A stretch of 64,000 nucleotides of DNA. It comes from a virus. Each line of letters begins with the position of its first letter. Position 1 is the stretch's first letter. This document shows, in pieces, positions 1 to 64,000 of this stretch. The stretch lies in IMG/VR virus record IMGVR_UViG_3300023184_000048, positions 32,001 to 96,000 of that record; one strand, given 5' to 3'. Below the pieces are notes generated by a model. It saw only the letters and a program-made list of their open reading frames with translations. It had not been told where the DNA came from and did not search any database. A program made the translations under genes and the position numbers.

Positions 1-2
1 AG

Positions 3-143
3 ATACATTGGGGGCAAGCAGGAGTAAGAGTTACTGGCAAATCAGGAAATACTAAAAGGAAAAAATCATTCAAGGCTAGGCACAACTGCGCCAATGCTAA
101 ACCGGGATCGCCAAATTCCGAAAGCTGTAAAGATTGGAATTAA
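3..143 (+). CDS. 3' end of a conserved phage hypothetical protein (partial, runs off window)
   Basis: Open frame IHWGQAGVRVTGKSGNTKRKKSFKARHNCANAKPGSPNSESCKDWN*; the SFxARHNC...SCxxW motif resembles a small basic protein common in T4-like phages. Confidence 0.6.
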   Translation: MHWGQAGVRVTGKSGNTKRKKSFKARHNCANAKPGSPNSESCKDWN

Positions 144-160
144 TCAACTTAAATAATTGA

Positions 161-649
161 GTGGCGAACATCAAAATTAAATCACTTGCAGTTGATAAAC
201 ATTCCGAAAAATCAATTTCTAAGGGATTTTTGTATAAAGATATTGCTTTTGATTTATCTCAAACTGTTTCATTTAATGCTCAATTAAACAAAAAAGAGTA
301 TTTGAAGGATGTTTCTCCATTATATGACATTGAAGCTGTTAAAAATAGTATCAAAACTGCATTCTTGACTGCTCCGGGTCAAAATATCATGAGTCCTACT
401 TATGGGGTTGACTTGAGACAGTATCTATTTGAACCTATCGATGATTTTACTACTGAAATTATAAAAGATGACATTGAAGTGAAATTACCCAGAATGGAAC
501 CAAGAATTAATGTCAAGAATGTGACTGTTATTGGCGACGAAGATAATAATCAATACAATATTACATTACAGATTGATGTTCCAAGTTTAGATGTGTATGG
601 CTTAAGTATTAAATCTGAATTGAATTCAACTGGTTATAGTATTCTTTGA
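161..649 (+). CDS. gp25: Baseplate wedge subunit, T4 gp25-like
   Basis: AVKNSIKTAFLTAPGQNIMSPTYGVDLRQYLFEP...EPRINV signature of the GPW/gp25 family; GTG start 5 nt after TAAATA. Confidence 0.9.
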   Translation: MANIKIKSLAVDKHSEKSISKGFLYKDIAFDLSQTVSFNAQLNKKEYLKDVSPLYDIEAVKNSIKTAFLTAPGQNIMSPTYGVDLRQYLFEPIDDFTTEIIKDDIEVKLPRMEPRINVKNVTVIGDEDNNQYNITLQIDVPSLDVYGLSIKSELNSTGYSIL

Positions 650-664
650 TATTAAATAGTTTTA

Positions 665-2476
665 ATGGATCAGAACCTTGAGTATAACCTTCCTCAAAAT
701 GCTTACACAAATTTTGACGCGACATCATTGAAGTCATTCATGATCCAACAGCTTAATGCTGAAGGTAGATTCACTGATCAAAACTATGAAGGTAGTAATA
801 TATCATCTCTGGTCAATGTTTTGGCATATTACACTCATGTTTTGATGTTCTATCTCAACCAAACATCATCTGAGTCGATGTTTTCACAAGCTTCGATTTA
901 TGAAAACATGAATAAGATCGTCAAACTGATTGGATACAAGCCGACAGGCAAACAGACATCACTTTCGCCTATTAATTGTGTGGCTTCTGCTGATTTAGCT
1001 CTTGGTAACTATGTCATTCGTAAGTATAGTTATTTTTTAATTGATAATATCCAATATACCTTCATAAGTGACCAGTCTTTTGAGAAATCGACAGCATCAT
1101 CTGAAAATATCGGGGCAATTAATAATAATTCTATCATTTATCAAGGAACTGTTGGGGAATATCCAATTTATGATGCTGAAGGTATTGAATATGAGACATT
1201 GCCCATCGTTGTTGATAATTTGATTGATTCGAAAGATACTAGATTCATATCGCATGGCACTATTTCAGTATATGTCAAAGAAAGTGATAACTCACTGTGG
1301 CATGAGTATGATGAGGTTGATAGTTTATTTTTATCAGATTCAACAAGCAGAGTGTTTGATCTGAGGCTTAATGAAAATGGTCATTATGAAGTTAAGTTTG
1401 GTAATGGTGTGTTTGGAAGATCACTCAAGTCTGGGGATCAGGTTGCAATTTTCTACATATTAAGTGATGGTGATAAGGGACAGATTTCCAAAAATGCTAT
1501 CAACGGTAACAAATTATTTGTGTATAATAGCCAAAGATTTAATGAAGTTTATATTGATGTGAACTCGGGATCTATCTCAACACAAATAGATCAGACAAAT
1601 ACAGGACTGTTAACATTTAATAATCCTTCAAATTCCACTCTTTTACAAGATGCTGAAACCGTTGATCAAATTAGAGAAAACAGTCCTACATTTTTGTCAA
1701 GTCAATTAAGACTTGTGACTGAAAATGATTATGAAAAATTTTTAAAGAAAAGTATTCCAAATATTTTAAATTCGGTCAAGGTCGTGAATAACAAAACATT
1801 CATATCAGAGTATATTGATTATTTTTATCAAATATCTGTTGATCCAAACAAAGTTAATAGAGTCATTCTTAATCAGGTTAATTTTGCTGATTCTTGTGAC
1901 TTCAACAATATTAATGTGTTTTGTGTTCCGACATTTAACATAACAACAGATGGACAATATCCAGAATTTTTGACAAACAGCTTCAAGGGACTAATAAGAA
2001 CTCTGACAAATGATAAGAAAATAATCTCGAATGAAATTGTCCCGAGAGATCCGGTATACACTGCATTTGATATAGGATTTAGTAATTTAACACCTAACAA
2101 ATCTGTCTATGATAAGACAAAATTGATAATTACTAGAGAGACAAACAATAAAACAAATAAAGAAACTCTTAAAAAAAGAGTCTCCAATGTTATTTTGGAT
2201 TATTTCAACCCAAAAAATATGAGCTTGGGTCAAACCATCAACATATCAGATTTAGCCTCCAGTATATTATCTCTGGATGGTGTAAAAAATATAAAGACCA
2301 AAAATTTTGAAGAGAATATATATTTCAATGGTATATCGTTTATCACTTGGAATCCAGCATTTGATGGTGTCGATGAGACGTTGATAAATCAAACAACAAC
2401 ACTACCATTCTTCAAATTTCCTTATTTCTACAGACCAAATTCTCTAATCAACCGCATTGAAATAACAGACGAATGA
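665..2476 (+). CDS. gp6: Baseplate wedge subunit, T4 gp6-like
   Basis: DF..LK, FTDQNYEGSNISSLVNVLAYYTH, YEVKFGNGVFG, RLVTENDY motifs; follows gp25. Confidence 0.9.
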   Translation: MDQNLEYNLPQNAYTNFDATSLKSFMIQQLNAEGRFTDQNYEGSNISSLVNVLAYYTHVLMFYLNQTSSESMFSQASIYENMNKIVKLIGYKPTGKQTSLSPINCVASADLALGNYVIRKYSYFLIDNIQYTFISDQSFEKSTASSENIGAINNNSIIYQGTVGEYPIYDAEGIEYETLPIVVDNLIDSKDTRFISHGTISVYVKESDNSLWHEYDEVDSLFLSDSTSRVFDLRLNENGHYEVKFGNGVFGRSLKSGDQVAIFYILSDGDKGQISKNAINGNKLFVYNSQRFNEVYIDVNSGSISTQIDQTNTGLLTFNNPSNSTLLQDAETVDQIRENSPTFLSSQLRLVTENDYEKFLKKSIPNILNSVKVVNNKTFISEYIDYFYQISVDPNKVNRVILNQVNFADSCDFNNINVFCVPTFNITTDGQYPEFLTNSFKGLIRTLTNDKKIISNEIVPRDPVYTAFDIGFSNLTPNKSVYDKTKLIITRETNNKTNKETLKKRVSNVILDYFNPKNMSLGQTINISDLASSILSLDGVKNIKTKNFEENIYFNGISFITWNPAFDGVDETLINQTTTLPFFKFPYFYRPNSLINRIEITDE

Positions 2477-4686
2477 GCAGCACAACAACCACAATTAACT
2501 TCTCATGTGTCGATTACAGGGGTGAACAATCCCTATCGTCTTATGCTATTCCGATAACTCCTTTTTTTCTAACTCCCGATTTATCAGAACTGGCGTTGAG
2601 CGCAATTAACAGCCATAAAGTTATTTGGGATTTTGGTGACGGCACAACATCAAAATCATTCTCAGCGGTTAAGTCATATGAATTTCCCGGAATATATGAC
2701 ATTAATCTTGTCATCTATGATTGCAACAATAATGCACTCATATCAACCCAGACAAAAATAGTTCAGGTGTATGATTATTTGCCATATACATTTAATATTA
2801 GGGCTTATGGTAGATTTCTGACAGAGGATGGTTCATATATTATTTCGGAGGACGGATCATATATTGTCAGTGAGGTTCCAGTGATTGAAATAAAAGCAGG
2901 AAAAATTGAGGGATCATTTAACTTTGAATCTACCTACCCAGCGTATCAGCCTCCAACAAGCATATATTACGAAGTGTCTGGATCTGACAGTAATAATTAT
3001 TGGGAGATATATAAAAATAAGTTCGAGCATTTGGATAATAGCTATGCTATATACGAACAAACGTATAATTTTAGCATATCAGCAAATCAATATCATCAAT
3101 TGAAAAATATACAATTTGATGTATCTGATATTTATGCCAAAGTATCTGAAGGTTCGGTCATCAGATGTTCAAAAGAAGACATCAATTCTTGTTTGGTTGG
3201 TAGATCTGGGAATAAAGATGTATATATCAAAGATGATGCCCCATCTCAAAATTCAAAATGGAAATTCTTTTTCGATAAAACGAAAAATAAGTTACCTTTT
3301 TACAATGGTAACACAAATCATCTGAATAATTTAGCTATAGTTATGAGTCTGAGCGTCTTAGAAAACACTCCAGATCATTTATCCATTACTTCTAATGGTC
3401 TTGATGGTGAGGGTGTGACTGTTGACTCTTTTAATATAAATCCCATAAAATATTTTGATACTAAAATACCATTTGTGATTAGGATCAAAGATATTGATAA
3501 TTTTTCTATAAAAGACTTTCAAACTATACAATTGTCCGCATTATCAATAACATTATCTGCGATTGGCAATGTTCAAATCGTCGATGAAAATGGTCAATTT
3601 TTATTGAACGAAAATGGGGAAGAGATTTATGCGACTGGAGTAAATTATCTGCTATCGAATACACAATATAGTATATCTTCTTTGAATTATACATTATCAT
3701 CACAGGATTCTGGTGGATCTTTTAGAGGATATATACAATTCTCAACCAATCCAGAGAATACAATTTTACAAAATGTAAAAATATACACATCAGCCACGGT
3801 CATCAGTAATCAATTAAGCTCATATGAATTATCTGGAAGTTCATCATTTTTTAACGTTTATTCAAAAAATTATTTTGATTTGTATAAAAAGAATGAGGAT
3901 TTCAATCCAGAGCAGACATTGAAAGATTTAAGATTTCAAGAAACTCTTTTAGATAAAGAAGTATTGTTTGGAGATTTTCTTGGTGGATTATTGGGTAATG
4001 AAAATTCTGATCATGAAGGTATCGGCTTGAAGATTTATGAAAAAATAGCAAACTTTGTTGGAAATACCCAAGATATTGACACTTGTGAAGAGGATCATAT
4101 AGAATCTTTGGGATTATTTTTAGGATATAATAACAAAAATGAGGAGAACTACACATATCCAGAAAAGATAAAGAGAATACTTAACTTAGCGTCAATCGAT
4201 AAAACCAAACTTGTAGGAATTGATAATAAGTTTGCAGAAAATTTTGATATTAAGGGAAGATCATCCAAAGATGAATACGGAATCAATACAGGAGATATTA
4301 TAGATCCAAATACATATATAGTCACTGCTGGTATCCCTATAGTAGCTCTCGAAAAGTTTAGTAATACCTATTCCCTATTAAACACATTCCAACCCGTTTC
4401 GGCTGTTGGGTCATTCACATATCCCCTCAGTTTATATAATTCTGACTTTGGTTGGCCATTGGTCCTTCCAAGCGATTTTGATTATAAAGATTTTTCAAAA
4501 TATTATATATTTTTTGAATACGTTGATCAATATGATGGTAGTGTGGTTGGTTCTCTGGGAGATTTTGTAAATGATAAAACAACAATAGATTCAAGTTCGT
4601 CAAGTTCTGACTTATACGGAGAAAGTGGTATATTCCAGAATATGTTCATGGATACTTTATATCAATCACTCTCTTTGATTAATTAA
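2473..4686 (+). CDS. PKD-domain baseplate/tail structural protein
   Basis: WDFGDGT...KSYEFPGIYDINL PKD motif; overlaps gp6 stop; structural context. Confidence 0.6.
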   Translation: MSSTTTTINFSCVDYRGEQSLSSYAIPITPFFLTPDLSELALSAINSHKVIWDFGDGTTSKSFSAVKSYEFPGIYDINLVIYDCNNNALISTQTKIVQVYDYLPYTFNIRAYGRFLTEDGSYIISEDGSYIVSEVPVIEIKAGKIEGSFNFESTYPAYQPPTSIYYEVSGSDSNNYWEIYKNKFEHLDNSYAIYEQTYNFSISANQYHQLKNIQFDVSDIYAKVSEGSVIRCSKEDINSCLVGRSGNKDVYIKDDAPSQNSKWKFFFDKTKNKLPFYNGNTNHLNNLAIVMSLSVLENTPDHLSITSNGLDGEGVTVDSFNINPIKYFDTKIPFVIRIKDIDNFSIKDFQTIQLSALSITLSAIGNVQIVDENGQFLLNENGEEIYATGVNYLLSNTQYSISSLNYTLSSQDSGGSFRGYIQFSTNPENTILQNVKIYTSATVISNQLSSYELSGSSSFFNVYSKNYFDLYKKNEDFNPEQTLKDLRFQETLLDKEVLFGDFLGGLLGNENSDHEGIGLKIYEKIANFVGNTQDIDTCEEDHIESLGLFLGYNNKNEENYTYPEKIKRILNLASIDKTKLVGIDNKFAENFDIKGRSSKDEYGINTGDIIDPNTYIVTAGIPIVALEKFSNTYSLLNTFQPVSAVGSFTYPLSLYNSDFGWPLVLPSDFDYKDFSKYYIFFEYVDQYDGSVVGSLGDFVNDKTTIDSSSSSSDLYGESGIFQNMFMDTLYQSLSLIN

Positions 4687-4694
4687 ATATACTA

Positions 4695-5204
4695 ATGGAA
4701 GTCAAACTGTCAGAACTTAATCATTTAACAGGAGGATTATCTGCTAATAGTCTTGTCCCCATTCTACAAAATGGTTATAACTATATAACACCAGTAAGTT
4801 CATTTATTGTAAACTCTCCTGTATTATCAGTGTCTGGAAAAACAGGAGCTATCACATTATCTGCATCAGATATTCAAACACCCTACATAACAATACAGAC
4901 CTTATTTCCAATTGTCACCACTCTATCATCCACAAATAACCAAACAGTTTCATCAAATAATGTTTATTTTGATGAAACTTTCTTTATAACACCTGTCGGA
5001 TCTTTATCGGCATTGACTTGGAAACTTCCACTATCATCTGAATGTAGAGTTGGTCAAATAAAAACATTTCTATCTACGCAAAATATAACAACATTTTCTG
5101 TCAGTGGGTGTAAAATAGGAGCAGCTTTGACAACTGCATATGCTAATGAAGCATATTCTTATCAATGCATTTTACCAAATGGAACCTTTTTAAGATTAGC
5201 ATAA
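4695..5204 (+). CDS. Small tail-fibre/baseplate-associated protein
   Basis: N-terminal VKLSELNHL and VLSVSGKTGAITLSASDI motifs typical of phage fibre proteins. Confidence 0.5.
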   Translation: MEVKLSELNHLTGGLSANSLVPILQNGYNYITPVSSFIVNSPVLSVSGKTGAITLSASDIQTPYITIQTLFPIVTTLSSTNNQTVSSNNVYFDETFFITPVGSLSALTWKLPLSSECRVGQIKTFLSTQNITTFSVSGCKIGAALTTAYANEAYSYQCILPNGTFLRLA

Positions 5205-6025
5205 TGCCATTGACTTCAATTACATCCTCCAAACGGAATAGACTCAATAAGGTAAATCGTGTGATAGACAATATGGTCAATTCTATTGATTCTAGAATTG
5301 CAGGAAAAGACCCAGCATCTACAATAAAAATATACGATAGTTATAATGTTCCTTATGGAACTGTTGGGAGTAGAAATAGTAATTTTTGGTGTTCTAGCTT
5401 ATCTGCAATTACATGCATTAGTCCGCGGAATTCTTACGAAGATTACGCAAGAGCTGGAACTTTAATAGCCCCAGATATGGTAGTATTCTCTAACCATTTT
5501 CCTATTTTAAGTGGTAATAGCATAGACTTTTACACCATGGGTGGGTCAGTGGTGACAAGGACAATTATAGCACAGCGAAGAATACAAACTACAGATTTAA
5601 TGTTGGGTAAATTGGATAGTGATGTCCCAAACACAATAGCATACGCAAAAGTCTTACCTAAAACTTTTTATCCATTATTCTCGGAAGTGTTAAATAATGG
5701 ATCAGTAAAAGTGCCTATAATGAGTCTTGATCAACAAGAACATGCATCAGTTACCGACACATATGTTCAATCACAAAATTCATTTTTTTCGATTCCTACA
5801 GATTCTACAAGATTATCATTCTACGAAGGAACTTATGAATATGATTCAGGCAATCCATCTTTATGGGTATATAACAATGATTTAATCATTATAAGCGTTT
5901 GGTTTGGTGGTGGCTTAGGATCTCCGGGGAGTGGTCCCTCGTTTCATTATTATAGAGATGATATAAACTCTACCATGACCGCATTAAGTAGTCCTTATCA
6001 ATTGACCGAAGTAGTTGTTCAATAA
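5204..6025 (+). CDS. Trypsin/chymotrypsin-like serine protease
   Basis: Triad motifs in order: GTLIAPDMVVFSNHF (His), TDLMLGKL (Asp), YDSGNP (Ser), then ISVWFGGG; start moved to ATG overlapping upstream TAA. Confidence 0.7.
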   Translation: MPLTSITSSKRNRLNKVNRVIDNMVNSIDSRIAGKDPASTIKIYDSYNVPYGTVGSRNSNFWCSSLSAITCISPRNSYEDYARAGTLIAPDMVVFSNHFPILSGNSIDFYTMGGSVVTRTIIAQRRIQTTDLMLGKLDSDVPNTIAYAKVLPKTFYPLFSEVLNNGSVKVPIMSLDQQEHASVTDTYVQSQNSFFSIPTDSTRLSFYEGTYEYDSGNPSLWVYNNDLIIISVWFGGGLGSPGSGPSFHYYRDDINSTMTALSSPYQLTEVVVQ

Positions 6026-6795
6026 TATTTTCCATATAGATCGGTATCATTCCTCTCCATATCATACACTTCATTTTGACTGATGGTATCTATATCAAAT
6101 GGATACACTTTTTCGACTGATGTCAATGATGGAAACAATACAGATGAGAGTTTCCCAGAGAATGAATTATCATACACCTGATCATTACCAAGTTCTTGTG
6201 GAGCATTTGTGGTATAGTCGTATTCATAACGTTTTGCTGCTATCTTCCATACATAACTACCCATCATAGGATTTATACCCGCAGCAACATCTTGGTCCAA
6301 TACTTCAGTAATTCTGAATATTTTCGAACCTCTATTTCCGGGTCGGTTGCATCCCAAAGCATCTACCCTAATCAAATCATCTGATTTTGGTTCAACTCTT
6401 TGACCATTCAATTGAAAAAATGTCGCACTTACAGTATCTGTAAATGTTTTTATTGATATATAAGCAGTCAGTTCATCGGAAGAGTCCATACCATATTGGG
6501 ATAATGATACACCCTCTTGTAACTCCAAATATGCCTTAATTTCAAATGGTTCTGAATATTCCAGAGTCGAGTGTTCTCCATAAAGAATGTTCATCGCACT
6601 CAGATTGAATCCATTGACAAAATAACTGATATTAACTCCAAAATTATTAATCAATTCAGAAAATCCACTTTTGAATATGGCTTGTTCCGCTTGGAAATTG
6701 CTAGGATCACCAAACCCACCACAATGAGGATTATACACACCTGCGAAAATATTAGATGGATCTAGGCAGGACATTGGAATCATGTTACAACTCAT
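6019..6795 (-). CDS. gp14: Neck/head-closure protein, T4 gp14-like
   Basis: EQAIFKSGFSELINNFGVNISYF, YGEHS...FEIKAYLE, PKSDDLI, WKIAAKRYEY pattern. Confidence 0.75.
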   Translation of the reverse strand: MSCNMIPMSCLDPSNIFAGVYNPHCGGFGDPSNFQAEQAIFKSGFSELINNFGVNISYFVNGFNLSAMNILYGEHSTLEYSEPFEIKAYLELQEGVSLSQYGMDSSDELTAYISIKTFTDTVSATFFQLNGQRVEPKSDDLIRVDALGCNRPGNRGSKIFRITEVLDQDVAAGINPMMGSYVWKIAAKRYEYDYTTNAPQELGNDQVYDNSFSGKLSSVLFPSLTSVEKVYPFDIDTISQNEVYDMERNDTDLYGKYY

Positions 6796-7139
6796 TTTGT
6801 CTTGATAATCCTCCCTGTTGGTTGTCCCTGAGCATTCATATACATCTGAATAGCCATTGGTGAATTTTTGATTTGTGAAGTCTTACCATCTTTAAATTCC
6901 AAATTATAATCAGATAATACATTTGCTAATTGCTGACCCATGAACATTGCACCCACACGATGCATTTGATTATTCATGGGTTTGTATGGTCCTACTGTGT
7001 GAAGATTCTTTTTGTTAATAATGTTGGGGTTCTTTCCATTATGGGCTTCTATAGATGGTGCCGATGTTCCGTCTGCCAAATTATGGCGATATTCCAAAAT
7101 TGGATTGTTCAAATTGAAATATTCCTTAAAAGAAACCAT
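6792..7139 (-). CDS. Hypothetical late protein, possible internal head protein
   Basis: Start MVSFKEYF placed 5 nt after TAAATA; ATGA overlap with gp14. Confidence 0.6.
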   Translation of the reverse strand: MVSFKEYFNLNNPILEYRHNLADGTSAPSIEAHNGKNPNIINKKNLHTVGPYKPMNNQMHRVGAMFMGQQLANVLSDYNLEFKDGKTSQIKNSPMAIQMYMNAQGQPTGRIIKTK

Positions 7140-7150
7140 AATAATATTTA

Positions 7151-7183
7151 ATAAAAAAGGATGACCGATTAAAGTCATCCTTT
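7151..7183 (-). terminator. Rho-independent terminator for the 7211-8140 gene
   Basis: 10-bp stem AAAGGATGAC/GTCATCCTTT, 8-nt loop, followed by a T-run on the minus strand. Confidence 0.8.
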
Positions 7184-7210
7184 CTTTTAATTGTTTATGT
7201 TAAGGTTTAC

Positions 7211-8140
7211 TTATTTGAAGTAATCAGCTTTTGCTTTGAGGGTTGATCCGGGAACTTGATTGGATTTACCTTGGAGAGCAGTGATAGGAGGAGCACCATC
7301 TTTGGTTCCAACTTCATCAGTCACATCAGTTTTAGCGGAATGGGAACCTTTAGGTGTCACACGACCACCAACCTTGTTGGACTTGCCTTGGAAAGCACCT
7401 TTCTTATCAGGAGCAACTTTGGTTCCTTGAACTTCTTCGTCTTCGTCAAAATCCATACCATCATCATCTTCTTCAAAATCCATACCTTCATCATCACCAC
7501 CATATTCATCTTCTCCTTCGCTTTCGTCATGTTCTTGGCCCATAGCGGCACCAATAACATCCATAAGCTTTTCGGCAGTTGCACGATCAAGAGTAAAGGT
7601 GATAGAGTCTCCTTCGTCGTCTCCACCGAAGTCATCGCCCATTTCATCATCAGTGGATGCATCGTCAAGACCGAGAGCACCGAGGTCATCACCTTCATCT
7701 TCGAATCCTTGTCCGAAGTTCTCGTTGAGACATTTTGCATATAGAGTGTCAAAAATTGATTTTTTAGCCATACCTTTATTTAGCGTTTTCTTCATAATTT
7801 TTGTAGATTCTTGAATTTGTTCTTCATCTTCATCCTTGTCATCATCTTTTTCCCAAGGTGGAGTCCACTTCTTTTTACCATCCTCATCTTTCTCTTCATC
7901 CTCATCTTTTTCATCACACTCATCACAATCTTCTTCTTCATCTTCTTCATTATCAATGACAGAATCCGCAAGATCATTTAAAGTTTTCTTGTAGCCACCT
8001 TTAACAGCATTATCCTTTTCAACTGGAAGCGCATTTTTATCTGTGAAAGTATTACCACCTTTTTTAATAGACTCATTTACAACAGGAGAGTAAAATTCAT
8101 CCATAATATCTCCTAAACTCAATTCACTATTTTTGCTCAT
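7211..8140 (-). CDS. Highly acidic low-complexity late protein (scaffold/internal-protein-like)
   Basis: 309 aa with long D/E tracts and a K/G-rich C terminus; own TAAATA box and terminator. Confidence 0.6.
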   Translation of the reverse strand: MSKNSELSLGDIMDEFYSPVVNESIKKGGNTFTDKNALPVEKDNAVKGGYKKTLNDLADSVIDNEEDEEEDCDECDEKDEDEEKDEDGKKKWTPPWEKDDDKDEDEEQIQESTKIMKKTLNKGMAKKSIFDTLYAKCLNENFGQGFEDEGDDLGALGLDDASTDDEMGDDFGGDDEGDSITFTLDRATAEKLMDVIGAAMGQEHDESEGEDEYGGDDEGMDFEEDDDGMDFDEDEEVQGTKVAPDKKGAFQGKSNKVGGRVTPKGSHSAKTDVTDEVGTKDGAPPITALQGKSNQVPGSTLKAKADYFK

Positions 8141-8177
8141 GTGATTATTTAGTATTGATGTAGTTTAAATATGATTG

Positions 8178-9941
8178 ATGGCTTCTAAACGAAAAGAAAA
8201 GTTTTATTTAAATAATCCGAATTTACCTGCAAAGGGCGCGGAATTTGAATATACCCCAGAAATGGTAGCTGAGATAGAAAAATGTAAAAACAATATTTTA
8301 CATTTTGCTGAAAATTATTTCTTTATTCTCAATATTGATGAAGGAAAACAAAAAATTAAATTATATCCCGCTCAGAAAAGAATATTGAGAGGTATTCGGG
8401 ATAATCGTTTCTTCATTTTAACTGCTAGTAGACAAATTGGCAAGAGTTCTATAGCTACTATATATTTGTTATGGTTGGCTATTTTCTTCGAAGATCAGAA
8501 GATATTACTTGTAGCCAACAAAGAATCAACAGCTATAGAAATTTTTGGTAGAGTTAGAATGGCATATGAACAATTACCAAACTGGTTGAAATCTCCAATT
8601 GATGGAAGTTATGGTAAGACTTCTATGGAGTTAGAAAATGGCAGTAGAATAGGTATTACTACTACTACCGGAACTGCTGGTCGTGGTAGTAGTTGCACAT
8701 TTCTTGCAATTGACGAAGCGGCGTGGATCGATTCATTTTTGCTTGAAGGGTTCTGGGCATCAGTGTTCCCTATTATTTCATCATCCAAAAAAGCTAAGAT
8801 TTTTATGTGTTCTACTCCCAATGGAACTGGAAATTTATTTCATTCATTATATCAAGGTGCTATAGATGGTAAAAACAATTGGGGACATGATAAAATTTTA
8901 TGGAATGAAGTTCCCGGAAGGACAGAGAAATGGGCAGAAGAAATTAAAGCTGGTTTGGCATCTCAAGAAAAATGGGATGTAGAATTTAATTGCATGTTCC
9001 TAAATTCAGGAACATCATCTATGAATAAGGATTTATATGATAAGCTCGTAAAACTTATACAAAAACCTATAGAAACTTTAATGGATGAAAGATATCTAAT
9101 CTACGAACATCCAAATCCAGATAGATTATATGTAGCGGGTGTGGATACTGCTGAAGGTGTTGGGGGTGATTCTTCTGTAATTAAAATAATGGATATTACT
9201 GAGTTGGATGATATTAAAGAAGTGGCCGAATACTGTAATAATACTATACCAGTCGCTGAATTTTCTAATGTTGTTTATGAAATTTTAGGTCATTGGGGAA
9301 ATCCTTTGGTGTGTATTGAAAGAAATAATCAAGGTGGTCAGGTAGCAGATAGATTAGGAATCGACTTAGCATATCCGAAAATAGTAAACTGGGGATCAAA
9401 ACTTGCGGGACGTAAGAGTGTTGAGCTTTTGGGTATGGTTTCATCTAGAAACACCAAATATAGAGCTGTAGCCAATGCTCGTTATTATTATAATGATAAG
9501 GAAGCCGTAACATTCAGAAATGAACATGGATTAGAAGAATTATTTAAAGATTTCGTAAAAGTTAATGACACATGGCAAGCAGTTTCTGGTAAACATGATG
9601 ATAGAACAATGGCTATGATCTGGGCGTTGATGGTTCTTGATAAAGAATTATGTGAAAGGTGGTTCGAGATTATTGAAGTTGATGAATGTGGTAAACCATC
9701 CAAGATTGCTCCATTAGATTATGGTATAAAATATTTTGAAAATCCCACATCAATCTATACTAATGAACAAGTTGAAAAAATCGAAAATTCTGGACTATTA
9801 CCCATGTCATTTGGAGGATATTCAGAACAAACTGGTGAGGTTGCAAGTTTATTAGCTGATGGTTGGTCATTTTTAGGTGGTAGAGGTAATAATGTAGATC
9901 AGGGTGATTACAATTTGGATTTTGATAAGTATTTCGGATAA
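8178..9941 (+). CDS. terL: Terminase large subunit, T4 gp17-like
   Basis: SRQIGKS Walker A, LAIDEAAWI Walker B, STPNG motif, nuclease AGVDTAEG...DSS and HDDRTMA. Confidence 0.95.
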   Translation: MASKRKEKFYLNNPNLPAKGAEFEYTPEMVAEIEKCKNNILHFAENYFFILNIDEGKQKIKLYPAQKRILRGIRDNRFFILTASRQIGKSSIATIYLLWLAIFFEDQKILLVANKESTAIEIFGRVRMAYEQLPNWLKSPIDGSYGKTSMELENGSRIGITTTTGTAGRGSSCTFLAIDEAAWIDSFLLEGFWASVFPIISSSKKAKIFMCSTPNGTGNLFHSLYQGAIDGKNNWGHDKILWNEVPGRTEKWAEEIKAGLASQEKWDVEFNCMFLNSGTSSMNKDLYDKLVKLIQKPIETLMDERYLIYEHPNPDRLYVAGVDTAEGVGGDSSVIKIMDITELDDIKEVAEYCNNTIPVAEFSNVVYEILGHWGNPLVCIERNNQGGQVADRLGIDLAYPKIVNWGSKLAGRKSVELLGMVSSRNTKYRAVANARYYYNDKEAVTFRNEHGLEELFKDFVKVNDTWQAVSGKHDDRTMAMIWALMVLDKELCERWFEIIEVDECGKPSKIAPLDYGIKYFENPTSIYTNEQVEKIENSGLLPMSFGGYSEQTGEVASLLADGWSFLGGRGNNVDQGDYNLDFDKYFG

Positions 9942-9955
9942 AGTAAATAATTACA

Positions 9956-10528
9956 ATGAGTGAGGTCAAGCAAAGCCATCTTAATAAAGCGAAACAGGAT
10001 AAATTCCTGTTGGTCTTCGACATTCCACCCATCCTGAAAGGAATCACCAGAAAATATGAAAGGAATAATAAAACAATTATTCCCGATAGTGTTCAATTCT
10101 CGGTTTTTGGTTCATTGATACCAGAAATTACTGTGAAAGGTGTTTTGGCTAAATTTGCAGGATCTGGTTTATATCAATCAAGTTTTGCCAAGGATGCACC
10201 ACCCCCAGTCAATATTAAATTCAATGTTGACTCTCAATATAATAACTATTGGGTGATTTACTCTTGGTTGAATCTATTACATGATCAAAAAACTGGTGTA
10301 TATAACCAAAGCAATATTCCAGTGGATGGTAATTTCAATGATTACCAAACAGATTTGACAATTTATGGTTTGGATGAATATCTCGAAAAAAAGGTAAAAT
10401 TTACATACAAGAAAGCATTTCCCACAACTTTGGACTCCATCACCTATTCCCAGAAAGGTGAATCCGGTGAAGAAATTGAATCAGGGTTCACCTTTCTTTA
10501 TTCTCAGATGCATGTTGAATTATTATAA
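9956..10528 (+). CDS. Tail completion/tube terminator, T4 gp3-like
   Basis: VQFSVFGSLIPEIT, NIKFNVDSQYNNYWVIYSWL, YKKAFPTTL: tube-fold family; lies between terminase and sheath. Confidence 0.7.
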   Translation: MSEVKQSHLNKAKQDKFLLVFDIPPILKGITRKYERNNKTIIPDSVQFSVFGSLIPEITVKGVLAKFAGSGLYQSSFAKDAPPPVNIKFNVDSQYNNYWVIYSWLNLLHDQKTGVYNQSNIPVDGNFNDYQTDLTIYGLDEYLEKKVKFTYKKAFPTTLDSITYSQKGESGEEIESGFTFLYSQMHVELL

Positions 10529-10547
10529 CCTTAAAATAAATAACCAC

Positions 10548-11405
10548 ATGATTAAGAAAGATGTTTTTGGATATTTGTATAAACATACTAGATTAGATAA
10601 TAATGAAGTGTTTTATATAGGTATTGGAACATCTAAAAACTATGCAAGAGCTTATAATAAAACTAGGAGAAATCGCCTCTGGGTCAATATAGCAAATAAA
10701 ACTAATTACGTAGTTGAGATAGTTTTGGATAATATTCCTTATTCCGATTTATTGGAAAGAGAAAAAGAATTTATCAAATTATATGGTAGGAAAAATAAAA
10801 ATGAGGGAACTCTCGCCAATCTGACTGATGGTGGAGAAGGGGTGTTGGGTGCTATAAAGCCTCATGGTGGGAAAGGTAAGAGTTGGGATGAGATTTGCAA
10901 CAATCCCGAACAAGTTAGAATAAACAGAGAAAATAGAAGCAACCCATACAATATAAGTATACATTCTCCAGATGGAAATATTGAGGAAATAAGATGTGAA
11001 AATGTTGGAGACTTTAATAGGAAACTTAAATTAACATCTAAATACCTCAATATTTTAAAGAAAGAAAAATCCATAATAATCAAAAGGATAAGACTGGAGA
11101 CTAAACACAATTTTCAAACAGGGACAATATTATCATATCAACCAATTTATAGAGAAAAACAAACATTTATATACCCCAAGCCAAAACTTGGAGACAGACG
11201 TAAGCCTTTTACAGTATCAATAAAACAACCAGATAAGGATTCGGTAGATGTTTATTGTGAAAGCTATGATGATTTTTATAAAAAGATACCAGTGGCATCC
11301 AACATCTTAAAATCAATTATCAGAAATAAATTTGCAATTATTCAAAAAATAAAGAAAGAGGCGAGACATAACTTTTCTGTGGGAACGACTTTAACTTTAA
11401 TATGA
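10548..11405 (+). CDS. Free-standing homing endonuclease, GIY-YIG-like
   Basis: GYLYKHTRLDNNEVFYIGIG...RA...E...LANLTDGGEG N-terminal domain; repeated C-terminal segment; late TAAATA box. Confidence 0.8.
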   Translation: MIKKDVFGYLYKHTRLDNNEVFYIGIGTSKNYARAYNKTRRNRLWVNIANKTNYVVEIVLDNIPYSDLLEREKEFIKLYGRKNKNEGTLANLTDGGEGVLGAIKPHGGKGKSWDEICNNPEQVRINRENRSNPYNISIHSPDGNIEEIRCENVGDFNRKLKLTSKYLNILKKEKSIIIKRIRLETKHNFQTGTILSYQPIYREKQTFIYPKPKLGDRRKPFTVSIKQPDKDSVDVYCESYDDFYKKIPVASNILKSIIRNKFAIIQKIKKEARHNFSVGTTLTLI

Positions 11406-11490
11406 AGAGTTGTGTGGGTTAATATATTGAATTATGAAATGTGTTATTTAATCAAATAAATTTTCATCCTAAATTTGATTAAATAGGATT

Positions 11491-13812
11491 ATGGCTAGAA
11501 CAATCCAATCACCAAATGTAGAAATCCAAGAAAGAGACTTATCTCTCATCGCTCCTCAAAATGTCGGAACTAACGTGTTTATAACAGGTTATGCATCTCA
11601 AGGATATACTGATGAAGTGATCAAGATCTCTTCTAAGGATGAACTAGAAGCAATTTATGGCATTCCAACCAACTCCGCTGAAAGATATTTTTATCATGGT
11701 ATCAAAGAATTAATCAATTCCCCTGCAAATATCTATACTTATAGATTGCCTTATGGTGCGGGGACTGGGACAGGATTTGGATCTGAATACTCCGCACTTG
11801 TCTACCCAGCACTTACATACAATCCAACATTATCAACTGTTGAAAAAAGACTTGTTGTTGATTCTTTGAGTTCTGCGGTTTATGTTCTTGGATCTCCTGT
11901 CCAAGTTAAACTTACAGAAGATCAATATAACTCTGCTCAAGCTGGAACTCTATTCACTTGGTCCCAATCTGGATGTGATCAAATCGGTCTTTCTTCTTAT
12001 GATTCTCTTGGACAAGCTGGATTAATCATTCTTAATAAATCCCAAACAACAATTAATAGTCAATTTGAAGGTTATTATGTCGGTGTTGCTGATAATAGCA
12101 ACATCAACCCTGCAAGTAACTTTAATGCAATTGTTGGCGCGAAGACAGTAAGCACCTCTGCTAGTTATGTTGGTCTTTCTGGTGGAACTGGATATACCTC
12201 AATTCCAACTGGAACATTCCAATTCTCATTATCGACCACCGCTTCGGGTCAAGGTAGTATCTCTCAAGTTATGGAAAACTTGACCGATTATAACATCGAT
12301 GGAAGAGATGATGATGATCTTCTCAACATTGGTGTGTTCAAGCTTCGCAAGAGCTTGTATGCAGATCAGGCTTATAAGCTTGATTATGTTCTCGACAGTG
12401 CTGTGGTCGGATCTATTGATTCATTCAGACAACAACAAAACCCAACGGGTGGGCCAAGTGTTTCGTTCTTCTTGGAAAATAGAGACAACAACAGTAGAAA
12501 TATTGAAGTTCTTGTTAACCCATATATTTCCAACAAGTTTGGATCTACTGCGGTTGATGCTGGTGGACTTCCAAAGAAAAAAATCAGAGTTCTGACAAAT
12601 GAACTGGTCAATAATAATAATCTATCCAAATCTGGAATTCATAATGCTTCTCTGCTTACTCTTGCTGGTCGTTTGGGATATGCTGATAATATCTACCCAG
12701 TCGGAACATTCTCAGATGCTCAAGTGTCTTCTAAAGAACTTGGAAGCATTCCTTCCAAAATCGAACGTGCTCTTGAAGCTGTTAAGAATGATGAAATCTA
12801 TGATATCGATGTTGTGGTCGAAGCTGGACTTGGAACCATCTACAGTATGTCAGAAGCTGCGGGAACAACTTACTATGACGACACGGTATACACCAGTGCT
12901 CTGTCTGGTAAATTAGCCTCTCTAAGAACATCACAAACTCTTGATGCAACTGGTGAAGATATTCGTGGTGATTATTCAACAATTTTCAACGCATTTGAAA
13001 ATTTCTGCAATCTTCCAAGTAATACAGGTGGTCGTGGTGACTGTATGTTCATCGCTGATCCAATTCGTCAAATTATGGTTGTTGGTAAGAACACTAAAGT
13101 TCTTTCTGATAGATCCAAGAATTTCACAACCGATATTTATTGGGCTATGAGACATCAATTCGAGCTTGAGAATACTTCTTATGCTGCTGTCTATGGAAAC
13201 TGGGCGCAAACATACGATGAGTTCTTGGGTGATAAGATCTGGGTGCCATTCTCAAGTGTCGCTGGTGCTGCATTCGCTCGCAATGATGCTGCTGAATTCC
13301 CTTGGTCTGCTCCTGCTGGTTATACTAGAGGATTGGTCAGTGGTAATGTTGTAGACCTTGCAATCACACCTAACCAAAAGCAACGTGATGATCTATACAA
13401 GACAAGTATCAACCCTGTTCTGTTCAGTCCATCACAAGGTATGGCAATCTTTGGTCAAAAAACACTTAGTCGTAAACCAAGTGCATTTGATAGAATCAAT
13501 GTTCGTAGATTGTTCTTGGCACTCGAAAGACCAACCAAAAAAGCTTCTATCTTCTTTGTGTTTGAGCCAAATACAGAGTTCACAAGAACCAGACTGGTTA
13601 ATACTTTGACTCCTATCTTTGAATATGCTAAACAAAATCAAGGAGTTTATGATTATCTGATCATCTGTGATGAAAGAAATAATACTCCAGAAGTGATTGA
13701 TTCCAATGAATTAAAAGTTGATATCTATCTGAAAGCTGTGAGAACAGGTGAATTCATAATCGTAACGTTTACAAGTTCTAGATCCGACGCAAACTTCTTG
13801 GAGCTAATCTAA
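11491..13812 (+). CDS. gp18: Tail sheath protein, T4 gp18-like
   Basis: SPNVEIQERDLS N terminus; WSAPAGYTRG, INPVLF, IFGQKTL, AFDRINVRRLF C-terminal motifs. Confidence 0.95.
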   Translation: MARTIQSPNVEIQERDLSLIAPQNVGTNVFITGYASQGYTDEVIKISSKDELEAIYGIPTNSAERYFYHGIKELINSPANIYTYRLPYGAGTGTGFGSEYSALVYPALTYNPTLSTVEKRLVVDSLSSAVYVLGSPVQVKLTEDQYNSAQAGTLFTWSQSGCDQIGLSSYDSLGQAGLIILNKSQTTINSQFEGYYVGVADNSNINPASNFNAIVGAKTVSTSASYVGLSGGTGYTSIPTGTFQFSLSTTASGQGSISQVMENLTDYNIDGRDDDDLLNIGVFKLRKSLYADQAYKLDYVLDSAVVGSIDSFRQQQNPTGGPSVSFFLENRDNNSRNIEVLVNPYISNKFGSTAVDAGGLPKKKIRVLTNELVNNNNLSKSGIHNASLLTLAGRLGYADNIYPVGTFSDAQVSSKELGSIPSKIERALEAVKNDEIYDIDVVVEAGLGTIYSMSEAAGTTYYDDTVYTSALSGKLASLRTSQTLDATGEDIRGDYSTIFNAFENFCNLPSNTGGRGDCMFIADPIRQIMVVGKNTKVLSDRSKNFTTDIYWAMRHQFELENTSYAAVYGNWAQTYDEFLGDKIWVPFSSVAGAAFARNDAAEFPWSAPAGYTRGLVSGNVVDLAITPNQKQRDDLYKTSINPVLFSPSQGMAIFGQKTLSRKPSAFDRINVRRLFLALERPTKKASIFFVFEPNTEFTRTRLVNTLTPIFEYAKQNQGVYDYLIICDERNNTPEVIDSNELKVDIYLKAVRTGEFIIVTFTSSRSDANFLELI

Positions 13813-13827
13813 AATAAATATATCTAC

Positions 13828-13868
13828 AAAAACCCCTCAAGTGTAAAATCTTGAGGGGTTTTTGTTTT
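13828..13868 (+). terminator. Rho-independent terminator after the sheath gene
   Basis: Stem AAAAACCCCTCAAG/CTTGAGGGGTTTTT with 8-nt loop and T-rich tail. Confidence 0.85.
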
Positions 13869-13893
13869 TCATATCAAAAGATTAAATAGTATT

Positions 13894-14460
13894 ATGGCTA
13901 TTGACATCAATACTTTCTTCAATATCGCTGGACAGAAGCAATTTTCCAGAGACTTCTTCATGCGTGTTAAACAAATCAACGCAGTTGGTATTTCTCTTGA
14001 TGGAGAAAATGAATTGGTCTATGCCAGAACTGCTGCTTTACCCGGAAGAGATATCGAAGATAAAGTTGTAAAATATTCTGGACAAGATTTCCACTTAAAT
14101 GGAAAATCAAATTATCCGGGGTCAGAGTCTTATGCGATTGAATTTTATCACGATCAAGATTTGGATCTGAGATCTAAATTGGAGAAAATGTCTAGAGCTA
14201 GTTTTGATAATGAAACTACCTCTGGTCAAATGTGTATGCCGGGACCGGAAAGTTATATCATTCTTGATGTTTTAAAAGCTCCATGCGGTCAAGGTAATCA
14301 AGGTGGTCAAGGATTTGAAACAGTCAAAACCATCAAGCTTGTGGGTGTCAACCTCAGAACAATTGGAGAAGTTGGATATCAAATTGCTGATGGTTCTGGT
14401 GAAATCCTGACATTGAATTCAACGTGGAGTTTTCATTTCTACGAAAACTTCGCCAAGTAA
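13894..14460 (+). CDS. gp19: Tail tube protein, T4 gp19-like
   Basis: Follows sheath; ARTAALPGRDI, GSESYAIEFYHD, IGEVGY...TWSFHFY tube fold. Confidence 0.8.
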   Translation: MAIDINTFFNIAGQKQFSRDFFMRVKQINAVGISLDGENELVYARTAALPGRDIEDKVVKYSGQDFHLNGKSNYPGSESYAIEFYHDQDLDLRSKLEKMSRASFDNETTSGQMCMPGPESYIILDVLKAPCGQGNQGGQGFETVKTIKLVGVNLRTIGEVGYQIADGSGEILTLNSTWSFHFYENFAK

Positions 14461-14481
14461 TTGTTGATTCTAAATAATATC

Positions 14482-14898
14482 ATGATCAGATTAAACAGGG
14501 AGGACCAACTTCTACTAGAAGAATTGTATCTGGATGTAATTAGTGAAGGGTGGAAGAGTAAAGCTGTTGGTGCTGCTGCTGGACTGGGTTTACTTGGGTT
14601 GATTCCCATTCCCTATAATAAGGAATCGGCCCAAGATGAAAAAGGAAATACTAGGATTTCAAATGTTGACATACATGATTCATTCAAAGATACAAACAAC
14701 ATAAAAAGATTAATAACCACTTATTTCAAATCACAAGGAAAAGAAGTAGGTGTGAACATCAACGGAGATGTTATAACTATCCGATCTGATAAAGGATCAA
14801 AAACTTTGAATATTTCTACTTTAAAGTTGGCGGTTGATACAGCTAAAGAAAATGGTGATAGTTCTAAATTATCTGGATACTTAGCACAAAATTTATAA
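14482..14898 (+). CDS. Hypothetical late protein, possible internal head protein
   Basis: ATG 5 nt after TAAATA; LLLEE..VISE^GW followed by a hydrophobic Gly/Ala stretch. Confidence 0.55.
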   Translation: MIRLNREDQLLLEELYLDVISEGWKSKAVGAAAGLGLLGLIPIPYNKESAQDEKGNTRISNVDIHDSFKDTNNIKRLITTYFKSQGKEVGVNINGDVITIRSDKGSKTLNISTLKLAVDTAKENGDSSKLSGYLAQNL

Positions 14899-15489
14899 AT
14901 GACCAACATTAATCAATTCTTAGCTGCATTCTCAGGTGATAGAAAATTCTTTTTGCATCTACCTGTATTGTGGACCGTTACAATTGATGGAGTCTCTACA
15001 GGTTCTATCAATAGTGTGTTGGGTGATGCTGGTGAAAAATGGTCAGCTAAAATTGATCCGGGTTCTATGACTAAAGGTGATGATATACTTGTTGCTCAAG
15101 AGGTGACAATCCCCGGAGAATCTTCTAATTTTGCAGCAATGGAGTCAGGATCAGGTATGGGTGGTTTTTTGCCCGGATATGGTTTGAATTCTAGATCTAA
15201 CTTTTTGGAAAGAGGATTCAGTATCAATTTCTTGGAAACTGAAGTGGATCTGGAGCATAATTTTGTTAGACCTTGGATGATTGCAGTGGGTATCAATGGA
15301 TTGGTTGGTTCAAGTTTGAAAGGTAACATTGAAGTTAGACAATTCACAAATTCTGGTCAATTGATGAAAGGTTATAAATTTAAGAAGTGTTTTCCTACTA
15401 ATGTTGAAGGTATTACCTTAAACTATGATTCAACAGATTTCAAGATTAAATCAGTTACATTTGGATGTGAAAACTATGAACAGCTCTAA
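14899..15489 (+). CDS. Tail tube-like/baseplate-tube initiator (gp54-like)
   Basis: VTIPGE, FSINFLET, YKFKKCFPTNV tube-family motifs. Confidence 0.6.
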   Translation: MTNINQFLAAFSGDRKFFLHLPVLWTVTIDGVSTGSINSVLGDAGEKWSAKIDPGSMTKGDDILVAQEVTIPGESSNFAAMESGSGMGGFLPGYGLNSRSNFLERGFSINFLETEVDLEHNFVRPWMIAVGINGLVGSSLKGNIEVRQFTNSGQLMKGYKFKKCFPTNVEGITLNYDSTDFKIKSVTFGCENYEQL

Positions 15490-16192
15490 GGTTACATTCT
15501 CTAAGTTGAGAGAGATAACAGAACAATTACAAAAATCAAATGATAAACCTCTAATTGATTTTTGTAATTCATTTGAGGGTGATAATGTCTATGATAAATT
15601 TAAGAATTTGTTAATATCTTGGAATAATGATGTTGCTTATGAATTAAATGTCAACTTGAATGACAAACCCACCAAACTCTCCTTTTCTTATATTATTTCT
15701 CAAATTAAAGAAATTTCAAATCTGGACTTGACAATCTCGGATGATGACATTACAATTAATTTAGGAATTCCAAAAAACTTTAGTAATAATAGTGATATAT
15801 TACCAATATATGAAATGATCTATTATATTAATATTTCTGGTATAAGTATTAATTTATTAAATTTGGATAATTATAATAAGAAACTAATATTGGACAATTT
15901 ACCTGCTAAAGTCTATAATTTACTATTGAATGATATTATCAAAGATAAAACTAAAATACTAGACTTTGACAATCCATTATTATCAACTATTAAGTTAAAT
16001 TTTTTAACATTAGAACCTTATATGTTTATTAAAGGACTATTTTCCAATTATAATGAAGATTATTTCAGGGATGTGATCTTTCATTTGTCAAAAAGGATTG
16101 ATGGTCAATTATTACTTGACAGCACACCCTTAGACATCGAGTATTACATCGAAAAATACTCAAAAGAGATGGAAAATCAGAATAATGGTTGA
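15476..16192 (+). CDS. Probable baseplate hub assembly protein
   Basis: Lies between tube-like gene and tape measure; start uncertain (15425 or 15476). Confidence 0.45.
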   Translation: MNSSKVTFSKLREITEQLQKSNDKPLIDFCNSFEGDNVYDKFKNLLISWNNDVAYELNVNLNDKPTKLSFSYIISQIKEISNLDLTISDDDITINLGIPKNFSNNSDILPIYEMIYYINISGISINLLNLDNYNKKLILDNLPAKVYNLLLNDIIKDKTKILDFDNPLLSTIKLNFLTLEPYMFIKGLFSNYNEDYFRDVIFHLSKRIDGQLLLDSTPLDIEYYIEKYSKEMENQNNG

Positions 16193-16224
16193 TTAAGTCG
16201 ATTTGTGTGGTAAATATCAAATAT

Positions 16225-16953
16225 ATGGAAGAATCCACCAAAACATTTCTCGAAAAGCTTCAGGAACTCAAAGAAAAGAAGATCAAAGTTGATGTATTAT
16301 CAACTAAAAAACAAATTGATGCTTCTCCACTCTCATTCAAACAACAAAAAGATCTAATTTCGACTATTGCTGATGGATCGATTGGTTCTTTGAAATTCCA
16401 GAAGTTTATCAATGATATTATCATCCAAAATACTGGAGATTCTACTCTCAAAGTTACCGATAAGCTTCCGATCATTGTTCAACTTAGAGTTGATTCGATT
16501 GGTAATAAAATCAAGTTTGGTGAGGATGAGGTTGAAATTTCTCTTGATAAGATTCTTAAACTTAAACCAAAGAATTCAAAAACACTTAAGGGTGATATTT
16601 CGATTGAATTGGAAGTTCCTACCTTATCAGAAGAGAATGAGATTATCCTAGCAACTATTCAAACCTTGAAAAAAGATGGTGAGCAAGAGGTTGGTAAAAA
16701 TGTGGGTAGTATTTATACTTATGAGATTGTGAAGTATGTTAAGACTATCAAATTTGGTGATCAAACTCTTGACTTCAAAGAAGTCTCAATCAGGGATCGT
16801 GTCAAAATTGTAGATAATCTACCACTATCTACAAATAAAGAAATCATCTCATTTATTCAAGAGATTAAGAAACTTGAATCGGAAGCTTTGGTTGTTCAGG
16901 TTGATGGGCAGGACAAATATTTTGATATTGATGTAAGTTTCTTTGATTCATAA
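16225..16953 (+). CDS. Baseplate hub assembly protein, gp26-like
   Basis: PLSFKQQKDLI, IIVQLRVDSIG, IELEVPTL, VDNLP pattern; context; start uncertain (16189 or 16225). Confidence 0.55.
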   Translation: MEESTKTFLEKLQELKEKKIKVDVLSTKKQIDASPLSFKQQKDLISTIADGSIGSLKFQKFINDIIIQNTGDSTLKVTDKLPIIVQLRVDSIGNKIKFGEDEVEISLDKILKLKPKNSKTLKGDISIELEVPTLSEENEIILATIQTLKKDGEQEVGKNVGSIYTYEIVKYVKTIKFGDQTLDFKEVSIRDRVKIVDNLPLSTNKEIISFIQEIKKLESEALVVQVDGQDKYFDIDVSFFDS

Positions 16954-16973
16954 TTCCTTCTTAAATAATAGGG

Positions 16974-18941
16974 ATGGATGAAGTTATCCTTAAATTATTA
17001 GGCTTATTGGAACAACTCGTAGAAGAGAAAGGTGTTCCAAAGACTGATAATTTGGCTGATAAGAACATTGTTAACAATGAGGATAATCAGAAGGGTAAAT
17101 CTGCTGGACTAACGAACATTGAAAAGAAAAGACTTGAGCAATCTTTTACAATTTTCAACAAGTTGTTTTTTGAATATCAAAAGAAAGTAATGCCTGATGA
17201 AAAGGAGAAAACATTAGTTCAGGATATCGCGAAGAAACAAAACACAACAGTAATACCAGCAGAACAATATCAAGAGAAGAAAGGTTCTGGTATGTTATCA
17301 ATGCTTTTAGGTGGATTGGCTTTATTAGGAGCATCTGTTGGAGGCATCATAGCTTCATTATCTGGGTTCTTTGGTGATGCTGGTAGTAAAGTGTTGGAGG
17401 CTGTTGGCAAACTTGGCTTTATGGGAGCACTGAAAATGCTGAGTAAAACAATCCTCAAAAAATTATCTTTAAAAGTTTTGAAGAGATTGCCATTCATTGG
17501 TGGTATCATAGGATTGTATTTTGCTTACGATGCTTTCAAGCAAGGTAATATTTTTAAAGGTGTTGCTGAATTGATATCTGCATTACTTAATTTTGTTCCC
17601 GGTATTGGTCCTATATTGTCCATAGGAGCAGATTTGTTGATTGCTTGGGCTGATAGTAAGGGAATGTTCTCCGAAGGTGGTTCATTGAGTCCTGAGAACG
17701 GTTGGAATACGATTAAGGGTTGGGTTAGTAGTATTGGTAAGGTTATTTCTGATAATGCTTTATATCTTCCAATCATTGGAACATTTATGAGATTTGGAAT
17801 GGCTATTGATTCATTCAAATCTGGAAATATCGGAGAAGGCTTGAAACAAGTTGGTCTTGGACTATTTACATTGATTCCGGGTGGTGGATTATTGATCAAA
17901 GGTATTGAAGTCCTTTCAGGATTTCTAAACTCTGATAAATCACCAGAACCTAATATTACTGCTGATAGTTCTTGGGGTGAAAGAATCATGGGTTGGATCA
18001 GATCCAAGTTAAAAGACCTTCCATGGTTTATCAAAAAGCCATTAGCATGGTTTGGTATTATTTCTGATGATCAGGTCGGTGAACCTTCTGGAATGTGGAA
18101 TAGTGTCACTGATGGTGTTAAAAAAGGATTTGAAAGCACTAAGCAATTTGTTGGTGGTATTTGGGATAAAGTTAAAGGACCAATGGGTGATGCTGTTGGT
18201 GTCATAGGTGAATTTGCTACTGATGCTTGGACCAACACTAAAGAATATGCTTCACAAGCATGGGACATGGTTAAGGAGCAGGCACCGAAGATTTGGGACT
18301 CTATCAAGAACACTTCAAAAGAAGCTTGGGACTTGGTTGCTGAATATGCGCCGAAGGCTTGGAACTCTGTTAAAGAAGTATCATCTAAAGCTTGGGAGGT
18401 TACTAAACAGGCTGGATCATGGTTTGCTGATACGATAAGTGAAATGGCAACCAAGACAAAAAATCTAATCAATGATTGGATACCCGGAATTGTGAATGTT
18501 ATATCTGGTATTGCTGATGGAGCTATGAACGTTCTCAAGAGTATTGCTGATAAGATTGGTGGCTGGATTGCTGGTCTATTTTCATCTGATGACCAAAGCA
18601 AATTAAAAGAAGTCACCAAACAAGCTTCGGAAAAACAAAAATTGATAGCTGATACATCTTTGTCCAATATGAATATAGAGAATCTGGTGAAGGGTTCAAT
18701 TATTCAAAATAATTGGATGGAGAATCTACACAAGGCATCTCTTGAACAAGTTAGACTTCTCGGTAATCTTGTTAATATCGGATCAAGCTCATTACAAGAG
18801 TTGAAGAGAATATCTGGTAATAATTCTGGAGGTGGAACTACAATCATTCAACAATCATCCAATCAATCGGAAAAAACTCCATTAATTCCAGTTGGGAATA
18901 ATAGAGGAGGCTTCAGTTCTAGCTCATATGCGCTTTCTTAA
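16974..18941 (+). CDS. Tape measure protein
   Basis: Gly-rich hydrophobic repeats (LPFIGGIIG/LPIIGTFM) and about 11-residue Trp repeats (AW..VKE...KAW); tail module position. Confidence 0.75.
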   Translation: MDEVILKLLGLLEQLVEEKGVPKTDNLADKNIVNNEDNQKGKSAGLTNIEKKRLEQSFTIFNKLFFEYQKKVMPDEKEKTLVQDIAKKQNTTVIPAEQYQEKKGSGMLSMLLGGLALLGASVGGIIASLSGFFGDAGSKVLEAVGKLGFMGALKMLSKTILKKLSLKVLKRLPFIGGIIGLYFAYDAFKQGNIFKGVAELISALLNFVPGIGPILSIGADLLIAWADSKGMFSEGGSLSPENGWNTIKGWVSSIGKVISDNALYLPIIGTFMRFGMAIDSFKSGNIGEGLKQVGLGLFTLIPGGGLLIKGIEVLSGFLNSDKSPEPNITADSSWGERIMGWIRSKLKDLPWFIKKPLAWFGIISDDQVGEPSGMWNSVTDGVKKGFESTKQFVGGIWDKVKGPMGDAVGVIGEFATDAWTNTKEYASQAWDMVKEQAPKIWDSIKNTSKEAWDLVAEYAPKAWNSVKEVSSKAWEVTKQAGSWFADTISEMATKTKNLINDWIPGIVNVISGIADGAMNVLKSIADKIGGWIAGLFSSDDQSKLKEVTKQASEKQKLIADTSLSNMNIENLVKGSIIQNNWMENLHKASLEQVRLLGNLVNIGSSSLQELKRISGNNSGGGTTIIQQSSNQSEKTPLIPVGNNRGGFSSSSYALS

Positions 18942-18949
18942 ATAATTAC

Positions 18950-19801
18950 ATGGCAAAATATGATGTAGTTAAAGATTATGATTGGACAAGTGCTCCAAGA
19001 GGATCTGCTATTCGCAAAAAAGCCCCAAGAGTTTGGGTGAAGTCATATCAATTAAAATCTAATCAAATTCTTCAAATGATTGAAGGATATACAAATATTA
19101 AAGATGGTGTTGGTGGAGATGCAAAATCTTTTTATGATAAGATGTATGCTAAAGCTACTTCACCAGAAGATGATTTCAATTTTCCATTTTTTAATGATAA
19201 TGTCAGATCATTTAGTAATACTTTCGGTGATACTTTCCAAGATGGATTTGGTGGCGGTGGTGGTATAGGGACTACTGCTAATGAATTGATGAAATCTGCA
19301 TTAGGGACATCTGCTCAAGTAGCAGGAGTTGTAGGTGTTGATAATGGCATAGCAGCAGCCAAACAAGCTTTAGGTGGAGATTTTTCAGGTGCAATCAATA
19401 CTATTGTTGGGGGAGTTAAGTCTGGTGGCGATCCCGGAACATATATCGAAACTCCTATGTTTTATCAATTTGAAAAAAATGATGGACCTCTTGAAGTATC
19501 TTTCATGTTATCAAATACTATAAATGATGATTATGATAAAAATTTAAAATTGGTTCAATATCTCACAAGAATTAATAGACCATTGAGAAAAAATAGTATT
19601 GCAGTAGATCCTCCTAGAATTTTCCAAGTTAAAGTCCCCGGACATCGATTTATCAAATGGGCATCATGTGAAAGTTTTAGTGTTAGTTTTGTTGGAACAA
19701 GAAGACTTATCGATGATAAAATTATTCCAGAAGGATTTCAAATTTCTATGAGTTTCAAAAGTTTGACGTTAGAACATTCAGGTTTTATGGACCTCGTTTA
19801 A
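18950..19801 (+). CDS. Baseplate tail-tube cap, gp48-like
   Basis: PPRIFQVKVPG...ASCESFSVSFVG, ISMSFKSL C-terminal pattern; upstream of gp53. Confidence 0.55.
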   Translation: MAKYDVVKDYDWTSAPRGSAIRKKAPRVWVKSYQLKSNQILQMIEGYTNIKDGVGGDAKSFYDKMYAKATSPEDDFNFPFFNDNVRSFSNTFGDTFQDGFGGGGGIGTTANELMKSALGTSAQVAGVVGVDNGIAAAKQALGGDFSGAINTIVGGVKSGGDPGTYIETPMFYQFEKNDGPLEVSFMLSNTINDDYDKNLKLVQYLTRINRPLRKNSIAVDPPRIFQVKVPGHRFIKWASCESFSVSFVGTRRLIDDKIIPEGFQISMSFKSLTLEHSGFMDLV

Positions 19802-19809
19802 TCAATTAT

Positions 19810-20211
19810 ATGAGCATCATCACAGGACAATACCAAAACGAAATTCCTTCTTTATCTGCATTACAGATTCAGAATTATGAAAGAATTTTCAAAGTATTCC
19901 AAGAATCAGTAAACAATAAAGATTTTTACATTTATAATATTTTGAAAAGAATTGATTTTCCTGAAATTGATTCACAATATATTGAATATTATAATGTTGA
20001 AAGTAAAATGGCTTTGACAATACTTTCTTATAAAATTTATGAAGATATTCAAAGTTGGTGGATATTATATCTTTTGAATAAAGATAAATTTGAAGGTGCT
20101 CCATTTTATGTGAATGGCGGAACTCAAATCAAGTATATTTCTGATTCAGTGAGAACAGCAATTTATACTGATATAACCAATTCTACAGTTTACGGAGGAA
20201 GGCACTACTAA
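19810..20211 (+). CDS. gp53: Baseplate wedge protein, gp53-like
   Basis: LSYKIYEDIQSWWILYLLN LysM-like gp53 signature. Confidence 0.75.
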   Translation: MSIITGQYQNEIPSLSALQIQNYERIFKVFQESVNNKDFYIYNILKRIDFPEIDSQYIEYYNVESKMALTILSYKIYEDIQSWWILYLLNKDKFEGAPFYVNGGTQIKYISDSVRTAIYTDITNSTVYGGRHY

Positions 20212-20219
20212 TTATAATA

Positions 20220-21545
20220 ATGGCTGAAGTTTATAAAATCAATGATATTGAATATGAGGCAGAATTCAAATTATCGAATCCTGACAAACAAGAAGTATCA
20301 TTCACGAAATCAGCCGTAAGAGGCATGACCTTATCAGACAATGTGTTTGATCCATTCATGTCTGGAACTATTTCAATCGCAAACCCTTATGACTTCATTG
20401 AAAAGGATTATTTCCTAAGAGGTGATGGTAGGGATGAATTTTTGATTAAATTCAAGCCAAAAGATTCCAAAGATAAACTTGATAAATTTGAACAGACTTT
20501 TGTAGTTATTGATGATTCGGATATGGTTAATCCCGTGGTCAGATCTGAGAATATCAAAACATTTACACTGGTTGCTAAAGAAGCTATTAAATTTTCTGAT
20601 CAGATTCCTTATGGCAAAGTTTATTCTGGTAAAGTTGGTAAGATTCTAAAAGATATATTCAAAGAAGTTTTAGGAGAAGACAAAGTTGATAAGGATAATT
20701 GGGAAGAGGGAGATTTTATCATTGATTCATACATTCCACCAGCAACATTTAGGTATGTCGATGTTATGCGATATTTCCTTAAGCTTTATTATGCCAAGGA
20801 TGGCGAAATTTATGTGAAAGGGTTTATCAGTCATGATGACGAAACTGATAAGTTTAGACTCGACCTACTTTCTAAAATTTATTCCGAGAATGACAAGAAT
20901 ACAATTGAAGCATTTGCTTTGGGTGACTTGACGGATAAGATTGATACAAATAATCCAAATAATCCTCAATCTGGTCCTCCAGTTGGTGAGTATATCGGCG
21001 CAATGAAAAACTTAGGATATTCCACACCATTTTATGGATGGACTTCTGATTATTTTATTAATAGTCTTGTTTTTGGTTATGATCAGATTCTTGGTGAACA
21101 TAAGATTCTTAAGATTAAATTTGAAGATATTAAGAAAAAATGGCAAACAAAATTCGTAGATGTGTTTAAGAGTATTTCGGGAGCACCAAAACCATTTGCT
21201 ATCAAGAATAATTCTACTGATGAAAAGTTCAAAAGATATAAATTTCCTTATCCGGTGGAGGATGGTGTGAAAATGGTCGAGGCTGATATTCATAATGCTT
21301 TGACATTCTACAACTTGCAAGCATCCTTCTCAAATATTGGAAGCACTTTGAGAAGATCTGGAAAATTTGTGGACATTTTCTCGACAAGAGGTGAACAACA
21401 CCTTAAAAGTGATGAGAAGATCCTTGGGAGGTGGTATGTCACCGAAGTTCGACACATTTTCTTTGCTGATCTTTACACCAACCAATTATTCTGTTGTAAG
21501 ACTTACGTAGGCCCAAATAATCTTTTGAATCATGAGGTCGATTGA
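20220..21545 (+). CDS. Baseplate hub protein, gp27-like
   Basis: MTLSDNVFDPFMSGTISI N terminus and GRWYVTEVRHIF C terminus. Confidence 0.65.
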   Translation: MAEVYKINDIEYEAEFKLSNPDKQEVSFTKSAVRGMTLSDNVFDPFMSGTISIANPYDFIEKDYFLRGDGRDEFLIKFKPKDSKDKLDKFEQTFVVIDDSDMVNPVVRSENIKTFTLVAKEAIKFSDQIPYGKVYSGKVGKILKDIFKEVLGEDKVDKDNWEEGDFIIDSYIPPATFRYVDVMRYFLKLYYAKDGEIYVKGFISHDDETDKFRLDLLSKIYSENDKNTIEAFALGDLTDKIDTNNPNNPQSGPPVGEYIGAMKNLGYSTPFYGWTSDYFINSLVFGYDQILGEHKILKIKFEDIKKKWQTKFVDVFKSISGAPKPFAIKNNSTDEKFKRYKFPYPVEDGVKMVEADIHNALTFYNLQASFSNIGSTLRRSGKFVDIFSTRGEQHLKSDEKILGRWYVTEVRHIFFADLYTNQLFCCKTYVGPNNLLNHEVD

Positions 21546-21569
21546 CTTTATTAAAAACTAGAATATCAT
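21542..21569 (+). promoter_or_regulatory. Early sigma70-type promoter (motif copy with -35)
   Basis: TTGACT-16 nt-TATCAT, 6 nt before ATG 21576. Confidence 0.8.
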
Positions 21570-21575
21570 CAGGGC

Positions 21576-21932
21576 ATGGGTAAAATTAAATTCAGAGCTT
21601 GGACTGGTGAGAGATTCGTGGATGAAGATTATTTCTATATAAGATATGGAAAGGTTTACACGATTACAGAATTTGATGGACTGGTCGATAAAAAATGGAT
21701 TCCTCAACAATACACTGGATTAAAAGATCTTAATAAAAAGGAGATTTATGAGGGTGATGTTTTCGAAGGGTCTACTTATAAATGGGAAGCTGTAGAATTC
21801 AAAGATGGTAGGTTCCAAGTCAACCTCATGGGGGCTAGAGTATATTCTTTGGAAGAGTTGTGTTGTGATATGGATCATATGCCACCAACAGTGATTGGGA
21901 ATATTTTCGAAAATCCTGAGCTTCTTAAATAA
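21576..21932 (+). CDS. YopX-family protein
   Basis: IKFRAW...QQYTGLKDLNKKEIYEGD...VIGNIFENPELL. Confidence 0.9.
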   Translation: MGKIKFRAWTGERFVDEDYFYIRYGKVYTITEFDGLVDKKWIPQQYTGLKDLNKKEIYEGDVFEGSTYKWEAVEFKDGRFQVNLMGARVYSLEELCCDMDHMPPTVIGNIFENPELLK

Positions 21933-21937
21933 TATAA

Positions 21938-22402
21938 GTGCTTCCTTTTAACAAAACATTCAATGATCTGATTTTGGAATATGCTCCAACCATGACATTG
22001 ACAACTGATCAATATTACTCAGAATTGAGTAATTATCTTGGACAGTTTGGAATGCATCTTGGTGAGAATAAATTCAATCCTGATTTAGATTATGTGAATC
22101 GTAAACAGATGGGAATTTATAAAGGTAAAGATCAAATCGGTAAAATTGAATTAAGAGTCATCAAAAATGTTTTAGTCCTTGATCATATTAAAAGTTATGG
22201 AAATTATTATAAAGAAAAGTTTGGACTGGTTGGAAAGATCTACCCATTCCATTATCAGATGGCTCTACTTCACAATCTTACAGTTAAATCGAATGCTGTG
22301 AATGATATTACTTATAATGCTTTCCTAAAAACATTTAAAGATTTCCAGATTAATAAAAAAGGCGCAAAATTAACAGCAATTCCGATAAACGATGAAATAT
22401 AA
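21938..22402 (+). CDS. Hypothetical late protein, possibly GNAT-like fold
   Basis: GTG 6 nt after TAAATA; N terminus FNKTFNDLILE; weak beta-beta-alpha pattern. Confidence 0.45.
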   Translation: MLPFNKTFNDLILEYAPTMTLTTDQYYSELSNYLGQFGMHLGENKFNPDLDYVNRKQMGIYKGKDQIGKIELRVIKNVLVLDHIKSYGNYYKEKFGLVGKIYPFHYQMALLHNLTVKSNAVNDITYNAFLKTFKDFQINKKGAKLTAIPINDEI

Positions 22403-22404
22403 AA

Positions 22405-22656
22405 ATGAATGATAAACAAAGAGAGAAGAGACATAAAAAGAATCAAAAGTCCAAACTCAAAAAGAAACTATTGAAGGAGATTAGACTTGATAAGTTTATT
22501 TTATGTTGTAGGCATAATTTGGTGGAATGGGGTTGCGACTGCTTCGCTGGGTGTGATTCCTGTGATTATGATAAACAATGTTCAAAGTGTCAAAGTCTTT
22601 ACAGCCCATCAGATCGGGTAAACTTCTTAAATATTCTTTGTGATAAACACCATTGA
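22405..22656 (+). CDS. Small basic Cys-rich hypothetical protein
   Basis: ORF track; multiple Cys pairs. Confidence 0.5.
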   Translation: MNDKQREKRHKKNQKSKLKKKLLKEIRLDKFILCCRHNLVEWGCDCFAGCDSCDYDKQCSKCQSLYSPSDRVNFLNILCDKHH

Positions 22657-23560
22657 AATCCTCAGATCTATCCTTTTTACCAAGGAGGATTTAGCTGATA
22701 TCACAAATCTTGGTGATACTTTTTCCGATAAAGATATCGAGTTCATGATCGAGTTCAAAAAGATTTATGAACTTGGTTTGGGGCAACTCAAAAAATTTTT
22801 AACAAAGCTTGATGAGGAGGGAAAAGACCTTGATACATATTCGATTCTTTATTATGTAGATATTCTGAATAATGGCCCTCTTGGATCATATGTAAGAGAA
22901 TACACCAAAGATAAAAAGTATTTCAATAATACACCAGATACTTTGGGGATAAACGGTAACAATAACTATTCTCCAATGAACATAGCAATGATTGGTGATC
23001 AATCTTATTCATTAGGATGTCATAATGATACCTATAATAAATTGCCTAAATTTATCCAAGATGGGTTGAAAACAGCAGTATCAAAGACTGAAGATTTATT
23101 TAGAAGTTGTGTGAAGAGTTCCACAGTGGTAGATAACACTTTACCACTCGTTGACAAAGATGCACAATCAAGATCTGACCTAGAATCTAAAGGAGAATGG
23201 GTGAAAAAATCAATAGGTTCTTATTGTGTAAAAGATTCTTTTTATTATTTGGCGATTAAGAAGATCAATCAACAGATCTATGATAAGGTCAAAGAAGAAT
23301 TGGGTGAAGAAGATTTCAGAGTGTTCTCAGATAAGAAAAAATACGATCCATTCTCCTCTGAACAAAATGAATCAACATCAACCAATACGAAAATTGAAAA
23401 GAATTTTATTGATGGTGAAGACACTCAAAAGATTACTTTAGATCTTCTTGGTGATGTATTTGATTCTGAGGAGAAACGTAAGGCAAGTTTGAAAATTTCA
23501 AATGTTTCTAAAGACAAGTATTATAAATTGAACTCAAATGAGGGTGTTCTCGGAGTTTGA
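22640..23560 (+). CDS. Hypothetical protein
   Basis: 306-aa ORF, no recognised motif. Confidence 0.6.
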   Translation: MINTIEILRSILFTKEDLADITNLGDTFSDKDIEFMIEFKKIYELGLGQLKKFLTKLDEEGKDLDTYSILYYVDILNNGPLGSYVREYTKDKKYFNNTPDTLGINGNNNYSPMNIAMIGDQSYSLGCHNDTYNKLPKFIQDGLKTAVSKTEDLFRSCVKSSTVVDNTLPLVDKDAQSRSDLESKGEWVKKSIGSYCVKDSFYYLAIKKINQQIYDKVKEELGEEDFRVFSDKKKYDPFSSEQNESTSTNTKIEKNFIDGEDTQKITLDLLGDVFDSEEKRKASLKISNVSKDKYYKLNSNEGVLGV

Positions 23561-23564
23561 GTTC

Positions 23565-23592
23565 TTGACATTATTAAAAACTAGTTTATAAT
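23565..23592 (+). promoter_or_regulatory. Early sigma70-type promoter (motif copy with -35)
   Basis: TTGACA-TTATTAAAAACTAGTT-TATAAT. Confidence 0.8.
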
Positions 23593-23616
23593 TTGTCTTC
23601 TTGATAAAATAATACT

Positions 23617-24264
23617 ATGCCATATCTAAATCATAACATTCCAACAATCACTTGTTTGATGAGAAACCAATTTCTTTTCAATCATGAAAGTGGGTTCGGT
23701 GAATATACGCCATGCGATGTTCATAGTGTCGCATCAATCGAAAAAAGAGTTCCATTATTCGAAGCTTTTTTAACCAATGGGGTCAATTGGACAAGACGAC
23801 CAATCACAGCATTTTGTTGGAAAGAGTGTGATCCCGTGCCGTTACATCGTGCCATGTATTGGGATTGCTTTAGTCCATATATCGATGTCCAGATAAGAAC
23901 AAGATTAAAAGGTCTTAGAGCCAAACTGATTACACCAGATGGAGATAAAGAATGGGGTGAATATATGTTTACTCTTGATTGGGGTTGGGAGAATAAATCC
24001 ATTCTTGATACAAATTTTTCTGAAACACCAGAACATAAATGCGCCCATTTATTTAAAATGGATAATGGAAATTTTTATGCTTATCCCAATAATAGAATTA
24101 TCTGGCATGATAAAGCGTGGACCGACATCTTACTTGATAAAAATCCGGGTTACAGAATTGATATGAATGTGTATAGTGTAGAAAACAATTGTTTGCAAAA
24201 TACCGATTATAGTTATATGACTGAGTTCACCTCTCCAAAAAATTTAGAACTTAAACGTCAATAG
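23617..24264 (+). CDS. Conserved phage hypothetical protein
   Basis: MPYLNHNIP...WDCFS...GEYMFTLDW...EHKCAH...AYPNNRIIW resembles a family I recall from aquatic phages; function unknown. Confidence 0.6.
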   Translation: MPYLNHNIPTITCLMRNQFLFNHESGFGEYTPCDVHSVASIEKRVPLFEAFLTNGVNWTRRPITAFCWKECDPVPLHRAMYWDCFSPYIDVQIRTRLKGLRAKLITPDGDKEWGEYMFTLDWGWENKSILDTNFSETPEHKCAHLFKMDNGNFYAYPNNRIIWHDKAWTDILLDKNPGYRIDMNVYSVENNCLQNTDYSYMTEFTSPKNLELKRQ

Positions 24265-24751
24265 CCGAAATCTTCTCAACTTCTTTTTCATCAACTTTAC
24301 TTCTCTTAAACATCTCCTTGAGAAGATCTTCTCTGGAAATGAATAATCCTGACTTATTACCAAGTAATTCATTTTCATTATCAGAAACTTTAGCTTCGAT
24401 TCTCATTTGCTCGATTTCCTTCTTGGTTTTATTTGAATTATCAGCAAGTTGAATCTTGGATAAAGTGTTGACAGCATTGACTAAAGCATTTACGAGAGTT
24501 GCAGTTGATTCAACCATTTTAGAATCTCCTCCAGCTTCTACATCAAGTTTCAAAGATTGAACCATATCCACACAATCATGAATAATCGTTGAAGTTTTTT
24601 GAATAACGAAATCTTCCAGTTCTTCTCTTTTGAGTTCGGGATGATCTTTTTTGACACGATTCAAAGAATTTGATTGATTTTTGATCTGGTTGATGATACT
24701 ATCAACATCACGGTCGAGTTCATCATCAAAGTCATCTTCAGCATTATTCAT
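24251..24751 (-). CDS. terS: Terminase small subunit, T4 gp16-like
   Basis: Helical pattern ..MVESTATLVNALVNAVNTLSKIQ.. and C-terminal NKSGLFISREDLLK, resembling gp16 (xxNNxLFxGSTxEL); TAAATA 5 nt upstream. Confidence 0.65.
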   Translation of the reverse strand: MNNAEDDFDDELDRDVDSIINQIKNQSNSLNRVKKDHPELKREELEDFVIQKTSTIIHDCVDMVQSLKLDVEAGGDSKMVESTATLVNALVNAVNTLSKIQLADNSNKTKKEIEQMRIEAKVSDNENELLGNKSGLFISREDLLKEMFKRSKVDEKEVEKISAIDV

Positions 24752-24792
24752 AAAAATATTTAATCTAAATATCCTTATATATCAACCCCTAT

Positions 24793-25854
24793 ATGAAAAA
24801 ACTACTTTTATCACTTTTGTTAATTTCACAAATCTACGCTGATGTCACAACATCTGGTATGAAGATTCTACCTAGACAAGATGCTCCGACTGATGGAACT
24901 ATCAAGACTTATGAAGTTTTGAAATCTCCCGATGGAACTAACTGGACTTCGGTTACAAACGGAACTCTTGTGAATGATAAAATCGAGAAAACTATAACCT
25001 TTCCACAAACAACTTCCAGATTCTTTAAATTAAAGGCTTTATCAGAAGCTAATGGAAGTAAAAACTGTGCTATTTCTGAAATCAACCTAGTATTCAATAA
25101 TACTAATTTGGATAGATCAAAATGGGTTGTATCAGCAGATTCAAGCACAGCACAAACTGGTAATAATTGGGGTGTTCCTAATTACGCCATTGATGGAAAT
25201 GTTAATACTTTTTGGATGACTAAGTGGGAGACAGGCGGGACACTTTATCCACATGAATTTATTATTGATACAGGAACTTCCACTGTCACACCACCAGTCA
25301 TTACGAACCCTAATGAATCTGGTCCGATTGTTACATTGACATGGAATCCAAATCCCGAGACAAATATAACAACATATATCGTATCTTGGGGAGAATCTAC
25401 CAAGAATTATACAAAGTCTTTGAATTCCTCAACAACCACTATAACAATTCCCGGATTTGTTGTTGATAAGACTTATTATTTTGTAATTAGAGCAAAGAAT
25501 GATAGAGGATTGGAGAGTTTAAATTCTGATGAATTGGCTGTTAAGATTATCGATAAGAATTTCCCAACAGCACCAATGCCTCCAGAAATTGCAAAGCCTG
25601 AAAGGTTTATTGAAGTCTCTATGACGATCAATAAATTGAATCCTATTTCATTGGGGAAAATTCCTTATCCAGAAATTACAGGACAAAAATATAAAACATT
25701 GATCATCACAGAGAACGATCCAAAGTTCCCATCAACCACAAGATTTGTAAATGTTTTGATGATACTTCCGGGTGAAATTGAATACAAATCTATTGGAAAA
25801 ATTCCATATCCAGTAGTGAAAGGACAGTCCTACACCTCCAAAATCACTAAATAA
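24793..25854 (+). CDS. Signal-peptide protein with permuted F5/8 type C (discoidin/CBM32-like) domain and fibronectin type III domain
   Basis: MKKLLLSLLLISQIYAD signal; LPRQD...YEV..SPDG..W and AIDGN..TFW..PHEFIIDTG; FN3 TLTWNPNPE..YIVSWG..YYFVIRAKN. Confidence 0.75.
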   Translation: MKKLLLSLLLISQIYADVTTSGMKILPRQDAPTDGTIKTYEVLKSPDGTNWTSVTNGTLVNDKIEKTITFPQTTSRFFKLKALSEANGSKNCAISEINLVFNNTNLDRSKWVVSADSSTAQTGNNWGVPNYAIDGNVNTFWMTKWETGGTLYPHEFIIDTGTSTVTPPVITNPNESGPIVTLTWNPNPETNITTYIVSWGESTKNYTKSLNSSTTTITIPGFVVDKTYYFVIRAKNDRGLESLNSDELAVKIIDKNFPTAPMPPEIAKPERFIEVSMTINKLNPISLGKIPYPEITGQKYKTLIITENDPKFPSTTRFVNVLMILPGEIEYKSIGKIPYPVVKGQSYTSKITK

Positions 25855-25861
25855 TTTTATA

Positions 25862-26077
25862 ATGAATTTTAAAGTAAAATATGTCATCAAACCTAATCAT
25901 GTGGAGAAATCCTATGATATTTTTGAGAAAGATTGGAGGGGAGGGTTGACTTTCCACTCCCATCGTGATACTTATGAAGAAGCTCAGGAGGTTGTGGATG
26001 ATTTAAATACCAAACCTTCCAAGATCGAAACTCTAAAATTCCTCAAGGATTTGACGAGTAATCTAAAACAAAAATAA
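25862..26077 (+). CDS. Hypothetical protein
   Basis: ORF track; tight gene packing. Confidence 0.55.
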   Translation: MNFKVKYVIKPNHVEKSYDIFEKDWRGGLTFHSHRDTYEEAQEVVDDLNTKPSKIETLKFLKDLTSNLKQK

Positions 26078-26079
26078 TT

Positions 26080-27156
26080 ATGGATATCAAAAATCAGGTA
26101 ATAGCCGCAAGACACAATGGAATGACTTATTCTCAAATTTATGATGAATTTGGAATTGCCAAAAGCACAGCCCGAGATTGGTATTCTCGATACATTGAAG
26201 ATTCTTATCAAGAAATTATCAATGACTCAGACACACCTGTTGGTTATGTCAACGACAATTTGCAAAGAGATAAACCTTCCAGATTCAAAAAGACTGAGGA
26301 TGAAGTTCTTGAATTTTTGGCACAATTAGCTCCAATCAAGGTTACGCCAAAATATGAAAATCAATCGACAATTACTTTGAGTGATTATGCTGTTGTTGGG
26401 TCAGATTTCCACTTCGGTTGTCATGATCCAAAAGCGATTGATATTTTCTTGGAAACCATTTTTCAAATTAAACCCAAGACTATTATTCTTAATGGTGATA
26501 CCATGGATTTCTTAGCTATTTCAAAATATCCAAAGGATCTGAAACATAATTGGTCACTTCAAAAAGAGCGTGAAGAGTATCATGCATTCTTGGATGAATT
26601 GATTGGTGTATCTGGTGGTGCTGATATATATGAAACCGTCTCAAATCACTCAGGACAGTCCGTAGGTGGAAGATGGAGGCGTTACCTATCTGATAGAATT
26701 GGAGAGCTTGCTTGCCTACCAGAGATCACAGAAACACTAAGTTATGAGAATGTCTTCATGGGTGATTATAAGAACCGTATTAAGCATGTCGATTATGTTG
26801 ATCTAAATGGTCTAATTGTTACTCATGGTGAAACAGTTAGAAGTGCTGGTGGTGCTTCATGTCTAGCAGAAGTTAATAAATGGGGTGCTAGTATCTTACA
26901 TGGTCATACTCACAGGTTGGGAATGTCGGTAAAAAGAATTCCAGCTATTGGTAATAGAAGTGAACAACAATTATACGGATTTGAATCGGGGTGTCTTTGT
27001 TCATTAGATGCCGCATATGGTAGCGGAATGAACTGGAATCAAGGTTTTAGTATAGTAAGTCTTGATCAGGATGGTCATACTTTTGGGGTCGAGCAAGTTT
27101 CAATTATCGGTGGAGTTTCAAATATTTCAACTTTGGGAAAAACTATCAGAGTCTGA
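26080..27156 (+). CDS. Calcineurin-like metallophosphoesterase with N-terminal HTH
   Basis: SDFH, NGDTMD, SNH, THG, HGHTH motifs; GMTYSQIYDEFGIAKSTARDW HTH. Confidence 0.85.
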   Translation: MDIKNQVIAARHNGMTYSQIYDEFGIAKSTARDWYSRYIEDSYQEIINDSDTPVGYVNDNLQRDKPSRFKKTEDEVLEFLAQLAPIKVTPKYENQSTITLSDYAVVGSDFHFGCHDPKAIDIFLETIFQIKPKTIILNGDTMDFLAISKYPKDLKHNWSLQKEREEYHAFLDELIGVSGGADIYETVSNHSGQSVGGRWRRYLSDRIGELACLPEITETLSYENVFMGDYKNRIKHVDYVDLNGLIVTHGETVRSAGGASCLAEVNKWGASILHGHTHRLGMSVKRIPAIGNRSEQQLYGFESGCLCSLDAAYGSGMNWNQGFSIVSLDQDGHTFGVEQVSIIGGVSNISTLGKTIRV

Positions 27157-27795
27157 ATAAATCCATTTAAACCCTTTGTGGGTTTTCTTTCTTCCCCGAC
27201 AGCAATGAACAATCATACTATGCATTGTCCCTAATTCATTACAGCATTCTTGAATAGAATTCCATTCTTTGATGAAAGAATTATCCAGTGTGAGTTGATG
27301 AATTTTTCTAGTTTTTGGTATTATATGATTCATACCTCTTCTCTTTAGAAATATTAGTTGACTCAATGATAAAGTCTTACCTTTATGGCTAATTGACATT
27401 TTATTTTTGGTTTCCGTGGAGTGTTTTTTGCCTATCATCTTTATTCGTTGATCTTCTGGCATTTTTCCTTTTATATAGTCGGCACCCACACCACCATCAG
27501 AAAAATTCACCAGAGTCCCCTCATTTGTATTCCTCTTTCCATATAGTTTAATAAAGTCTGTTTCTTTTGAAGAGATTTCGTCTTTTGAAAGATTTATACA
27601 CATGATTTCAACTTCATAAGCAGTTTTTGAGGTTATACTGTTCCAGAAAGCACTCCTACCTCTTGTTTCAAACGCTCTTTTAAATCTTTTATTTTCATTT
27701 TTAGCACTAACACCAACATAAAAAACTTCATTGGTGTCTAATCTAATGTGACGATACAAATATCCAGTATTTTGATTATCCCTTTTCAATTTCAT
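27127..27795 (-). CDS. Homing endonuclease, GIY-YIG-like with NUMOD3 and NUMOD1/HTH tail
   Basis: GYLYRHIRLDTNEVFYVG; KKHSTETKNKMS; FIKEWNSIQECC..I..CCRGRKKTHKGFKW. Confidence 0.8.
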   Translation of the reverse strand: MKLKRDNQNTGYLYRHIRLDTNEVFYVGVSAKNENKRFKRAFETRGRSAFWNSITSKTAYEVEIMCINLSKDEISSKETDFIKLYGKRNTNEGTLVNFSDGGVGADYIKGKMPEDQRIKMIGKKHSTETKNKMSISHKGKTLSLSQLIFLKRRGMNHIIPKTRKIHQLTLDNSFIKEWNSIQECCNELGTMHSMIVHCCRGRKKTHKGFKWIYSDSDSFSQS

Positions 27796-28007
27796 TGTTC
27801 ATCATCCTTTCTAATGATATAACCTTTACTTTTAAGAATATCACTTATATTAATCCAAATATCCTCATCTTCTTTAAAATTATTACTAATATAAATAGTT
27901 CCATTCTCTAGCTGAGATGCTTCAGGTATCAACCCTTGTTTGAAATGATTGTAAGCTGTTCTATAAGTTATTCCCTTCTCCTTCGCGTAATCCGATAATT
28001 TCATCAT
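27792..28007 (-). CDS. MerR-like HTH protein resembling the IS607 TnpA DNA-binding N terminus
   Basis: MKLSDYAKEKGITYRTAYNHFKQGLIP..QLENGTI; no serine-recombinase catalytic domain. Confidence 0.65.
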   Translation of the reverse strand: MMKLSDYAKEKGITYRTAYNHFKQGLIPEASQLENGTIYISNNFKEDEDIWINISDILKSKGYIIRKDDEQ

Positions 28008-28020
28008 ATAATTATTTAGT

Positions 28021-28047
28021 ATATTTTACATATTTTTACATATTTTT
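28021..28047. repeat. Short direct repeat TATTTT(T)ACA, about 2.5 copies
   Basis: atattttaca-tatttttaca-tattttt directly upstream of the HTH gene. Confidence 0.5.
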
Positions 28048-28082
28048 CTTGAATTAATTAAAAACTAGAATACAATACGGCT

Positions 28083-28544
28083 ATGTTAAATCAATTTCAT
28101 AAAAATAATTTGAAAGAGCAATGGGAAATCGATTTGGCTAATGATTTTCCCGAATTTTTCCTAGAACCTTCAGAAGAGGTTTTGAAAATATGGGAGGAAT
28201 ATCATGAGACTGGTGATATGCCTAGAAATAAAGAAGACCTATGCAACCTTAGATATGGTATGGAATTCAGGTCAGGTTGGTCAGGAATTGCTAGAGATCA
28301 TTTTGAATCTATCAGAAAACTTATCCAAAAGGCTAAGGATAATGGACATGATCTGGGTTATAAAGGTTTCATCATCAAACAAAAATGGCACACCTTGAGG
28401 GATCAGAGTGATCTTATTGGAGAAGATCGAAAGTTGTATTATAAGGAATATTCTAATTTGGTGGAAGATCTTTATGATAAATCAACCAAGGTTGATGAAA
28501 AAACAGGAGAACCAATTAATCAAGCTTTTGAACGATTATTTTAA
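28083..28544 (+). CDS. Hypothetical early protein
   Basis: ORF at early motif. Confidence 0.7.
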   Translation: MLNQFHKNNLKEQWEIDLANDFPEFFLEPSEEVLKIWEEYHETGDMPRNKEDLCNLRYGMEFRSGWSGIARDHFESIRKLIQKAKDNGHDLGYKGFIIKQKWHTLRDQSDLIGEDRKLYYKEYSNLVEDLYDKSTKVDEKTGEPINQAFERLF

Positions 28545-28546
28545 TT

Positions 28547-28792
28547 ATGAAAAAGACTTATAGAGGATGTGAAATCTATTCCAACCGCGAAAAGTGCTTA
28601 GGTGGATGGTCGCAAGTTTATTGGGGTGCTTTCGATCTAAAGGATGGGTATCAAATTTCGTGTGATCACACTGAAGGACCAGTGAAAGACGGCGTGTTAT
28701 ATGCTAAGACATCAGTAGATGAATATCTAGATGAATATAAGTCTGATCAAGATAAACATTCTGATCGTTGGTCATCTCTTTATAAATATTAA
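28547..28792 (+). CDS. Hypothetical protein
   Basis: ORF track. Confidence 0.6.
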   Translation: MKKTYRGCEIYSNREKCLGGWSQVYWGAFDLKDGYQISCDHTEGPVKDGVLYAKTSVDEYLDEYKSDQDKHSDRWSSLYKY

Positions 28793-28793
28793 C

Positions 28794-29543
28794 ATGAATT
28801 TTAAAATGTTTTTTGAGAAAAATATTTCTAATCCTCTGAGGAAACAGCAGATCAAAGATGAAGGTGGTTACGAATTTCCAACTTCAGAAAATAAAAGAAC
28901 CAAGATTGATGGAAAGTATCGTAAGATATATGAACACCAAGGAATTCAAGTTTTCTTAGACAGAACAATTACTTCTGATTTCTCACAAAGTTCATATAAT
29001 ATGAGAATGGTGAGATATTCAGTAAATGCTCTTTTAAGAGAATTGAGAGGCATCATTCCTAATAAAAAAGGCAGGATAGTAATTACTGATGTGAGTCAAA
29101 ACCCACTTGTTGGAAATAACATGACTACTGGTAAATCTGGTGGATTTTATCGTGATCGTATTGTTTATATTGATGAGTTTAGTGTGGATGATCCCAACAT
29201 TTGGAAACATGAATATGCTCATTATGTTGCTGATTTGATCCCGAAACAAACTGAGCCGATGTTGTATAAGGCTTATCAAGAATTACTAGATTCTTATTGG
29301 AAAAAGGCTAAGAAGAAGAGAAGACCCAATTTAGAACCAGAAGACCCAAGTTTTGTGGTCAGTGTGATGAAGGCGGAAAATATGAGAAGGAATATTTCTA
29401 AGAAATTGGGATTTCCAAGTTACGGATTAATGAACGAACATGAATTTTTTGCAGTCCTTATAGAAAACTGGAGTTCTCTTAGAAATGATCGAAACACGTA
29501 TAAGTTTAAATCATTAGTGAAAGTTGTTCTTGGTAGATTGTGA
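28794..29543 (+). CDS. Zincin-like metallopeptidase, late promoter
   Basis: HEYAH (HExxH) plus downstream NEHEFFA third-ligand motif; ATG 5 nt after TAAATA. Confidence 0.65.
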   Translation: MNFKMFFEKNISNPLRKQQIKDEGGYEFPTSENKRTKIDGKYRKIYEHQGIQVFLDRTITSDFSQSSYNMRMVRYSVNALLRELRGIIPNKKGRIVITDVSQNPLVGNNMTTGKSGGFYRDRIVYIDEFSVDDPNIWKHEYAHYVADLIPKQTEPMLYKAYQELLDSYWKKAKKKRRPNLEPEDPSFVVSVMKAENMRRNISKKLGFPSYGLMNEHEFFAVLIENWSSLRNDRNTYKFKSLVKVVLGRL

Positions 29544-29597
29544 TTGACATTTTCAAAATTCGAATTAAATACATTTGAATCATAATTAATATGAGCA

Positions 29598-29792
29598 ATG
29601 AATAACGAAAAATACGAGGCAGTGGTTGGGGCATATACTTTTATGCTTGTGGACGATAATACGATTGAAATCTGGTCTGATGTATCAGCAGCCTATGCTG
29701 ATTCTTTCATTTATCTAAAGAATGGGGAAATAAAGAATAGAAAAGATTTTGACATGGAAATTATGTCTTGGTATTCGAGAAACAGTAATTGA
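29598..29792 (+). CDS. Hypothetical protein
   Basis: ORF track. Confidence 0.5.
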   Translation: MNNEKYEAVVGAYTFMLVDDNTIEIWSDVSAAYADSFIYLKNGEIKNRKDFDMEIMSWYSRNSN

Positions 29793-29822
29793 CTTCATTA
29801 AAAACTAGGATATAATGTGGGA

Positions 29823-30023
29823 ATGAAAGACATTAAATTTTCACTTTTTATTGCGCTCACCTTTTGGTCTGCGATCATATCCAATGGCTGTTGGATTTTA
29901 TTCACACAAACTCCAAAGTTAAATCAGTCAGTCTTCATTCTAATATTTTTGGTTACGCTTGGACTATCATTTGCATATGTTATTGTTTTAATTAATAAAT
30001 TTGTAGATGATCTTGGCGAATGA
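29823..30023 (+). CDS. Small membrane protein with two TM segments
   Basis: Two hydrophobic stretches; ATG 6 nt after TATAAT with TTGACT -35. Confidence 0.65.
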   Translation: MKDIKFSLFIALTFWSAIISNGCWILFTQTPKLNQSVFILIFLVTLGLSFAYVIVLINKFVDDLGE

Positions 30024-30196
30024 AAATTATCAGAATCATAATAGCAATATTTCGTCTTAACAAGAGAATTGTATGCGAAGAATCCGCAGGCCGTTCGCTT
30101 GTAGATTTCCACGACTATCCAGATACTGAACATAAAACACCATGGCATTTCACGACGCATATCTGCGAAAGATGCCATAAGAAATTCATTATATGA
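30020..30196 (+). CDS. Small ORF absent from the track (58 aa, C-terminal CxxC)
   Basis: MKIIRIII...HICERCHKKFII*; ATGA overlaps at both ends. Confidence 0.6.
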   Translation: MKIIRIIIAIFRLNKRIVCEESAGRSLVDFHDYPDTEHKTPWHFTTHICERCHKKFII

Positions 30197-30405
30197 AACT
30201 TGAAATAGGAAAAACATATATTACACTTTCGGATTTAGATTACTATCAGTCTTTACAGCCGAAAGGAACCATTGTAAAATACATAGGAACCAAACAAGGG
30301 TCTGAATATAGACCGATATTTTATGTTTTTGAATTTCCAGATGGCAGTAAACGATATATCGGAGATACTGAAGATGATATGAGTCAAGAAGTTCAAGAGT
30401 ATTAA
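30193..30405 (+). CDS. Hypothetical protein
   Basis: ORF track; ATGA coupling. Confidence 0.6.
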   Translation: MKLEIGKTYITLSDLDYYQSLQPKGTIVKYIGTKQGSEYRPIFYVFEFPDGSKRYIGDTEDDMSQEVQEY

Positions 30406-30410
30406 TTATT

Positions 30411-30740
30411 ATGAAACCTGAAGAACAACAAATTGTGATTGCCGAGGCTTGCGGGTGGACTGAATTCTGGGAGACGGAACGCCAAGGTTGGCGTTCCCAA
30501 AACCCCGATGGTAGCGGGGACAACTTCCTCCCCGATTATCTGAGCGATCTCAACGCGATGCATGAAGCTGTAAAAACTTTACCGCAAAATATTAAACCGC
30601 GCTACTTTGCATGTCTTTGTTCTGTTGTCTCTGGCGCAATTTCTTTATATGGATATTCAGAAGCAACAGAAGCCACTGCCGCAAAACGCGCAGAAGCATT
30701 CCTCAAGGCCTTAGAACTTTGGGATGAGGCGCATCATTAA
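30411..30740 (+). CDS. Phage ABA-sandwich-like protein
   Basis: IAEACGW...PDYLSDLNAMHEA...ATAAKRAEAFLK pattern. Confidence 0.6.
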   Translation: MKPEEQQIVIAEACGWTEFWETERQGWRSQNPDGSGDNFLPDYLSDLNAMHEAVKTLPQNIKPRYFACLCSVVSGAISLYGYSEATEATAAKRAEAFLKALELWDEAHH

Positions 30741-30817
30741 GATAATCTTCGGTTGCATAATCTTATTCGGATGGGTAATCATGGAGGTGATCGAACTACT
30801 ATACAAAACAATTAAGC

Positions 30818-31294
30818 ATGAGAGAAATTAAATTTAGAGTCTGGCACAAAAAATATAAGAAGTGGTTGACTGATAACGATTATGGAACTCATGCTTCAAG
30901 TAATTGGATGATGGATGTGTTTACTGGCAAAATCATTGATTTTGTCGATGATAATAATTCATATTCACCTACATTTTATCCGAATTATTATATGGATGCG
31001 CATTGTATCATTGATGAATCCCCATTTGGTGTTCAACAATACACTGGGTTGAAGGATGCAAATGGTGTTGACATTTATGAAGGTGATATCGTAAAAATAA
31101 TATACGATAAAGCAATAGGAGAAGTTTATTTTGATTCTAATTTAGGTGCTTTTAGATTAAAAGATAAAAGCGGTAAATCCTACCCGATTACAACATATAG
31201 ATTTGATGAGACAAATAAACCTATCGGATTGATTAATGTTGCAGATGAAGTAGTTGGAAATATCTTCGAAAACCCTGAACTTTTAAAACAATGA
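30818..31294 (+). CDS. YopX-family protein (second copy)
   Basis: IKFRVW...QQYTGLKDANGVDIYEGDI...VVGNIFENPELL. Confidence 0.9.
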   Translation: MREIKFRVWHKKYKKWLTDNDYGTHASSNWMMDVFTGKIIDFVDDNNSYSPTFYPNYYMDAHCIIDESPFGVQQYTGLKDANGVDIYEGDIVKIIYDKAIGEVYFDSNLGAFRLKDKSGKSYPITTYRFDETNKPIGLINVADEVVGNIFENPELLKQ

Positions 31295-31707
31295 ATACAC
31301 AAGTTAAACTAATTATTGCAAACACGCAAACAGATACAGTCTATTTCAATTATGGTGATGATTATTCAGATATTACACGGATAATGATTGAAGATCATTC
31401 TCTATGGGAGGAAGTTGAGGACATTTATGAATTACAAGATTTTGTTGAAGATTATAATCGAAATAACAAGAAGACAGGCAGTTTCGCATTTTTGATAATT
31501 AAAGATGAACAAATTACAGCACAATCAGCAATTGAAAGCATTCGAAAGAAACGAAAAGATATTATTGAAAAAGCTGAAGCCAAAGAAGAAAAGCGTAAAG
31601 AATTGGCGGAAAAGAAAAAAGAAGAAGCTCGTCTTAAAAAATTAGCTAAAACACAAGAGCAAAAAAGGCTTCTTTTCGAACAACTCAAAAAAGAACTCAA
31701 TGAATGA
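31291..31707 (+). CDS. Hypothetical protein with coiled-coil C terminus
   Basis: K/E-rich helix. Confidence 0.6.
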   Translation: MNTQVKLIIANTQTDTVYFNYGDDYSDITRIMIEDHSLWEEVEDIYELQDFVEDYNRNNKKTGSFAFLIIKDEQITAQSAIESIRKKRKDIIEKAEAKEEKRKELAEKKKEEARLKKLAKTQEQKRLLFEQLKKELNE

Positions 31708-32360
31708 ATACCCTAGTTATTAGTGATATACATCTTGGAAGCGCAGTTAGTCAAAAAGAAGCAGTCTTGCGCGTTCTCAATCTGGACTTTCAAAAACTCG
31801 TTATTAACGGCGATTTATTCGACAGTTATTCATTCAAGCGATTTGATAAGAAGGATTGGGCGATTCTTTCTAAGATTCGAAAACTCAGCAAATCTCATGA
31901 AGTCATTCTTGTGCATGGCAATCACGATTCGGACGCACAATTTCTGAGTGCCATCACTGGCATGGACTTTGTTGAGAATTACTTAACCGTGATTAACGGC
32001 AAAAGAATATTCTTTGAACACGGTGACAAGTATGATCATTGGATCAAACACAAGCCATTTATAACTTGGTTCTTTACGGGTGCTTACTACTGGATTCAAA
32101 AGTATGATAAGAATCATAGCGCATCCAGAATACTTAAACGCATGAGCAAATCATGGATCAAGGCTAAAGACATCGTATGTAAAAAGTTTGTCGAGAAGCA
32201 CGGTTCAAAGAATGATATACTTGTAGCTGGTCATACACATTATCCAGAAGTAAAATATTTTGAACATTGCGTCTATATAAACACAGGATCTTTCTGTGAT
32301 GATAAGTGTTCATATTTGGAAATTTACGATGATGGATCGTTCGACTTAAAATTTATATAA
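31704..32360 (+). CDS. Metallophosphoesterase, LpxH (UDP-2,3-diacylglucosamine hydrolase)-like
   Basis: ISDIHLG, INGDLFD, GNHD, EHGD, GHTH, INTGSF motifs. Confidence 0.75.
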   Translation: MNTLVISDIHLGSAVSQKEAVLRVLNLDFQKLVINGDLFDSYSFKRFDKKDWAILSKIRKLSKSHEVILVHGNHDSDAQFLSAITGMDFVENYLTVINGKRIFFEHGDKYDHWIKHKPFITWFFTGAYYWIQKYDKNHSASRILKRMSKSWIKAKDIVCKKFVEKHGSKNDILVAGHTHYPEVKYFEHCVYINTGSFCDDKCSYLEIYDDGSFDLKFI

Positions 32361-32361
32361 T

Positions 32362-32586
32362 ATGAATCCAATATTAATACATAAAGATATCCTAGATTCT
32401 GGTTGGAGTTGGAGTTCGGATAAAACGCCGAGTGATATTCGAGTATACACTAGAAATTCTGTTGAGGATTCTGTTTGGTATTCTATTATAAATTCTACTT
32501 ATAGACCTGTTCGGAATTCTGTTGTGGATTCTGTTCGGAGTTCTGTTAATTCTAAAATCAATGAATACACATTTGACAATCAATAA
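32362..32586 (+). CDS. Small protein with 4-residue (D/N)SV(W/R) repeats
   Basis: NSVEDSVWYSI..NSVVDSVRSSVNS; 12-nt periodic ttctgtt repeats. Confidence 0.55.
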   Translation: MNPILIHKDILDSGWSWSSDKTPSDIRVYTRNSVEDSVWYSIINSTYRPVRNSVVDSVRSSVNSKINEYTFDNQ

Positions 32587-32606
32587 AACTACGATACAAT
32601 CATAAT

Positions 32607-32942
32607 ATGAGCATATTTGACGACAGACAATACCTACACGGTTTACCTAAACCCGGCCAAAAAGTAAAATACATGAATCCTACGAAGTTTGCGTTTCACA
32701 CCAACGTCATTGAGGATGAGAAGAATCTCCTTGAACTTGGTAAGGAATACACTGTTCGTAAGGTGAACCTTAATAGCAGCAGCACCTATGTATTCCTTGA
32801 AGAGTTTTGGGTTGAAGGACTCGATGAATATCGCAATAATCAAAAGTGTTTTAGTATGCATGCATTCGAATGGGAGATGCCTGAAATCAATCTTGAAGAA
32901 TTAATTGGTAAGAATCCAAGTGATGTAATGAATAAAATTTAA
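32607..32942 (+). CDS. Hypothetical early protein
   Basis: ATG 6 nt after TACAAT with TTGACA -35. Confidence 0.65.
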   Translation: MSIFDDRQYLHGLPKPGQKVKYMNPTKFAFHTNVIEDEKNLLELGKEYTVRKVNLNSSSTYVFLEEFWVEGLDEYRNNQKCFSMHAFEWEMPEINLEELIGKNPSDVMNKI

Positions 32943-32945
32943 ACT

Positions 32946-33224
32946 ATGAAAAATAAATTAACCGGAGCAGACGAAGACTTAATCTTCAAAAATAAAAAGT
33001 TTATTGAAGAATTATCAAATGTTCAAAATCTTTATTTTGAAACATTATGCGAAGACCTTGAATTGAATGAAATTGGAAATGATTATATGTTTGATTATAT
33101 TTTCAATGATCATGGTGGTATTGGATTTGATGAATATATTGAAAAATATGGATTCAAAGGTAAAGATATTTTTGAAGATAATGATCATGATTCGTGTGAA
33201 TCAATTTTAGATAACTGTCATTGA
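32946..33224 (+). CDS. Hypothetical acidic protein
   Basis: ORF track. Confidence 0.6.
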   Translation: MKNKLTGADEDLIFKNKKFIEELSNVQNLYFETLCEDLELNEIGNDYMFDYIFNDHGGIGFDEYIEKYGFKGKDIFEDNDHDSCESILDNCH

Positions 33225-33225
33225 T

Positions 33226-33732
33226 ATGAATAAAGACATTACACTACCATACGAATTAGCAACAAAGGATTTATCTCTCCAAGAAATTGGAACTATATTC
33301 ACCATGTTCGCAACTCAAAGAATGTCACCGGAAGAAGTCACCAAATGGGCCAAAGATGATGAGTATCTTGAATCTGTTGAGTATTTACTGGAACGAGAAT
33401 ATGTAAAAATCAGATATGATGAATATGATAATGCTATTATGGATATTGATCTAACTGATAAAGAACCAGAACCATTTTGGGAACTGTGTGATTATGATGA
33501 TGAGAGTAATCCAATCTATCAACATCCATCTCATTTTGGTGATGATGAATATGGAACTTATTTTTTCAAAATATATCCAAAATTAGTTGACTTAAAGATT
33601 ATTTGGGTTGATATGTCAGATTCAGAGCTACTTGATAGTAATCAATATTTTGAAAGCTTGGAGGAAGCGGAGGAGTTTTATAAAAAGCTTCTAAAAGATC
33701 AATTAGAATATATTTATGAGCAAGGGAGATAA
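33226..33732 (+). CDS. Hypothetical acidic protein
   Basis: ORF track. Confidence 0.6.
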   Translation: MNKDITLPYELATKDLSLQEIGTIFTMFATQRMSPEEVTKWAKDDEYLESVEYLLEREYVKIRYDEYDNAIMDIDLTDKEPEPFWELCDYDDESNPIYQHPSHFGDDEYGTYFFKIYPKLVDLKIIWVDMSDSELLDSNQYFESLEEAEEFYKKLLKDQLEYIYEQGR

Positions 33733-33901
33733 AGATAGAACAAAAAATTTGGAATCTTACCGATCAAGTCCTCTTTGGGATAAGATTGGTAAAGATAAGA
33801 AGAAGTATGAAACATATACAGAATTTTCAAATAATTTCTTCAAAGAACATCCAGAATTATATGATAAATTAGAAGATATTAAGGGAGAAAATCTTGATTA
33901 A
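33716..33901 (+). CDS. Hypothetical protein
   Basis: MSKGDKDRT N terminus; stop lies inside the next promoter motif. Confidence 0.55.
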   Translation: MSKGDKDRTKNLESYRSSPLWDKIGKDKKKYETYTEFSNNFFKEHPELYDKLEDIKGENLD

Positions 33902-33922
33902 AAACTAGAATATAATACGCTT

Positions 33923-34648
33923 ATGACTTATAATTTTAGAAGCGATTGCGTCATACTTTTAGGGGATACTCATTCACACCATACTCTATACGAAATGGTT
34001 ATCAGGATTCCTAAAGATTCTGATTTGATTTCTCTTGGTGATAATGGTTTTGCGTTTGGTGAAGATCGGGCAAAAGCAATTTATTACACTGATAATATGC
34101 TTAAACTAATTAATGATTTTTGTAAATGTGAAAATATTAATCTGTATATTTTAATTGGTAATCATGATGCACCATACCCAGAAATTTGGGATAAAAAATG
34201 GTCCAATATTTTTCTGACGAAATCTGGAGATTATGGAATATTTCCAAATGGTAAAAAGGCTTTGCTTGTTGGGGGTGGTATTAGTGTTGATCGCTGCTCC
34301 CGTAAACAGAATATTGATTATTGGTCAGAAGAAATAACCCCATATATTACCGACATAGATAAATGTGATTATCTCCTCAGTCATGATTGTCCAGAGGAAT
34401 TTAATCATCAAACCAATTCTTTATATAAAAGATTTCAATGGGCTTTAGATAAAGACCCAACACTTCTCGAAGATTGTAAAAAACAAAGAAATAATATGAC
34501 AAGAATTTTAAAGGAGTGCGGGGCAGAAGAACTCTACCATGCACACATGCATAATAATATAACACAAACAATTGATGGTGTGTATGGCAGGTGTGTAGAC
34601 ATTAATGAATTATACTTTTTAGACACGAATCATGAGAGAACAAATTAA
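33923..34648 (+). CDS. Calcineurin-like metallophosphoesterase
   Basis: LGDTH, LGDNG, GNHD, LSHDCP, HAHMH motifs. Confidence 0.85.
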   Translation: MTYNFRSDCVILLGDTHSHHTLYEMVIRIPKDSDLISLGDNGFAFGEDRAKAIYYTDNMLKLINDFCKCENINLYILIGNHDAPYPEIWDKKWSNIFLTKSGDYGIFPNGKKALLVGGGISVDRCSRKQNIDYWSEEITPYITDIDKCDYLLSHDCPEEFNHQTNSLYKRFQWALDKDPTLLEDCKKQRNNMTRILKECGAEELYHAHMHNNITQTIDGVYGRCVDINELYFLDTNHERTN

Positions 34649-35222
34649 ACGTCTATTTCTGGACTGCGATGAATGTAAAATTTCGAGTCTATATGCTAAT
34701 AATGTCCACCACGCAGATCAATTAATTGAAACGTATGGACAGTATTGGGAAGGTTATAAGTATTCCTTAAATGAGGGGACTGGATGGGATTCAAACATTG
34801 GGTGGTATGTCACCTTTATTAGACCTTGGGCTAAAGAATTTTTAAAATGGTCACAAGATACTTATGGTAGGGACAATGTCTATTTCCTTACCATGGGAAC
34901 TGCTGATTACATTTTTAAAATGAATTCTTTATTAAAATTTGACATCGAAAATGATCATATCTTGACAAGAGAAGATATTCACTACCCCAGATATAATTTT
35001 GATGATTCTAATAATGTCTTGGTAGATAATGAAAACTATCAATATCACTCTTTTGGAAATGGTTTGAATAAGGTGAATTTCTTAAGTGGGTTGCCGCCCC
35101 AGAAGCTGGTCCAAGTTAAGCATTTTGATGTAAGGTATTTTAAACCTAAAAATGATAATGGTTATGTTGAACATGTCAAAAAAGAAATAATTAAAGCATT
35201 TGAATGGAAATATGAAAGTTAA
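34632..35222 (+). CDS. HAD/NIF-like phosphatase (tentative)
   Basis: LFLDCDE DxD motif, IRPWAKEFL, FLTMG, VLVDN. Confidence 0.55.
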   Translation: MREQIKRLFLDCDECKISSLYANNVHHADQLIETYGQYWEGYKYSLNEGTGWDSNIGWYVTFIRPWAKEFLKWSQDTYGRDNVYFLTMGTADYIFKMNSLLKFDIENDHILTREDIHYPRYNFDDSNNVLVDNENYQYHSFGNGLNKVNFLSGLPPQKLVQVKHFDVRYFKPKNDNGYVEHVKKEIIKAFEWKYES

Positions 35223-35424
35223 AGAAATATACCCAGAAAAAATTGTGATCACTTACGATATGGTGGTTGTTGAAAATGGGGAGGAGCAATGCTATACCAG
35301 ACATAACGCAAATACTTGGAGCTTCTTCGTATCATATGGTATTTATGGAGAGGATTATGATGTTGATGATGAAAAAGCTAAACAATTAGAAGCATTATTT
35401 CAGGAATACAAGGAATTGGTATAA
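35212..35424 (+). CDS. Hypothetical protein
   Basis: ORF track; start moved to ATG. Confidence 0.55.
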   Translation: MKVKEIYPEKIVITYDMVVVENGEEQCYTRHNANTWSFFVSYGIYGEDYDVDDEKAKQLEALFQEYKELV

Positions 35425-35450
35425 ATTAAAAACTAGAATATAATAAACAC

Positions 35451-35645
35451 ATGATAAAAAAATTACTTAGAGAATTGCAGGAAACATTTAACTACACCGA
35501 AGAAGAACTGAACGAGATTCAAGAAGCCATGGAAGAATTTGGAAATTCTTGTTACGATCTTGGATTCAAGGATGGGTGCAAACAATTCGACATCGAACAG
35601 GAATACTATCAGGGATTCTCTTATGGTAAGAAGGAGGATCAATAA
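35451..35645 (+). CDS. Hypothetical acidic early protein
   Basis: ORF at early motif. Confidence 0.65.
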   Translation: MIKKLLRELQETFNYTEEELNEIQEAMEEFGNSCYDLGFKDGCKQFDIEQEYYQGFSYGKKEDQ

Positions 35646-35647
35646 TT

Positions 35648-35848
35648 ATGGCAGCTAAGAAAAAAATTAAAGTGGATTATATAACCATTGAGAAGGAGGA
35701 TACTATTTTAATTGCTCTTCTCGAACGATATTGGAAATTAGTCAAGATTGAAGATATTGGAAAAACGTTAGCAATTACAAAAGCGGTTGATAAATTAGAA
35801 GAATTCATTAATAAGCGTAAACAAGAAATCAAAGATGAAAACGCCTAA
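35648..35848 (+). CDS. Hypothetical protein
   Basis: ORF track. Confidence 0.55.
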   Translation: MAAKKKIKVDYITIEKEDTILIALLERYWKLVKIEDIGKTLAITKAVDKLEEFINKRKQEIKDENA

Positions 35849-36215
35849 ATATACCGGAGTCGAAGTAAGAAAATTTGACCTTTTTGGATGGTTGATGTGT
35901 ATCCTTGGGTTGTGGTGTATTTGGACATTCACGACAACCAGAGAGTGGACACTTGTATTTTTATCCTTTTTATGTTTTTGGGATTATGTTATCAGGGTAT
36001 CATTTGGTAGGGTTTACAAACATGTCTATTATGATACAATCCTCTATCCAATGTATGAATTGGAAGTTGATATGGCAGATGAAACATATTTTGTATGTGC
36101 TGAAAATCAGGATGAATTAGATCTATATATGGAACAACATTATCCTAATATGAAGTATAAGATTCTAAGAGAGACACATGTCGAGAGTTATATAAAAACT
36201 GAAGAATTTCAATAA
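35835..36215 (+). CDS. Membrane protein
   Basis: Two N-terminal hydrophobic segments. Confidence 0.55.
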   Translation: MKTPKYTGVEVRKFDLFGWLMCILGLWCIWTFTTTREWTLVFLSFLCFWDYVIRVSFGRVYKHVYYDTILYPMYELEVDMADETYFVCAENQDELDLYMEQHYPNMKYKILRETHVESYIKTEEFQ

Positions 36216-36240
36216 TTAAAAACTAAAATATAATACGATT

Positions 36241-36894
36241 ATGATTACCTATAAAAGAGGGGATTTATTGGACTATTTTAGGAATGACGAGTGTTCTGTG
36301 GTGTTACATAGCTGTAATACTTTAGGGGTGATGGGGGGCTTTGCTGGTCAGGTCAGACAACAATATTCAAAAGCTTTCCAAGATTATATAGAAGTTTATG
36401 AAAGTATTGGTTTATATTTGGGTTCTGTTATCACATCTGAAGTTGAGGATGGTAAGTATATTTTCAATATGGTCAATCAGGATAGTATCGGAAGAGGATC
36501 TAGAAAGGTTGACTATGAGGCACTATATAAGACTTTAGAAACCTCTAGATATTGGGTTGATAAACTTCAAATTGAAGGCAATATTGGGATACCTTCAAAA
36601 CTCTCGTCGGACCTTGGGGGTGGATCGTGGAGAGTTGTAAAAGCAATGATCGATGAAGTTTTCAAGGATCATGAAGTCCTTATTGTTGAATATGATACAT
36701 CTGAGAAATCAAAATATGGATACATGTGTGATGAACAAGATGTTGAAGATTGGGTTGATCGTATTGTTGGTGAATTGTATGGAACATCTTCTTGGATCGC
36801 TTTGAGTGCCATTGAAAAGTGGATGAAATCACCTGATTGTGATAAAGGAGATTTGAGAAGAATTAAGGATATTGTTGACAAATACGTTGATTAA
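36241..36894 (+). CDS. Macrodomain (ADP-ribose-processing) protein
   Basis: YKRGDLL..VLHSCNTLGVMGGFAGQV..IGIPSKLSSDLGGGSW: TARG1/DarG-like pattern. Confidence 0.8.
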   Translation: MITYKRGDLLDYFRNDECSVVLHSCNTLGVMGGFAGQVRQQYSKAFQDYIEVYESIGLYLGSVITSEVEDGKYIFNMVNQDSIGRGSRKVDYEALYKTLETSRYWVDKLQIEGNIGIPSKLSSDLGGGSWRVVKAMIDEVFKDHEVLIVEYDTSEKSKYGYMCDEQDVEDWVDRIVGELYGTSSWIALSAIEKWMKSPDCDKGDLRRIKDIVDKYVD

Positions 36895-36915
36895 AAACTA
36901 GAGCATAATACACAT

Positions 36916-37374
36916 ATGAATATTATCAGAACAGTAGCAGAACCTCTAAAAAAACCAAGTAAACTTAAATGTTTTTGGTGGAAGCTTGAAAGAAAATGGC
37001 AAAATATTTGTGATTTCTTCAATCCTAAGAATGAATGGTTTTATGAAGATATTCCAAATCATTATGTTGAAAATAATGATTTGATTAAAATTGTTCTATA
37101 CAAGACTCTTGTAAGTTATGTTGAAGTCGAAAAAGGACTTCAACATTCTGATTGGTCTGAAGGTGATGCTCCAAGCTATAAAGAATTGATAGAAGCTTGT
37201 TATGAGGGAATTACAGTAACACTCCCAGAACTTCAGAAAATCATGGACTCTGTTCATTATCCTTGGACAGAAGATGAATGGAGATTGTATTCTGATACAT
37301 CTGATGAATTTGATAAGACTGAACAATTGATTTGTGAAACAATTGTAAAAATTAGAGGAGTTCTTTGGACATGA
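36916..37374 (+). CDS. Hypothetical early protein
   Basis: ORF at early motif. Confidence 0.65.
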   Translation: MNIIRTVAEPLKKPSKLKCFWWKLERKWQNICDFFNPKNEWFYEDIPNHYVENNDLIKIVLYKTLVSYVEVEKGLQHSDWSEGDAPSYKELIEACYEGITVTLPELQKIMDSVHYPWTEDEWRLYSDTSDEFDKTEQLICETIVKIRGVLWT

Positions 37375-37781
37375 ATGAACAAGAATCTCTGAAATTTGTC
37401 CAGAGTGTAGCATCTGAAAATGGTATGCTCAATGTCGAAAAGGCAACACTAGGACAAATTTATTCATTTCTGGATTCTTTGAGTTGTAGTAGATCAATCC
37501 CTAAAAAGATTAAAACTGATAAGGTCTTGACGAAAAAGGAAAAAACGAAACTTAAAAATAATCAAAAAATTCACTTTAAACGTAGATTTCAGGAAAGAGT
37601 TGGTTATGTCTTGACAGATGAGAAGTATGATGTATTATGTGATCTTATCCGAAAAGATGGTCATTTCTTATCAAAACATGAAGGTTCAAACCAATCAATC
37701 TTTTCGGTAAATTATGAAAGAATAAATTTGAAAGTGGTTTATAATGCTTATGATAATATTTTGATTACTGTCTTGCCATAA
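37371..37781 (+). CDS. Hypothetical protein
   Basis: HFKRRFQERVG...LITVLP pattern; ATGA coupling. Confidence 0.6.
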   Translation: MNEQESLKFVQSVASENGMLNVEKATLGQIYSFLDSLSCSRSIPKKIKTDKVLTKKEKTKLKNNQKIHFKRRFQERVGYVLTDEKYDVLCDLIRKDGHFLSKHEGSNQSIFSVNYERINLKVVYNAYDNILITVLP

Positions 37782-37782
37782 A

Positions 37783-38067
37783 ATGAAATATAAAATTAAA
37801 ACATCTTTTGGATGCACTTCCAATTGTATAGAAATTAATGATAAGCTGTATTATTGTGAAGATCCTCGTTATGGTTTAACTGATGAAGAACGAAACAAAT
37901 TTCATGATGACTTATTCAAACAAATCAGAACATTATTTGATGATAGTAGAATTGGTGTGATCAATCTTATTGAAATGCTTGATGTTGAAGATGTTGAATA
38001 TTCTGAGACATGTGAACAATGTTTTGATAGCGTGACCACCACAACTTATGAAGAATTTGGAGATTGA
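37783..38067 (+). CDS. Hypothetical protein (CxxC near C terminus)
   Basis: ETCEQCFDS. Confidence 0.6.
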   Translation: MKYKIKTSFGCTSNCIEINDKLYYCEDPRYGLTDEERNKFHDDLFKQIRTLFDDSRIGVINLIEMLDVEDVEYSETCEQCFDSVTTTTYEEFGD

Positions 38068-38097
38068 CTTAATTAAAAACTGGAATATGATACACTC

Positions 38098-39132
38098 ATG
38101 AAAAAGCATTACTCATTCCCAAAAATTGGGCAATATCATCAAACTATTCGACACTTGAAACTTCAACACTCTTATCAGGGTAAGGATGAAAATGGTGATC
38201 CAATTTATAAAGAACCTGATGTGTGGCCAGTGGTTAAATTCAAGGGAACCGTAAAATTGCATGGTAGCAACGGAGCAGTTGTATTCTCTCCTCATGGTTC
38301 TTTCTATTGCCAATCCAGAGAAAATGTGATTGATGAAATTAAGGATAATGCTGGATTCGCTCATTGGGTGAATAAGGAAGGTCATAAAATTTGGGAAGAT
38401 GTATGGCATAAAGTTGATCTGAATATTGATAAACATGATTCGCTCATTAAACTTATTGTGGTGTTCGGAGAATGGTGTTGTGGTTCGATTCAGAAAGGCG
38501 TAGCATTAAATGAACTCTCCAAGAGATTTGTAATTTTTGGATTAAAGATTATATTTGAAGATGAGACTACTCGATGGATGGATTCTTCTGGAATTATAAA
38601 CTCAGAAATTAGTGTTTATAATATTGAAGATGCGCCAACTTATGAAATTGAAGTTGACTTAAATCGTCCAGACAAAGCCATTGAACAGATGAACACTTGG
38701 GTTGATGAAATTGATGCTGAATGCCCATTCGCTAAGATGTTTAATGTTTCTGGGCATGGTGAAGGAATTGTGTGGCGAGAAGCTGGAAAATTTGGATATG
38801 ATACTTCATTCAAAACTAAAGGAGAATCCCACAGCAAGTCCAAAATCAAAAAGCTTCCTACTGTTGATGTTCAAAAGATGGACAATATTCAACAAGCGAT
38901 TGATACTCATTGTCATGAAGATAGAATGCTTCAAATTTATGATAAAGTTGTAGTGACTGAAGCTGATAAGACTCCAAAAAACATTGGATTATACTTGCAG
39001 AAATTGATCGAAGATTGCTGGACTGAAGAGGGTGATTCTATGAGAGCTTCTGATATTTCTCGTAAGGATTTTGGTGCTGCTGTTTCTAAAAAGGCTGCTA
39101 AGTGGTTTCAAAACAAATTACAAGAATTTTAA
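38098..39132 (+). CDS. RNA ligase, Rnl2 family
   Basis: Motif I TVKLHGSN, FGEW, FVIFG, GEGIVW, FKTKG. Confidence 0.85.
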   Translation: MKKHYSFPKIGQYHQTIRHLKLQHSYQGKDENGDPIYKEPDVWPVVKFKGTVKLHGSNGAVVFSPHGSFYCQSRENVIDEIKDNAGFAHWVNKEGHKIWEDVWHKVDLNIDKHDSLIKLIVVFGEWCCGSIQKGVALNELSKRFVIFGLKIIFEDETTRWMDSSGIINSEISVYNIEDAPTYEIEVDLNRPDKAIEQMNTWVDEIDAECPFAKMFNVSGHGEGIVWREAGKFGYDTSFKTKGESHSKSKIKKLPTVDVQKMDNIQQAIDTHCHEDRMLQIYDKVVVTEADKTPKNIGLYLQKLIEDCWTEEGDSMRASDISRKDFGAAVSKKAAKWFQNKLQEF

Positions 39133-39335
39133 TGAAGACTAATTGGGAAAAGATTGCTGATGATTTGTATAAATCATTGAAGAGAACTCCATATCATGAG
39201 TGTGGGGAGCTTGATCATGGTGGTGATAAATCTCATTATCATAAATGTGACGAATCTTGTCCTGTGATAAAAAAGATCGAGAAATCCATAGAAAATTATC
39301 AGAAGTTGAAAGAATTAAAAACTAAAATACAATAA
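39132..39335 (+). CDS. Hypothetical His/Cys-containing protein
   Basis: TAATG coupling to the ligase gene. Confidence 0.55.
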   Translation: MKTNWEKIADDLYKSLKRTPYHECGELDHGGDKSHYHKCDESCPVIKKIEKSIENYQKLKELKTKIQ

Positions 39336-39339
39336 GCTC

Positions 39340-39654
39340 ATGACAAGACGATATAGACTTACCAAAATCAAGGAGTGTGAAAATCCCGTAGTTAAAGCAG
39401 CACAAACACCAGCAGAATACAGAGCATCATTACACACTAATGATGAACTATCACCTTCTGTTGATTATTATGTAGAGGGTTATCCTCTGGACACTCCAAA
39501 AGTAAGAGAGAATTTTAACTTTTTTCGAGATAATCGAAATGGTGTAAAGATTGATGGAATTATGTCAACATCTACTGTTAGGCAAATTCATGATTTCGGT
39601 GATTACATGGAAATAACTACAAGTAATAGTGTTTACGTTTTGACAAAATTATGA
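39340..39654 (+). CDS. Hypothetical early protein
   Basis: ORF at early motif; TSTV...TTSNSVYVL. Confidence 0.65.
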   Translation: MTRRYRLTKIKECENPVVKAAQTPAEYRASLHTNDELSPSVDYYVEGYPLDTPKVRENFNFFRDNRNGVKIDGIMSTSTVRQIHDFGDYMEITTSNSVYVLTKL

Positions 39655-39947
39655 AAGCATACCCAGCATACTTCTCGAAAGATCTTTTAAATCAATTTGC
39701 CACAGATGAGACACGTAATGATATTTGGAAATGGTTGAATTATAATGCCCATGATAAAGGTTATGTGATGGTCTGCGAAGTTGATCAATATAGTTTGGAA
39801 TGTGAACCTTATGATTTTCAAACACAACCAGATCCAATTGTGGTCAAATTTTTGAATGATGTGCTGAAAGAATATGGTGAATGTCGTGACCATGATTCGA
39901 CGTTACCTAGCGGTGGATGGAAACAAATTGATATTATTGTGTTATGA
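39651..39947 (+). CDS. Hypothetical protein
   Basis: ATGA coupling. Confidence 0.6.
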   Translation: MKAYPAYFSKDLLNQFATDETRNDIWKWLNYNAHDKGYVMVCEVDQYSLECEPYDFQTQPDPIVVKFLNDVLKEYGECRDHDSTLPSGGWKQIDIIVL

Positions 39948-40720
39948 CAATCAAAGAACACGAAGCTTTTAAAAATTGTAAAGGAGAATTATTATTTTCC
40001 ATAATCGGAGGATCGCGTCTCTACGGAATCGAATTGCCAGATAGTGATTACGATGAAAGAGGAATTTTTCTAGCGACTGATAAGAAGTATACCACTGGAT
40101 TTGACACAATTGAAAGCATTGTTCAGACTGGTGATGTGGATTCTACTTATTATGAACTTGCTAGATATTTAAAATTACTCAGAAAGAGTAATACGCAAGT
40201 TATGGAGATTTTATTCGCTCCCGAATTGTCGATTGTTCACAATACTGAAATTTTTAAATATCTCAGAGAGAATAGATATTCATTGATTGACACACATGCT
40301 CTTAAAGCTTCTTTAAAGGGTTATGTGTATAGTGAGATAAAATTGGCGACGGGTGAGCGCAGTGGTCAACTTGGAGGTAAAAGAAAGGCTGCTGTTGAGA
40401 AATATGGATTCTCATTTAAAAACTTTGTCCAAATATTTCGATTGATTAAAGTTGGAAAATTATTCTTTACAAGTGGAGAGTATATGGTAAAAGTTAGAGA
40501 GTTTGATGAAGATTATCATAATTTCTTAATGGAAATTAAGACAGCCCCTGAAAATTTCACTTGTGAACAATTGAGTAAAATAGTTGATAAAGAATTTGAA
40601 AAACTGGTGAAGGTTATGGATGAATCAAAAATTAATTTCAAATTTGATGTGGAACTAGCTGCGGATATTGTTGAAAGTGCAAGATATCATTATTGTGGAA
40701 CAGATCCTTCTTGGGGTTGA
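39944..40720 (+). CDS. Nucleotidyltransferase (Pol-beta superfamily, T4 NrdC.11-like)
   Basis: GGSRLYG...DSDYDERGIF, KSNTQVMEILF. Confidence 0.85.
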   Translation: MTIKEHEAFKNCKGELLFSIIGGSRLYGIELPDSDYDERGIFLATDKKYTTGFDTIESIVQTGDVDSTYYELARYLKLLRKSNTQVMEILFAPELSIVHNTEIFKYLRENRYSLIDTHALKASLKGYVYSEIKLATGERSGQLGGKRKAAVEKYGFSFKNFVQIFRLIKVGKLFFTSGEYMVKVREFDEDYHNFLMEIKTAPENFTCEQLSKIVDKEFEKLVKVMDESKINFKFDVELAADIVESARYHYCGTDPSWG

Positions 40721-40745
40721 TTAAAAACTAGAATATAATAAACAT

Positions 40746-41354
40746 ATGCCAACAGGATATACAGCAAGCGTAGGTGATGGTGAGGTAACAGAATTTAGAG
40801 ATTTTGCACTTACATGTGCAAGAAATTTTGGTGCATGTTTTCATCAAAGAGATGATAATCAAAAAGATCTACCAAAATTACAAGAGGTCAGTGATTATCA
40901 TCTTACTGCAAAGAATGAATATGTTCTTTATCTGAAGAATCTTAAGAGATTATCTGATAAAAGTTATATTGAACGCTACAAGGTTAAATTCTTTAATGAT
41001 CAATTACATGTTAGGGAAAACATTCAAGATAAAATTAATACCAAGCTAAATTATGAAAAGATGCTGGAAGCTGTAAAAAATTGGACCCCACCAACACCAG
41101 ACCATGACAATATGAAGAATTTCATGATCTCACAATTGACAGAATCTATTGACTGGGATTGTGATTTAGATTATTATAATCGAGAGCTTGAAAGGCAACC
41201 TCTTTCAGATGAAGATATTTTAATTGCTAAAGCTGAAGAGATTGAACGACTTGAGAGGGATATTGAATATCACACTAACAAATATAAAGAAGAAGTTGAA
41301 CGTATTAATAAGAGTAATGAATGGATTCTTGAACTATATAAATCACTAGAATGA
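40746..41354 (+). CDS. Conserved phage hypothetical protein
   Basis: MPTGYT...DFALTCARNFGA N terminus. Confidence 0.65.
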   Translation: MPTGYTASVGDGEVTEFRDFALTCARNFGACFHQRDDNQKDLPKLQEVSDYHLTAKNEYVLYLKNLKRLSDKSYIERYKVKFFNDQLHVRENIQDKINTKLNYEKMLEAVKNWTPPTPDHDNMKNFMISQLTESIDWDCDLDYYNRELERQPLSDEDILIAKAEEIERLERDIEYHTNKYKEEVERINKSNEWILELYKSLE

Positions 41355-41971
41355 ATTACTTTTTTGTTAGACACCAAAAATCTAAGGGTAACTTGGACCC
41401 CTCATTGTATCATATAATGAACGATCATGAGATTGATCTATGTCATGAACATGATCATCAATCAGAAAATGCTGCTGATAAAATTGTAGACTTGGCAGAT
41501 CTTCACGGTGTGAGGGATAGATTATTTCATCTTTACCATTCTCCATTTCTGAGAACTAGAAAGACCAAGAATCTAATTCTAAAAGAATTAGCATATGATT
41601 ACATTTTTCCAACAGTAAACGAAAATCCACTTTTGGGGGAGCGTAGGTGGGGAGATTTGAGGAATATAATCGAAAGAGAGGATAATACTGATAAGTATTT
41701 TGATTTTTATTATCAACCTTTAGATGGAGAGTCATTCATGGATTGTTATCATAGATGTGTCACTTTTGATAATATGTTAAAACATCAAGTTTCTAACAAA
41801 GATAATGTTATTATTATTGGTCATGGTGAACAGATCAGGTGTTATCTGATGCATTTACTTGGGTGGACATTGGAAGAATTTAATGAACACAAAAATCCAG
41901 AAAATTGTGAGGTGATCATGGTGAAAGATGGTGTATTGGAAACTTCTTTGAGAAAGAGAATTAAAAACTAG
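41351..41971 (+). CDS. Histidine phosphatase (phosphoglycerate mutase family)
   Basis: VRH, SPFLRT, LGERRWG, GESF, IGHG motifs. Confidence 0.85.
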   Translation: MNYFFVRHQKSKGNLDPSLYHIMNDHEIDLCHEHDHQSENAADKIVDLADLHGVRDRLFHLYHSPFLRTRKTKNLILKELAYDYIFPTVNENPLLGERRWGDLRNIIEREDNTDKYFDFYYQPLDGESFMDCYHRCVTFDNMLKHQVSNKDNVIIIGHGEQIRCYLMHLLGWTLEEFNEHKNPENCEVIMVKDGVLETSLRKRIKN

Positions 41972-41985
41972 AATATAATACGAAT

Positions 41986-42363
41986 ATGACATGGATTGAA
42001 ATTACATTTTGGGTGCTCCTTTTTGGAGTGTTTATAATTGGGTGTATTGTATCTGATAATGATAGTCCACTATTCATACTACTGCCATTTATGTTTATTA
42101 TGGTATTCGGAGCATTGCCATATCTGATCATTAGGGAGAACACAGAAGTTGTTATGGTGAAAGAGGAACCAGTAAAAATTTTATCAAATGTAATGGTTGA
42201 TGGAAAGATGGTTATAATCACTGATACTGCTGAAAAGGTGGAGTTCACCGAATATAAAGATGTGATAGATATTAATTCTGGTAAGCAATTGATCAAGAGA
42301 TTTTATAAAAAGGATGTTTATTACGGTCCTGATTCTTCTTGGGATAAAATTGAAATAAAATGA
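41986..42363 (+). CDS. Membrane protein
   Basis: Two N-terminal TM segments; early motif. Confidence 0.65.
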   Translation: MTWIEITFWVLLFGVFIIGCIVSDNDSPLFILLPFMFIMVFGALPYLIIRENTEVVMVKEEPVKILSNVMVDGKMVIITDTAEKVEFTEYKDVIDINSGKQLIKRFYKKDVYYGPDSSWDKIEIK

Positions 42364-42707
42364 GCACAAATATACATATAAATTCTACAGGTGTTGTCAA
42401 AACTCCTAATGGCTCGGATAAAGAAATTTACAAACCATTTAATTGCTGGCAAACACCTTCAAAAGATACAACTTGGATTATGGATCAAAAAGATCGCCTT
42501 CAAGCTTATAAAGATTGGGTAATGTCGAGAGAATGTATTGAAATGGAAGATATCCATGATATCTTTACGTGGGATGATGAGACTGACTATTATAAGGTAA
42601 TAGGACAACAACCATATTCTGCCGCTAAAGAACATATCAAGGACTTGGAAGAATTTGTAGAAACAGAAGAGTCTTTGGGGTTTAATTTGAATGTAGTATC
42701 TTGGTAA
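42360..42707 (+). CDS. Hypothetical protein
   Basis: FNCWQTPS pattern; ORF track. Confidence 0.6.
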   Translation: MSTNIHINSTGVVKTPNGSDKEIYKPFNCWQTPSKDTTWIMDQKDRLQAYKDWVMSRECIEMEDIHDIFTWDDETDYYKVIGQQPYSAAKEHIKDLEEFVETEESLGFNLNVVSW

Positions 42708-42709
42708 TT

Positions 42710-43243
42710 ATGAGTCGTAAATATTTCACAGGGATTGGATCACGTTCTTGTCCTAAAAATATTGGTAAAGAGATGACCATTCTTGCTTCTGAATTGGAAG
42801 AAATGGGATATTGGTTGCTTTCTGGATGTGCTGATGGAGCGGATAGTTTTTTCCAAAATGGTGTTAAAAATAATGCTCAAATCCTATTACCTTGGGAAGA
42901 TTTTAATGTTGAACAACAACGTAAACATCCAACTCATGAATATCTTTTGAATGATAATGATGAAGAGGCTGATAGAATGGTTGAACAATTTCATGCTGCT
43001 CCTAAGAATTTAAATGATACTACTAGGAAATTTCATAGAAGAAATATTAGACAAATCTTGCCTATTGGAGAAAACCCATCAGAGTTTGTAATATATTGGA
43101 CACCAGAAGGTAATTGGCAAGGTGGAACAAAAACAGCTTTGGAATGTGCTAAATTTCATGGTATACCAACCTTTAGTATGTATCATTTGACCAGACAAGA
43201 AATCCTGAAAGAAATTGAGAAGTTGAATTTTCTCTATAATTAA
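42710..43243 (+). CDS. SLOG-superfamily (DprA/YpsA-like Rossmann) nucleotide-binding protein
   Basis: FTGIGSR, LSGCADGADSFF, RRN, GGTKTA motifs. Confidence 0.7.
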   Translation: MSRKYFTGIGSRSCPKNIGKEMTILASELEEMGYWLLSGCADGADSFFQNGVKNNAQILLPWEDFNVEQQRKHPTHEYLLNDNDEEADRMVEQFHAAPKNLNDTTRKFHRRNIRQILPIGENPSEFVIYWTPEGNWQGGTKTALECAKFHGIPTFSMYHLTRQEILKEIEKLNFLYN

Positions 43244-43264
43244 AAACTAAAATATAATACAAAT

Positions 43265-43675
43265 ATGAAAAACATTATAATACTCAGATCGTGTTCGAGT
43301 GCTGGTAAAAGTTCCTTCGCTAAACTCCTATGCCAACAAATTGGTTGGGTTGAGTGCAATGCTGATTTCTTCTTTGAAGATAAAGAAGGAAATTATAATT
43401 TTGATTTCAATAAGATTGGTGATGCTCATGCTCAGTGTCGTAAAAGTTTCATGGAAGCTTTAAAAGAGTCCACTGTCACTGGAATTGTTGTGAGTAATAC
43501 CAACGTTGAAGAAAAGCAATGGAAGTTTTATGAAGATGAGGCTAAGAAGGTTGGAGCAAGAGTTACTTTTTTGGTTATCGAAAAAAGGCATGATGGCGAA
43601 AATAATCATAACGTTCCAGAGACTTCTCTTCAGAGTCAGGAAGACAGAATTAGGAATAGTTTAAAACTGAGGTAA
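43265..43675 (+). CDS. P-loop kinase (polynucleotide kinase/AAA_33-like)
   Basis: IIILRSCSSAGKS degenerate Walker A, NADFFF, IVVSNTN, HNVP. Confidence 0.75.
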   Translation: MKNIIILRSCSSAGKSSFAKLLCQQIGWVECNADFFFEDKEGNYNFDFNKIGDAHAQCRKSFMEALKESTVTGIVVSNTNVEEKQWKFYEDEAKKVGARVTFLVIEKRHDGENNHNVPETSLQSQEDRIRNSLKLR

Positions 43676-43676
43676 T

Positions 43677-43895
43677 ATGAAAAAGCAAATCAGAATCAAA
43701 AAGGGTATTCAAACTATTGAAGAATATGGATCTCTTGGATGTAAAAATAATTTACACGAAGTCTTAGTTCTCTTGAAAGGTTTGGAGTTTACTGAAGAGG
43801 ATTATAAATTGGTGACTTTTAAACCAGATTTTAGTTCATGTCATTATGAGGGTGATCGACCAGATGTTAGAATGGAATGGCCAAATATTTATTAA
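43677..43895 (+). CDS. Hypothetical protein
   Basis: ORF track. Confidence 0.55.
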   Translation: MKKQIRIKKGIQTIEEYGSLGCKNNLHEVLVLLKGLEFTEEDYKLVTFKPDFSSCHYEGDRPDVRMEWPNIY

Positions 43896-43916
43896 AAACT
43901 AGTCTATAATATTCAT

Positions 43917-44357
43917 ATGTTGGATGCAGAAGGAATCATCAAAGTTGAACACGGTCAAAGAATGGTTGTTGACCTCGATGAAGATTTTACCAAATATTAC
44001 AGCTATTTTATTCAACAGCGTTATTGGGTCAAGCCTTCATTGCCTCTTCACGGAAGTCATATCACTTTAACTAACAAAAAGTTTCATAAGGATGTTGATT
44101 GGGATCGAGGACTTGATTATCATGGACAAATTCTTAAATTCCAATATGATCCATATTTGATGGAAGGTGGATTTTTGAAAGGTTTTATCATGTTTTATGT
44201 AAAAGTATATTCTGATGAAATTGATCAAATCAAAAAAGACATTGGTGTGATTGAGCCTGATAATTTTAGAGGAAGTCATGTTACAATAGCCAGTATCGGT
44301 AAGTCTGGTGGTGGAGTAAAATTATATTGGCCAGAATTAATAACAATCAAAGGATAA
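43917..44357 (+). CDS. 2H phosphoesterase-like protein
   Basis: Two HxT motifs, SHITL and SHVTI. Confidence 0.6.
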   Translation: MLDAEGIIKVEHGQRMVVDLDEDFTKYYSYFIQQRYWVKPSLPLHGSHITLTNKKFHKDVDWDRGLDYHGQILKFQYDPYLMEGGFLKGFIMFYVKVYSDEIDQIKKDIGVIEPDNFRGSHVTIASIGKSGGGVKLYWPELITIKG

Positions 44358-44361
44358 AATT

Positions 44362-44649
44362 ATGATACATAGAGACGGATACACTGAATATAATAATGAG
44401 GAATTGAAGAAGCAAAACACCCGAGAATTATTGGCACACTTTGACAATATTCGCGCATATAGACAAAATGCTTTTAAGCATGTCGAATATCAACAAGAGC
44501 GATTAAAAGAGGCAGAATGGTCATTGAAACTTTATGATAATTATTTGGTGGAGTTGAAGGATATCCTTTCAACAAGAGAAAATATTCCAAATAAACAAGA
44601 AGCTAAAGCTATCCGACAACAACAAGCAAAAGATAAGAAAAATCGGTAA
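44362..44649 (+). CDS. Hypothetical coiled-coil protein
   Basis: ORF track. Confidence 0.55.
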   Translation: MIHRDGYTEYNNEELKKQNTRELLAHFDNIRAYRQNAFKHVEYQQERLKEAEWSLKLYDNYLVELKDILSTRENIPNKQEAKAIRQQQAKDKKNR

Positions 44650-44674
44650 TTAAAAACTAGGATATAATACTCGT

Positions 44675-45121
44675 ATGAATATTAGAGAACAAGCACTTGC
44701 CTTTGCCACTAAAGCACATAAAGGACAATTTAGAAAGAACAGTAAGTTGGAATATATCACACATCCGATTGCTGTTGCTGAAATTGCTGAAAAACTATAT
44801 GTCGATTATTTGGGAACAGATAAAACAGATGATGTTTATGTTGCAGCGATTCTTCATGATGTGATTGAAGACACTAAATTCACGTATGAAGATATCGAAA
44901 AAGAATTTGATGGTTTTATAGCAAACAGGGTTAAAGGGTTAACTAGAGGAGAGGGTGAGTCATATTTCGATATGATTATGAGAATTTCTGAAGGTTACTT
45001 CATGGATGCCATCATAAAATTAGCTGATAACATTCACAATTCATCTGATCTGAAGGAGGGATCTTTAAAAGATAAATATCGCTTTTCGCAACATATATTA
45101 AGAAGTAGATTTGAAACATAA
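44675..45121 (+). CDS. HD-domain hydrolase, SpoT/Mesh1-like
   Basis: AHKGQFRK..YITHP, AILHDVIED, IKLADNIHN. Confidence 0.85.
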   Translation: MNIREQALAFATKAHKGQFRKNSKLEYITHPIAVAEIAEKLYVDYLGTDKTDDVYVAAILHDVIEDTKFTYEDIEKEFDGFIANRVKGLTRGEGESYFDMIMRISEGYFMDAIIKLADNIHNSSDLKEGSLKDKYRFSQHILRSRFET

Positions 45122-45122
45122 T

Positions 45123-45434
45123 ATGCAAGTAATTATTACAAAAGTCAAAACTGTCGATATTGATTTGGATGCTGAACGTAAGAAAATCAAGAAAGGCTTT
45201 AATAAGAAATCCGAAAGAATCTATCGTGATAAGCTTCTTGAAGTGATTGATATATTTGAACGGGATGGATTTAATATGGCATGTGACGCTTATGATGAAC
45301 TACCCTATAATGAAGTGGATGAATACCCTCTACAAGAGAGTATGGGTATTTGGTGGTGGCAAATTGTCAATGATCAGAGTTTTAATTATCATGATAATGT
45401 CAAGCATCAGTATAAGATGGAAATAATTAAATGA
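45123..45434 (+). CDS. Hypothetical protein
   Basis: ORF track; start uncertain. Confidence 0.55.
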   Translation: MQVIITKVKTVDIDLDAERKKIKKGFNKKSERIYRDKLLEVIDIFERDGFNMACDAYDELPYNEVDEYPLQESMGIWWWQIVNDQSFNYHDNVKHQYKMEIIK

Positions 45435-45730
45435 CTAATTTAGAAATAGCGAAAGATATTCAAAAAGCTTATAAGCTTTTACTGGATAAAACGTCTTGGA
45501 AAGCGACCACGGGTAGTCATAAGGCTGCTTGTGATGTTATCAGCCAAATGACATCATATCATTTAGCTTTGAAAGCTTTTGGTTATATGACTAATGATGA
45601 AGGAAAATTGGTGAAATATAAACCAAGAGTCTTATCGGAATATGAACAACTGGTAATGAATACTACCTCTGGGAAAGAATCAGATGCTCAGAAACTGTTA
45701 GATTATATCTATACACACGGAATACAATAA
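45431..45730 (+). CDS. Hypothetical protein
   Basis: ATGA coupling. Confidence 0.55.
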   Translation: MTNLEIAKDIQKAYKLLLDKTSWKATTGSHKAACDVISQMTSYHLALKAFGYMTNDEGKLVKYKPRVLSEYEQLVMNTTSGKESDAQKLLDYIYTHGIQ

Positions 45731-45755
45731 TTAAAAACTAGAATATAATCACAAC

Positions 45756-46847
45756 ATGAAAATCAAATTTAATGATTACAATTTGGAGGGTTTTAATAAG
45801 AAAGAGGTGTTGTTTTGTGGTATCGAAGCAATTTTAATCACTCCTGATGATATTAAGTCTAAGTTTACCCAAGATAATAAGATCTTCAGATCATCAATTT
45901 GGTCCAGAGACGGTGAATTATTATCAGCTTCGTTTCCTAAGTTCAAAAATGCAGGTGAAGACCCTGATAATTTTCCAATGCCTAAATCTTTGGATGGTGT
46001 TGGTATCGTTACTAAAATCGATGGATCTACTTGTATTGTTGATTTTGTCAATGGTGAATTTTCAATGAGAACCAGAGGAGTTTCATCATACTTGACACAG
46101 GCTAATTATAAAGATTTTGAGTTCTGTATTGAGAAGTATCCCAAAATCAAAGCTAGTATAATGAACAATCCTGATTATTCGTTTATCTTTGAAATTGTCA
46201 CACCAAACCAAAAAATTGTTCTTGATTATGGCCCTGAGCCAGATGTTATCTTGATCGGTGCTATTGATAAGAATCAGTATTGGATTGTGGAACAACGATA
46301 TCTTGATAATCTAGCTGAAGCTATTGGTGTCAAACGTCCAGAATATCATAATTTTGATTCATTTGAAGATATTTACGAATTTTGTAAAATCAATAGAACT
46401 ATCGAAGGGTTTTGTTTATATTTTAATAATGGTCAATCGATTGTGAAGGTGAAGACTGATTTTTACCTAGCATTGCATCGTCTCTTTTCGGGAATGAAGA
46501 CTATCGGTAATGTGATTGATGTGTTCCTCACAACCCCAAGGTTTACGAAGTATTCAGATTTTTATGAATTTATCTGTGTAAATATGGACTTTGAGTTAGC
46601 TGAACGTTGTAAGGATGATATCCTGAAGGTTGTCGTAGCTTATTGTAAGGTTCTGGAAAAAATTGAAATGATTAAAAATGTGATCAATAATGTTCGGGGT
46701 GATTCATTCACTCGTAAGGAACAAGCTTTAGACATCATGCAACATTATGGTGGGGATATAAGACAAAAAATAGCATTTTTGTTATTGGATGATAAACCAA
46801 TACCGGATAATATTTTAAAGATGTTTATAGAACATGAGTTACAATAG
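45756..46847 (+). CDS. RNA ligase, T4 Rnl1-like
   Basis: SFPKFKN, TKIDGS motif I, FIFEI, IEGFCL, VKVKTDFY. Confidence 0.85.
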   Translation: MKIKFNDYNLEGFNKKEVLFCGIEAILITPDDIKSKFTQDNKIFRSSIWSRDGELLSASFPKFKNAGEDPDNFPMPKSLDGVGIVTKIDGSTCIVDFVNGEFSMRTRGVSSYLTQANYKDFEFCIEKYPKIKASIMNNPDYSFIFEIVTPNQKIVLDYGPEPDVILIGAIDKNQYWIVEQRYLDNLAEAIGVKRPEYHNFDSFEDIYEFCKINRTIEGFCLYFNNGQSIVKVKTDFYLALHRLFSGMKTIGNVIDVFLTTPRFTKYSDFYEFICVNMDFELAERCKDDILKVVVAYCKVLEKIEMIKNVINNVRGDSFTRKEQALDIMQHYGGDIRQKIAFLLLDDKPIPDNILKMFIEHELQ

Positions 46848-47651
46848 TTTGAACTTACACTTATCAAAGTGCCACCTAGTTGAATTTTGTGGTGTTAATG
46901 ATAAATTACAATGTGGGCAGGATACTTTAGATCTATTGTTAGCTGAATCCCGTATATTTTCAATTTGAGCTTGAGTCCTCTTCAACCCTCTAATTTTAGA
47001 GGCTCCCTTTTCCACAGAATCTCTTGATCTTTTTTTACCTTTATGAGATTTAGAAATTTTATCTCTAGTTTCCTGTGGAATAGTTTTCCCTAAGTTTCTT
47101 AATCTATTCTTTTCTATGTCCTCCAGTGATCTCTTCTTACCTTTTTGTGCTATAGACATTTTAATTTTTGATTCTTCTGTGTGTTTTTGGCCCAATCTAT
47201 TTGTGTTTCCCATTTTAGATAATGATAATTTTCTTTTTCTTTCGTCAGATGCTTTGTGACCCAAACAATAGGTGTTTCCTTTATGAAAATTTGATATTTT
47301 TCGTTTCGTTTCTTCTGTATGTTTCCTACCCAACCAAACTTTTGAGTTGGAACCCCTTTCAGATATATTATAACCATGAGGAGCAATTGTATTAAATCTC
47401 TTAATTAATTCTTCTTCCAAATTTAAAAGATCATCCTTGGAAAAATTGGGGAGATACTCAATATACACACTAAAATTATCGATGCCGTATTTTACAAATG
47501 CCTTATGAATTACTTGCTCCTTTCTATTTTTATGACTATTCAATCTTTTATGTATATTAACAGATTCTCCAATATAATGCTTATTGTTTATCGTGTTTGT
47601 TATTATATACACACCTCTTTCCTTTTTCAAATCTTTAAAAGATATCCCCAT
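46839..47651 (-). CDS. GIY-YIG homing endonuclease with NUMOD3 repeats and C-terminal Zn finger
   Basis: GVYIITNTINNKHYIGES; repeated KHTEETKRKIS-type units; CPHC...HFDKC; ATG 5 nt after TAAATA. Confidence 0.9.
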   Translation of the reverse strand: MGISFKDLKKERGVYIITNTINNKHYIGESVNIHKRLNSHKNRKEQVIHKAFVKYGIDNFSVYIEYLPNFSKDDLLNLEEELIKRFNTIAPHGYNISERGSNSKVWLGRKHTEETKRKISNFHKGNTYCLGHKASDERKRKLSLSKMGNTNRLGQKHTEESKIKMSIAQKGKKRSLEDIEKNRLRNLGKTIPQETRDKISKSHKGKKRSRDSVEKGASKIRGLKRTQAQIENIRDSANNRSKVSCPHCNLSLTPQNSTRWHFDKCKFKLL

Positions 47652-47714
47652 ATTACTATTTAACAACTTTATATACTTTTGATATTCAGGTATCTAAAAA
47701 CTAGATCAAAATCC

Positions 47715-47813
47715 GGTTTCAAAAAGTCGATGGCATTCCTTTTGCTTGACAATAAGGAGATCCCTGATACTTTGTTGAGGACAGCGATTGAAGAAACGAT
47801 TGAAAAGATCTAA
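47715..47813 (+). pseudogene. Orphan 3' end of an RNA ligase allele
   Basis: GFKKSMAFLLLDNKEIPDTLLRTAIEETIEKI* aligns with the ligase C terminus IRQKIAFLLLDDKPIPDNILKMFIEHELQ*. Confidence 0.8.
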
Positions 47814-47842
47814 ATTAAAAACTAAAACATAATAAACATACA

Positions 47843-48745
47843 ATGAACACGACACAGAAAAAACAAAATAGGAACAGTGATTTTTTTGAAGACCTTATCA
47901 AAGGATCTACAAAATCGTTCATCCCTAAAAAAGTTAAGACAAAACAAGCAGAATGGATTACAATTAATCCACTTCAGAGTAAGCATATTCTGAAGTTTTA
48001 TAATAACGGAAATCGTCGTCCTTCGAAAAATCAAGTTCTCAAATATTCCAAGGATATGGAGAATGATAACTGGAAGGAGACTGGAGAACCGATTTCATTC
48101 GATAAAAATGGAAATGTTATCAATGGTCAACATAGACTTTATGGAATGATTCTGGCAGACAAAGAATATGAATTTCTGGTAAACTATGGTCTAGATCGAG
48201 AAGTGTTTGATGTTATTGATAATGGTTTGATTCGACCCAATTCAACAATCCTAGAGTTGGAAGGTCATTCGGATACTGTCAATCTATCTGCTCTCGTTCG
48301 TGCCATCATTGCTTACACCGATAATGGTAATTATGATGCGAAAGATTTCAAAGGAGTCAATCAAATTACCATTAGTCAAATCAAAGATTATCTGAAGGAT
48401 AATGAGGATGTGGTAGATTATCTTGATCGATATAAGAAAAGTGCGGTTGTGTCATGTTCAATTTCGTCTTTTTGTTATTGGTTACTTTCCACTGTTGATA
48501 AGACCGAAGCTGAAAATTATTTGGATATGGTTTTTATGGGATATGGACTGACCCCAAACACCATCGAGCATTATCTTTTTGATAAACTTCAACGTAACAA
48601 GAATGCAACACAAAACAAAATGACCAAGACTGCCATCATCTGTAATGTTATTCTTGGTTGGAGACGTTATATGGGATGGTCTAAGACTAAAGCTATGCAA
48701 ATCACTTGGGATGTTCGCAAAGGCTTTCCAAAGCCAACAGAATAA
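47843..48745 (+). CDS. ParB/Srx-like N-terminal domain protein
   Basis: NRRP...YSKDM...W..TGEPISF...NGQHRL motif. Confidence 0.65.
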   Translation: MNTTQKKQNRNSDFFEDLIKGSTKSFIPKKVKTKQAEWITINPLQSKHILKFYNNGNRRPSKNQVLKYSKDMENDNWKETGEPISFDKNGNVINGQHRLYGMILADKEYEFLVNYGLDREVFDVIDNGLIRPNSTILELEGHSDTVNLSALVRAIIAYTDNGNYDAKDFKGVNQITISQIKDYLKDNEDVVDYLDRYKKSAVVSCSISSFCYWLLSTVDKTEAENYLDMVFMGYGLTPNTIEHYLFDKLQRNKNATQNKMTKTAIICNVILGWRRYMGWSKTKAMQITWDVRKGFPKPTE

Positions 48746-48981
48746 TGAAACTTTTGCCAATTCATAGATATGATTCACAAACTCAATTGTCGAAATTGAA
48801 AGAAGTTTGCAATAAGATATATATCGCCAGAAATATCTCTTTAAGTCAAGAAGGAGTCATCAAACAACTTGAAGTGATCGACACATTATTCCGAAGTGAT
48901 AATGAAGATTACGATATGTATGATGAAAAACAGGCTAATGAGAGATATGGTGATTTTGATGTTACAGAATTTCATTATTAA
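48745..48981 (+). CDS. Hypothetical protein
   Basis: TAATG coupling. Confidence 0.55.
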   Translation: MKLLPIHRYDSQTQLSKLKEVCNKIYIARNISLSQEGVIKQLEVIDTLFRSDNEDYDMYDEKQANERYGDFDVTEFHY

Positions 48982-49002
48982 AAACTAGAATATAATCAAG
49001 AT

Positions 49003-49386
49003 ATGAAGTTTGAAGATTTTAAAAAAGATTTTGATGAAAAATTGGCAACTATGTCTGATGATGACCTTGTTGAGTCGTTCGCTGATATGGGAGTTGATGT
49101 AACTATTAAGAGAATGAAAACATTGCTATTTCTAAATCCGGGTTGGGGTGTTGATTTCATGCTGAAAAGAAGAATGATGGCCGAAAACATTGAACATCCA
49201 TATATTTCTCTGTTTGAGGATTTGGAGAACAAAAAGACAAACGATAAACTCTACAAAAAACACGAAATCAAATCAACTCCTGTCTTGATTGTTCTTGACA
49301 AAACAGAAGAGGTTGATAGAATAACAGGAGTAGAAGACATTCTAAAATATTTAAAAGACAACAATGAATCAATTGATAAAATTTAA
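49003..49386 (+). CDS. Hypothetical protein with thioredoxin-like C terminus
   Basis: KHEIKSTPVLIV...EVDRITG; no CxxC. Confidence 0.5.
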   Translation: MKFEDFKKDFDEKLATMSDDDLVESFADMGVDVTIKRMKTLLFLNPGWGVDFMLKRRMMAENIEHPYISLFEDLENKKTNDKLYKKHEIKSTPVLIVLDKTEEVDRITGVEDILKYLKDNNESIDKI

Positions 49387-50032
49387 GTGGGATGAAAAAG
49401 ATAATTTGTATTTTTCTTCTGATTTTCACTATAATCATAAATGTGAAACTTGGGAAGTGCCTCTTTGGAAAGTAAGGGGTTATGATAGTGTTGAACACGC
49501 AAATGAATCACAAATCAACCAGATTAATAAATCTGTTCCAGAGAATGCTACTCTCTTTTATACAGGAGATACGGCTTTAAATGCTGATGAGGACATTGTG
49601 CTGGACCTCTGGAGTAGAATTAATTGCAAAGATATTAGATTCATTTATGGGAATCATGATTTGATCATGTATCGACTTTATAAACAAGAGCTTAAGAAGC
49701 AGTATGGCTTAGAGGGTGTTGAGCTTTATCCGCTCAAGATGAATAATGTGACTTATCTTGGAAATTATGCGGAGATTCAAGTGGGTAAGAAAAAGATTAC
49801 CCTATGTCATTACCCTATCAGAAGTTGGAATCAGGCTGGAAGAGGTTCCATCAATCTTCACGGTCATTCTCACAATAATGATCCAACTAGAAATCCTGAC
49901 TATCATCTTGGTAAATGCTTAGATCTTAGCTGGGATTGGAAAAAAGATGTCTGGACATTTGACCAAATCATGGATGTAATGTCAACTAAAGAGATCCATG
50001 TCACTGATCACCATGATGTGGGAGTAAGATAA
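49364..50032 (+). CDS. Calcineurin-like metallophosphoesterase
   Basis: SSDFH, TGD, GNHD, LCHYP, LHGHSH. Confidence 0.85.
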   Translation: MNQLIKFKWDEKDNLYFSSDFHYNHKCETWEVPLWKVRGYDSVEHANESQINQINKSVPENATLFYTGDTALNADEDIVLDLWSRINCKDIRFIYGNHDLIMYRLYKQELKKQYGLEGVELYPLKMNNVTYLGNYAEIQVGKKKITLCHYPIRSWNQAGRGSINLHGHSHNNDPTRNPDYHLGKCLDLSWDWKKDVWTFDQIMDVMSTKEIHVTDHHDVGVR

Positions 50033-50035
50033 TTT

Positions 50036-50287
50036 ATGAACGAAACAGAAATTGAAAAATACCAACAACTAATTAAAAAAGCAAATATGGAACTGGACAC
50101 ACTGACGTTTGAGGAGAAGGAAGAACTTTATAATTCATATGATGTTCAATTGACTAAGGCGACACAATTGCAAAAGAAATTTAAAAAACTTGCAAAGTCG
50201 GTCGATACTGCTATAATTGAATTAGAAATTGAGCGTTTCCTTGAGACAGGTGAGATTGGTGATGCTCAAGACGTAGAATACAACTAA
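50036..50287 (+). CDS. Hypothetical protein
   Basis: ORF track. Confidence 0.55.
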   Translation: MNETEIEKYQQLIKKANMELDTLTFEEKEELYNSYDVQLTKATQLQKKFKKLAKSVDTAIIELEIERFLETGEIGDAQDVEYN

Positions 50288-50290
50288 TAT

Positions 50291-50551
50291 ATGACAACAA
50301 CAAAACAAGAAAAAATGAAGACAGTAAACACAAAGCAAACACGTAAGAACATGGAATGGTTGATGAATCCAGACCAAATCAAAACCCCAAAGCAGTTCAA
50401 TGTTACATTTGAACGTGATGAAAATGGAAACTTCAATCTTATGAAGGCTCTATATATCAAGAAGGTTAATCAACATGTGGAGGAATTTGTTCCAGTTGAT
50501 GCTCGGGATATTGCGCGTGTGATGAATCGTTCGACCATCAAGGCTCGGTAA
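50291..50551 (+). CDS. Hypothetical protein
   Basis: ORF followed by a terminator. Confidence 0.6.
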   Translation: MTTTKQEKMKTVNTKQTRKNMEWLMNPDQIKTPKQFNVTFERDENGNFNLMKALYIKKVNQHVEEFVPVDARDIARVMNRSTIKAR

Positions 50552-50575
50552 TAGATTCATTCGTTGGACATAGAT

Positions 50576-50619
50576 AACCTCTGGGAATTTTAGAAATATT
50601 ATTCCTAGAGGTTTTCTTT
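50576..50619 (+). terminator. Rho-independent terminator
   Basis: AACCTCTGGGAAT/ATTCCTAGAGGTT stem (one G-U) followed by TTCTTT. Confidence 0.7.
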
Positions 50620-50645
50620 ATTAAAAACTAAAATATAATAAATTT

Positions 50646-51029
50646 ATGGGAATGTATACAGAGTTAGTTTTGGGCGTTGATCTAAAATCGGATACTCCAA
50701 ATGAGGTTGTCGATATTTTGACATATATGTTAGCAATTGATCAAGAGGATTTAACACCCGTAATTCCATATCATGAATTATTTCAAACTGAAAGATGGGA
50801 AGTTATGTTGCGTTGCGGATCTTCTTATTTTGATGGTGGGACTCATTCAGAGATGTCATATGACAAATACGGCAGGGTGTGGAGAATTAATATTAGGTGT
50901 AATTTGAAGAATTATTCTAATGAGATTGAAAAGTTTATCAATTGGATTTCTCCTTACGTTTCTACTAGAGGATTTGCTGGATATTCGAGATATGAAGAAG
51001 AAAGAGAACCAACTTTAATTTATTTTTGA
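50646..51029 (+). CDS. Conserved phage hypothetical protein
   Basis: MGMYTE...LKNYSNEIEKFINWI pattern; early motif. Confidence 0.65.
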   Translation: MGMYTELVLGVDLKSDTPNEVVDILTYMLAIDQEDLTPVIPYHELFQTERWEVMLRCGSSYFDGGTHSEMSYDKYGRVWRINIRCNLKNYSNEIEKFINWISPYVSTRGFAGYSRYEEEREPTLIYF

Positions 51030-51031
51030 TT

Positions 51032-51367
51032 ATGAAACACCTAGAACATTTAAACCTGAAACCTTCCCATTTTAATAATGGTGTTGCATCATTTGATCAA
51101 GTATCACACTCCGATATTATCAAAGCAACTTCATCTGGTGCTGAGTATGATCCGACAGATATTAATAATTTAATTGTTATTGATGTTATTACAAACTATA
51201 AAGAACTCATGGCTTTTGGAATTATTGATCAACTGGGAATTATGTATTTTCAAGGATTTTCTGGATTTCCCTTTGATTCAAAATGTGTTGATCATGTGGA
51301 TAATTTGATTCCATATGATGCGAAGAAGAGAAAGATTAATCATTGTAATATTTTTGTGGAGCTTTAA
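51032..51367 (+). CDS. Hypothetical protein
   Basis: ORF track. Confidence 0.55.
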   Translation: MKHLEHLNLKPSHFNNGVASFDQVSHSDIIKATSSGAEYDPTDINNLIVIDVITNYKELMAFGIIDQLGIMYFQGFSGFPFDSKCVDHVDNLIPYDAKKRKINHCNIFVEL

Positions 51368-51395
51368 TTATTAAAAACTAGAATATAATACATTT

Positions 51396-51617
51396 ATGAA
51401 AAATATAGAATTTGAAAAAAAATTTCTAGATGTCTTTAGTATCCATATCTACAGTGAAGATCGTTATTTTAATGAAAAGGAGCATCTCCAACATACACTA
51501 TACAAAAATTTTGTGACTGTTAAATTACTCAATTTTAGGATTTTTCATACGTTTTGGAGAACTGGAAAAACCTGTGTAGGTAATGTCGCCTTTTCTAGTT
51601 TCTATATTAAAAACTAG
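51396..51617 (+). CDS. Hypothetical early protein
   Basis: Early motif; its stop is the TAG inside the next motif. Confidence 0.55.
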   Translation: MKNIEFEKKFLDVFSIHIYSEDRYFNEKEHLQHTLYKNFVTVKLLNFRIFHTFWRTGKTCVGNVAFSSFYIKN

Positions 51618-51631
51618 AATATCATAAGTTT

Positions 51632-52186
51632 ATGAATATCTTCCCAATTGCAGATAATTATTGTCCTATTAAATCTGCTCAAGAACTTTGTAATCGTCAC
51701 AGTTCAAGAATGCCCTTAGAGACAGCGGGTATGTTATCCTTTGCATTTCCAGAAGGTGATACATCTATCAAAAACGATAGAAAAAATAGACACTATATCC
51801 ACCCAGCTAGTAAATGGGTAAGAGAATCATTAGAAAATTTTGAATGGACTGTATTACATGGTTTGGCCCAATGTGAAGAATATACAATTCGATATAAACG
51901 TAGACATGCTTCTCAAGATTTTATAGAATGGGCTTCCGATAATTATAAGTATCTAACCTTTAACGTTAATGAGTTTACACCATTTGCTAGATGCTTTGGA
52001 CCATTCAAAGATTTGTTGGATTCGGAAGAATCAAATACATTACAAGCATATAGAAAATTTTACCATTTAGATAAAAGAGATTTTGCCAAATGGCCACAGA
52101 TCAAGAAAATACCTGATTGGTGGGATGATATAACAAATGATTATGTGGATAAATCATTTGTTAATGGGGATTATTCAAAAAGATAG
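51632..52186 (+). CDS. Pyrimidine-dimer DNA glycosylase/endonuclease V-like protein
   Basis: MNIF...H..RMPLETAGML, HPASKW, EEYTIRYKRRH, AYRKFY..K...PDW. Confidence 0.7.
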   Translation: MNIFPIADNYCPIKSAQELCNRHSSRMPLETAGMLSFAFPEGDTSIKNDRKNRHYIHPASKWVRESLENFEWTVLHGLAQCEEYTIRYKRRHASQDFIEWASDNYKYLTFNVNEFTPFARCFGPFKDLLDSEESNTLQAYRKFYHLDKRDFAKWPQIKKIPDWWDDITNDYVDKSFVNGDYSKR

Positions 52187-52227
52187 ACAACAATACAAAA
52201 CTATTCATTTTAGACTAAATAGTTTAT

Positions 52228-52986
52228 GTGAGTGATAAAATAAATATACCAGTTGATATCAAATTAAAAATTGTTGAAGATTATAAAAATCTGATAAGAA
52301 ATGATGAGATATGTTCAAAGTATGATCTAACTGCCCCTAGGTTGTATAATATTTTAAAGGAATATGATATTCCCAAAAAAGGACCAAGAAAATCAGAAGC
52401 TAGATCTGGTGAAGATATAAAATGTTTAAAATGTGGTTGTCAAAAACATCAATCACAATTTCCGAAAGTGAAGGGGGTTTATAGAACATTGTGTAAAACA
52501 TGCCATTGTCATAATGAAAAAATCCGAAGAAGTAAAATGTCACCAGAAGAGAAAAAACTTATAGGCGAGAGATGTTATAATATTGTCAAAGCAAAAAAAC
52601 TTAAAGCATCTAGAGGAGAACTTCCACTATCAGATCAAATATACATATGGGTGAATAAAATAACTGGGAGAAGAACTGAGGAAAGATTCAAAGAAAGAAA
52701 GAAATTATGTAAAAACATTTTAACCAAAAAATGTTATTCAGCCAGACAAATATTTCCCGATATTATATTCTGTTTTGTGAATAATACAGGTCAAAATAGA
52801 GCAATGATAGCATCTTTAGATAGAATTGATCCATCGAAGGGATACACAGATGAAAATACCCAAATTATACCATACTGGTTAAACTCGGCCAAGTTGGATT
52901 CTTCACAAGAAGAAATAGACAATACAATAATTAATTATATATTAAATGATCAGAAATTATTAGATTCCTTAAAATCAAAGATCTAA
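52228..52986 (+). CDS. HNH-like homing endonuclease with N-terminal HTH and Zn finger
   Basis: CLKC...CKTC; SLDRIDPSKGYTDENTQII..LNSAK; GTG 6 nt after TAAATA. Confidence 0.75.
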   Translation: MSDKINIPVDIKLKIVEDYKNLIRNDEICSKYDLTAPRLYNILKEYDIPKKGPRKSEARSGEDIKCLKCGCQKHQSQFPKVKGVYRTLCKTCHCHNEKIRRSKMSPEEKKLIGERCYNIVKAKKLKASRGELPLSDQIYIWVNKITGRRTEERFKERKKLCKNILTKKCYSARQIFPDIIFCFVNNTGQNRAMIASLDRIDPSKGYTDENTQIIPYWLNSAKLDSSQEEIDNTIINYILNDQKLLDSLKSKI

Positions 52987-53325
52987 TCTAATCATCCAAG
53001 CAGCATTTGGCTGAGAACAAGTTATGACAATTTTCTTTGGGGTATTGAACATGCGTATGCTATTGCAAATGAATACACTGAACGTTACAGTAAGAGACAT
53101 AAATCTGAAGATGTTCTTGATTGGATAGAATCAAATATGTGGCAGTTGTCATTTGATTCTAACGATTTGACTCCTTATGCCATTGCGATTACAGAGGATG
53201 CGGTTTGTAGAACATTGCCCGAATTTAATCAAGTTGACACTATCAGTAAATACCGCTTATTTTACAAGTATGATAAAGCCCATCTTCATAAGTGGAAACA
53301 AAATAAACCAGATTGGATTGATTAA
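52987..53325 (+). pseudogene. 5'-truncated second allele of the glycosylase-like gene
   Basis: SNHPSSIWLRTSYDNFLWGIEHAYAIANEYTERYSKRHKSEDVLDWI...KYRLFYKYDK...KPDWID* parallels 51632-52186 from the HP motif onward; no start or N-terminal ~55 aa. Confidence 0.8.
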
Positions 53326-53346
53326 AAACTAGAATATAATAAGCTC

Positions 53347-53445
53347 ATGATTGATAAAATATACTATGTCCTATATGGAATTTTCCGCCTTTGTTATATT
53401 GCTGTTGAGCATATTTATGAACGTATCGGTGGATTCAGAAAATAA
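53347..53445 (+). CDS. 32-aa small ORF absent from the track
   Basis: MIDKIYYVLYGIFRLCYIAVEHIYERIGGFRK*; ATG exactly 6 nt after a perfect early motif. Confidence 0.6.
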   Translation: MIDKIYYVLYGIFRLCYIAVEHIYERIGGFRK

Positions 53446-53451
53446 GAAAAT

Positions 53452-54486
53452 TTAATCTGGAATTTTCCGACCAATAGAATTAAGAATTTCATTTCTTTTC
53501 TGAATAGCTTCTTCTAAAGTTTTTGCATTTGGTCTATATATCTTCTCCCCAGACTGTATATAGATTCTATAATAACCATTATCAAATCCTATATTAGCAT
53601 GTTTGATTTTTTTAGCTTTTTGTATGACTGTTTTGGGATGTGTGTAATTAGTTGATTTATACTGTTCGAGTTTTTCTGGAAAATTTAAATGGTCAAGATT
53701 TATATTATTGCACACATTTAAAAAATCAGCCATTTCTGCTGCTTCATCTTCAAGTGTAAAGGTTCCCAGCCTAGATTCAAAAGTTTTTGTATTGATGTGA
53801 ATCCTCCAAACATTGAATCTAGGCTCGTAGCACACCCAATTATATTTGGAAACTTTTAAATTCCTTTTCAGTGTTCTTTCTGGGGATGCGTGAATTCCTA
53901 GAATATAATTATCAAAATTTTCAGGAAAGTTCATCATCAGTTTAGCTGATTCATGATCAAATAGTTCTAAAAGTTTTACATCTCTAGCGAAAGCTGCATC
54001 TTGATCAGTTTTGAAATTTTTCTGAGAAACTTTCTTTCTATTAAAAGTTATACAATAATCCCATCTTTCCATATCATTATTAAAATAAACGCCGATATAA
54101 ATGGTCTTTCCATTATATCTATCTGAAAGCTTTTCTTTTTTTGACTTCTTGAGTCCCTCAACTAGAGAGATCTTCATAGCATCTGTGAATTCTCCAGATA
54201 CAGAATTTTCTATAATATTATAACCATTTTTGGTAGTCAGAGAATTATACAAGTTTATGTAGTGTGTCTCTTTAATAAGAGCTGATCCCAGATCAATTGC
54301 AGTATCAATTTTCTCAATCTTGAATTTGTCTTTTCCATACTTTATCATGGCATTTCTCAACGGGAGATTGGTATTTTTCTTTTTGGAGAAATGGCCATTT
54401 AACCTAAGATTAAGTGGTTGTTTTGTTATTCCAATATAAACCTTATCATTTACACTATTTGTTATTTTATAAATCTTTCTCTCCAT
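53452..54486 (-). CDS. GIY-YIG homing endonuclease with three AP2-like domains
   Basis: KIYKITNSVNDKVYIG; YIGVYF..W..F...AA.ARD, KYNWVCY..W..LGTF..E.EAA, Y..I..TLEEAI..RN; ATG 5 nt after TAAATA. Confidence 0.8.
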   Translation of the reverse strand: MERKIYKITNSVNDKVYIGITKQPLNLRLNGHFSKKKNTNLPLRNAMIKYGKDKFKIEKIDTAIDLGSALIKETHYINLYNSLTTKNGYNIIENSVSGEFTDAMKISLVEGLKKSKKEKLSDRYNGKTIYIGVYFNNDMERWDYCITFNRKKVSQKNFKTDQDAAFARDVKLLELFDHESAKLMMNFPENFDNYILGIHASPERTLKRNLKVSKYNWVCYEPRFNVWRIHINTKTFESRLGTFTLEDEAAEMADFLNVCNNINLDHLNFPEKLEQYKSTNYTHPKTVIQKAKKIKHANIGFDNGYYRIYIQSGEKIYRPNAKTLEEAIQKRNEILNSIGRKIPD

Positions 54487-54544
54487 ACATTTATTTAGTC
54501 CATAACTACCGAAAATCAATTAAAAACTAGATTACAATACACAC

Positions 54545-56467
54545 ATGATTATTAAACATACTAGCTCGCCTGTCATAACTTCTGGAGATATGGAAGATTC
54601 CAAGATGGAGATTGATCCAAATAATTCAGACTTTGTTGCCCTTCTACTCAGAAACAACATCTACACCGATAAGATTTTAGCCCCCATTAGGGAGATTACA
54701 GTGAATGGCGTAGATGCCAATATTGAATCTGGTTCCAATGAAACTGTTCAAGTTAAAATTACATATGAATCAGGTTCGTATACTTGGAGTTGCCGAGATA
54801 ATGGGTTGGGTCTTTCGGAAAATGATGTTAGAAACATTTTTGGAAAAATTGGGGCATCTAATAAAAGACATTGTAATAAACAAGCAGGTATGTTTGGATT
54901 GGGTTCGTTTTCCCCATTTGCTGTTGGGGATACATACCACGTTACTTCACATCATAATGGGTTGAAATCGATATATTGTGCCACTCTTGTTGCGGGTGAT
55001 CAGGCCATTAATGTGGGTCGTCTTTATAAAGTGTCAGAAGAACCAACCACTGAAACGGGTATTGAAGTATCCTTTGATATCACTAAGGATTATTGGAAAT
55101 TTCACGATAAGACTAAAACATTTATTAATAATTTTCTACCCGAAACAAATGTTCAATACGAGGATCACAATGGCGAAGTCCACACACCCCTACAACCAAT
55201 TCTGACATATGAGAAGAATGGATTCGTGATCAATGCATATGATTCAAAGGATTATTATAATACTGAAAAGGTTTGGATTCGTATGGGTGGTGTTGTCTAC
55301 AATCATAACCATAAACTTGTAAAATATGGAACATTCAAACATCAACTTATTGTCGATGTTCCAATTGGAATGCTCACCATTCCACCATCCAGAGAGTCTT
55401 TAGATGTTTCGGCTAATAATGATCGAGTTCTCAAGGAGATTGATGATATTATTCTAGAAATTTATGAGAATGATAAGAAATCCCTTACGGTTCCAAAGTT
55501 TGGTGAATTTGTATCTGGTGAAAAATCAGGTAAAACATATGAAAGTGAATGGTGTAAGTATAATCTTTTTGAATTATTTCCTGATACGGAAAAGCTTAGG
55601 AGGATAACGTCATCCAATCACAAGATGTATGGCGATCCAATCAAGCCTAATGCCAATGGTAAGTATATCATCTATACTTTTCCTGAAATTAGAACGGTTA
55701 AGAGTTGGATCAAACGTCTTGAAGCAGTTCTGACCATTGATCCTGATTATTCTGGTTGTCTTGCAGTATTTCAAACTGCGAAAGTGATGGCTGAACTTAG
55801 TAAGAATACAGAGACTCTTGATGTTTCTGATTGTATCTTTGTGGATGTTAAGAGTCTTGGTCTTCCCAAGCTTGTAACTAATCCTAAAGATAAAGATGAT
55901 GGACCAACCGAATATGTCATCTACAAGAACGGTGATAAGGATTATAAGACGATTGATGGACTTGATGAAGATAATGATTCAGAGATTTATAAAGATGCTG
56001 AGTGGTATAAGTCTGAGAAGTTGACCCGTGATCAGTTCCTCAATCGTTGTATTGGTTGGGCTAATACAAATGATGATCGTCATGGTCATGGTAGAGATAA
56101 TAGATTTTGGACTACTGGTGCTAAGAAAATGTATGATGGTCTTGTCGAACTTGGGTTTATTGAAATAAATTCTAAGACCTATAAAGACACCATGAGTCTT
56201 ATTAGTTCCAGAGAACAAAAACAAAATGATATCTCTCAAGCTCAATCAAGAATCAAAGGTGTGACTTTCAAGATTGATGTTCTTCAACAAGTTGCTACTG
56301 CCATTGGTAAAAATCCCAGCAAGCTTGATCGTCTGAAAAACATCAAAGCTAAAATCTTGTTGGAAGATTCTCCACGCAGTCGTATCCTTAAACAAATTGA
56401 GGATACCTATAGCTATCGCACCAATTTGACTCGTTCTGATCTGCGAATGATTCTGAAAATGAAATAA
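54545..56467 (+). CDS. rIIA: rIIA-like protein (GHKL ATPase N terminus)
   Basis: NIYTDKILAPIREITVNGVDA, CRDNGLGL, GMFGLGSFSPF, TGIEV. Confidence 0.8.
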   Translation: MIIKHTSSPVITSGDMEDSKMEIDPNNSDFVALLLRNNIYTDKILAPIREITVNGVDANIESGSNETVQVKITYESGSYTWSCRDNGLGLSENDVRNIFGKIGASNKRHCNKQAGMFGLGSFSPFAVGDTYHVTSHHNGLKSIYCATLVAGDQAINVGRLYKVSEEPTTETGIEVSFDITKDYWKFHDKTKTFINNFLPETNVQYEDHNGEVHTPLQPILTYEKNGFVINAYDSKDYYNTEKVWIRMGGVVYNHNHKLVKYGTFKHQLIVDVPIGMLTIPPSRESLDVSANNDRVLKEIDDIILEIYENDKKSLTVPKFGEFVSGEKSGKTYESEWCKYNLFELFPDTEKLRRITSSNHKMYGDPIKPNANGKYIIYTFPEIRTVKSWIKRLEAVLTIDPDYSGCLAVFQTAKVMAELSKNTETLDVSDCIFVDVKSLGLPKLVTNPKDKDDGPTEYVIYKNGDKDYKTIDGLDEDNDSEIYKDAEWYKSEKLTRDQFLNRCIGWANTNDDRHGHGRDNRFWTTGAKKMYDGLVELGFIEINSKTYKDTMSLISSREQKQNDISQAQSRIKGVTFKIDVLQQVATAIGKNPSKLDRLKNIKAKILLEDSPRSRILKQIEDTYSYRTNLTRSDLRMILKMK

Positions 56468-56477
56468 TTTGTATAAT

Positions 56478-56550
56478 TTTGAGGTAGATTTTGTAATCTC
56501 ATTCTGATAGTAAATGATAAGAATGGCTGGTTCGATCCCAGCACCTCAAA
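56478..56550 (+). ncRNA. Degenerate tRNA-like structure
   Basis: Acceptor-like TTTGAGGT/ACCTCAAA, short D-like GATT/AATC hairpin, central hairpin containing CTGATA, perfect T-arm GCTGG-TTCGATC-CCAGC; no CCA. Confidence 0.55.
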
Positions 56551-56584
56551 TCTTTCTGATTAAAAACTAAAATATAATACTCAT

Positions 56585-56803
56585 ATGAAGAGAGCATTTT
56601 GGTTCCACTACAATAAGCCTGAGTCGAGTAAGGTCGGTAAACCTCAGATCACTGTTCATTATATGAATGCCTGCCATATCGTGGATAATGTCGTCATCAA
56701 TTGTATGACTGCTGGAAGGCTTAGAAAGACTCAACCTAGATGGGTTGTTGCTGGTAAGGCCAAGGAAATCATCTTTAAGGATGGAGTAGCAATTATTAAT
56801 TAA
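56585..56803 (+). CDS. Conserved small phage protein
   Basis: FWFHYNKP...ITVHY...K.QPRWVVAG pattern; early motif. Confidence 0.65.
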   Translation: MKRAFWFHYNKPESSKVGKPQITVHYMNACHIVDNVVINCMTAGRLRKTQPRWVVAGKAKEIIFKDGVAIIN

Positions 56804-56824
56804 AAACTAAAATACAATAAGACC

Positions 56825-57085
56825 ATGACTGAAGAACAAATCAAAGAAGAATCACTAAAGATTTACAATCAAAGAATTCAAGAAGAAAAGATTCAAAAGG
56901 CTGCGAATGAACTTTATGATGCTGCTAATAAGATGACTATCATTAATAATTCTTGCCAATCCTTTTATGATAAATGGCTGGATGTTTCAAACAAATTAGT
57001 AAAGCTTAATGATGTTTGGCAAACCTTTCTCAGTGATAGGGATTATAAAAAGTTTTGCGAAGAATATACCAAAATTTCAATTTGA
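56825..57085 (+). CDS. Hypothetical early protein
   Basis: Early motif. Confidence 0.6.
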   Translation: MTEEQIKEESLKIYNQRIQEEKIQKAANELYDAANKMTIINNSCQSFYDKWLDVSNKLVKLNDVWQTFLSDRDYKKFCEEYTKISI

Positions 57086-57861
57086 AAAGTAATTTAATCA
57101 TTGGCAGTCATGCCTTATCCCATTGGTATTCGGATTTCAAAAGAGTTCCGATTGATTTGGATATCATGGATGAAACTCCAGTAATGAGTAGAAATCTTCA
57201 GCATTACTGGTTTGGTGACATTTCAAAACATATACTCGAAATCAATAAAGATGAAAAGTATATTGATCCTGATCTACTCTATACTTTGAAGCTAAGTCAT
57301 CTCGGCTTTGAGATCCATTGGAGTAAAAATATTTATGACGCTTTATTCCTAAAATCTAAAGGATGTGTGGCTGACGAAAAACTGTATAAAAGGCTTGTAA
57401 AATTTTTCACTGGAGTTCATGGTGTTCGTTGGGTTACTTTAAAGGGGAAAGACTCAACTACATTCTTTGAAGATGCTGTGACTCGCAAGTATGTTCATGA
57501 TTCGATTCACGAAGCTGTTGCGGTTTATGACAAACCTCTGTATGAAACATTGATTGTAAATGGTGTAAATTGTTCCGAAGAAGGATTTGACAAACTCTCA
57601 TTGGCTGATAAAGTATTGATGACTAAGGAAGAAATTTGGGTGACTGCTCTTGAGCGTTATCATATTCCTTCAGATTTTAGGTGTGGTCATGCTAAAGCTT
57701 ATGGTGAAAGTTTGAAGAAACTTGCAACAACAATGACCTCTGGATGGTTCAAGTTCTTCATTCTTGATAACTTCAATCTTTTGACTGGGTGTAAGGACAA
57801 AACTTATATTGAAAAATTTAAACAAGCAGAACAAAACAATAAACTAAGAAAAACAAACTAA
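57082..57861 (+). CDS. Conserved phage protein with a nucleotidyltransferase-like N-terminal motif
   Basis: IIGSHAL...PIDLDI (GS...DxD); start uncertain (57055 or TTG 57082). Confidence 0.5.
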   Translation: MKSNLIIGSHALSHWYSDFKRVPIDLDIMDETPVMSRNLQHYWFGDISKHILEINKDEKYIDPDLLYTLKLSHLGFEIHWSKNIYDALFLKSKGCVADEKLYKRLVKFFTGVHGVRWVTLKGKDSTTFFEDAVTRKYVHDSIHEAVAVYDKPLYETLIVNGVNCSEEGFDKLSLADKVLMTKEEIWVTALERYHIPSDFRCGHAKAYGESLKKLATTMTSGWFKFFILDNFNLLTGCKDKTYIEKFKQAEQNNKLRKTN

Positions 57862-57862
57862 T

Positions 57863-58243
57863 ATGAAAGACGAAACTAAAACACAATTGGAAAACTTCAT
57901 TCCGTCAAATAAAAGCATCAATTCTCTTTTTGATATTATGTCAGATAAGGAGAATATGGGATACTTTAATTTTAAGTATCAAGTTGATCGAAATTATGTT
58001 CAAGATTATACACCAATCAAATTTGAAGATTGGACCGTAGAAACTGAAGCTGATTTTGGTGGTGGTGAAGGTTCTGGATCTGAAAGATATCTGGTATTCA
58101 AATTTACTAAGAACAATGAAGAACCGACCTATTGGTATGTTCCGGGTTATTATGAGTCCTACAATGGTTCAGAATTTGAATTCGGTAATATGTATCAATG
58201 TGAACCTTATGAAAAGATGGTTACTGATTACCGAGCAATTTAA
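57863..58243 (+). CDS. Hypothetical protein
   Basis: GGGEGSG..VPGYYESYNG pattern. Confidence 0.6.
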   Translation: MKDETKTQLENFIPSNKSINSLFDIMSDKENMGYFNFKYQVDRNYVQDYTPIKFEDWTVETEADFGGGEGSGSERYLVFKFTKNNEEPTYWYVPGYYESYNGSEFEFGNMYQCEPYEKMVTDYRAI

Positions 58244-58287
58244 TTCATTAAAAACTAGAGTATAATAACAACGAAGCAAGAAACAAT

Positions 58288-59286
58288 ATGAAATACATTA
58301 CCAACAATACTAAAATCATCCTATTCATTAATGGGAAGTCAATCAGTGTCGAAAAGACTGATAAGCGTTATCCTAAGATCGTCAAGGTATTTGAACTACC
58401 TTCAAGCGAACAAGAGGATGCAGTTTTAAAGGTTCTTGAACCTGCTGAAGTATCAGTCAAATCTATCCATGGTCAAAATGGCTTTGAAGTGGTTGATGAA
58501 GATATCTTCTACAAGGGTGAAAAGCTTCCTAATGCTTTTGCGACAAAGATCAAGAGCATCATTCGTGATGGTCTTCCTCTGGAACATTTTGAAAAGTTTT
58601 GGGAGAATCTCAAGGAGAATCCATCCGCCAACTCTATCAATGAGTTGATTGATTTCCTTTCTAATAAGGAACTTCCAATTACTGATGATGGGTTCTTTAT
58701 TGCTTATAAGGGTGTGGATCATGGTTATTATTCCATCCATGGGAATCTGGACACTAAGGTTCTGACTGGGAATGTTGATGCATCTGGACGCATTTATAAT
58801 GCTGTCGGTGAATACATTTCGGTTGCTCGCAATCAAGTTGATGATGATCGCAATAAACATTGTTCGTTTGGCTTGCACTGCGGGGCTTTGGGATATTCGC
58901 AATCATTTGGTTCTAAGACAGTTGTGGTGAAGGTAAATCCGAAAGATGTTGTATCAGTTCCAACTGATTGTTCCTTCATGAAATGTAGAGTATGTGCTTA
59001 TGAAGTTGTTTCGGAATATACCCACGAAATTGAATCATCTGTAGTTGATTCCAAAGGTCAAGAAACAATTGTGACAAATGATACGAAGGATCGAAACCAA
59101 TTCATCGAAAAGATTTCAACATATCTGAATCGTCGTGCTGATCGTGGTTATGAAGAAGCTACAGTGAGACAAATTCAAAATAGTTTTTCACCTGCTTGGC
59201 CAAGTAAGGAAAGTATCCTAGACGCTTTACAACATTTGGGATACTTCTGGTCCGAAATTGATGGAGTTCTTGTTGTAGAATTGTAA
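58288..59286 (+). CDS. rIIB: rIIB-like protein
   Basis: ENPSANSINELIDFL..LPITDDG..IAYK, VDDDRNKHCSFGLH, VKVNPKDVVSVP. Confidence 0.85.
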   Translation: MKYITNNTKIILFINGKSISVEKTDKRYPKIVKVFELPSSEQEDAVLKVLEPAEVSVKSIHGQNGFEVVDEDIFYKGEKLPNAFATKIKSIIRDGLPLEHFEKFWENLKENPSANSINELIDFLSNKELPITDDGFFIAYKGVDHGYYSIHGNLDTKVLTGNVDASGRIYNAVGEYISVARNQVDDDRNKHCSFGLHCGALGYSQSFGSKTVVVKVNPKDVVSVPTDCSFMKCRVCAYEVVSEYTHEIESSVVDSKGQETIVTNDTKDRNQFIEKISTYLNRRADRGYEEATVRQIQNSFSPAWPSKESILDALQHLGYFWSEIDGVLVVEL

Positions 59287-59294
59287 TAAGATTT

Positions 59295-59386
59295 GAATAA
59301 TTGGGGGTGGGTTGTAAAATATTGACGAGTGTCAATATCACATCTGTTGTGTTTGTTTTTTCATAAAACAACCCACCCCCTTATTC
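59295..59386 (+). ncRNA. Multibranch structured element after rIIB
   Basis: 13-bp perfect stem GGGGGTGGGTTGT/ACAACCCACCCCC enclosing hairpins ATATTGAC-gagt-GTCAATAT and CACA-tctgt-TGTG. Confidence 0.55.
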
Positions 59387-59412
59387 ATTAAAAACTATAA
59401 TATAATAACCAT

Positions 59413-59757
59413 ATGAAAAACAATACTAAAGAAACTATCCTCAAAACATATATTCGAGATAATGACAATAACCCTCGCGGTGTTGCTGTTGCTGTCAGGA
59501 ATGATGATCGTGTCTCTTATGGATTTAGTCTCTTGAATAACTACCGGGATAAGTTCAATAAGAAGATCGGAACTGCGATTGCTATCAATCGTGCCTCACA
59601 ACCTTCATATGAACTTCCAGAAGTCCCTGAAAGGGAAACATTGGTTCTTGATGCATTTATTAATCTCGAAAAGCGATCCTTGAAATACTTCAAGGATATC
59701 AATCCTGATAATATCGTGTTGAAGGGTCATCTATCCACTTTGCCTTGGGAAGAGTGA
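59413..59757 (+). CDS. Conserved phage hypothetical protein
   Basis: YGFSL...DKFNKKIG..IAINRA pattern. Confidence 0.65.
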   Translation: MKNNTKETILKTYIRDNDNNPRGVAVAVRNDDRVSYGFSLLNNYRDKFNKKIGTAIAINRASQPSYELPEVPERETLVLDAFINLEKRSLKYFKDINPDNIVLKGHLSTLPWEE

Positions 59758-59927
59758 AATACGATTGGAATGAATTCCGAGTCTTTATTCCTGATGAGGG
59801 ATTTAGATTGGTGTCACAATTGACAAATAAGGAAGCTAAGGATCACCTATGTTCTATTATTGAATTGGTTGAATCCTTAGCTTCCAAAAATGAAGAATGT
59901 CTTAAATTAATAAACTTACAAAAATAA
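59745..59927 (+). CDS. Hypothetical protein
   Basis: ORF track; GTG 59754 is a likely start. Confidence 0.5.
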   Translation: MGRVKYDWNEFRVFIPDEGFRLVSQLTNKEAKDHLCSIIELVESLASKNEECLKLINLQK

Positions 59928-59942
59928 TAAACTTATAATAAT

Positions 59943-60206
59943 ATGAAAATTACAAGAATGTTTGAAGCCAGTGATGGCACAGTGTTTAAGGAAACCGAAA
60001 GAGTCAAAGCGGAAGAACATGAGCTTATGATTAAGCTTCGTGGTCTTATTCAAACTCATGTTCGTGGTGATAGTTTTTCACCCACCGAAATTGCTAAGAT
60101 CTTCTCACAAAAGAATGAGAGTGTTTATGAAATTATTCTTAAGCATCGTCGCACAATGGGAAGTATTAAGGCTGCTGAGACTACTAAGAAAAATCAATTT
60201 GTATGA
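59943..60206 (+). CDS. Hypothetical protein
   Basis: FEASDGTVF..AEEHE pattern. Confidence 0.65.
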   Translation: MKITRMFEASDGTVFKETERVKAEEHELMIKLRGLIQTHVRGDSFSPTEIAKIFSQKNESVYEIILKHRRTMGSIKAAETTKKNQFV

Positions 60207-60415
60207 AAGCAACTAGAACAGAACCAATTTATACATTAGAGATGACGGAATCTGAAGCTTTGCTTCTATTAGCTCTTATAGGTGACTTAACGTGGGTAGA
60301 TTGGAAAAGACATCTTGATAATTATTCAGGTATGTTTGATCATATCACTTCAAAGGATAGTGATGTTTTCTATAAAGCTATTATCTCTACCGGATTGGTC
60401 GTTCCCGATATTTAA
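60203..60415 (+). CDS. Hypothetical protein (paralog of next gene)
   Basis: TLEMTESEALLL..LIG. Confidence 0.6.
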   Translation: MKATRTEPIYTLEMTESEALLLLALIGDLTWVDWKRHLDNYSGMFDHITSKDSDVFYKAIISTGLVVPDI

Positions 60416-60436
60416 AAACTAAAATATAATAAACTT

Positions 60437-60694
60437 ATGAAAGCTACCACACAAATTAAAAAGATTGAAAAAACTGTAACCGTTGATGAGAAAATGATCA
60501 CTCTTGAAATGAGTGAAAAAGAAGCTCGTAGATTGTTTTGTGTGTTGGGATCGATCTCACCAGCGGATTTTAAGAACAAATGTTCGGTTGATCTTAATGA
60601 TGTTTTGATGGTGGGTGATATTCCTTTTGATTGGACTCCCGTTGATACAAATATCTATTACAACGCATTGTCTGATGTGATTGAAATTGATTAA
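60437..60694 (+). CDS. Hypothetical protein (paralog of previous gene)
   Basis: TLEMSEKEARRL..VLG. Confidence 0.6.
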   Translation: MKATTQIKKIEKTVTVDEKMITLEMSEKEARRLFCVLGSISPADFKNKCSVDLNDVLMVGDIPFDWTPVDTNIYYNALSDVIEID

Positions 60695-60715
60695 AAACTA
60701 GAATATAATACACTT

Positions 60716-61243
60716 ATGAAAACTAAATTTGATTGGGGTGATGATATGATTGACAGTAGAGATTTGATTGCTCGTCATGAAGATCTTCAAGATGAATATG
60801 ATGGTCTTGTTTCTGATTTAAAAGATGTCAATGAAGCATATGTAGAGTATCAAGACAAGTGTGCTGGTGCTGTTGAATTTGATCAAGAAGAATTTGATAA
60901 TGATGTTGATGACCTTCAAAAGAATATTGATGAAGCTCAAGAAGCTCTTGATCAATTCAATCAATCCTATGAGAAGGATGAACTTGACACACTTACTGAA
61001 GTGATTTCTCAAGGTGAAGATTCTCCTGATTGGAATCATGGTGAAGGTTTGATTCACGAATCGTATTTTGAAACATACACACAAGACCTTATTGATGATA
61101 CTTGTGAATTGCCTAAAGAATTAAATTCTGGTCAATGGCCATATAGACATTATGAGCTAGATCTTACTGCGGCATCTGAAGAGTTGAAAGCTGATTATAT
61201 GACTATTGATGCTGGTGGTCACACTTATTACATTCGAGCATAA
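60716..61243 (+). CDS. Very acidic protein, ArdA-like antirestriction/DNA-mimic candidate
   Basis: D/E-rich; C terminus PYRHYELDLTAASEELKADY...GGHTYYIR resembles the ArdA tail. Confidence 0.55.
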   Translation: MKTKFDWGDDMIDSRDLIARHEDLQDEYDGLVSDLKDVNEAYVEYQDKCAGAVEFDQEEFDNDVDDLQKNIDEAQEALDQFNQSYEKDELDTLTEVISQGEDSPDWNHGEGLIHESYFETYTQDLIDDTCELPKELNSGQWPYRHYELDLTAASEELKADYMTIDAGGHTYYIRA

Positions 61244-61246
61244 CTT

Positions 61247-61411
61247 ATGGAAATTAACCTCTCACAAGAAGAATTACTTCAGATCTTATCTGAAAAATAT
61301 AATGTAAAATTGGTTGAAATGCAACCTGTTGGTCAAATATCTTTGGATGGTGATGAAAAATTTCCAGATTTCTATTCCTTCACTGATACAGACTTTTCTA
61401 AATATGATTAA
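61247..61411 (+). CDS. 54-aa small ORF absent from the track
   Basis: MEINLSQEELLQILSEKYNV...FSKYD*; fills the gap and overlaps the next start. Confidence 0.55.
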   Translation: MEINLSQEELLQILSEKYNVKLVEMQPVGQISLDGDEKFPDFYSFTDTDFSKYD

Positions 61412-61715
61412 TTACAAATCACTCACAATCGAGGATCTCAAGAAAGATTATTCTGATAGATTTGGATTTATCTTTGCGAGTAATGTGAGGAGTTCTGATA
61501 CAGCTATTGAAAATCTTTGTCAGACTTTAATCACTCATAATATTACTGATACATTACCGGAGTTTGTCAGTAGAGATTCTGGTAATACTATAGTATTTGT
61601 TTATCCCGAAGATTGCACATTTAAATCAGGGGAGTTTTATCATAAGAGTCAAATGTTGAGACAAATGGGAATTGCTCAAGTTGATACATTGGCTGGATTT
61701 CTAAAGGATATTTAA
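61404..61715 (+). CDS. Hypothetical protein
   Basis: ORF track; start moved to MINYK. Confidence 0.6.
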   Translation: MINYKSLTIEDLKKDYSDRFGFIFASNVRSSDTAIENLCQTLITHNITDTLPEFVSRDSGNTIVFVYPEDCTFKSGEFYHKSQMLRQMGIAQVDTLAGFLKDI

Positions 61716-61736
61716 AAACTAAAATATAATACACTT

Positions 61737-61949
61737 ATGATTACATTCTCTAAAGTTATCAGAAAATCTGGAAGCTCTATGAAAACTATTGAAGTTTCAA
61801 AAGATGAAAAACCTTTTGGATCACTGTGGACTTGGTTTGAAAAAGGTGAAGAACATCCTTGGCATGTTAAACCATTGACAAGAGAACATAAATTCTTTTA
61901 CGGTAAAAATGGTCTGAAAATGGCTAAAGAATATATCAAATCAGTTTGA
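61737..61949 (+). CDS. Hypothetical early protein
   Basis: Early motif. Confidence 0.65.
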   Translation: MITFSKVIRKSGSSMKTIEVSKDEKPFGSLWTWFEKGEEHPWHVKPLTREHKFFYGKNGLKMAKEYIKSV

Positions 61950-61975
61950 TTAAAAACTAGAATATAATAGAACAT

Positions 61976-62173
61976 ATGAAAACTGAATCATTTTTTCACC
62001 AATCCCATCCTTGGGTTGGAACTCAGCACTGTTTACGAGAAAAAGATGGAGAAGAATTTCAATGCATTAATGATCATACTGGATGTATCTGGAATGATGG
62101 ACATAATACTTGTATGTTTGAAAGACCTTCTAAGAAACAATACGACTCACCTCTCAATCAAAAATTAGTATGA
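61976..62173 (+). CDS. Hypothetical Cys/His protein
   Basis: Early motif with 7-nt spacing. Confidence 0.6.
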   Translation: MKTESFFHQSHPWVGTQHCLREKDGEEFQCINDHTGCIWNDGHNTCMFERPSKKQYDSPLNQKLV

Positions 62174-62388
62174 AAACACTGTTCACTTGGTTTCTAAAAC
62201 TAACCACAAAAGATTACGATCAAAAGATCAAATCTGCTAAACTAACATCCAAGATGATTATTGATTCTACTAATGGATCTATCAATCATTTCTATAATAT
62301 GAATGGTGATCAGATTCGTGGTTATCATAAGCATATAAAGTTTAGTAATATAGACAACCAACATCCACTAACTAAAAAATATCAATAA
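62170..62388 (+). CDS. Hypothetical protein
   Basis: ATGA coupling. Confidence 0.55.
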   Translation: MKTLFTWFLKLTTKDYDQKIKSAKLTSKMIIDSTNGSINHFYNMNGDQIRGYHKHIKFSNIDNQHPLTKKYQ

Positions 62389-62389
62389 T

Positions 62390-62620
62390 ATGAGACAAGA
62401 TTTACAAGGTTTTTGCATAGGAGTTCTTACAGGTGCTTTTGCTTTAGGAATTTATTGTTCTTTTTTCGCACAAAATACTAAAATGTATAGGGATGGTGTT
62501 GAAGCTACCTATAAAGAAGCCTTTGCACAAGGTTTGATGGTTAAAGAAATTACCGAAGATGATAAAGTGATTTATCGTTTTATTGAGACGCACAAAATTG
62601 GATATGACGGAGAACAATAA
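62390..62620 (+). CDS. Small membrane-anchored protein
   Basis: N-terminal TM helix. Confidence 0.6.
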   Translation: MRQDLQGFCIGVLTGAFALGIYCSFFAQNTKMYRDGVEATYKEAFAQGLMVKEITEDDKVIYRFIETHKIGYDGEQ

Positions 62621-63026
62621 AAATAAACTAATTCTAGCTGGAACAGTAATTGCGTCATTCATTTCTGGGTGTGTTATAGGTAAGTATTCAAAAGGTCAAT
62701 TTACTTTACTGAGATTGCTCTTAGGATCAATTCTATTGGCTTTTGCAATCGGCCCTGATACATTTGGCTGGTTTGGTATTATCTACTGTCTGAGGTGCTT
62801 TCTAGGTATTGCAGGGGCGTGTATTCTTGGTAAGATGACTGAGTATAATCTTCATAGTCTTGGTATGTTGATTACTGGTATTTTGGTATACTTTATCGCA
62901 ATGGCACCTGATAGTTTTGATCTTGTTTCTTTCTATACAACTATTAATCAAGATATTCTACAAATTGTGTTTCGGTTGATTGGTGCTTTCATGATTGTGG
63001 TTGGATTTAAGAAGAATGAAGAATGA
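62604..63026 (+). CDS. Polytopic membrane protein
   Basis: About five hydrophobic segments. Confidence 0.6.
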   Translation: MTENNKNKLILAGTVIASFISGCVIGKYSKGQFTLLRLLLGSILLAFAIGPDTFGWFGIIYCLRCFLGIAGACILGKMTEYNLHSLGMLITGILVYFIAMAPDSFDLVSFYTTINQDILQIVFRLIGAFMIVVGFKKNEE

Positions 63027-63151
63027 AAAGGATTTTAAAAATAATTTTTATGGAAGTTCTATATGGTCTTGTCCCAGTTTTGGTTGGGTTTTACTTGGCA
63101 AAATGGGAACAACGAAATAAAAAGGCCAAAAATTCAGTGGTGAATGTTTGA
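63023..63151 (+). CDS. 42-aa membrane peptide absent from the track
   Basis: MKRILKIIFMEVLYGLVPVLVGFYLAKWEQRNKKAKNSVVNV*; ATGA coupling. Confidence 0.55.
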   Translation: MKRILKIIFMEVLYGLVPVLVGFYLAKWEQRNKKAKNSVVNV

Positions 63152-63176
63152 TTAAAAACTAAAATATAATAATTAC

Positions 63177-63611
63177 ATGAAAAGCAATTACATTTGGCAT
63201 TTGGTTGGATTTACTCAAGATGCTGTTGAAGGTTATCAATTCTCAAGAGAGATGAACGACTTGTATAAGTCTTTGAATGATACTCAAAGAGCTACAATGT
63301 TTCGTGAGTATAAAGAGAATTATATGTATGCTAAAGTTATTGGTCATTATCGACTCGGAACTTTTTCATCATTAGAAAAAGCTAAGGATATGATCAATTC
63401 TGGTTGTAGCGATCTTCATCGTTACCCAACTCTTCTCATTGAGAAGCATATGATTGACCATATTGATGCACAATGTTTTTGCGAAGATGAATGGGAGACT
63501 TGGTATGGTATCACCGAAGAAGGTTGGATCAACGATGGTTGGATCGAATCATGGGAATTTTTTGAGATTGATCGTCCTGATTATGTTATGGGAACCTGTG
63601 GGTGGGCTTGA
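63177..63611 (+). CDS. Hypothetical early protein
   Basis: Early motif. Confidence 0.65.
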   Translation: MKSNYIWHLVGFTQDAVEGYQFSREMNDLYKSLNDTQRATMFREYKENYMYAKVIGHYRLGTFSSLEKAKDMINSGCSDLHRYPTLLIEKHMIDHIDAQCFCEDEWETWYGITEEGWINDGWIESWEFFEIDRPDYVMGTCGWA

Positions 63612-63636
63612 TTAAAAACTAAACTATAATCATCAT

Positions 63637-63891
63637 ATGCCTAAGTTTAATAAACTACTCCCAGAGACTCACCAAATCTATCATGAAGATGATGGTTTTA
63701 TCGGAGATATGGATTACTTTGAATTCAAAGATTTTAGAATTCAAATCATGAATGAACAAGCTTCTGGTTATTATGTCTTGTTCAATGGTTGTAATCTCTA
63801 TATCGATAAGGATGGAAGAGTTGATAATTGGCCTAATGATATGTATGGTTTGATTGATGAACAACTTAGAAAACTTTGCAAGTGGGATTGA
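63637..63891 (+). CDS. Hypothetical early protein
   Basis: Early motif. Confidence 0.65.
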   Translation: MPKFNKLLPETHQIYHEDDGFIGDMDYFEFKDFRIQIMNEQASGYYVLFNGCNLYIDKDGRVDNWPNDMYGLIDEQLRKLCKWD

Positions 63892-63893
63892 TT

Positions 63894-64000
63894 ATGGAAC
63901 TTGACCAATTTATCGAAAAACTCAAGGAGAAGTTTTATAACAAAAACACTTGGTTTAAATCTGGATCTGCTCTTCAAGATTCTGTGTGTGATACTATCAA
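63894..64000 (+). CDS. 5' end of a hypothetical protein (partial)
   Basis: MELDQFIEKLKEKFY... open to window end. Confidence 0.5.
   Translation, partial: MELDQFIEKLKEKFYNKNTWFKSGSALQDSVCDTI

Follow-up and report, generated by a model that had tools for sequence, protein, structure and literature searches.

Bacterial RNA polymerase usually starts transcription 7 nt after the -10 hexamer, and T4-like phages are known to use the polymerase of the host. In T4, it is gp55, the late sigma factor, that recognizes the late box TAAATA. On the promoter, the late box of T4 starts at -13 (PMC2988020). The DNA analysed here belongs to an uncultured lake phage, of which T4 is a distant relative, and is part of a 116.7-kb contig (57% complete); a stretch of 64,000 nucleotides of this contig is termed the window in the following, and four contigs of relatives, G001-G004 (38-42% GC), were used for comparison. 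With a probability of roughly 0.7, the gene arrangement of this phage is best read overall as a variant of the T4 "PeSL" promoter cassettes which would be leaderless and terminator-free. Each copy would hereby represent a compact promoter fused to a start codon and composed of two elements, namely a sigma70-family -10 element (TAnnnT, mostly TATAAT) at -12 to -7 and a box of invariant sequence that is specific to the lineage, TTAAAAACTA at -25 to -16, when the A of the ATG is counted as +1.

A promoter box repeated along the contig

A sequence scan yielded a promoter motif of 19 bases, TTAAAAACTA-N3-TAnnnT, which is repeated along the contig. The exact TTAAAAACTA box occurs 32 times on the + strand of the window, from 21551 to 63612, and no exact copy was found on the - strand of the window. 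One extra good copy with one mismatch (TTAAAAACTG, at 38073) brings the credible window copies to 33, so that the array described by an earlier sequence-only reading is real while its count of 34 copies is not exact. Two look-alikes at 38809 and 47694, which are degenerate and lie inside or adjoining genes, were left out of the count. Over the whole contig, 73 motif copies are found on the + strand versus one on the - strand, and the array extends past the window as far as the contig end; the repeated-promoter observation is thus confirmed on a larger scale than had been claimed. The 10-mer with at most one mismatch gives 44 matches versus 16.9 ± 3.9 in shuffles, and the 19-mer pattern matches the whole contig 40 times in forward and never in reverse orientation, with no matches for the reversed-pattern control.

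The assignment of these promoters to the sigma70 family, also made by the sequence-only reading, is supported by the motif itself: in the logo, no variation is seen at A(-11) and T(-7), and TTGAC(A/T) or TTGAAT is present 16-17 bp upstream of the hexamer in six contig copies, with a weaker TTGAAA as -35 element in two further ones. Such -35 elements accompany the early-type cassette at 21551-21578 (TTGACT, 16 nt upstream of TATCAT; ATG 21576, 118 aa) and the cassettes at 28058-28085 (TTGAAT, TACAAT; ATG 28083, 153 aa), 29798-29825 (TTGACT, TATAAT; ATG 29823, 66 aa) and 38073-38100 (TTGACT, TATGAT; ATG 38098, 344 aa, Rnl2-type RNA ligase), all with a 6-nt gap to the ATG, as well as the box at 23574-23619 (TTGACA, TATAAT), which is separated by a 24-nt leader without Shine-Dalgarno (SD) motif from ATG 23617 (215 aa). 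The -35 element is absent from about 65 of the 73 copies; reliant on the -25 to -16 box, many promoters may thus be middle-type or factor-dependent. For these copies the host polymerase alone may be insufficient, and a putative box-bound factor could shift the start site.

Spacing and start-site context

Exactly 6 nt separate the hexamer from the ATG in 29 of the 33 window copies, compared to 30 in the sequence-only reading, whose fixed gap thereby stands and whose cited examples (33923, 40746 and 60716) are all correct. All window cassettes lie on the + strand. Apart from the four cassettes with -35 element named above, the 6-nt gap is found at 33898-33925 (no -35; ATG 33923, 241 aa, metallophosphoesterase), 35426-35453 (ATG 35451, 64 aa), 36216-36243 (ATG 36241, 217 aa), 36891-36918 (CATAAT; ATG 36916, 152 aa), 39315-39342 (TACAAT; ATG 39340, 104 aa), 40721-40748 (ATG 40746, 202 aa), 41961-41988 (ATG 41986, 125 aa), 43240-43267 (ATG 43265, 136 aa), 43892-43919 (ATG 43917, 146 aa), 44650-44677 (ATG 44675, 148 aa), 45731-45758 (ATG 45756, 363 aa, Rnl1-type RNA ligase), 48978-49005 (ATG 49003, 127 aa), 50621-50648 (ATG 50646, 127 aa), 51371-51398 (ATG 51396, 73 aa), 51607-51634 (TATCAT; ATG 51632, 184 aa) and 53322-53349 (ATG 53347, an ORF of 32 codons only). 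It is likewise found at 54520-54547 (TACAAT; ATG 54545, 640 aa, rIIA), 56560-56587 (ATG 56585, 72 aa), 56800-56827 (TACAAT; ATG 56825, 86 aa), 59388-59415 (ATG 59413, 114 aa), 60412-60439 (ATG 60437, 85 aa), 60691-60718 (ATG 60716, 175 aa), 61712-61739 (ATG 61737, 70 aa), 63152-63179 (ATG 63177, 144 aa) and 63612-63639 (ATG 63637, 84 aa). On the minus strand, a gene occupies 53452-54519, to which a transcript from the 53322 cassette would be antisense.

The window copies that deviate from 6 nt are the box at 23574 (24 nt), the cassette at 47815-47845 (CATAAT; ATG 47843, 300 aa), whose 9-nt spacer aaacat-ACA carries T-A at positions 6-7, the box at 58248-58290 (TATAAT; ATG 58288, 332 aa, rIIB) with a 21-nt A-rich leader devoid of an SD motif, and the cassette at 61950-61978 with a 7-nt gap (ATG 61976, 65 aa). 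Counted over the whole contig, the gap is 6 nt in 51 copies, 9 nt in 11, 7 nt in two and 8 nt in one, and some copies possess leaders of 21-28 nt, while none of the remaining 106 + strand TATAAT hexamers is followed by an ATG at 6 nt. The claim that the spacers vary in sequence and not in length holds, with 40 different sequences among the 51 six-nt copies. For rIIA and Rnl2 the ATG is the true start, since the family profile alignments begin at residue 1 and residue 7, respectively.

With this geometry a pyrimidine is followed by the A of the ATG, which would occupy the usual start of the polymerase; AUG would then form the 5' end of the mRNA, except in the 9-nt class, where a leader of 3 nt would precede it. 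We infer this start site from E. coli-type rules, which may not be those of the host. The proposal of the sequence-only reading that the ATG begins at +1 is favored by the pyrimidine at -1, found in 50 of the 51 six-nt copies (p = 1e-15), and by G001-G004, in which the hexamer drifts to nAnnnT while the box, the pyrimidine-A step and gaps of 6 and 9 nt are all retained; the 11 copies with a 9-nt gap do not fit it. In these, the pyrimidine-A is kept at positions 6-7 after the hexamer in all 11 cases, which ties the start-site context to the -10 element and not to the ATG. From the 7-, 8- and 9-nt gap classes and the leaders of 21-28 nt it is clear that an AUG at the very 5' end is not required.

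Alternatively, the polymerase acting on these promoters could be modified or encoded by the phage and start elsewhere, e.g. at the A that immediately follows the hexamer, leaving a leader of 6 nt. An A is indeed found at this position in 46 of the 51 copies, the near-invariant motif of 19-20 nt resembles promoters of single-subunit polymerases in length and uniformity, and both the lack of a -35 element in most copies and the 100% conservation of the box in about 250 copies from five contigs, a degree atypical of host sigma70 promoters, point in this direction. However, the pyrimidine-purine step is kept at position 7 after the hexamer and not at position 1, the nAnnnT variation of the hexamer is typical of sigma-factor recognition, and the host polymerase is what T4-like phages employ. 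Moreover, neither a phage RNA polymerase nor an extra sigma factor was found in the five contigs (one 87% complete), and searches of the same contigs for a T7-like RNA polymerase, a beta-subunit homologue, sigma70 region 2 and AsiA were negative. We thus regard a different polymerase as unlikely.

Late promoters

At 29 starts, distributed over both strands, a gap of 5 or 6 nt separates the ATG from a T4-type late box (TAAATA) upstream of it, and in G001 this box lies 5 nt from the ATG at 44 starts. In T4 and cyanophage P-SSM2, by contrast, this gap is mostly 12-50 nt. On the + strand of the window, late boxes with a 6-nt gap are located at 653-667 (ATG 665, baseplate wedge protein, 603 aa), 8166-8180 (ATG 8178, large terminase), 9944-9958 (ATG 9956, 190 aa) and 16962-16976 (ATG 16974, tape-measure-like protein, 655 aa), and those with a 5-nt gap at 4684-4697 (ATG 4695, 169 aa), 11480-11493 (ATG 11491, tail sheath, whose G001 orthologue has the same late box and 5-nt gap), 13883-13896 (ATG 13894, 188 aa), 14471-14484 (ATG 14482, 138 aa) and 18939-18952 (ATG 18950, 283 aa). 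Two candidate boxes with a 5-nt gap lie at 10537-10550 (ATG 10548, 285 aa), within a longer ORF called from GTG 10458, and at 28783-28796 (TATAAATA; ATG 28794, 249 aa), in frame within an ORF called from 28731.

On the - strand of the window, a 5-nt gap is found for late boxes at 54484-54497 (ATG 54486, a 344-aa gene within the early array), 47649-47662 (ATG 47651, 270 aa, homologous to the homing-endonuclease-like gene of contig position 6796), 28005-28018 (ATG 28007, 71 aa), 24749-24762 (ATG 24751, 166 aa) and 8138-8151 (ATG 8140, 309 aa, divergent from the terminase late box), and candidates at 7769-7782 (ATG 7771, 186 aa), internal to and in frame with the 309-aa ORF, and at 7137-7150 (ATG 7139, 115 aa), in frame within a 128-aa ORF call. 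A gp55 homologue is encoded in G001 and G002 (40% identity, E = 1e-15); none was found on the main contig, which is 57% complete. Late genes would share the layout of the cassettes, using the T4-type late box instead. This fusion to the ATG at late promoters favors a phage-wide strategy, one of the alternatives of the sequence-only reading. The label "early" which that reading gives the cassette genes is unproven.

Breakpoints at boxes and translation

Among 12 orthologous pairs with the box in both genomes, the 6-nt gap is kept in 10, and a shared spacer sequence was found in none of the 12; the orthologues that keep it have 35-65% protein identity. Thus, the orthologue of ATG 40746 in G003 has the box and 6 nt with another spacer sequence, and the orthologues of ATG 43917 and of ATG 51632 retain box and 6 nt in both G001 and G003. 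Of 84 homology breakpoint ends between G001 and G003, 26 are no more than 30 nt from a box, versus 10.4% of random positions (p = 2e-7).

Such breakpoints at boxes would also be expected if the promoters were real and the fixed gap were merely the passive legacy of a copied box-to-ATG unit, unselected for leaderless expression. The spacers ACTCAT and AAACGT recur five times each, and local clusters of promoter subtypes on the contig point to local duplication. Against this, a single length is combined with 40 different spacers, orthologues keep the gap without sharing the spacer, the pyrimidine(-1)/A(+1) step is conserved, and the same fusion occurs at the unrelated late box; passive copying appears very unlikely, and of the alternatives considered here we give it the least credence.

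An SD-like 4-mer or longer is absent at 58 of 61 box-fronted starts, in agreement with the sequence-only reading. An SD-like motif precedes just 14 of the 121 genes without either motif, versus 18.7% at random positions, so that SD motifs are missing genome-wide and their absence is no mark of the box-fronted class. The sequence-only reading is supported in part, i.e. for promoter type, geometry and phage-wide use, and not for "early" timing. Predicted 5' structure is no different between box-fronted and other genes. Among operon-internal genes, 63 of 97 overlap the upstream stop codon or start within 5 nt of it. Terminator-like sites are not in excess; hence read-through transcripts must also exist, on which the same ATGs are internal.

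These properties bear on the possibility that the motif works in RNA, as an AU-rich non-SD ribosome-binding site, translation enhancer or RNA processing site on polycistrons starting elsewhere in a non-SD host. A ribosome-binding element, too, would lie at a constant distance from the start codon, SD motifs are lacking genome-wide, no terminators separate the cassettes, and TATAAT and TAAATA, both rich in A and U, have their ends 5-6 nt upstream of the AUG. On the other hand, the conserved A(-11) and T(-7) are -10 element positions that persist despite hexamer drift in the relatives, a -35 element at the right spacing is present in six copies, TAAATA forms the core of T4 late promoters and the lineage encodes gp55, and the 9-nt class keeps its pyrimidine-A by the hexamer while the ATG shifts. 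The 121 genes without either motif are presumably translated, which argues against a general ribosome-binding site. Taken together, an RNA element appears very unlikely.

For the leaderless cassettes, translation would proceed by ribosomes binding the 5'-terminal AUG without SD pairing, and promoterless genes would be organized in short operons read by stop/start coupling. The box contains stop codons in all three frames, and in most cassettes the stop codon of the upstream gene falls within it. It would have two extra functions, providing in-frame stops that close the upstream gene and serving as a shared joint for gene-cassette rearrangement among relatives. With the box 6 nt and the late box 5-6 nt before the ATGs, most messages of this phage probably begin, as judged from sequence, at the start codon without a ribosome-binding leader, and gene expression throughout the phage seems to do without Shine-Dalgarno leaders.

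Phage identity and the repeated box-hexamer-ATG cassette

The window covers bases 32001-96000 of an IMG/VR viral contig (116,741 bp, GC ~33%, CheckV completeness 57%). Genes for a baseplate wedge protein, the large terminase, the tail sheath and a tape-measure-like protein lie at 1-21 kb of the window; its remainder, with nearly all genes on the + strand, holds rIIA and rIIB, two RNA ligases and numerous small genes of unknown function. Cultured phages match its terminase, sheath and rIIA at only 24-41% identity, T4-like cyanophages being the top cultured matches for terminase and sheath (~35%). The terminase has about 1,500 metagenomic relatives, of which those at 55-74% identity are all metagenome proteins; an rIIA-based search for close relatives found none. 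Since the identity to T4-like cyanophages is ~35% and megablast against known phages returned no nucleotide match, the phage is, as judged from these comparisons, a deep-branching uncultured T4-like myovirus. Among potential host clues, neither WhiB nor tRNA genes were found.

Within the early-type array, genes for RNA repair and end healing cluster between 26080 and 47666, namely two RNA ligases of Rnl2 type (38098) and Rnl1 type (45756), an RlaP-family nucleotidyltransferase (39944) and metallophosphoesterases at 26080, 31704 and 33923. The opposite strand carries GIY-YIG or homing-endonuclease-like genes, one at 46839-47651 with its own late box (T4-type TAAATA) at 47662 and one at 27127-27795, after a small gene with a late box at 28018. 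Rfam reported nothing in the window. Between the rIIA stop codon and the next cassette, the + strand at 56479-56550 can adopt a cloverleaf-like fold (MFE -21.7 kcal/mol, z = -3.0). Its acceptor stem measures 7 bp and its T arm, closed by a GTTCGATCC loop, 5 bp; the D-like arm is short, and the 'anticodon' stem of 6 bp carries a loop of 14 nt. Neither ARAGORN nor Rfam calls the fold a tRNA, and it could be a tRNA-like element that has decayed or is of an unusual kind.

The exact 10-mer TTAAAAACTA, here termed the box, is present in the window in 32 copies on the + strand (21551-63612) and in none on the - strand. Credible copies of the 19-mer, i.e. TTAAAAACTA-N3-TAnnnT, number 33, including one single-mismatch copy at 38073, and in 29 of them exactly 6 nt separate the hexamer from an ATG, the remaining four showing gaps of 7, 9, 21 and 24 nt. 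This recount is close to the 34 copies, 30 of them at 6 nt, of the sequence-only reading, which had also proposed a motif scan and gap histogram over the whole genome. When the scan is extended to the entire contig, 73 box copies are found on the + strand and one on the - strand, the array continuing to the contig end. With the gap counted to the first ATG opening an ORF of at least 40 codons, a sharp peak at 6 nt results (51 of 73 copies), followed by 9 nt (11 copies), 7 nt (2), 8 nt (1) and longer gaps (5), three copies having no qualifying ATG. None of the 106 other TATAAT hexamers on the + strand of the contig has an ATG at 6 nt. Taken together with the late promoters described below, about 80 of the roughly 205 contig genes show a promoter-fused layout. 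The ATG following the box is, by alignment, the real start of rIIA and of Rnl2, because the family profiles align from residue 1 and residue 7, respectively.

Promoter subtypes cluster by position along the contig: GAATATAAT is predominant in the window, AACTATAAT at contig 102-105 kb (within the region of loci L033 and L034, contig 102-116.7 kb, beyond the window end), AAGTAAAAT at contig 111-113 kb, and GATTA(A/G)AAT with a 9-nt gap, often as ACTACTATC, at contig 113-116 kb. This clustering suggests that cassettes are locally duplicated or gene-converted. One box, at 53322, opens an ORF of 32 codons only; transcription from it would be antisense to a 344-aa minus-strand gene (53452-54486) that is preceded by a separate late box at 54497, and could exert antisense control over this inserted gene.

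Promoter geometry and the predicted start of transcription

If the A of the ATG is taken as +1, the hexamer occupies positions -12 to -7, which is the canonical position of a -10 element, and the box positions -25 to -16. Among the 51 copies of the 6-nt class, T1 of the hexamer is conserved in 50, and A2 (-11) as well as T6 (-7) in all 51, in agreement with a sigma70-family -10 element (TAnnnT with conserved A at -11 and T at -7). All but one of the 51 copies have a pyrimidine at -1 (p = 1e-15), next to the A at +1, a context that fits a sigma70-type start, which is expected about 7 nt downstream of the -10 element at a purine following a pyrimidine. The accepted sequence mark of leaderless genes is a TA-like signal located some 10 bp upstream of their start codons (PMC3160421). 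In all 11 copies of the 9-nt class a pyrimidine-A step is kept at positions 6-7 after the hexamer. Since this step keeps its distance from the hexamer, the start-site context appears to be tied to the -10 element, with the ATG one triplet further on, so that a 3-nt leader is predicted for this class.

A -35 element, TTGAC(A/T) or TTGAAT located 16-17 bp upstream of the hexamer, accompanies six copies only (contig 12836; window 21551, 23574, 28058, 29798 and 38073), mostly at the left end of the array (21.5-30 kb). Two more copies show a weak TTGAAA and about 65 have no -35 element, so that most of the array is without the TTGACA hexamer that sigma70-family promoters carry as -35 element, at a distance of 16-18 bp from the -10 element. 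Other assignments were considered and rejected: with TTAAAA inside the box as -35 element the spacer would be 7 nt, a sigma54-type -24/-12 promoter would lack its GG/GC, and the Bacteroidota-type consensus TAnnTTTG does not fit the hexamer.

An element acting at the RNA level, for ribosome binding or processing, would likewise be expected to show fixed spacing. Such an element would, however, leave unexplained why conservation follows a sigma-type pattern, why -35 elements occur at the correct spacing, why the pyrimidine-A step goes with the hexamer in the 9-nt class and why the phage's TAAATA is identical to the gp55 box, and we consider it quite improbable compared to a DNA promoter.

The same motif was detected by a collection scan in other viral contigs of 38-41% GC, and a looser scan yielded more multi-copy contigs from other samples. 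Four relatives, G001 (177 kb), G002, G003 and G004, were studied in depth; they contain 5 to ~65 copies each, nearly all on one strand. A gap of 6 nt is found in 52 of 67 copies in G003 (9 nt in 7), in 39 of 66 in the sampled 40-kb end of G002 (9 nt in 18) and in 27 of 39 in G001, and CA or TA predominates at positions 6-7 after the hexamer. The hexamer varies in the relatives (TACAAT, TACACT, CATAAT, GATAAT, TAAGAT), drifting towards nAnnnT, A2 and T6 being present in every copy counted because the scan required both. Proteins of the studied phage share 25-70% identity with their G001 and G003 homologues. Where orthologous genes carry the box in both genomes (n = 12), the 6-nt gap is kept in 10 pairs and the spacer sequence is identical in none, from which we infer that spacer length is under selection and spacer sequence is not. 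This comparison, like the 40 different sequences found among the 51 six-nt spacers, contradicts the view that a unit was copied and its gap passively inherited, which appears highly improbable.

To identify what reads the box, the five contigs were searched for candidate factors. Sigma70 region 2 was not found in them, nor was AsiA, the latter being a weak negative as the control search was also empty. A T7-like RNA polymerase (PF00940) was absent from the five contigs in a search whose control gave no positive match, and a beta-subunit homologue (PF00562) was likewise missing from them, in this case with a valid control. No transcription factor was recognized among 40 proteins scanned against PHROG and Pfam. 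Reading of the array by a phage polymerase with a different start point is unlikely, given that no candidate enzyme was found. T4 middle promoters are recognized through a MotA box centred at -30 together with appropriation of sigma by MotA/AsiA; the box described here differs in its position (-25 to -16) and in its sequence. The most economical reading of the promoter sequences is that the box would be read by the host sigma70 holoenzyme, perhaps together with a phage protein at -25 to -16.

Late promoters and translation signals

A comparable fusion is seen for the late promoters. Counting both strands, 29 ORFs have TAAATA at a distance of 5 or 6 nt from their ATG, including those for the wedge protein, the terminase, the sheath and the tape-measure-like protein, and G001 shows 44 TAAATA-ATG cases with a 5-nt gap. 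The T4 late promoter consists of an 8-bp TATAAATA box with its first base at -13; gp55 recognizes it in concert with gp33 and the gp45 clamp (PMC2988020). With the box beginning at -13 its last A falls at -6, and a 5-nt gap thus puts the A of the ATG at +1. The late boxes of the phage resemble those of T4 in being nTAAATA, TATAAATA-like boxes ending at -6 without an upstream or -35 element and in occurring on both strands. Moreover, a T4 gp55 homologue is present in G001 and G002 (40% identity, E = 1e-15); none was found on the studied contig, which is 57% complete. The homologue (L036, G002:33973-34335; L037, G001:62001-62363) is reported with an open frame of 150 aa and one TAG within the match, which may be either a real interruption or an overhang of the alignment. 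In contrast, the box in T4 and P-SSM2 lies mostly 12-50 nt from the ATG, compared to 5-6 nt here, T4 has a Shine-Dalgarno (SD) sequence between late box and ATG, and both control genomes are without a 5-nt peak. In the cultured SAR11 phage HTVC008M (Pelagibacter phage, NC_020484; L054-L056), 12 ORFs have an ATG that follows TAAATA at a gap of exactly 5 nt, and other late genes have GGAG leaders. According to a survey of pelagimyophages, late-promoter prediction failed in those genomes (PMC7029224).

At the box-fronted starts, all of which are ATG as the scan looked for ATG only, 58 of 61 lack an SD-like motif. The absence of SD sequences noted in the sequence-only reading is thus correct, but it is a genome-wide trait and not peculiar to these starts: SD-like motifs precede 14 of the 121 genes with neither promoter type, which is below the 18.7% observed at random positions, and the few box-fronted genes with 21-28-nt leaders have no SD either. 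Since SD sequences are absent genome-wide, their lack at these starts has no discriminating value. Strong sites (AAGGAGG) number just two in 116 kb and are exceptions; they lie at window 35620-35650 and at contig 27980-28005, the latter ~4 kb ahead of the window, and one of the two precedes a 66-aa gene, the other a 307-aa gene. Among + strand genes without a promoter, 63 of 97 overlap the upstream stop codon or begin within 5 nt of it, which points to two SD-independent modes of initiation in the phage, promoter-fused starts and stop/start coupling. Predicted structure in the first 45 nt is equally weak in box-fronted, late and other genes (~-2.8 kcal/mol), compared to -4.8 kcal/mol for random 45-mers.

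The cassette as a probable joint, its precedents and its meaning

The 19-mer contains stop codons in all three frames (TAA at 2-4, TAG or TAA at 9-11, TAA at 16-18), and the upstream ORF ends at such a stop in 33 of 61 cassettes in the studied contig and in 56 of 62 in G003. Because upstream ORFs end inside the box, no room is left for a stem-loop; terminator-like sites are not enriched (5 in 20 kb, 7.7 expected) and none is located at a cassette joint. The order of the early-type genes is scrambled between the phage and G003. No relative close enough to the phage itself for a comparison of breakpoints was found; between G001 and G003, 26 of 84 ends of homologous segments lie within 30 nt of a box, compared to 10.4% at random (~3-fold, p = 2e-7), and in one case two segments are swapped, each bounded by boxes.

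This organization recalls the promoter-early stem-loops (PeSLs) in the hyperplastic regions of RB49/phi1, T4/PST and KVP40/nt-1 (PMC2839356, PMC4122927), elements of ~100 bp in which an AT-rich region and -35 and -10 boxes are combined with a G/C-rich stem-loop terminator and, ahead of the ATG, an SD sequence (PMC2839356). Both are repeated sigma70-like promoters before single small, mostly unknown genes on one strand, both contain the upstream stop codon within the repeat, and in both cases the small genes of a variable region are exchanged, with gene order varying and breakpoints at the repeats. Compared to PeSLs, the cassette measures 25 bp, has no stem-loop terminator, no SD sequence, a spacer of only 6 nt and mostly no -35 element, and shows an invariant box at -25 to -16 and an ATG at the predicted +1. 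Its arrangement matches the shuffling logic of PeSLs.

Precedents for leaderless transcription are known from other phages. In Thermus phage phiYS40, middle and late transcripts are leaderless (review PMC3594737), and leaderless genes are common in the Thermus lineage (PMC3160421). phiYS40 is a large myovirus, and entire temporal classes of its transcripts mostly have no leader, as would be the case in the phage studied here; it differs in its Thermus host, in not being T4-like and in having no repeated cassette array, and its leaderless state was shown experimentally, compared to a predicted one here. The lambda cI gene transcribed from PRM is a single leaderless phage gene (10.1101/2023.09.02.556006), similar in that its promoter is positioned to make the A of the AUG the first transcribed base, as predicted here; such cases are isolated regulatory genes, compared to a large part of a genome here. 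In phiKZ leaderless transcripts are absent. We found no description in the literature of a leaderless layout in T4-like phages. We regard the present finding as a variant of both PeSL cassettes and phage leaderless regulons.

In conclusion, we tentatively propose, with a probability of roughly 0.3, that a large, uncultured aquatic clade of T4-like phages runs its whole programme without SD leaders, in which only a 5'-terminal or stop-coupled AUG would be translated, that the 19 bp would act as a combined promoter, three-frame stop and recombination joint, and that a phage factor at the -25 to -16 box would replace -35 recognition, a novel form of promoter take-over distinct from MotA/AsiA.

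The 25-bp module of promoter, three-frame stop and ATG represents a very compact natural expression joint, and since HTVC008M shares the late-promoter fusion, part of the idea is open to bench testing. If the leaderless reading is true, gene finders would gain a strong start-site signal for the clade, and leaderless translation could be studied on some 80 naturally leaderless genes per genome. Restriction of translation to a 5'-terminal or stop-coupled AUG would furthermore explain arrays with nearly one promoter per small gene. T4-type phages are the textbook case of leadered, SD-bearing mRNAs made from early, middle and late promoters; a whole lineage with both early-type and late promoters fused to start codons would mean that leaderless translation can sustain the T4 plan.

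Follow-up and report, generated by a model that had tools for sequence, protein, structure and literature searches.

The locus lies in the 116.7 kb genome of an uncultured T4-like phage, of which a stretch of 64 000 nucleotides (hereafter the window) was analysed. A full-length Rnl1-type RNA ligase gene is followed by a GIY-YIG/NUMOD3 endonuclease gene on the opposite strand, the two genes overlapping tail to tail by 9 nt, and then by an orphan ligase 3′ end that is in frame with the ligase. The end of the ligase gene, the antisense overlap and the orphan end were all found where a sequence-only reading of this DNA had placed them, and the anatomy of the locus is confirmed. The insert that separates the ligase body from the orphan end measures 966 nt (322 codons) and has GGT at each edge. 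The features are listed below in their order along the window.

45732–45749, + strand: early-promoter cassette of the ligase gene, consisting of TAAAAACTAGA and ATATAAT, then 6 nt and ATG.
45756–46847, + strand: Rnl1-type RNA ligase, 363 amino acids, full length, ending in IAFLLLDDKPIPDNILKMFIEHELQ and a stop codon (Pfam, PHROG, AlphaFold model).
45756–46475, + strand: ligase residues 1–240, nucleotidyltransferase domain, clade A type (identity and tree).
46503–46748, + strand: ligase residues 250–331, helical C-terminal domain, clade B type (identity and tree).
46749–46847, + strand: current (putative substitute) ligase tail, residues 332–363 and stop codon, comprising the last two predicted helices.
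46839–47651, − strand: predicted GIY-YIG/NUMOD3 homing endonuclease gene, 270 amino acids from ATG 47651 (Pfam, PHROG).
47657–47662, − strand: T4-type late-promoter box TAAATA, 5 nt upstream of the endonuclease ATG (read from the sequence).
47695–47705, + strand: half early-promoter cassette at the right edge of the insert, with an exact TAAAAACTAGA, no proper −10 box and no ATG.
47715–47813, + strand: stranded, putatively former ligase tail, 32 codons and stop codon, frame still open, reading GFKKSMAFLLLDNKEIPDTLLRTAIEETIEKI and stop.
47816–47845, + strand: complete early-promoter cassette and ATG of the next gene (47843–48745, PHROG 5931).

The ligase matched the Pfam family RNA_lig_T4_1 (PF09511) with 34.5 bits against a cut-off of 28.3, and PHROG 562 with E = 3e-33 over residues 43–359; its homologues are 357–368 amino acids long. 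Across 43 homologues the motif residues (lysine of KxDG, EG and KxK) K87, D89, G90, S91, E217, G218 and K233 show no variation and K231 shows almost none, and all of them are present here. The AlphaFold model (pLDDT 93.3) has helices between residues 235 and 362, and its best Foldseek matches in the PDB were the T4 Rnl1 structures 2C5U, 5TT6 and 9DO4 (E from 1.7e-15 to 7e-14); a PDB search using the sequence only (phmmer) gave no match. By profile, motifs and predicted fold the enzyme was assigned to the Rnl1 type (T4 gp63 family), with a putative end-joining activity of the hybrid protein. The C-terminal domain of T4 Rnl1 is held to give tRNA specificity, and the segment that appears to have been swapped is part of this domain.

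As judged from identity and trees, the ligase is a chimera of two domain types, with an N-terminal domain of clade A and a C-terminal domain of clade B. Residues 1–240 are 69% identical to P0002 versus 31–39% to clade B and were placed as the sister of P0002 with a support of 97–99; grouping them with clade B was rejected (AU p = 0.0012). Residues 250–331 are 57–66% identical to clade B versus 20–31% to most of clade A, with P0023 as the nearest match of residues 291–331, and in the C-domain tree clade B, the present ligase and P0002 form one clade (support 97/98). Since the AU test on the 82-column C-domain alignment did not reject the present ligase and P0002 as sisters (p = 0.9), independent acquisition of clade-B C-domains is not claimed. 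Repair driven by endonucleases could plausibly give rise to chimeric Rnl1 enzymes.

The endonuclease open reading frame spans 46839..47666 on the antisense strand. The ATG at 47651 is likely to be the true start, giving 270 amino acids as in the database gene call, with the TTG at 47666 as an alternative. In the 275-residue reading from this TTG the GIY-YIG domain (PF01541) occupies residues 18–99 and is accompanied by three NUMOD3 repeats; the protein also matched PHROG 314 and other homing endonuclease families. Its frame is open and contains GVY...YIG and a C-terminal CxxC...HxxxC. Its domain architecture is that of an intact GIY-YIG homing endonuclease (Seg/I-TevI-like), for which site-specific cleavage is predicted. 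Identity to its nearest relatives is only 49%, and as none of these is known from this site, no spread of the cassette is documented; related GIY-YIG genes adjoin ligase genes at two other loci (L012 and L007).

The two tails were compared with relatives at the protein level, using the uninterrupted ligases P0023 (361 amino acids) and P0060 (367 amino acids) as references. Both are only 34–39% identical to the present ligase in the N-terminal domain and are therefore relatives of its C-terminal part only. Identity to P0023 is 34/41 (83%) over residues 291–331, 12/30 (40%) in the current tail and 26/32 (81%) in the stranded tail; the corresponding values for P0060 are 27/41 (66%), 11/30 (37%) and 29/32 (91%). 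With P0023 the current tail differs from the body stretch at p = 0.0003 and from the stranded tail at p = 0.0015 (Fisher), and the P0023 and P0060 comparisons together gave p from 1e-5 to 2e-2. Because identity to both references is high in the body and in the orphan end and low in the current tail, the orphan end continues the gene body. The sequence-only reading had expected the stranded end to be contiguous with the ligase body in endonuclease-free relatives, and had named relatives with the current tail and an unrelated downstream fragment as the outcome that would speak against it; P0023 and P0060 carry the stranded-type end, contiguous with the body at the protein level.

The best matches of the current tail are to P0031 (57%) and P0002 (53%), while it is 46% identical to the old tail. 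BLASTP between the two tails gave 13/28 identities (E = 8e-9). At the base level 45/84 positions (54%) are identical, the same codon is used in only three of the 13 shared residues, and synonymous sites are saturated. Of the bases encoding the conserved AFLLLD, 7/18 differ; the codon strings that had been quoted as evidence that shared residues use different codons are correct. As a description of this end 'recoded' was an overstatement, the tail being that of another ligase allele: the divergence of the two tails is at the level expected between alleles, where saturation of synonymous sites is also to be expected, so that purposeful recoding is not needed. Since the current tail resembles other alleles more than it does the old tail, and synonymous sites are saturated, it was imported and not duplicated in place. 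Duplication in place with later divergence was rejected, as 91% identity to a live allele is retained by the non-functional copy and the live copy has closer matches in other alleles than in its neighbour. Both junctions fall at ligase codons 332–334, in a predicted inter-helix loop ahead of the last two helices (335–344 and 351–362). The insertion is at a single point.

All 22 of the more distant loci examined have a single contiguous ligase tail with no second copy, and at three loci with the same gene order the ligase leads directly to a thioredoxin-like gene, without the endonuclease. No second occupied locus (ligase, endonuclease and orphan tail) was found among the relatives searched. 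A blastn search of 45400–48200 against GenBank phages gave no match, and tblastn returned only relatives of <30% identity, mainly from Streptomyces and Escherichia phages. IMG/VR scans with P0001, P0023 and P0002 gave no matches; only loci at 33–53% identity came up when IMG/VR was scanned with P0060 and when metagenomes and genomes were scanned with the clade-B alignment. Called small open reading frames resembling the stranded tail (24–77 amino acids) yielded no candidates, a negative of little weight because such frames are rarely called. An all-against-all comparison of stop-to-stop segments over the whole genome recovered the tail pair with E = 5e-4. Only two nearby duplicate pairs parted by an endonuclease gene occur in this genome, the ligase tails included; the second is a gene-end duplication behind an HNH endonuclease (51632–53325).

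The early-promoter motif is present in 37 copies in the window versus 3.25 expected by chance. Nearly all other + strand copies of TAAAAACTAGA in the window are followed by an ATATAAT-like box and then by ATG, usually 6 nt on. At gene junctions of the present genome a cassette usually comes directly after the stop codon, and the stop of the old tail stands 2 nt before the complete cassette of the next gene. At 53452–54545 of the same genome the arrangement is complete: a second antisense GIY-YIG gene, then a full cassette at 54521, and then the next gene. The half cassette at the right edge of the insert suggests that the endonuclease once occupied an ordinary intergenic slot behind a different ligase allele.

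The RNA ligase gene has probably had its tail exchanged by a homing endonuclease cassette, and the sequence-only reading to this effect is largely supported. The mechanism that we consider likely starts from a break in a ligase allele like those of P0023 and P0060 ('type 1'), with repair from a phage that had another allele and the endonuclease. The type 1 allele would have been broken at about codons 332–334, and the repair template would have been a phage with a 'type 2' ligase allele and, behind it in tail-to-tail orientation, a free-standing antisense GIY-YIG gene. The left end of the break would have paired with the donor ligase, and copying would have proceeded through the last 32 codons of the donor, the endonuclease and its late promoter and into the next early-promoter cassette of the donor. 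The right end would have been joined to the other side of the break without homology or via the GGT microhomology, and the recipient's own last 32 codons would have been left stranded behind the insert. The product would be a whole hybrid ligase in which 46% of the bases at the 3′ end are not those of the cut allele; given this difference, the new tail is probably not an endonuclease target and would be resistant to cleavage. The stranded tail would be able to provide the homology arm on the right side when the cassette homes again into type 1 alleles. We infer that the present endonuclease made the break, and the position of the cut, the resistance of the new tail and the activity of the hybrid ligase are to be understood in the same way. 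The predicted cut site is at codons 332–334 of type 1 ligase alleles.

The same repair can be read with the opposite backbone, which we regard as rather unlikely. The phage would then be mostly the endonuclease donor, whose ligase would have ended in the current tail from the start, the endonuclease occupying an intergenic position downstream. The patch resembling P0023 (residues ~291–331) and the stranded tail would be scraps of a cut type 1 genome that crossover resolution or heteroduplex repair left on the two flanks of the cassette in a mixed infection. On the question of which part is resident, GC3 opposes the tail-replacement mechanism set out above: the current tail (0.22) and the endonuclease lie in a range of 0.22–0.26, which is usual for this genome (mean 0.28), and look resident, while the stranded tail, at 0.53, is in the top 1.6% of the genome's 32-codon windows, although GC3 over 32 codons is a noisy value. 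The ligase shows no break at residue 331 when compared with P0031 and P0055 (21/40 versus 17/30), its residues 247–305 are nearest to P0031 (72–76%), and the endonuclease has the promoter types of this genome. However, promoter type is no marker of the backbone, since three other loci (L006, L014 and L015) have the same cassette at higher GC, and the resolution would be more elaborate than plain copying from a break.

It is improbable that the current tail is the native one, without any replacement, and that the fragment is a passenger scrap of an earlier host gene of the endonuclease, carried on its far side. The composition of the fragment is foreign and homing endonucleases co-convert flanking DNA (PMC2988022), but such an origin leaves unexplained the fall in identity to P0023/P0060 from 83%/66% to 40%/37% exactly at the start of the fragment homology. 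The half promoter cassette stands between the endonuclease and the fragment, and the fragment's stop precedes a complete cassette as in a native gene end.

That the fragment is what is left of another ligase gene in tandem, or arose by cassette-mediated module shuffling without cleavage with the endonuclease merely lying in the gap, appears very improbable. Dozens of near-identical promoter cassettes could mediate recombination, the ligase is itself a chimera of domains, and extra modules found downstream in the present genome are missing from L001, L003 and L004. Against this, the fragment consists of only the 32 codons replaced in the live gene, the junctions coincide at one ligase coordinate, the sole other nearby duplicate parted by a gene also flanks an endonuclease gene, and no related locus has tandem ligase genes of the Rnl1 family. 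An intron or intein giving a mature product with the downstream tail can be dismissed: the old tail is in the ligase frame and the insert is a whole number of codons, but the ligase frame stops after a tail with homology to other ligase tails, the endonuclease lies on the opposite strand, a search of 46400–48000 detected no Rfam family (group I and II introns included) at E up to 1 and no Hint domain was found in the Pfam search.

Under the favoured tail replacement, an endonuclease without an intron or intein could settle within the coding sequence of a useful phage gene and leave the gene whole; for T4-like phages, textbooks list only insertion between genes and insertion that splits a gene. 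More tentatively, the swapping of tails or heads could be a regular third route, besides introns and inteins, for free-standing endonucleases into the coding DNA of T4-like phages, with substitute tail, endonuclease and stranded tail forming a self-contained homing element, two such units in this phage and repeated rounds having made the present Rnl1 a mosaic of domains. If this is true, the stranded tail is kept as a homology arm, which would explain its 91% identity to a live allele. For annotation, orphan gene ends of this kind would be homing scars and not small genes.

The free-standing Seg (GIY-YIG) and Mob (HNH) endonucleases of T4 and its relatives, which act by 'intronless homing' (PMC2988022), resemble the present case in enzyme family, T4-like phage host, intergenic-type position with an own promoter and co-conversion of flanking markers. 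In the review of T4 homing, endonuclease genes are inserted either between genes or so that a gene is divided and yields two polypeptides (nrdA, gene 60 and gene 43) (PMC2988022); replacement of a gene end with the old end left behind is not described there, and no published description of gene-end replacement by an endonuclease in phages was found.

Gene-end invasion is known from yeasts and fungal mitochondria, and by analogy the phage locus matches their mechanism. Its anatomy is of the WHO/mORF type, with a whole gene, an apparently foreign terminal segment and an orphan of the replaced end beyond the endonuclease. In yeasts of the genera Torulaspora and Lachancea, WHO elements occur at FBA1 (Coughlan et al., 2020, PMC7282813; Osborne et al., 2026, preprint, 10.64898/2026.08.13.744650), and experiments there proved both cleavage and resistance (PMC7282813). 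As at the phage locus, a whole host gene with a 3′ end brought by the element is immediately followed by the endonuclease gene; resistance comes from allelic sequence differences and the fragment is proposed as a downstream homology arm, as would also be the case in the phage. The WHO nucleases are LAGLIDADG/intein-like with a zinc finger and belong to a nuclear genome with meiosis, and about half of FBA1 is replaced and clusters are built; the phage enzyme, known from its sequence, is GIY-YIG/NUMOD3, antisense and overlaps the stop of the host gene, and 32 codons are replaced.

Fungal mitochondrial mORFs with a C-terminal duplication have been described for atp6 of Allomyces macrogynus and for atp6, atp9, cox2 and nad3 of Glomus sp. 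(Beaudet et al., 2013, PMC3630166). There too a foreign C terminus in phase is followed by an endonuclease ORF and then by the native C terminus, the native end is nearer to relatives than the inserted end, and the atp9 enzyme is GIY-YIG. The mORFs are located in organelle genomes on the same strand as the host gene, and are often fused to it in frame and co-transcribed with it, whereas the phage endonuclease is antisense and has its own late promoter.

The 116.7 kb contig (33% GC) that supplied the window encodes a terminase, a tail sheath, rIIA, rIIB, an Rnl2-type ligase and a kinase-like ATPase, and its source was treated as an uncultured T4-like myovirus. Together with Rnl1, the Rnl2-type ligase and the kinase-like ATPase form a T4-like RNA repair set. 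The features concerned (window coordinates) are

38098-39132, Rnl2-type ligase (PHROG 548)
43265-43675, kinase-like ATPase (PHROG 2071/polynucleotide kinase 505)
45756-46847, + strand, Rnl1 ligase, 363 aa, with Pfam RNA_lig_T4_1 and PHROG 562 matches spanning almost the entire protein
46839-47651, - strand, GIY-YIG endonuclease, 270 aa, three NUMOD3 repeats, cysteine/histidine cluster at the C-terminus
47715-47813, stranded ligase tail, 32 codons plus stop, plainly a ligase C-terminus
47843-48981, two genes separating the old ligase tail from a thioredoxin-like gene, a 300-aa PHROG 5931 protein containing 'NGQHRL' and a 91-aa ORF

The Rnl1 gene is complete, since 113 of the 120 homologues among the matches listed measure 340-395 aa. 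An AlphaFold model built with 43 homologues as input gave a pLDDT of 93, and its best PDB matches were T4 Rnl1 structures. The stop codon of the endonuclease gene lies within the last ligase codons (9-nt overlap), and a T4-type late box, TAAATA, is found 5 nt upstream of its ATG. The overlapping antisense GIY-YIG gene and the ligase-like C-terminus beyond it, both described in the sequence-only reading, are thus as reported, and the observation of ligase, endonuclease and stranded tail is real. Two further paralogues of the endonuclease were located at 27130-27798 (- strand) and at C1:6796-7494 of the genome (+ strand); the genome holds four in total. A 95-residue segment of the paralogue at 27130 recurs (47%) in an ORF at 10398-11402.

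To establish which tail continues the gene, identities to each relative were counted over ligase residues 291-331, the current tail (the last 32 codons of the live Rnl1) and the stranded tail. For P0023, an uninterrupted homologous ligase, these were 34/41, 12/30 and 26/32, respectively; for P0060, also uninterrupted, they were 27/41, 11/30 and 29/32 (Fisher tests on the contrasts between stretches, p from 1e-5 to 2e-2). The similarity pattern of the body therefore runs on into the stranded piece, not into the current tail, and the stranded piece is probably the former gene end. For the current tail, the closest counterparts are the ends of other alleles (P0031, 57%; P0002, 53%; P0066, 52%). 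The two tails agree at 13/28 residues and 45/84 bases, with the same codon at only three of the 13 common residues; such divergence would be expected for distant alleles. A recent local duplication of the tail is ruled out by this level of divergence. Gradual divergence of the two copies where they stand is unlikely, since it is the disused copy that remains 91% identical to a live allele. The proposal that the endonuclease brought a recoded replacement C-terminus and stranded the old 3' end is supported in its essentials; under it, the new tail would resist cleavage and the hybrid ligase would be active.

Sequence of type 1 (the P0023/P0060-like allele) ends at Tyr331, the current tail begins within Gly332-Asp334 and the first residue of the stranded tail is a glycine aligned with position 334 of the relatives. 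A 966-nt block (46749-47714), with GGT at both edges, therefore sits at a single point of the type-1 gene. In the predicted model a loop connects helices 320-331 and 335-344 at this point, and the exchanged segment corresponds precisely to the two final helices; exchange of whole helices may explain why the hybrid ligase was tolerated.

At its right edge the 966-nt block carries an exact TAAAAACTAGA, the upstream half of an early-promoter cassette. With up to one mismatch, TAAAAACTAGA occurs 37 times in the window, between 21552 and 63623 (35 copies on the + strand; 3.25 expected by chance). Behind nearly all other + strand copies come an ATATAAT-like box and then an ATG, in most cases 6 nt further on, a layout from which leaderless-looking early transcripts would result. 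The copy at 47695 has tcaaaat after it and no ATG. A complete cassette begins at 47816, 2 nt past the stop of the old tail, which is the usual native gene end here. The same cassette was seen in four related metagenome loci (L006, L014, L015 and L018).

A complete cassette directly adjoins the other antisense GIY-YIG gene of the genome (53452-54519), and the half cassette is read as a remnant of that ordinary arrangement in a type-2 donor, the allele supplying the current tail, with the order ligase, antisense endonuclease, cassette, next gene; the cassette would have been truncated where donor copying stopped and the right break end of the recipient was joined. Which genome was cut is a separate matter. 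At 0.53, the GC3 of the old tail is among the highest 1.6% of values for 32-codon windows; the genome averages 0.28 (sd 0.10), the current tail has 0.22 and the endonuclease 0.26. Because of this pattern and the higher GC of cassette-sharing relatives (L006, L014 and L015), the present phage could be largely donor backbone, with two scraps of the cut type-1 genome flanking the cassette. We regard this as rather unlikely; it alters the history and leaves the mechanism unchanged.

No second ligase tail was present in any of the 22 related loci fetched (33-53% identity). In three of them (L001, L003 and L004) the gene order is the same, namely ligase, thioredoxin-like gene, phosphoesterase (and the kinase-like gene in L001 and L004), and none has an endonuclease at the ligase position. 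Both genes of 47843-48981 are missing from these syntenic loci, which marks this segment as a variable-module region. GIY-YIG genes adjoin Rnl1 in two loci from other uncultured phages:

L012, 3315-3953, - strand, antisense, immediately upstream of Rnl1, 39% identical to the present endonuclease
L007, 1783-2541, + strand, sense, immediately downstream of Rnl1, a more distant relative

Ligase genes of this phage group thus attract such elements; no duplicated ligase piece was found beside either gene.

All-against-all comparison of the genome revealed one other nearby duplicate pair with a gene in between, a second case of a duplicated gene end. A second GIY-YIG gene lies just beyond it.

51632-52186, 184-aa gene, PHROG 624 'DNA binding protein', for which some phage annotations give pyrimidine dimer glycosylase
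52228-52986, HNH-type endonuclease gene
to 53325, orphan copy of the C-terminal two-thirds of the PHROG 624 gene, 112 codons, continuing directly from the HNH stop
53452-54519, antisense, second GIY-YIG gene, 355 aa, directly adjoined by a complete cassette and then the rIIA start (ATG 54545)

The 184-aa gene and the orphan are 39% identical over 112 residues (E = 1e-25) and match the same profile. No duplicated rIIA start was detected at the second GIY-YIG gene (53452-54545).

The remainder of the Rnl1 gene (45756-46748) is also chimeric, with the change at the domain boundary; this older mosaicism might likewise have been endonuclease-driven. Over residues 1-240 the ligase has 69% identity to P0002 and 31-39% to the nine-member clade B; over residues 250-333 it has 46-66% to clade B and 20-31% to most of clade A. 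An N-domain tree places it and P0002 as sisters within clade A, with clade B separate and fully supported; a forced grouping with clade B was rejected (AU p = 0.0012). In the C-domain tree clade B, the ligase and P0002 form one clade (97/98 support). The groups were named after the data had been seen, so these tree and AU values are indicative only. P0002 shows the same domain discordance.

Endonuclease insertions that lie between genes or split them are covered in a review from 2010 on T4-type phage mobile DNA, which does not include end replacement (PMC2988022), and a full-text literature search of incomplete coverage returned no phage report of it. In a 2026 preprint the yeast WHO elements are classed as a third, rare category of homing element, and phages do not figure among the cases mentioned (10.64898/2026.08.13.744650). 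The locus is an element of a kind known from mitochondria and yeast, in a host class for which no published description was found. WHO elements share its architecture, and for them allele-specific cleavage, how the replaced end resists it and how the fragment serves as a homology arm have been worked out (PMC7282813). The same architecture is seen in the mitochondrial mobile ORFs of Allomyces atp6 and four Glomus genes, one with a GIY-YIG enzyme, in which, as here, the native end is nearer to relatives than the inserted end (PMC3630166).
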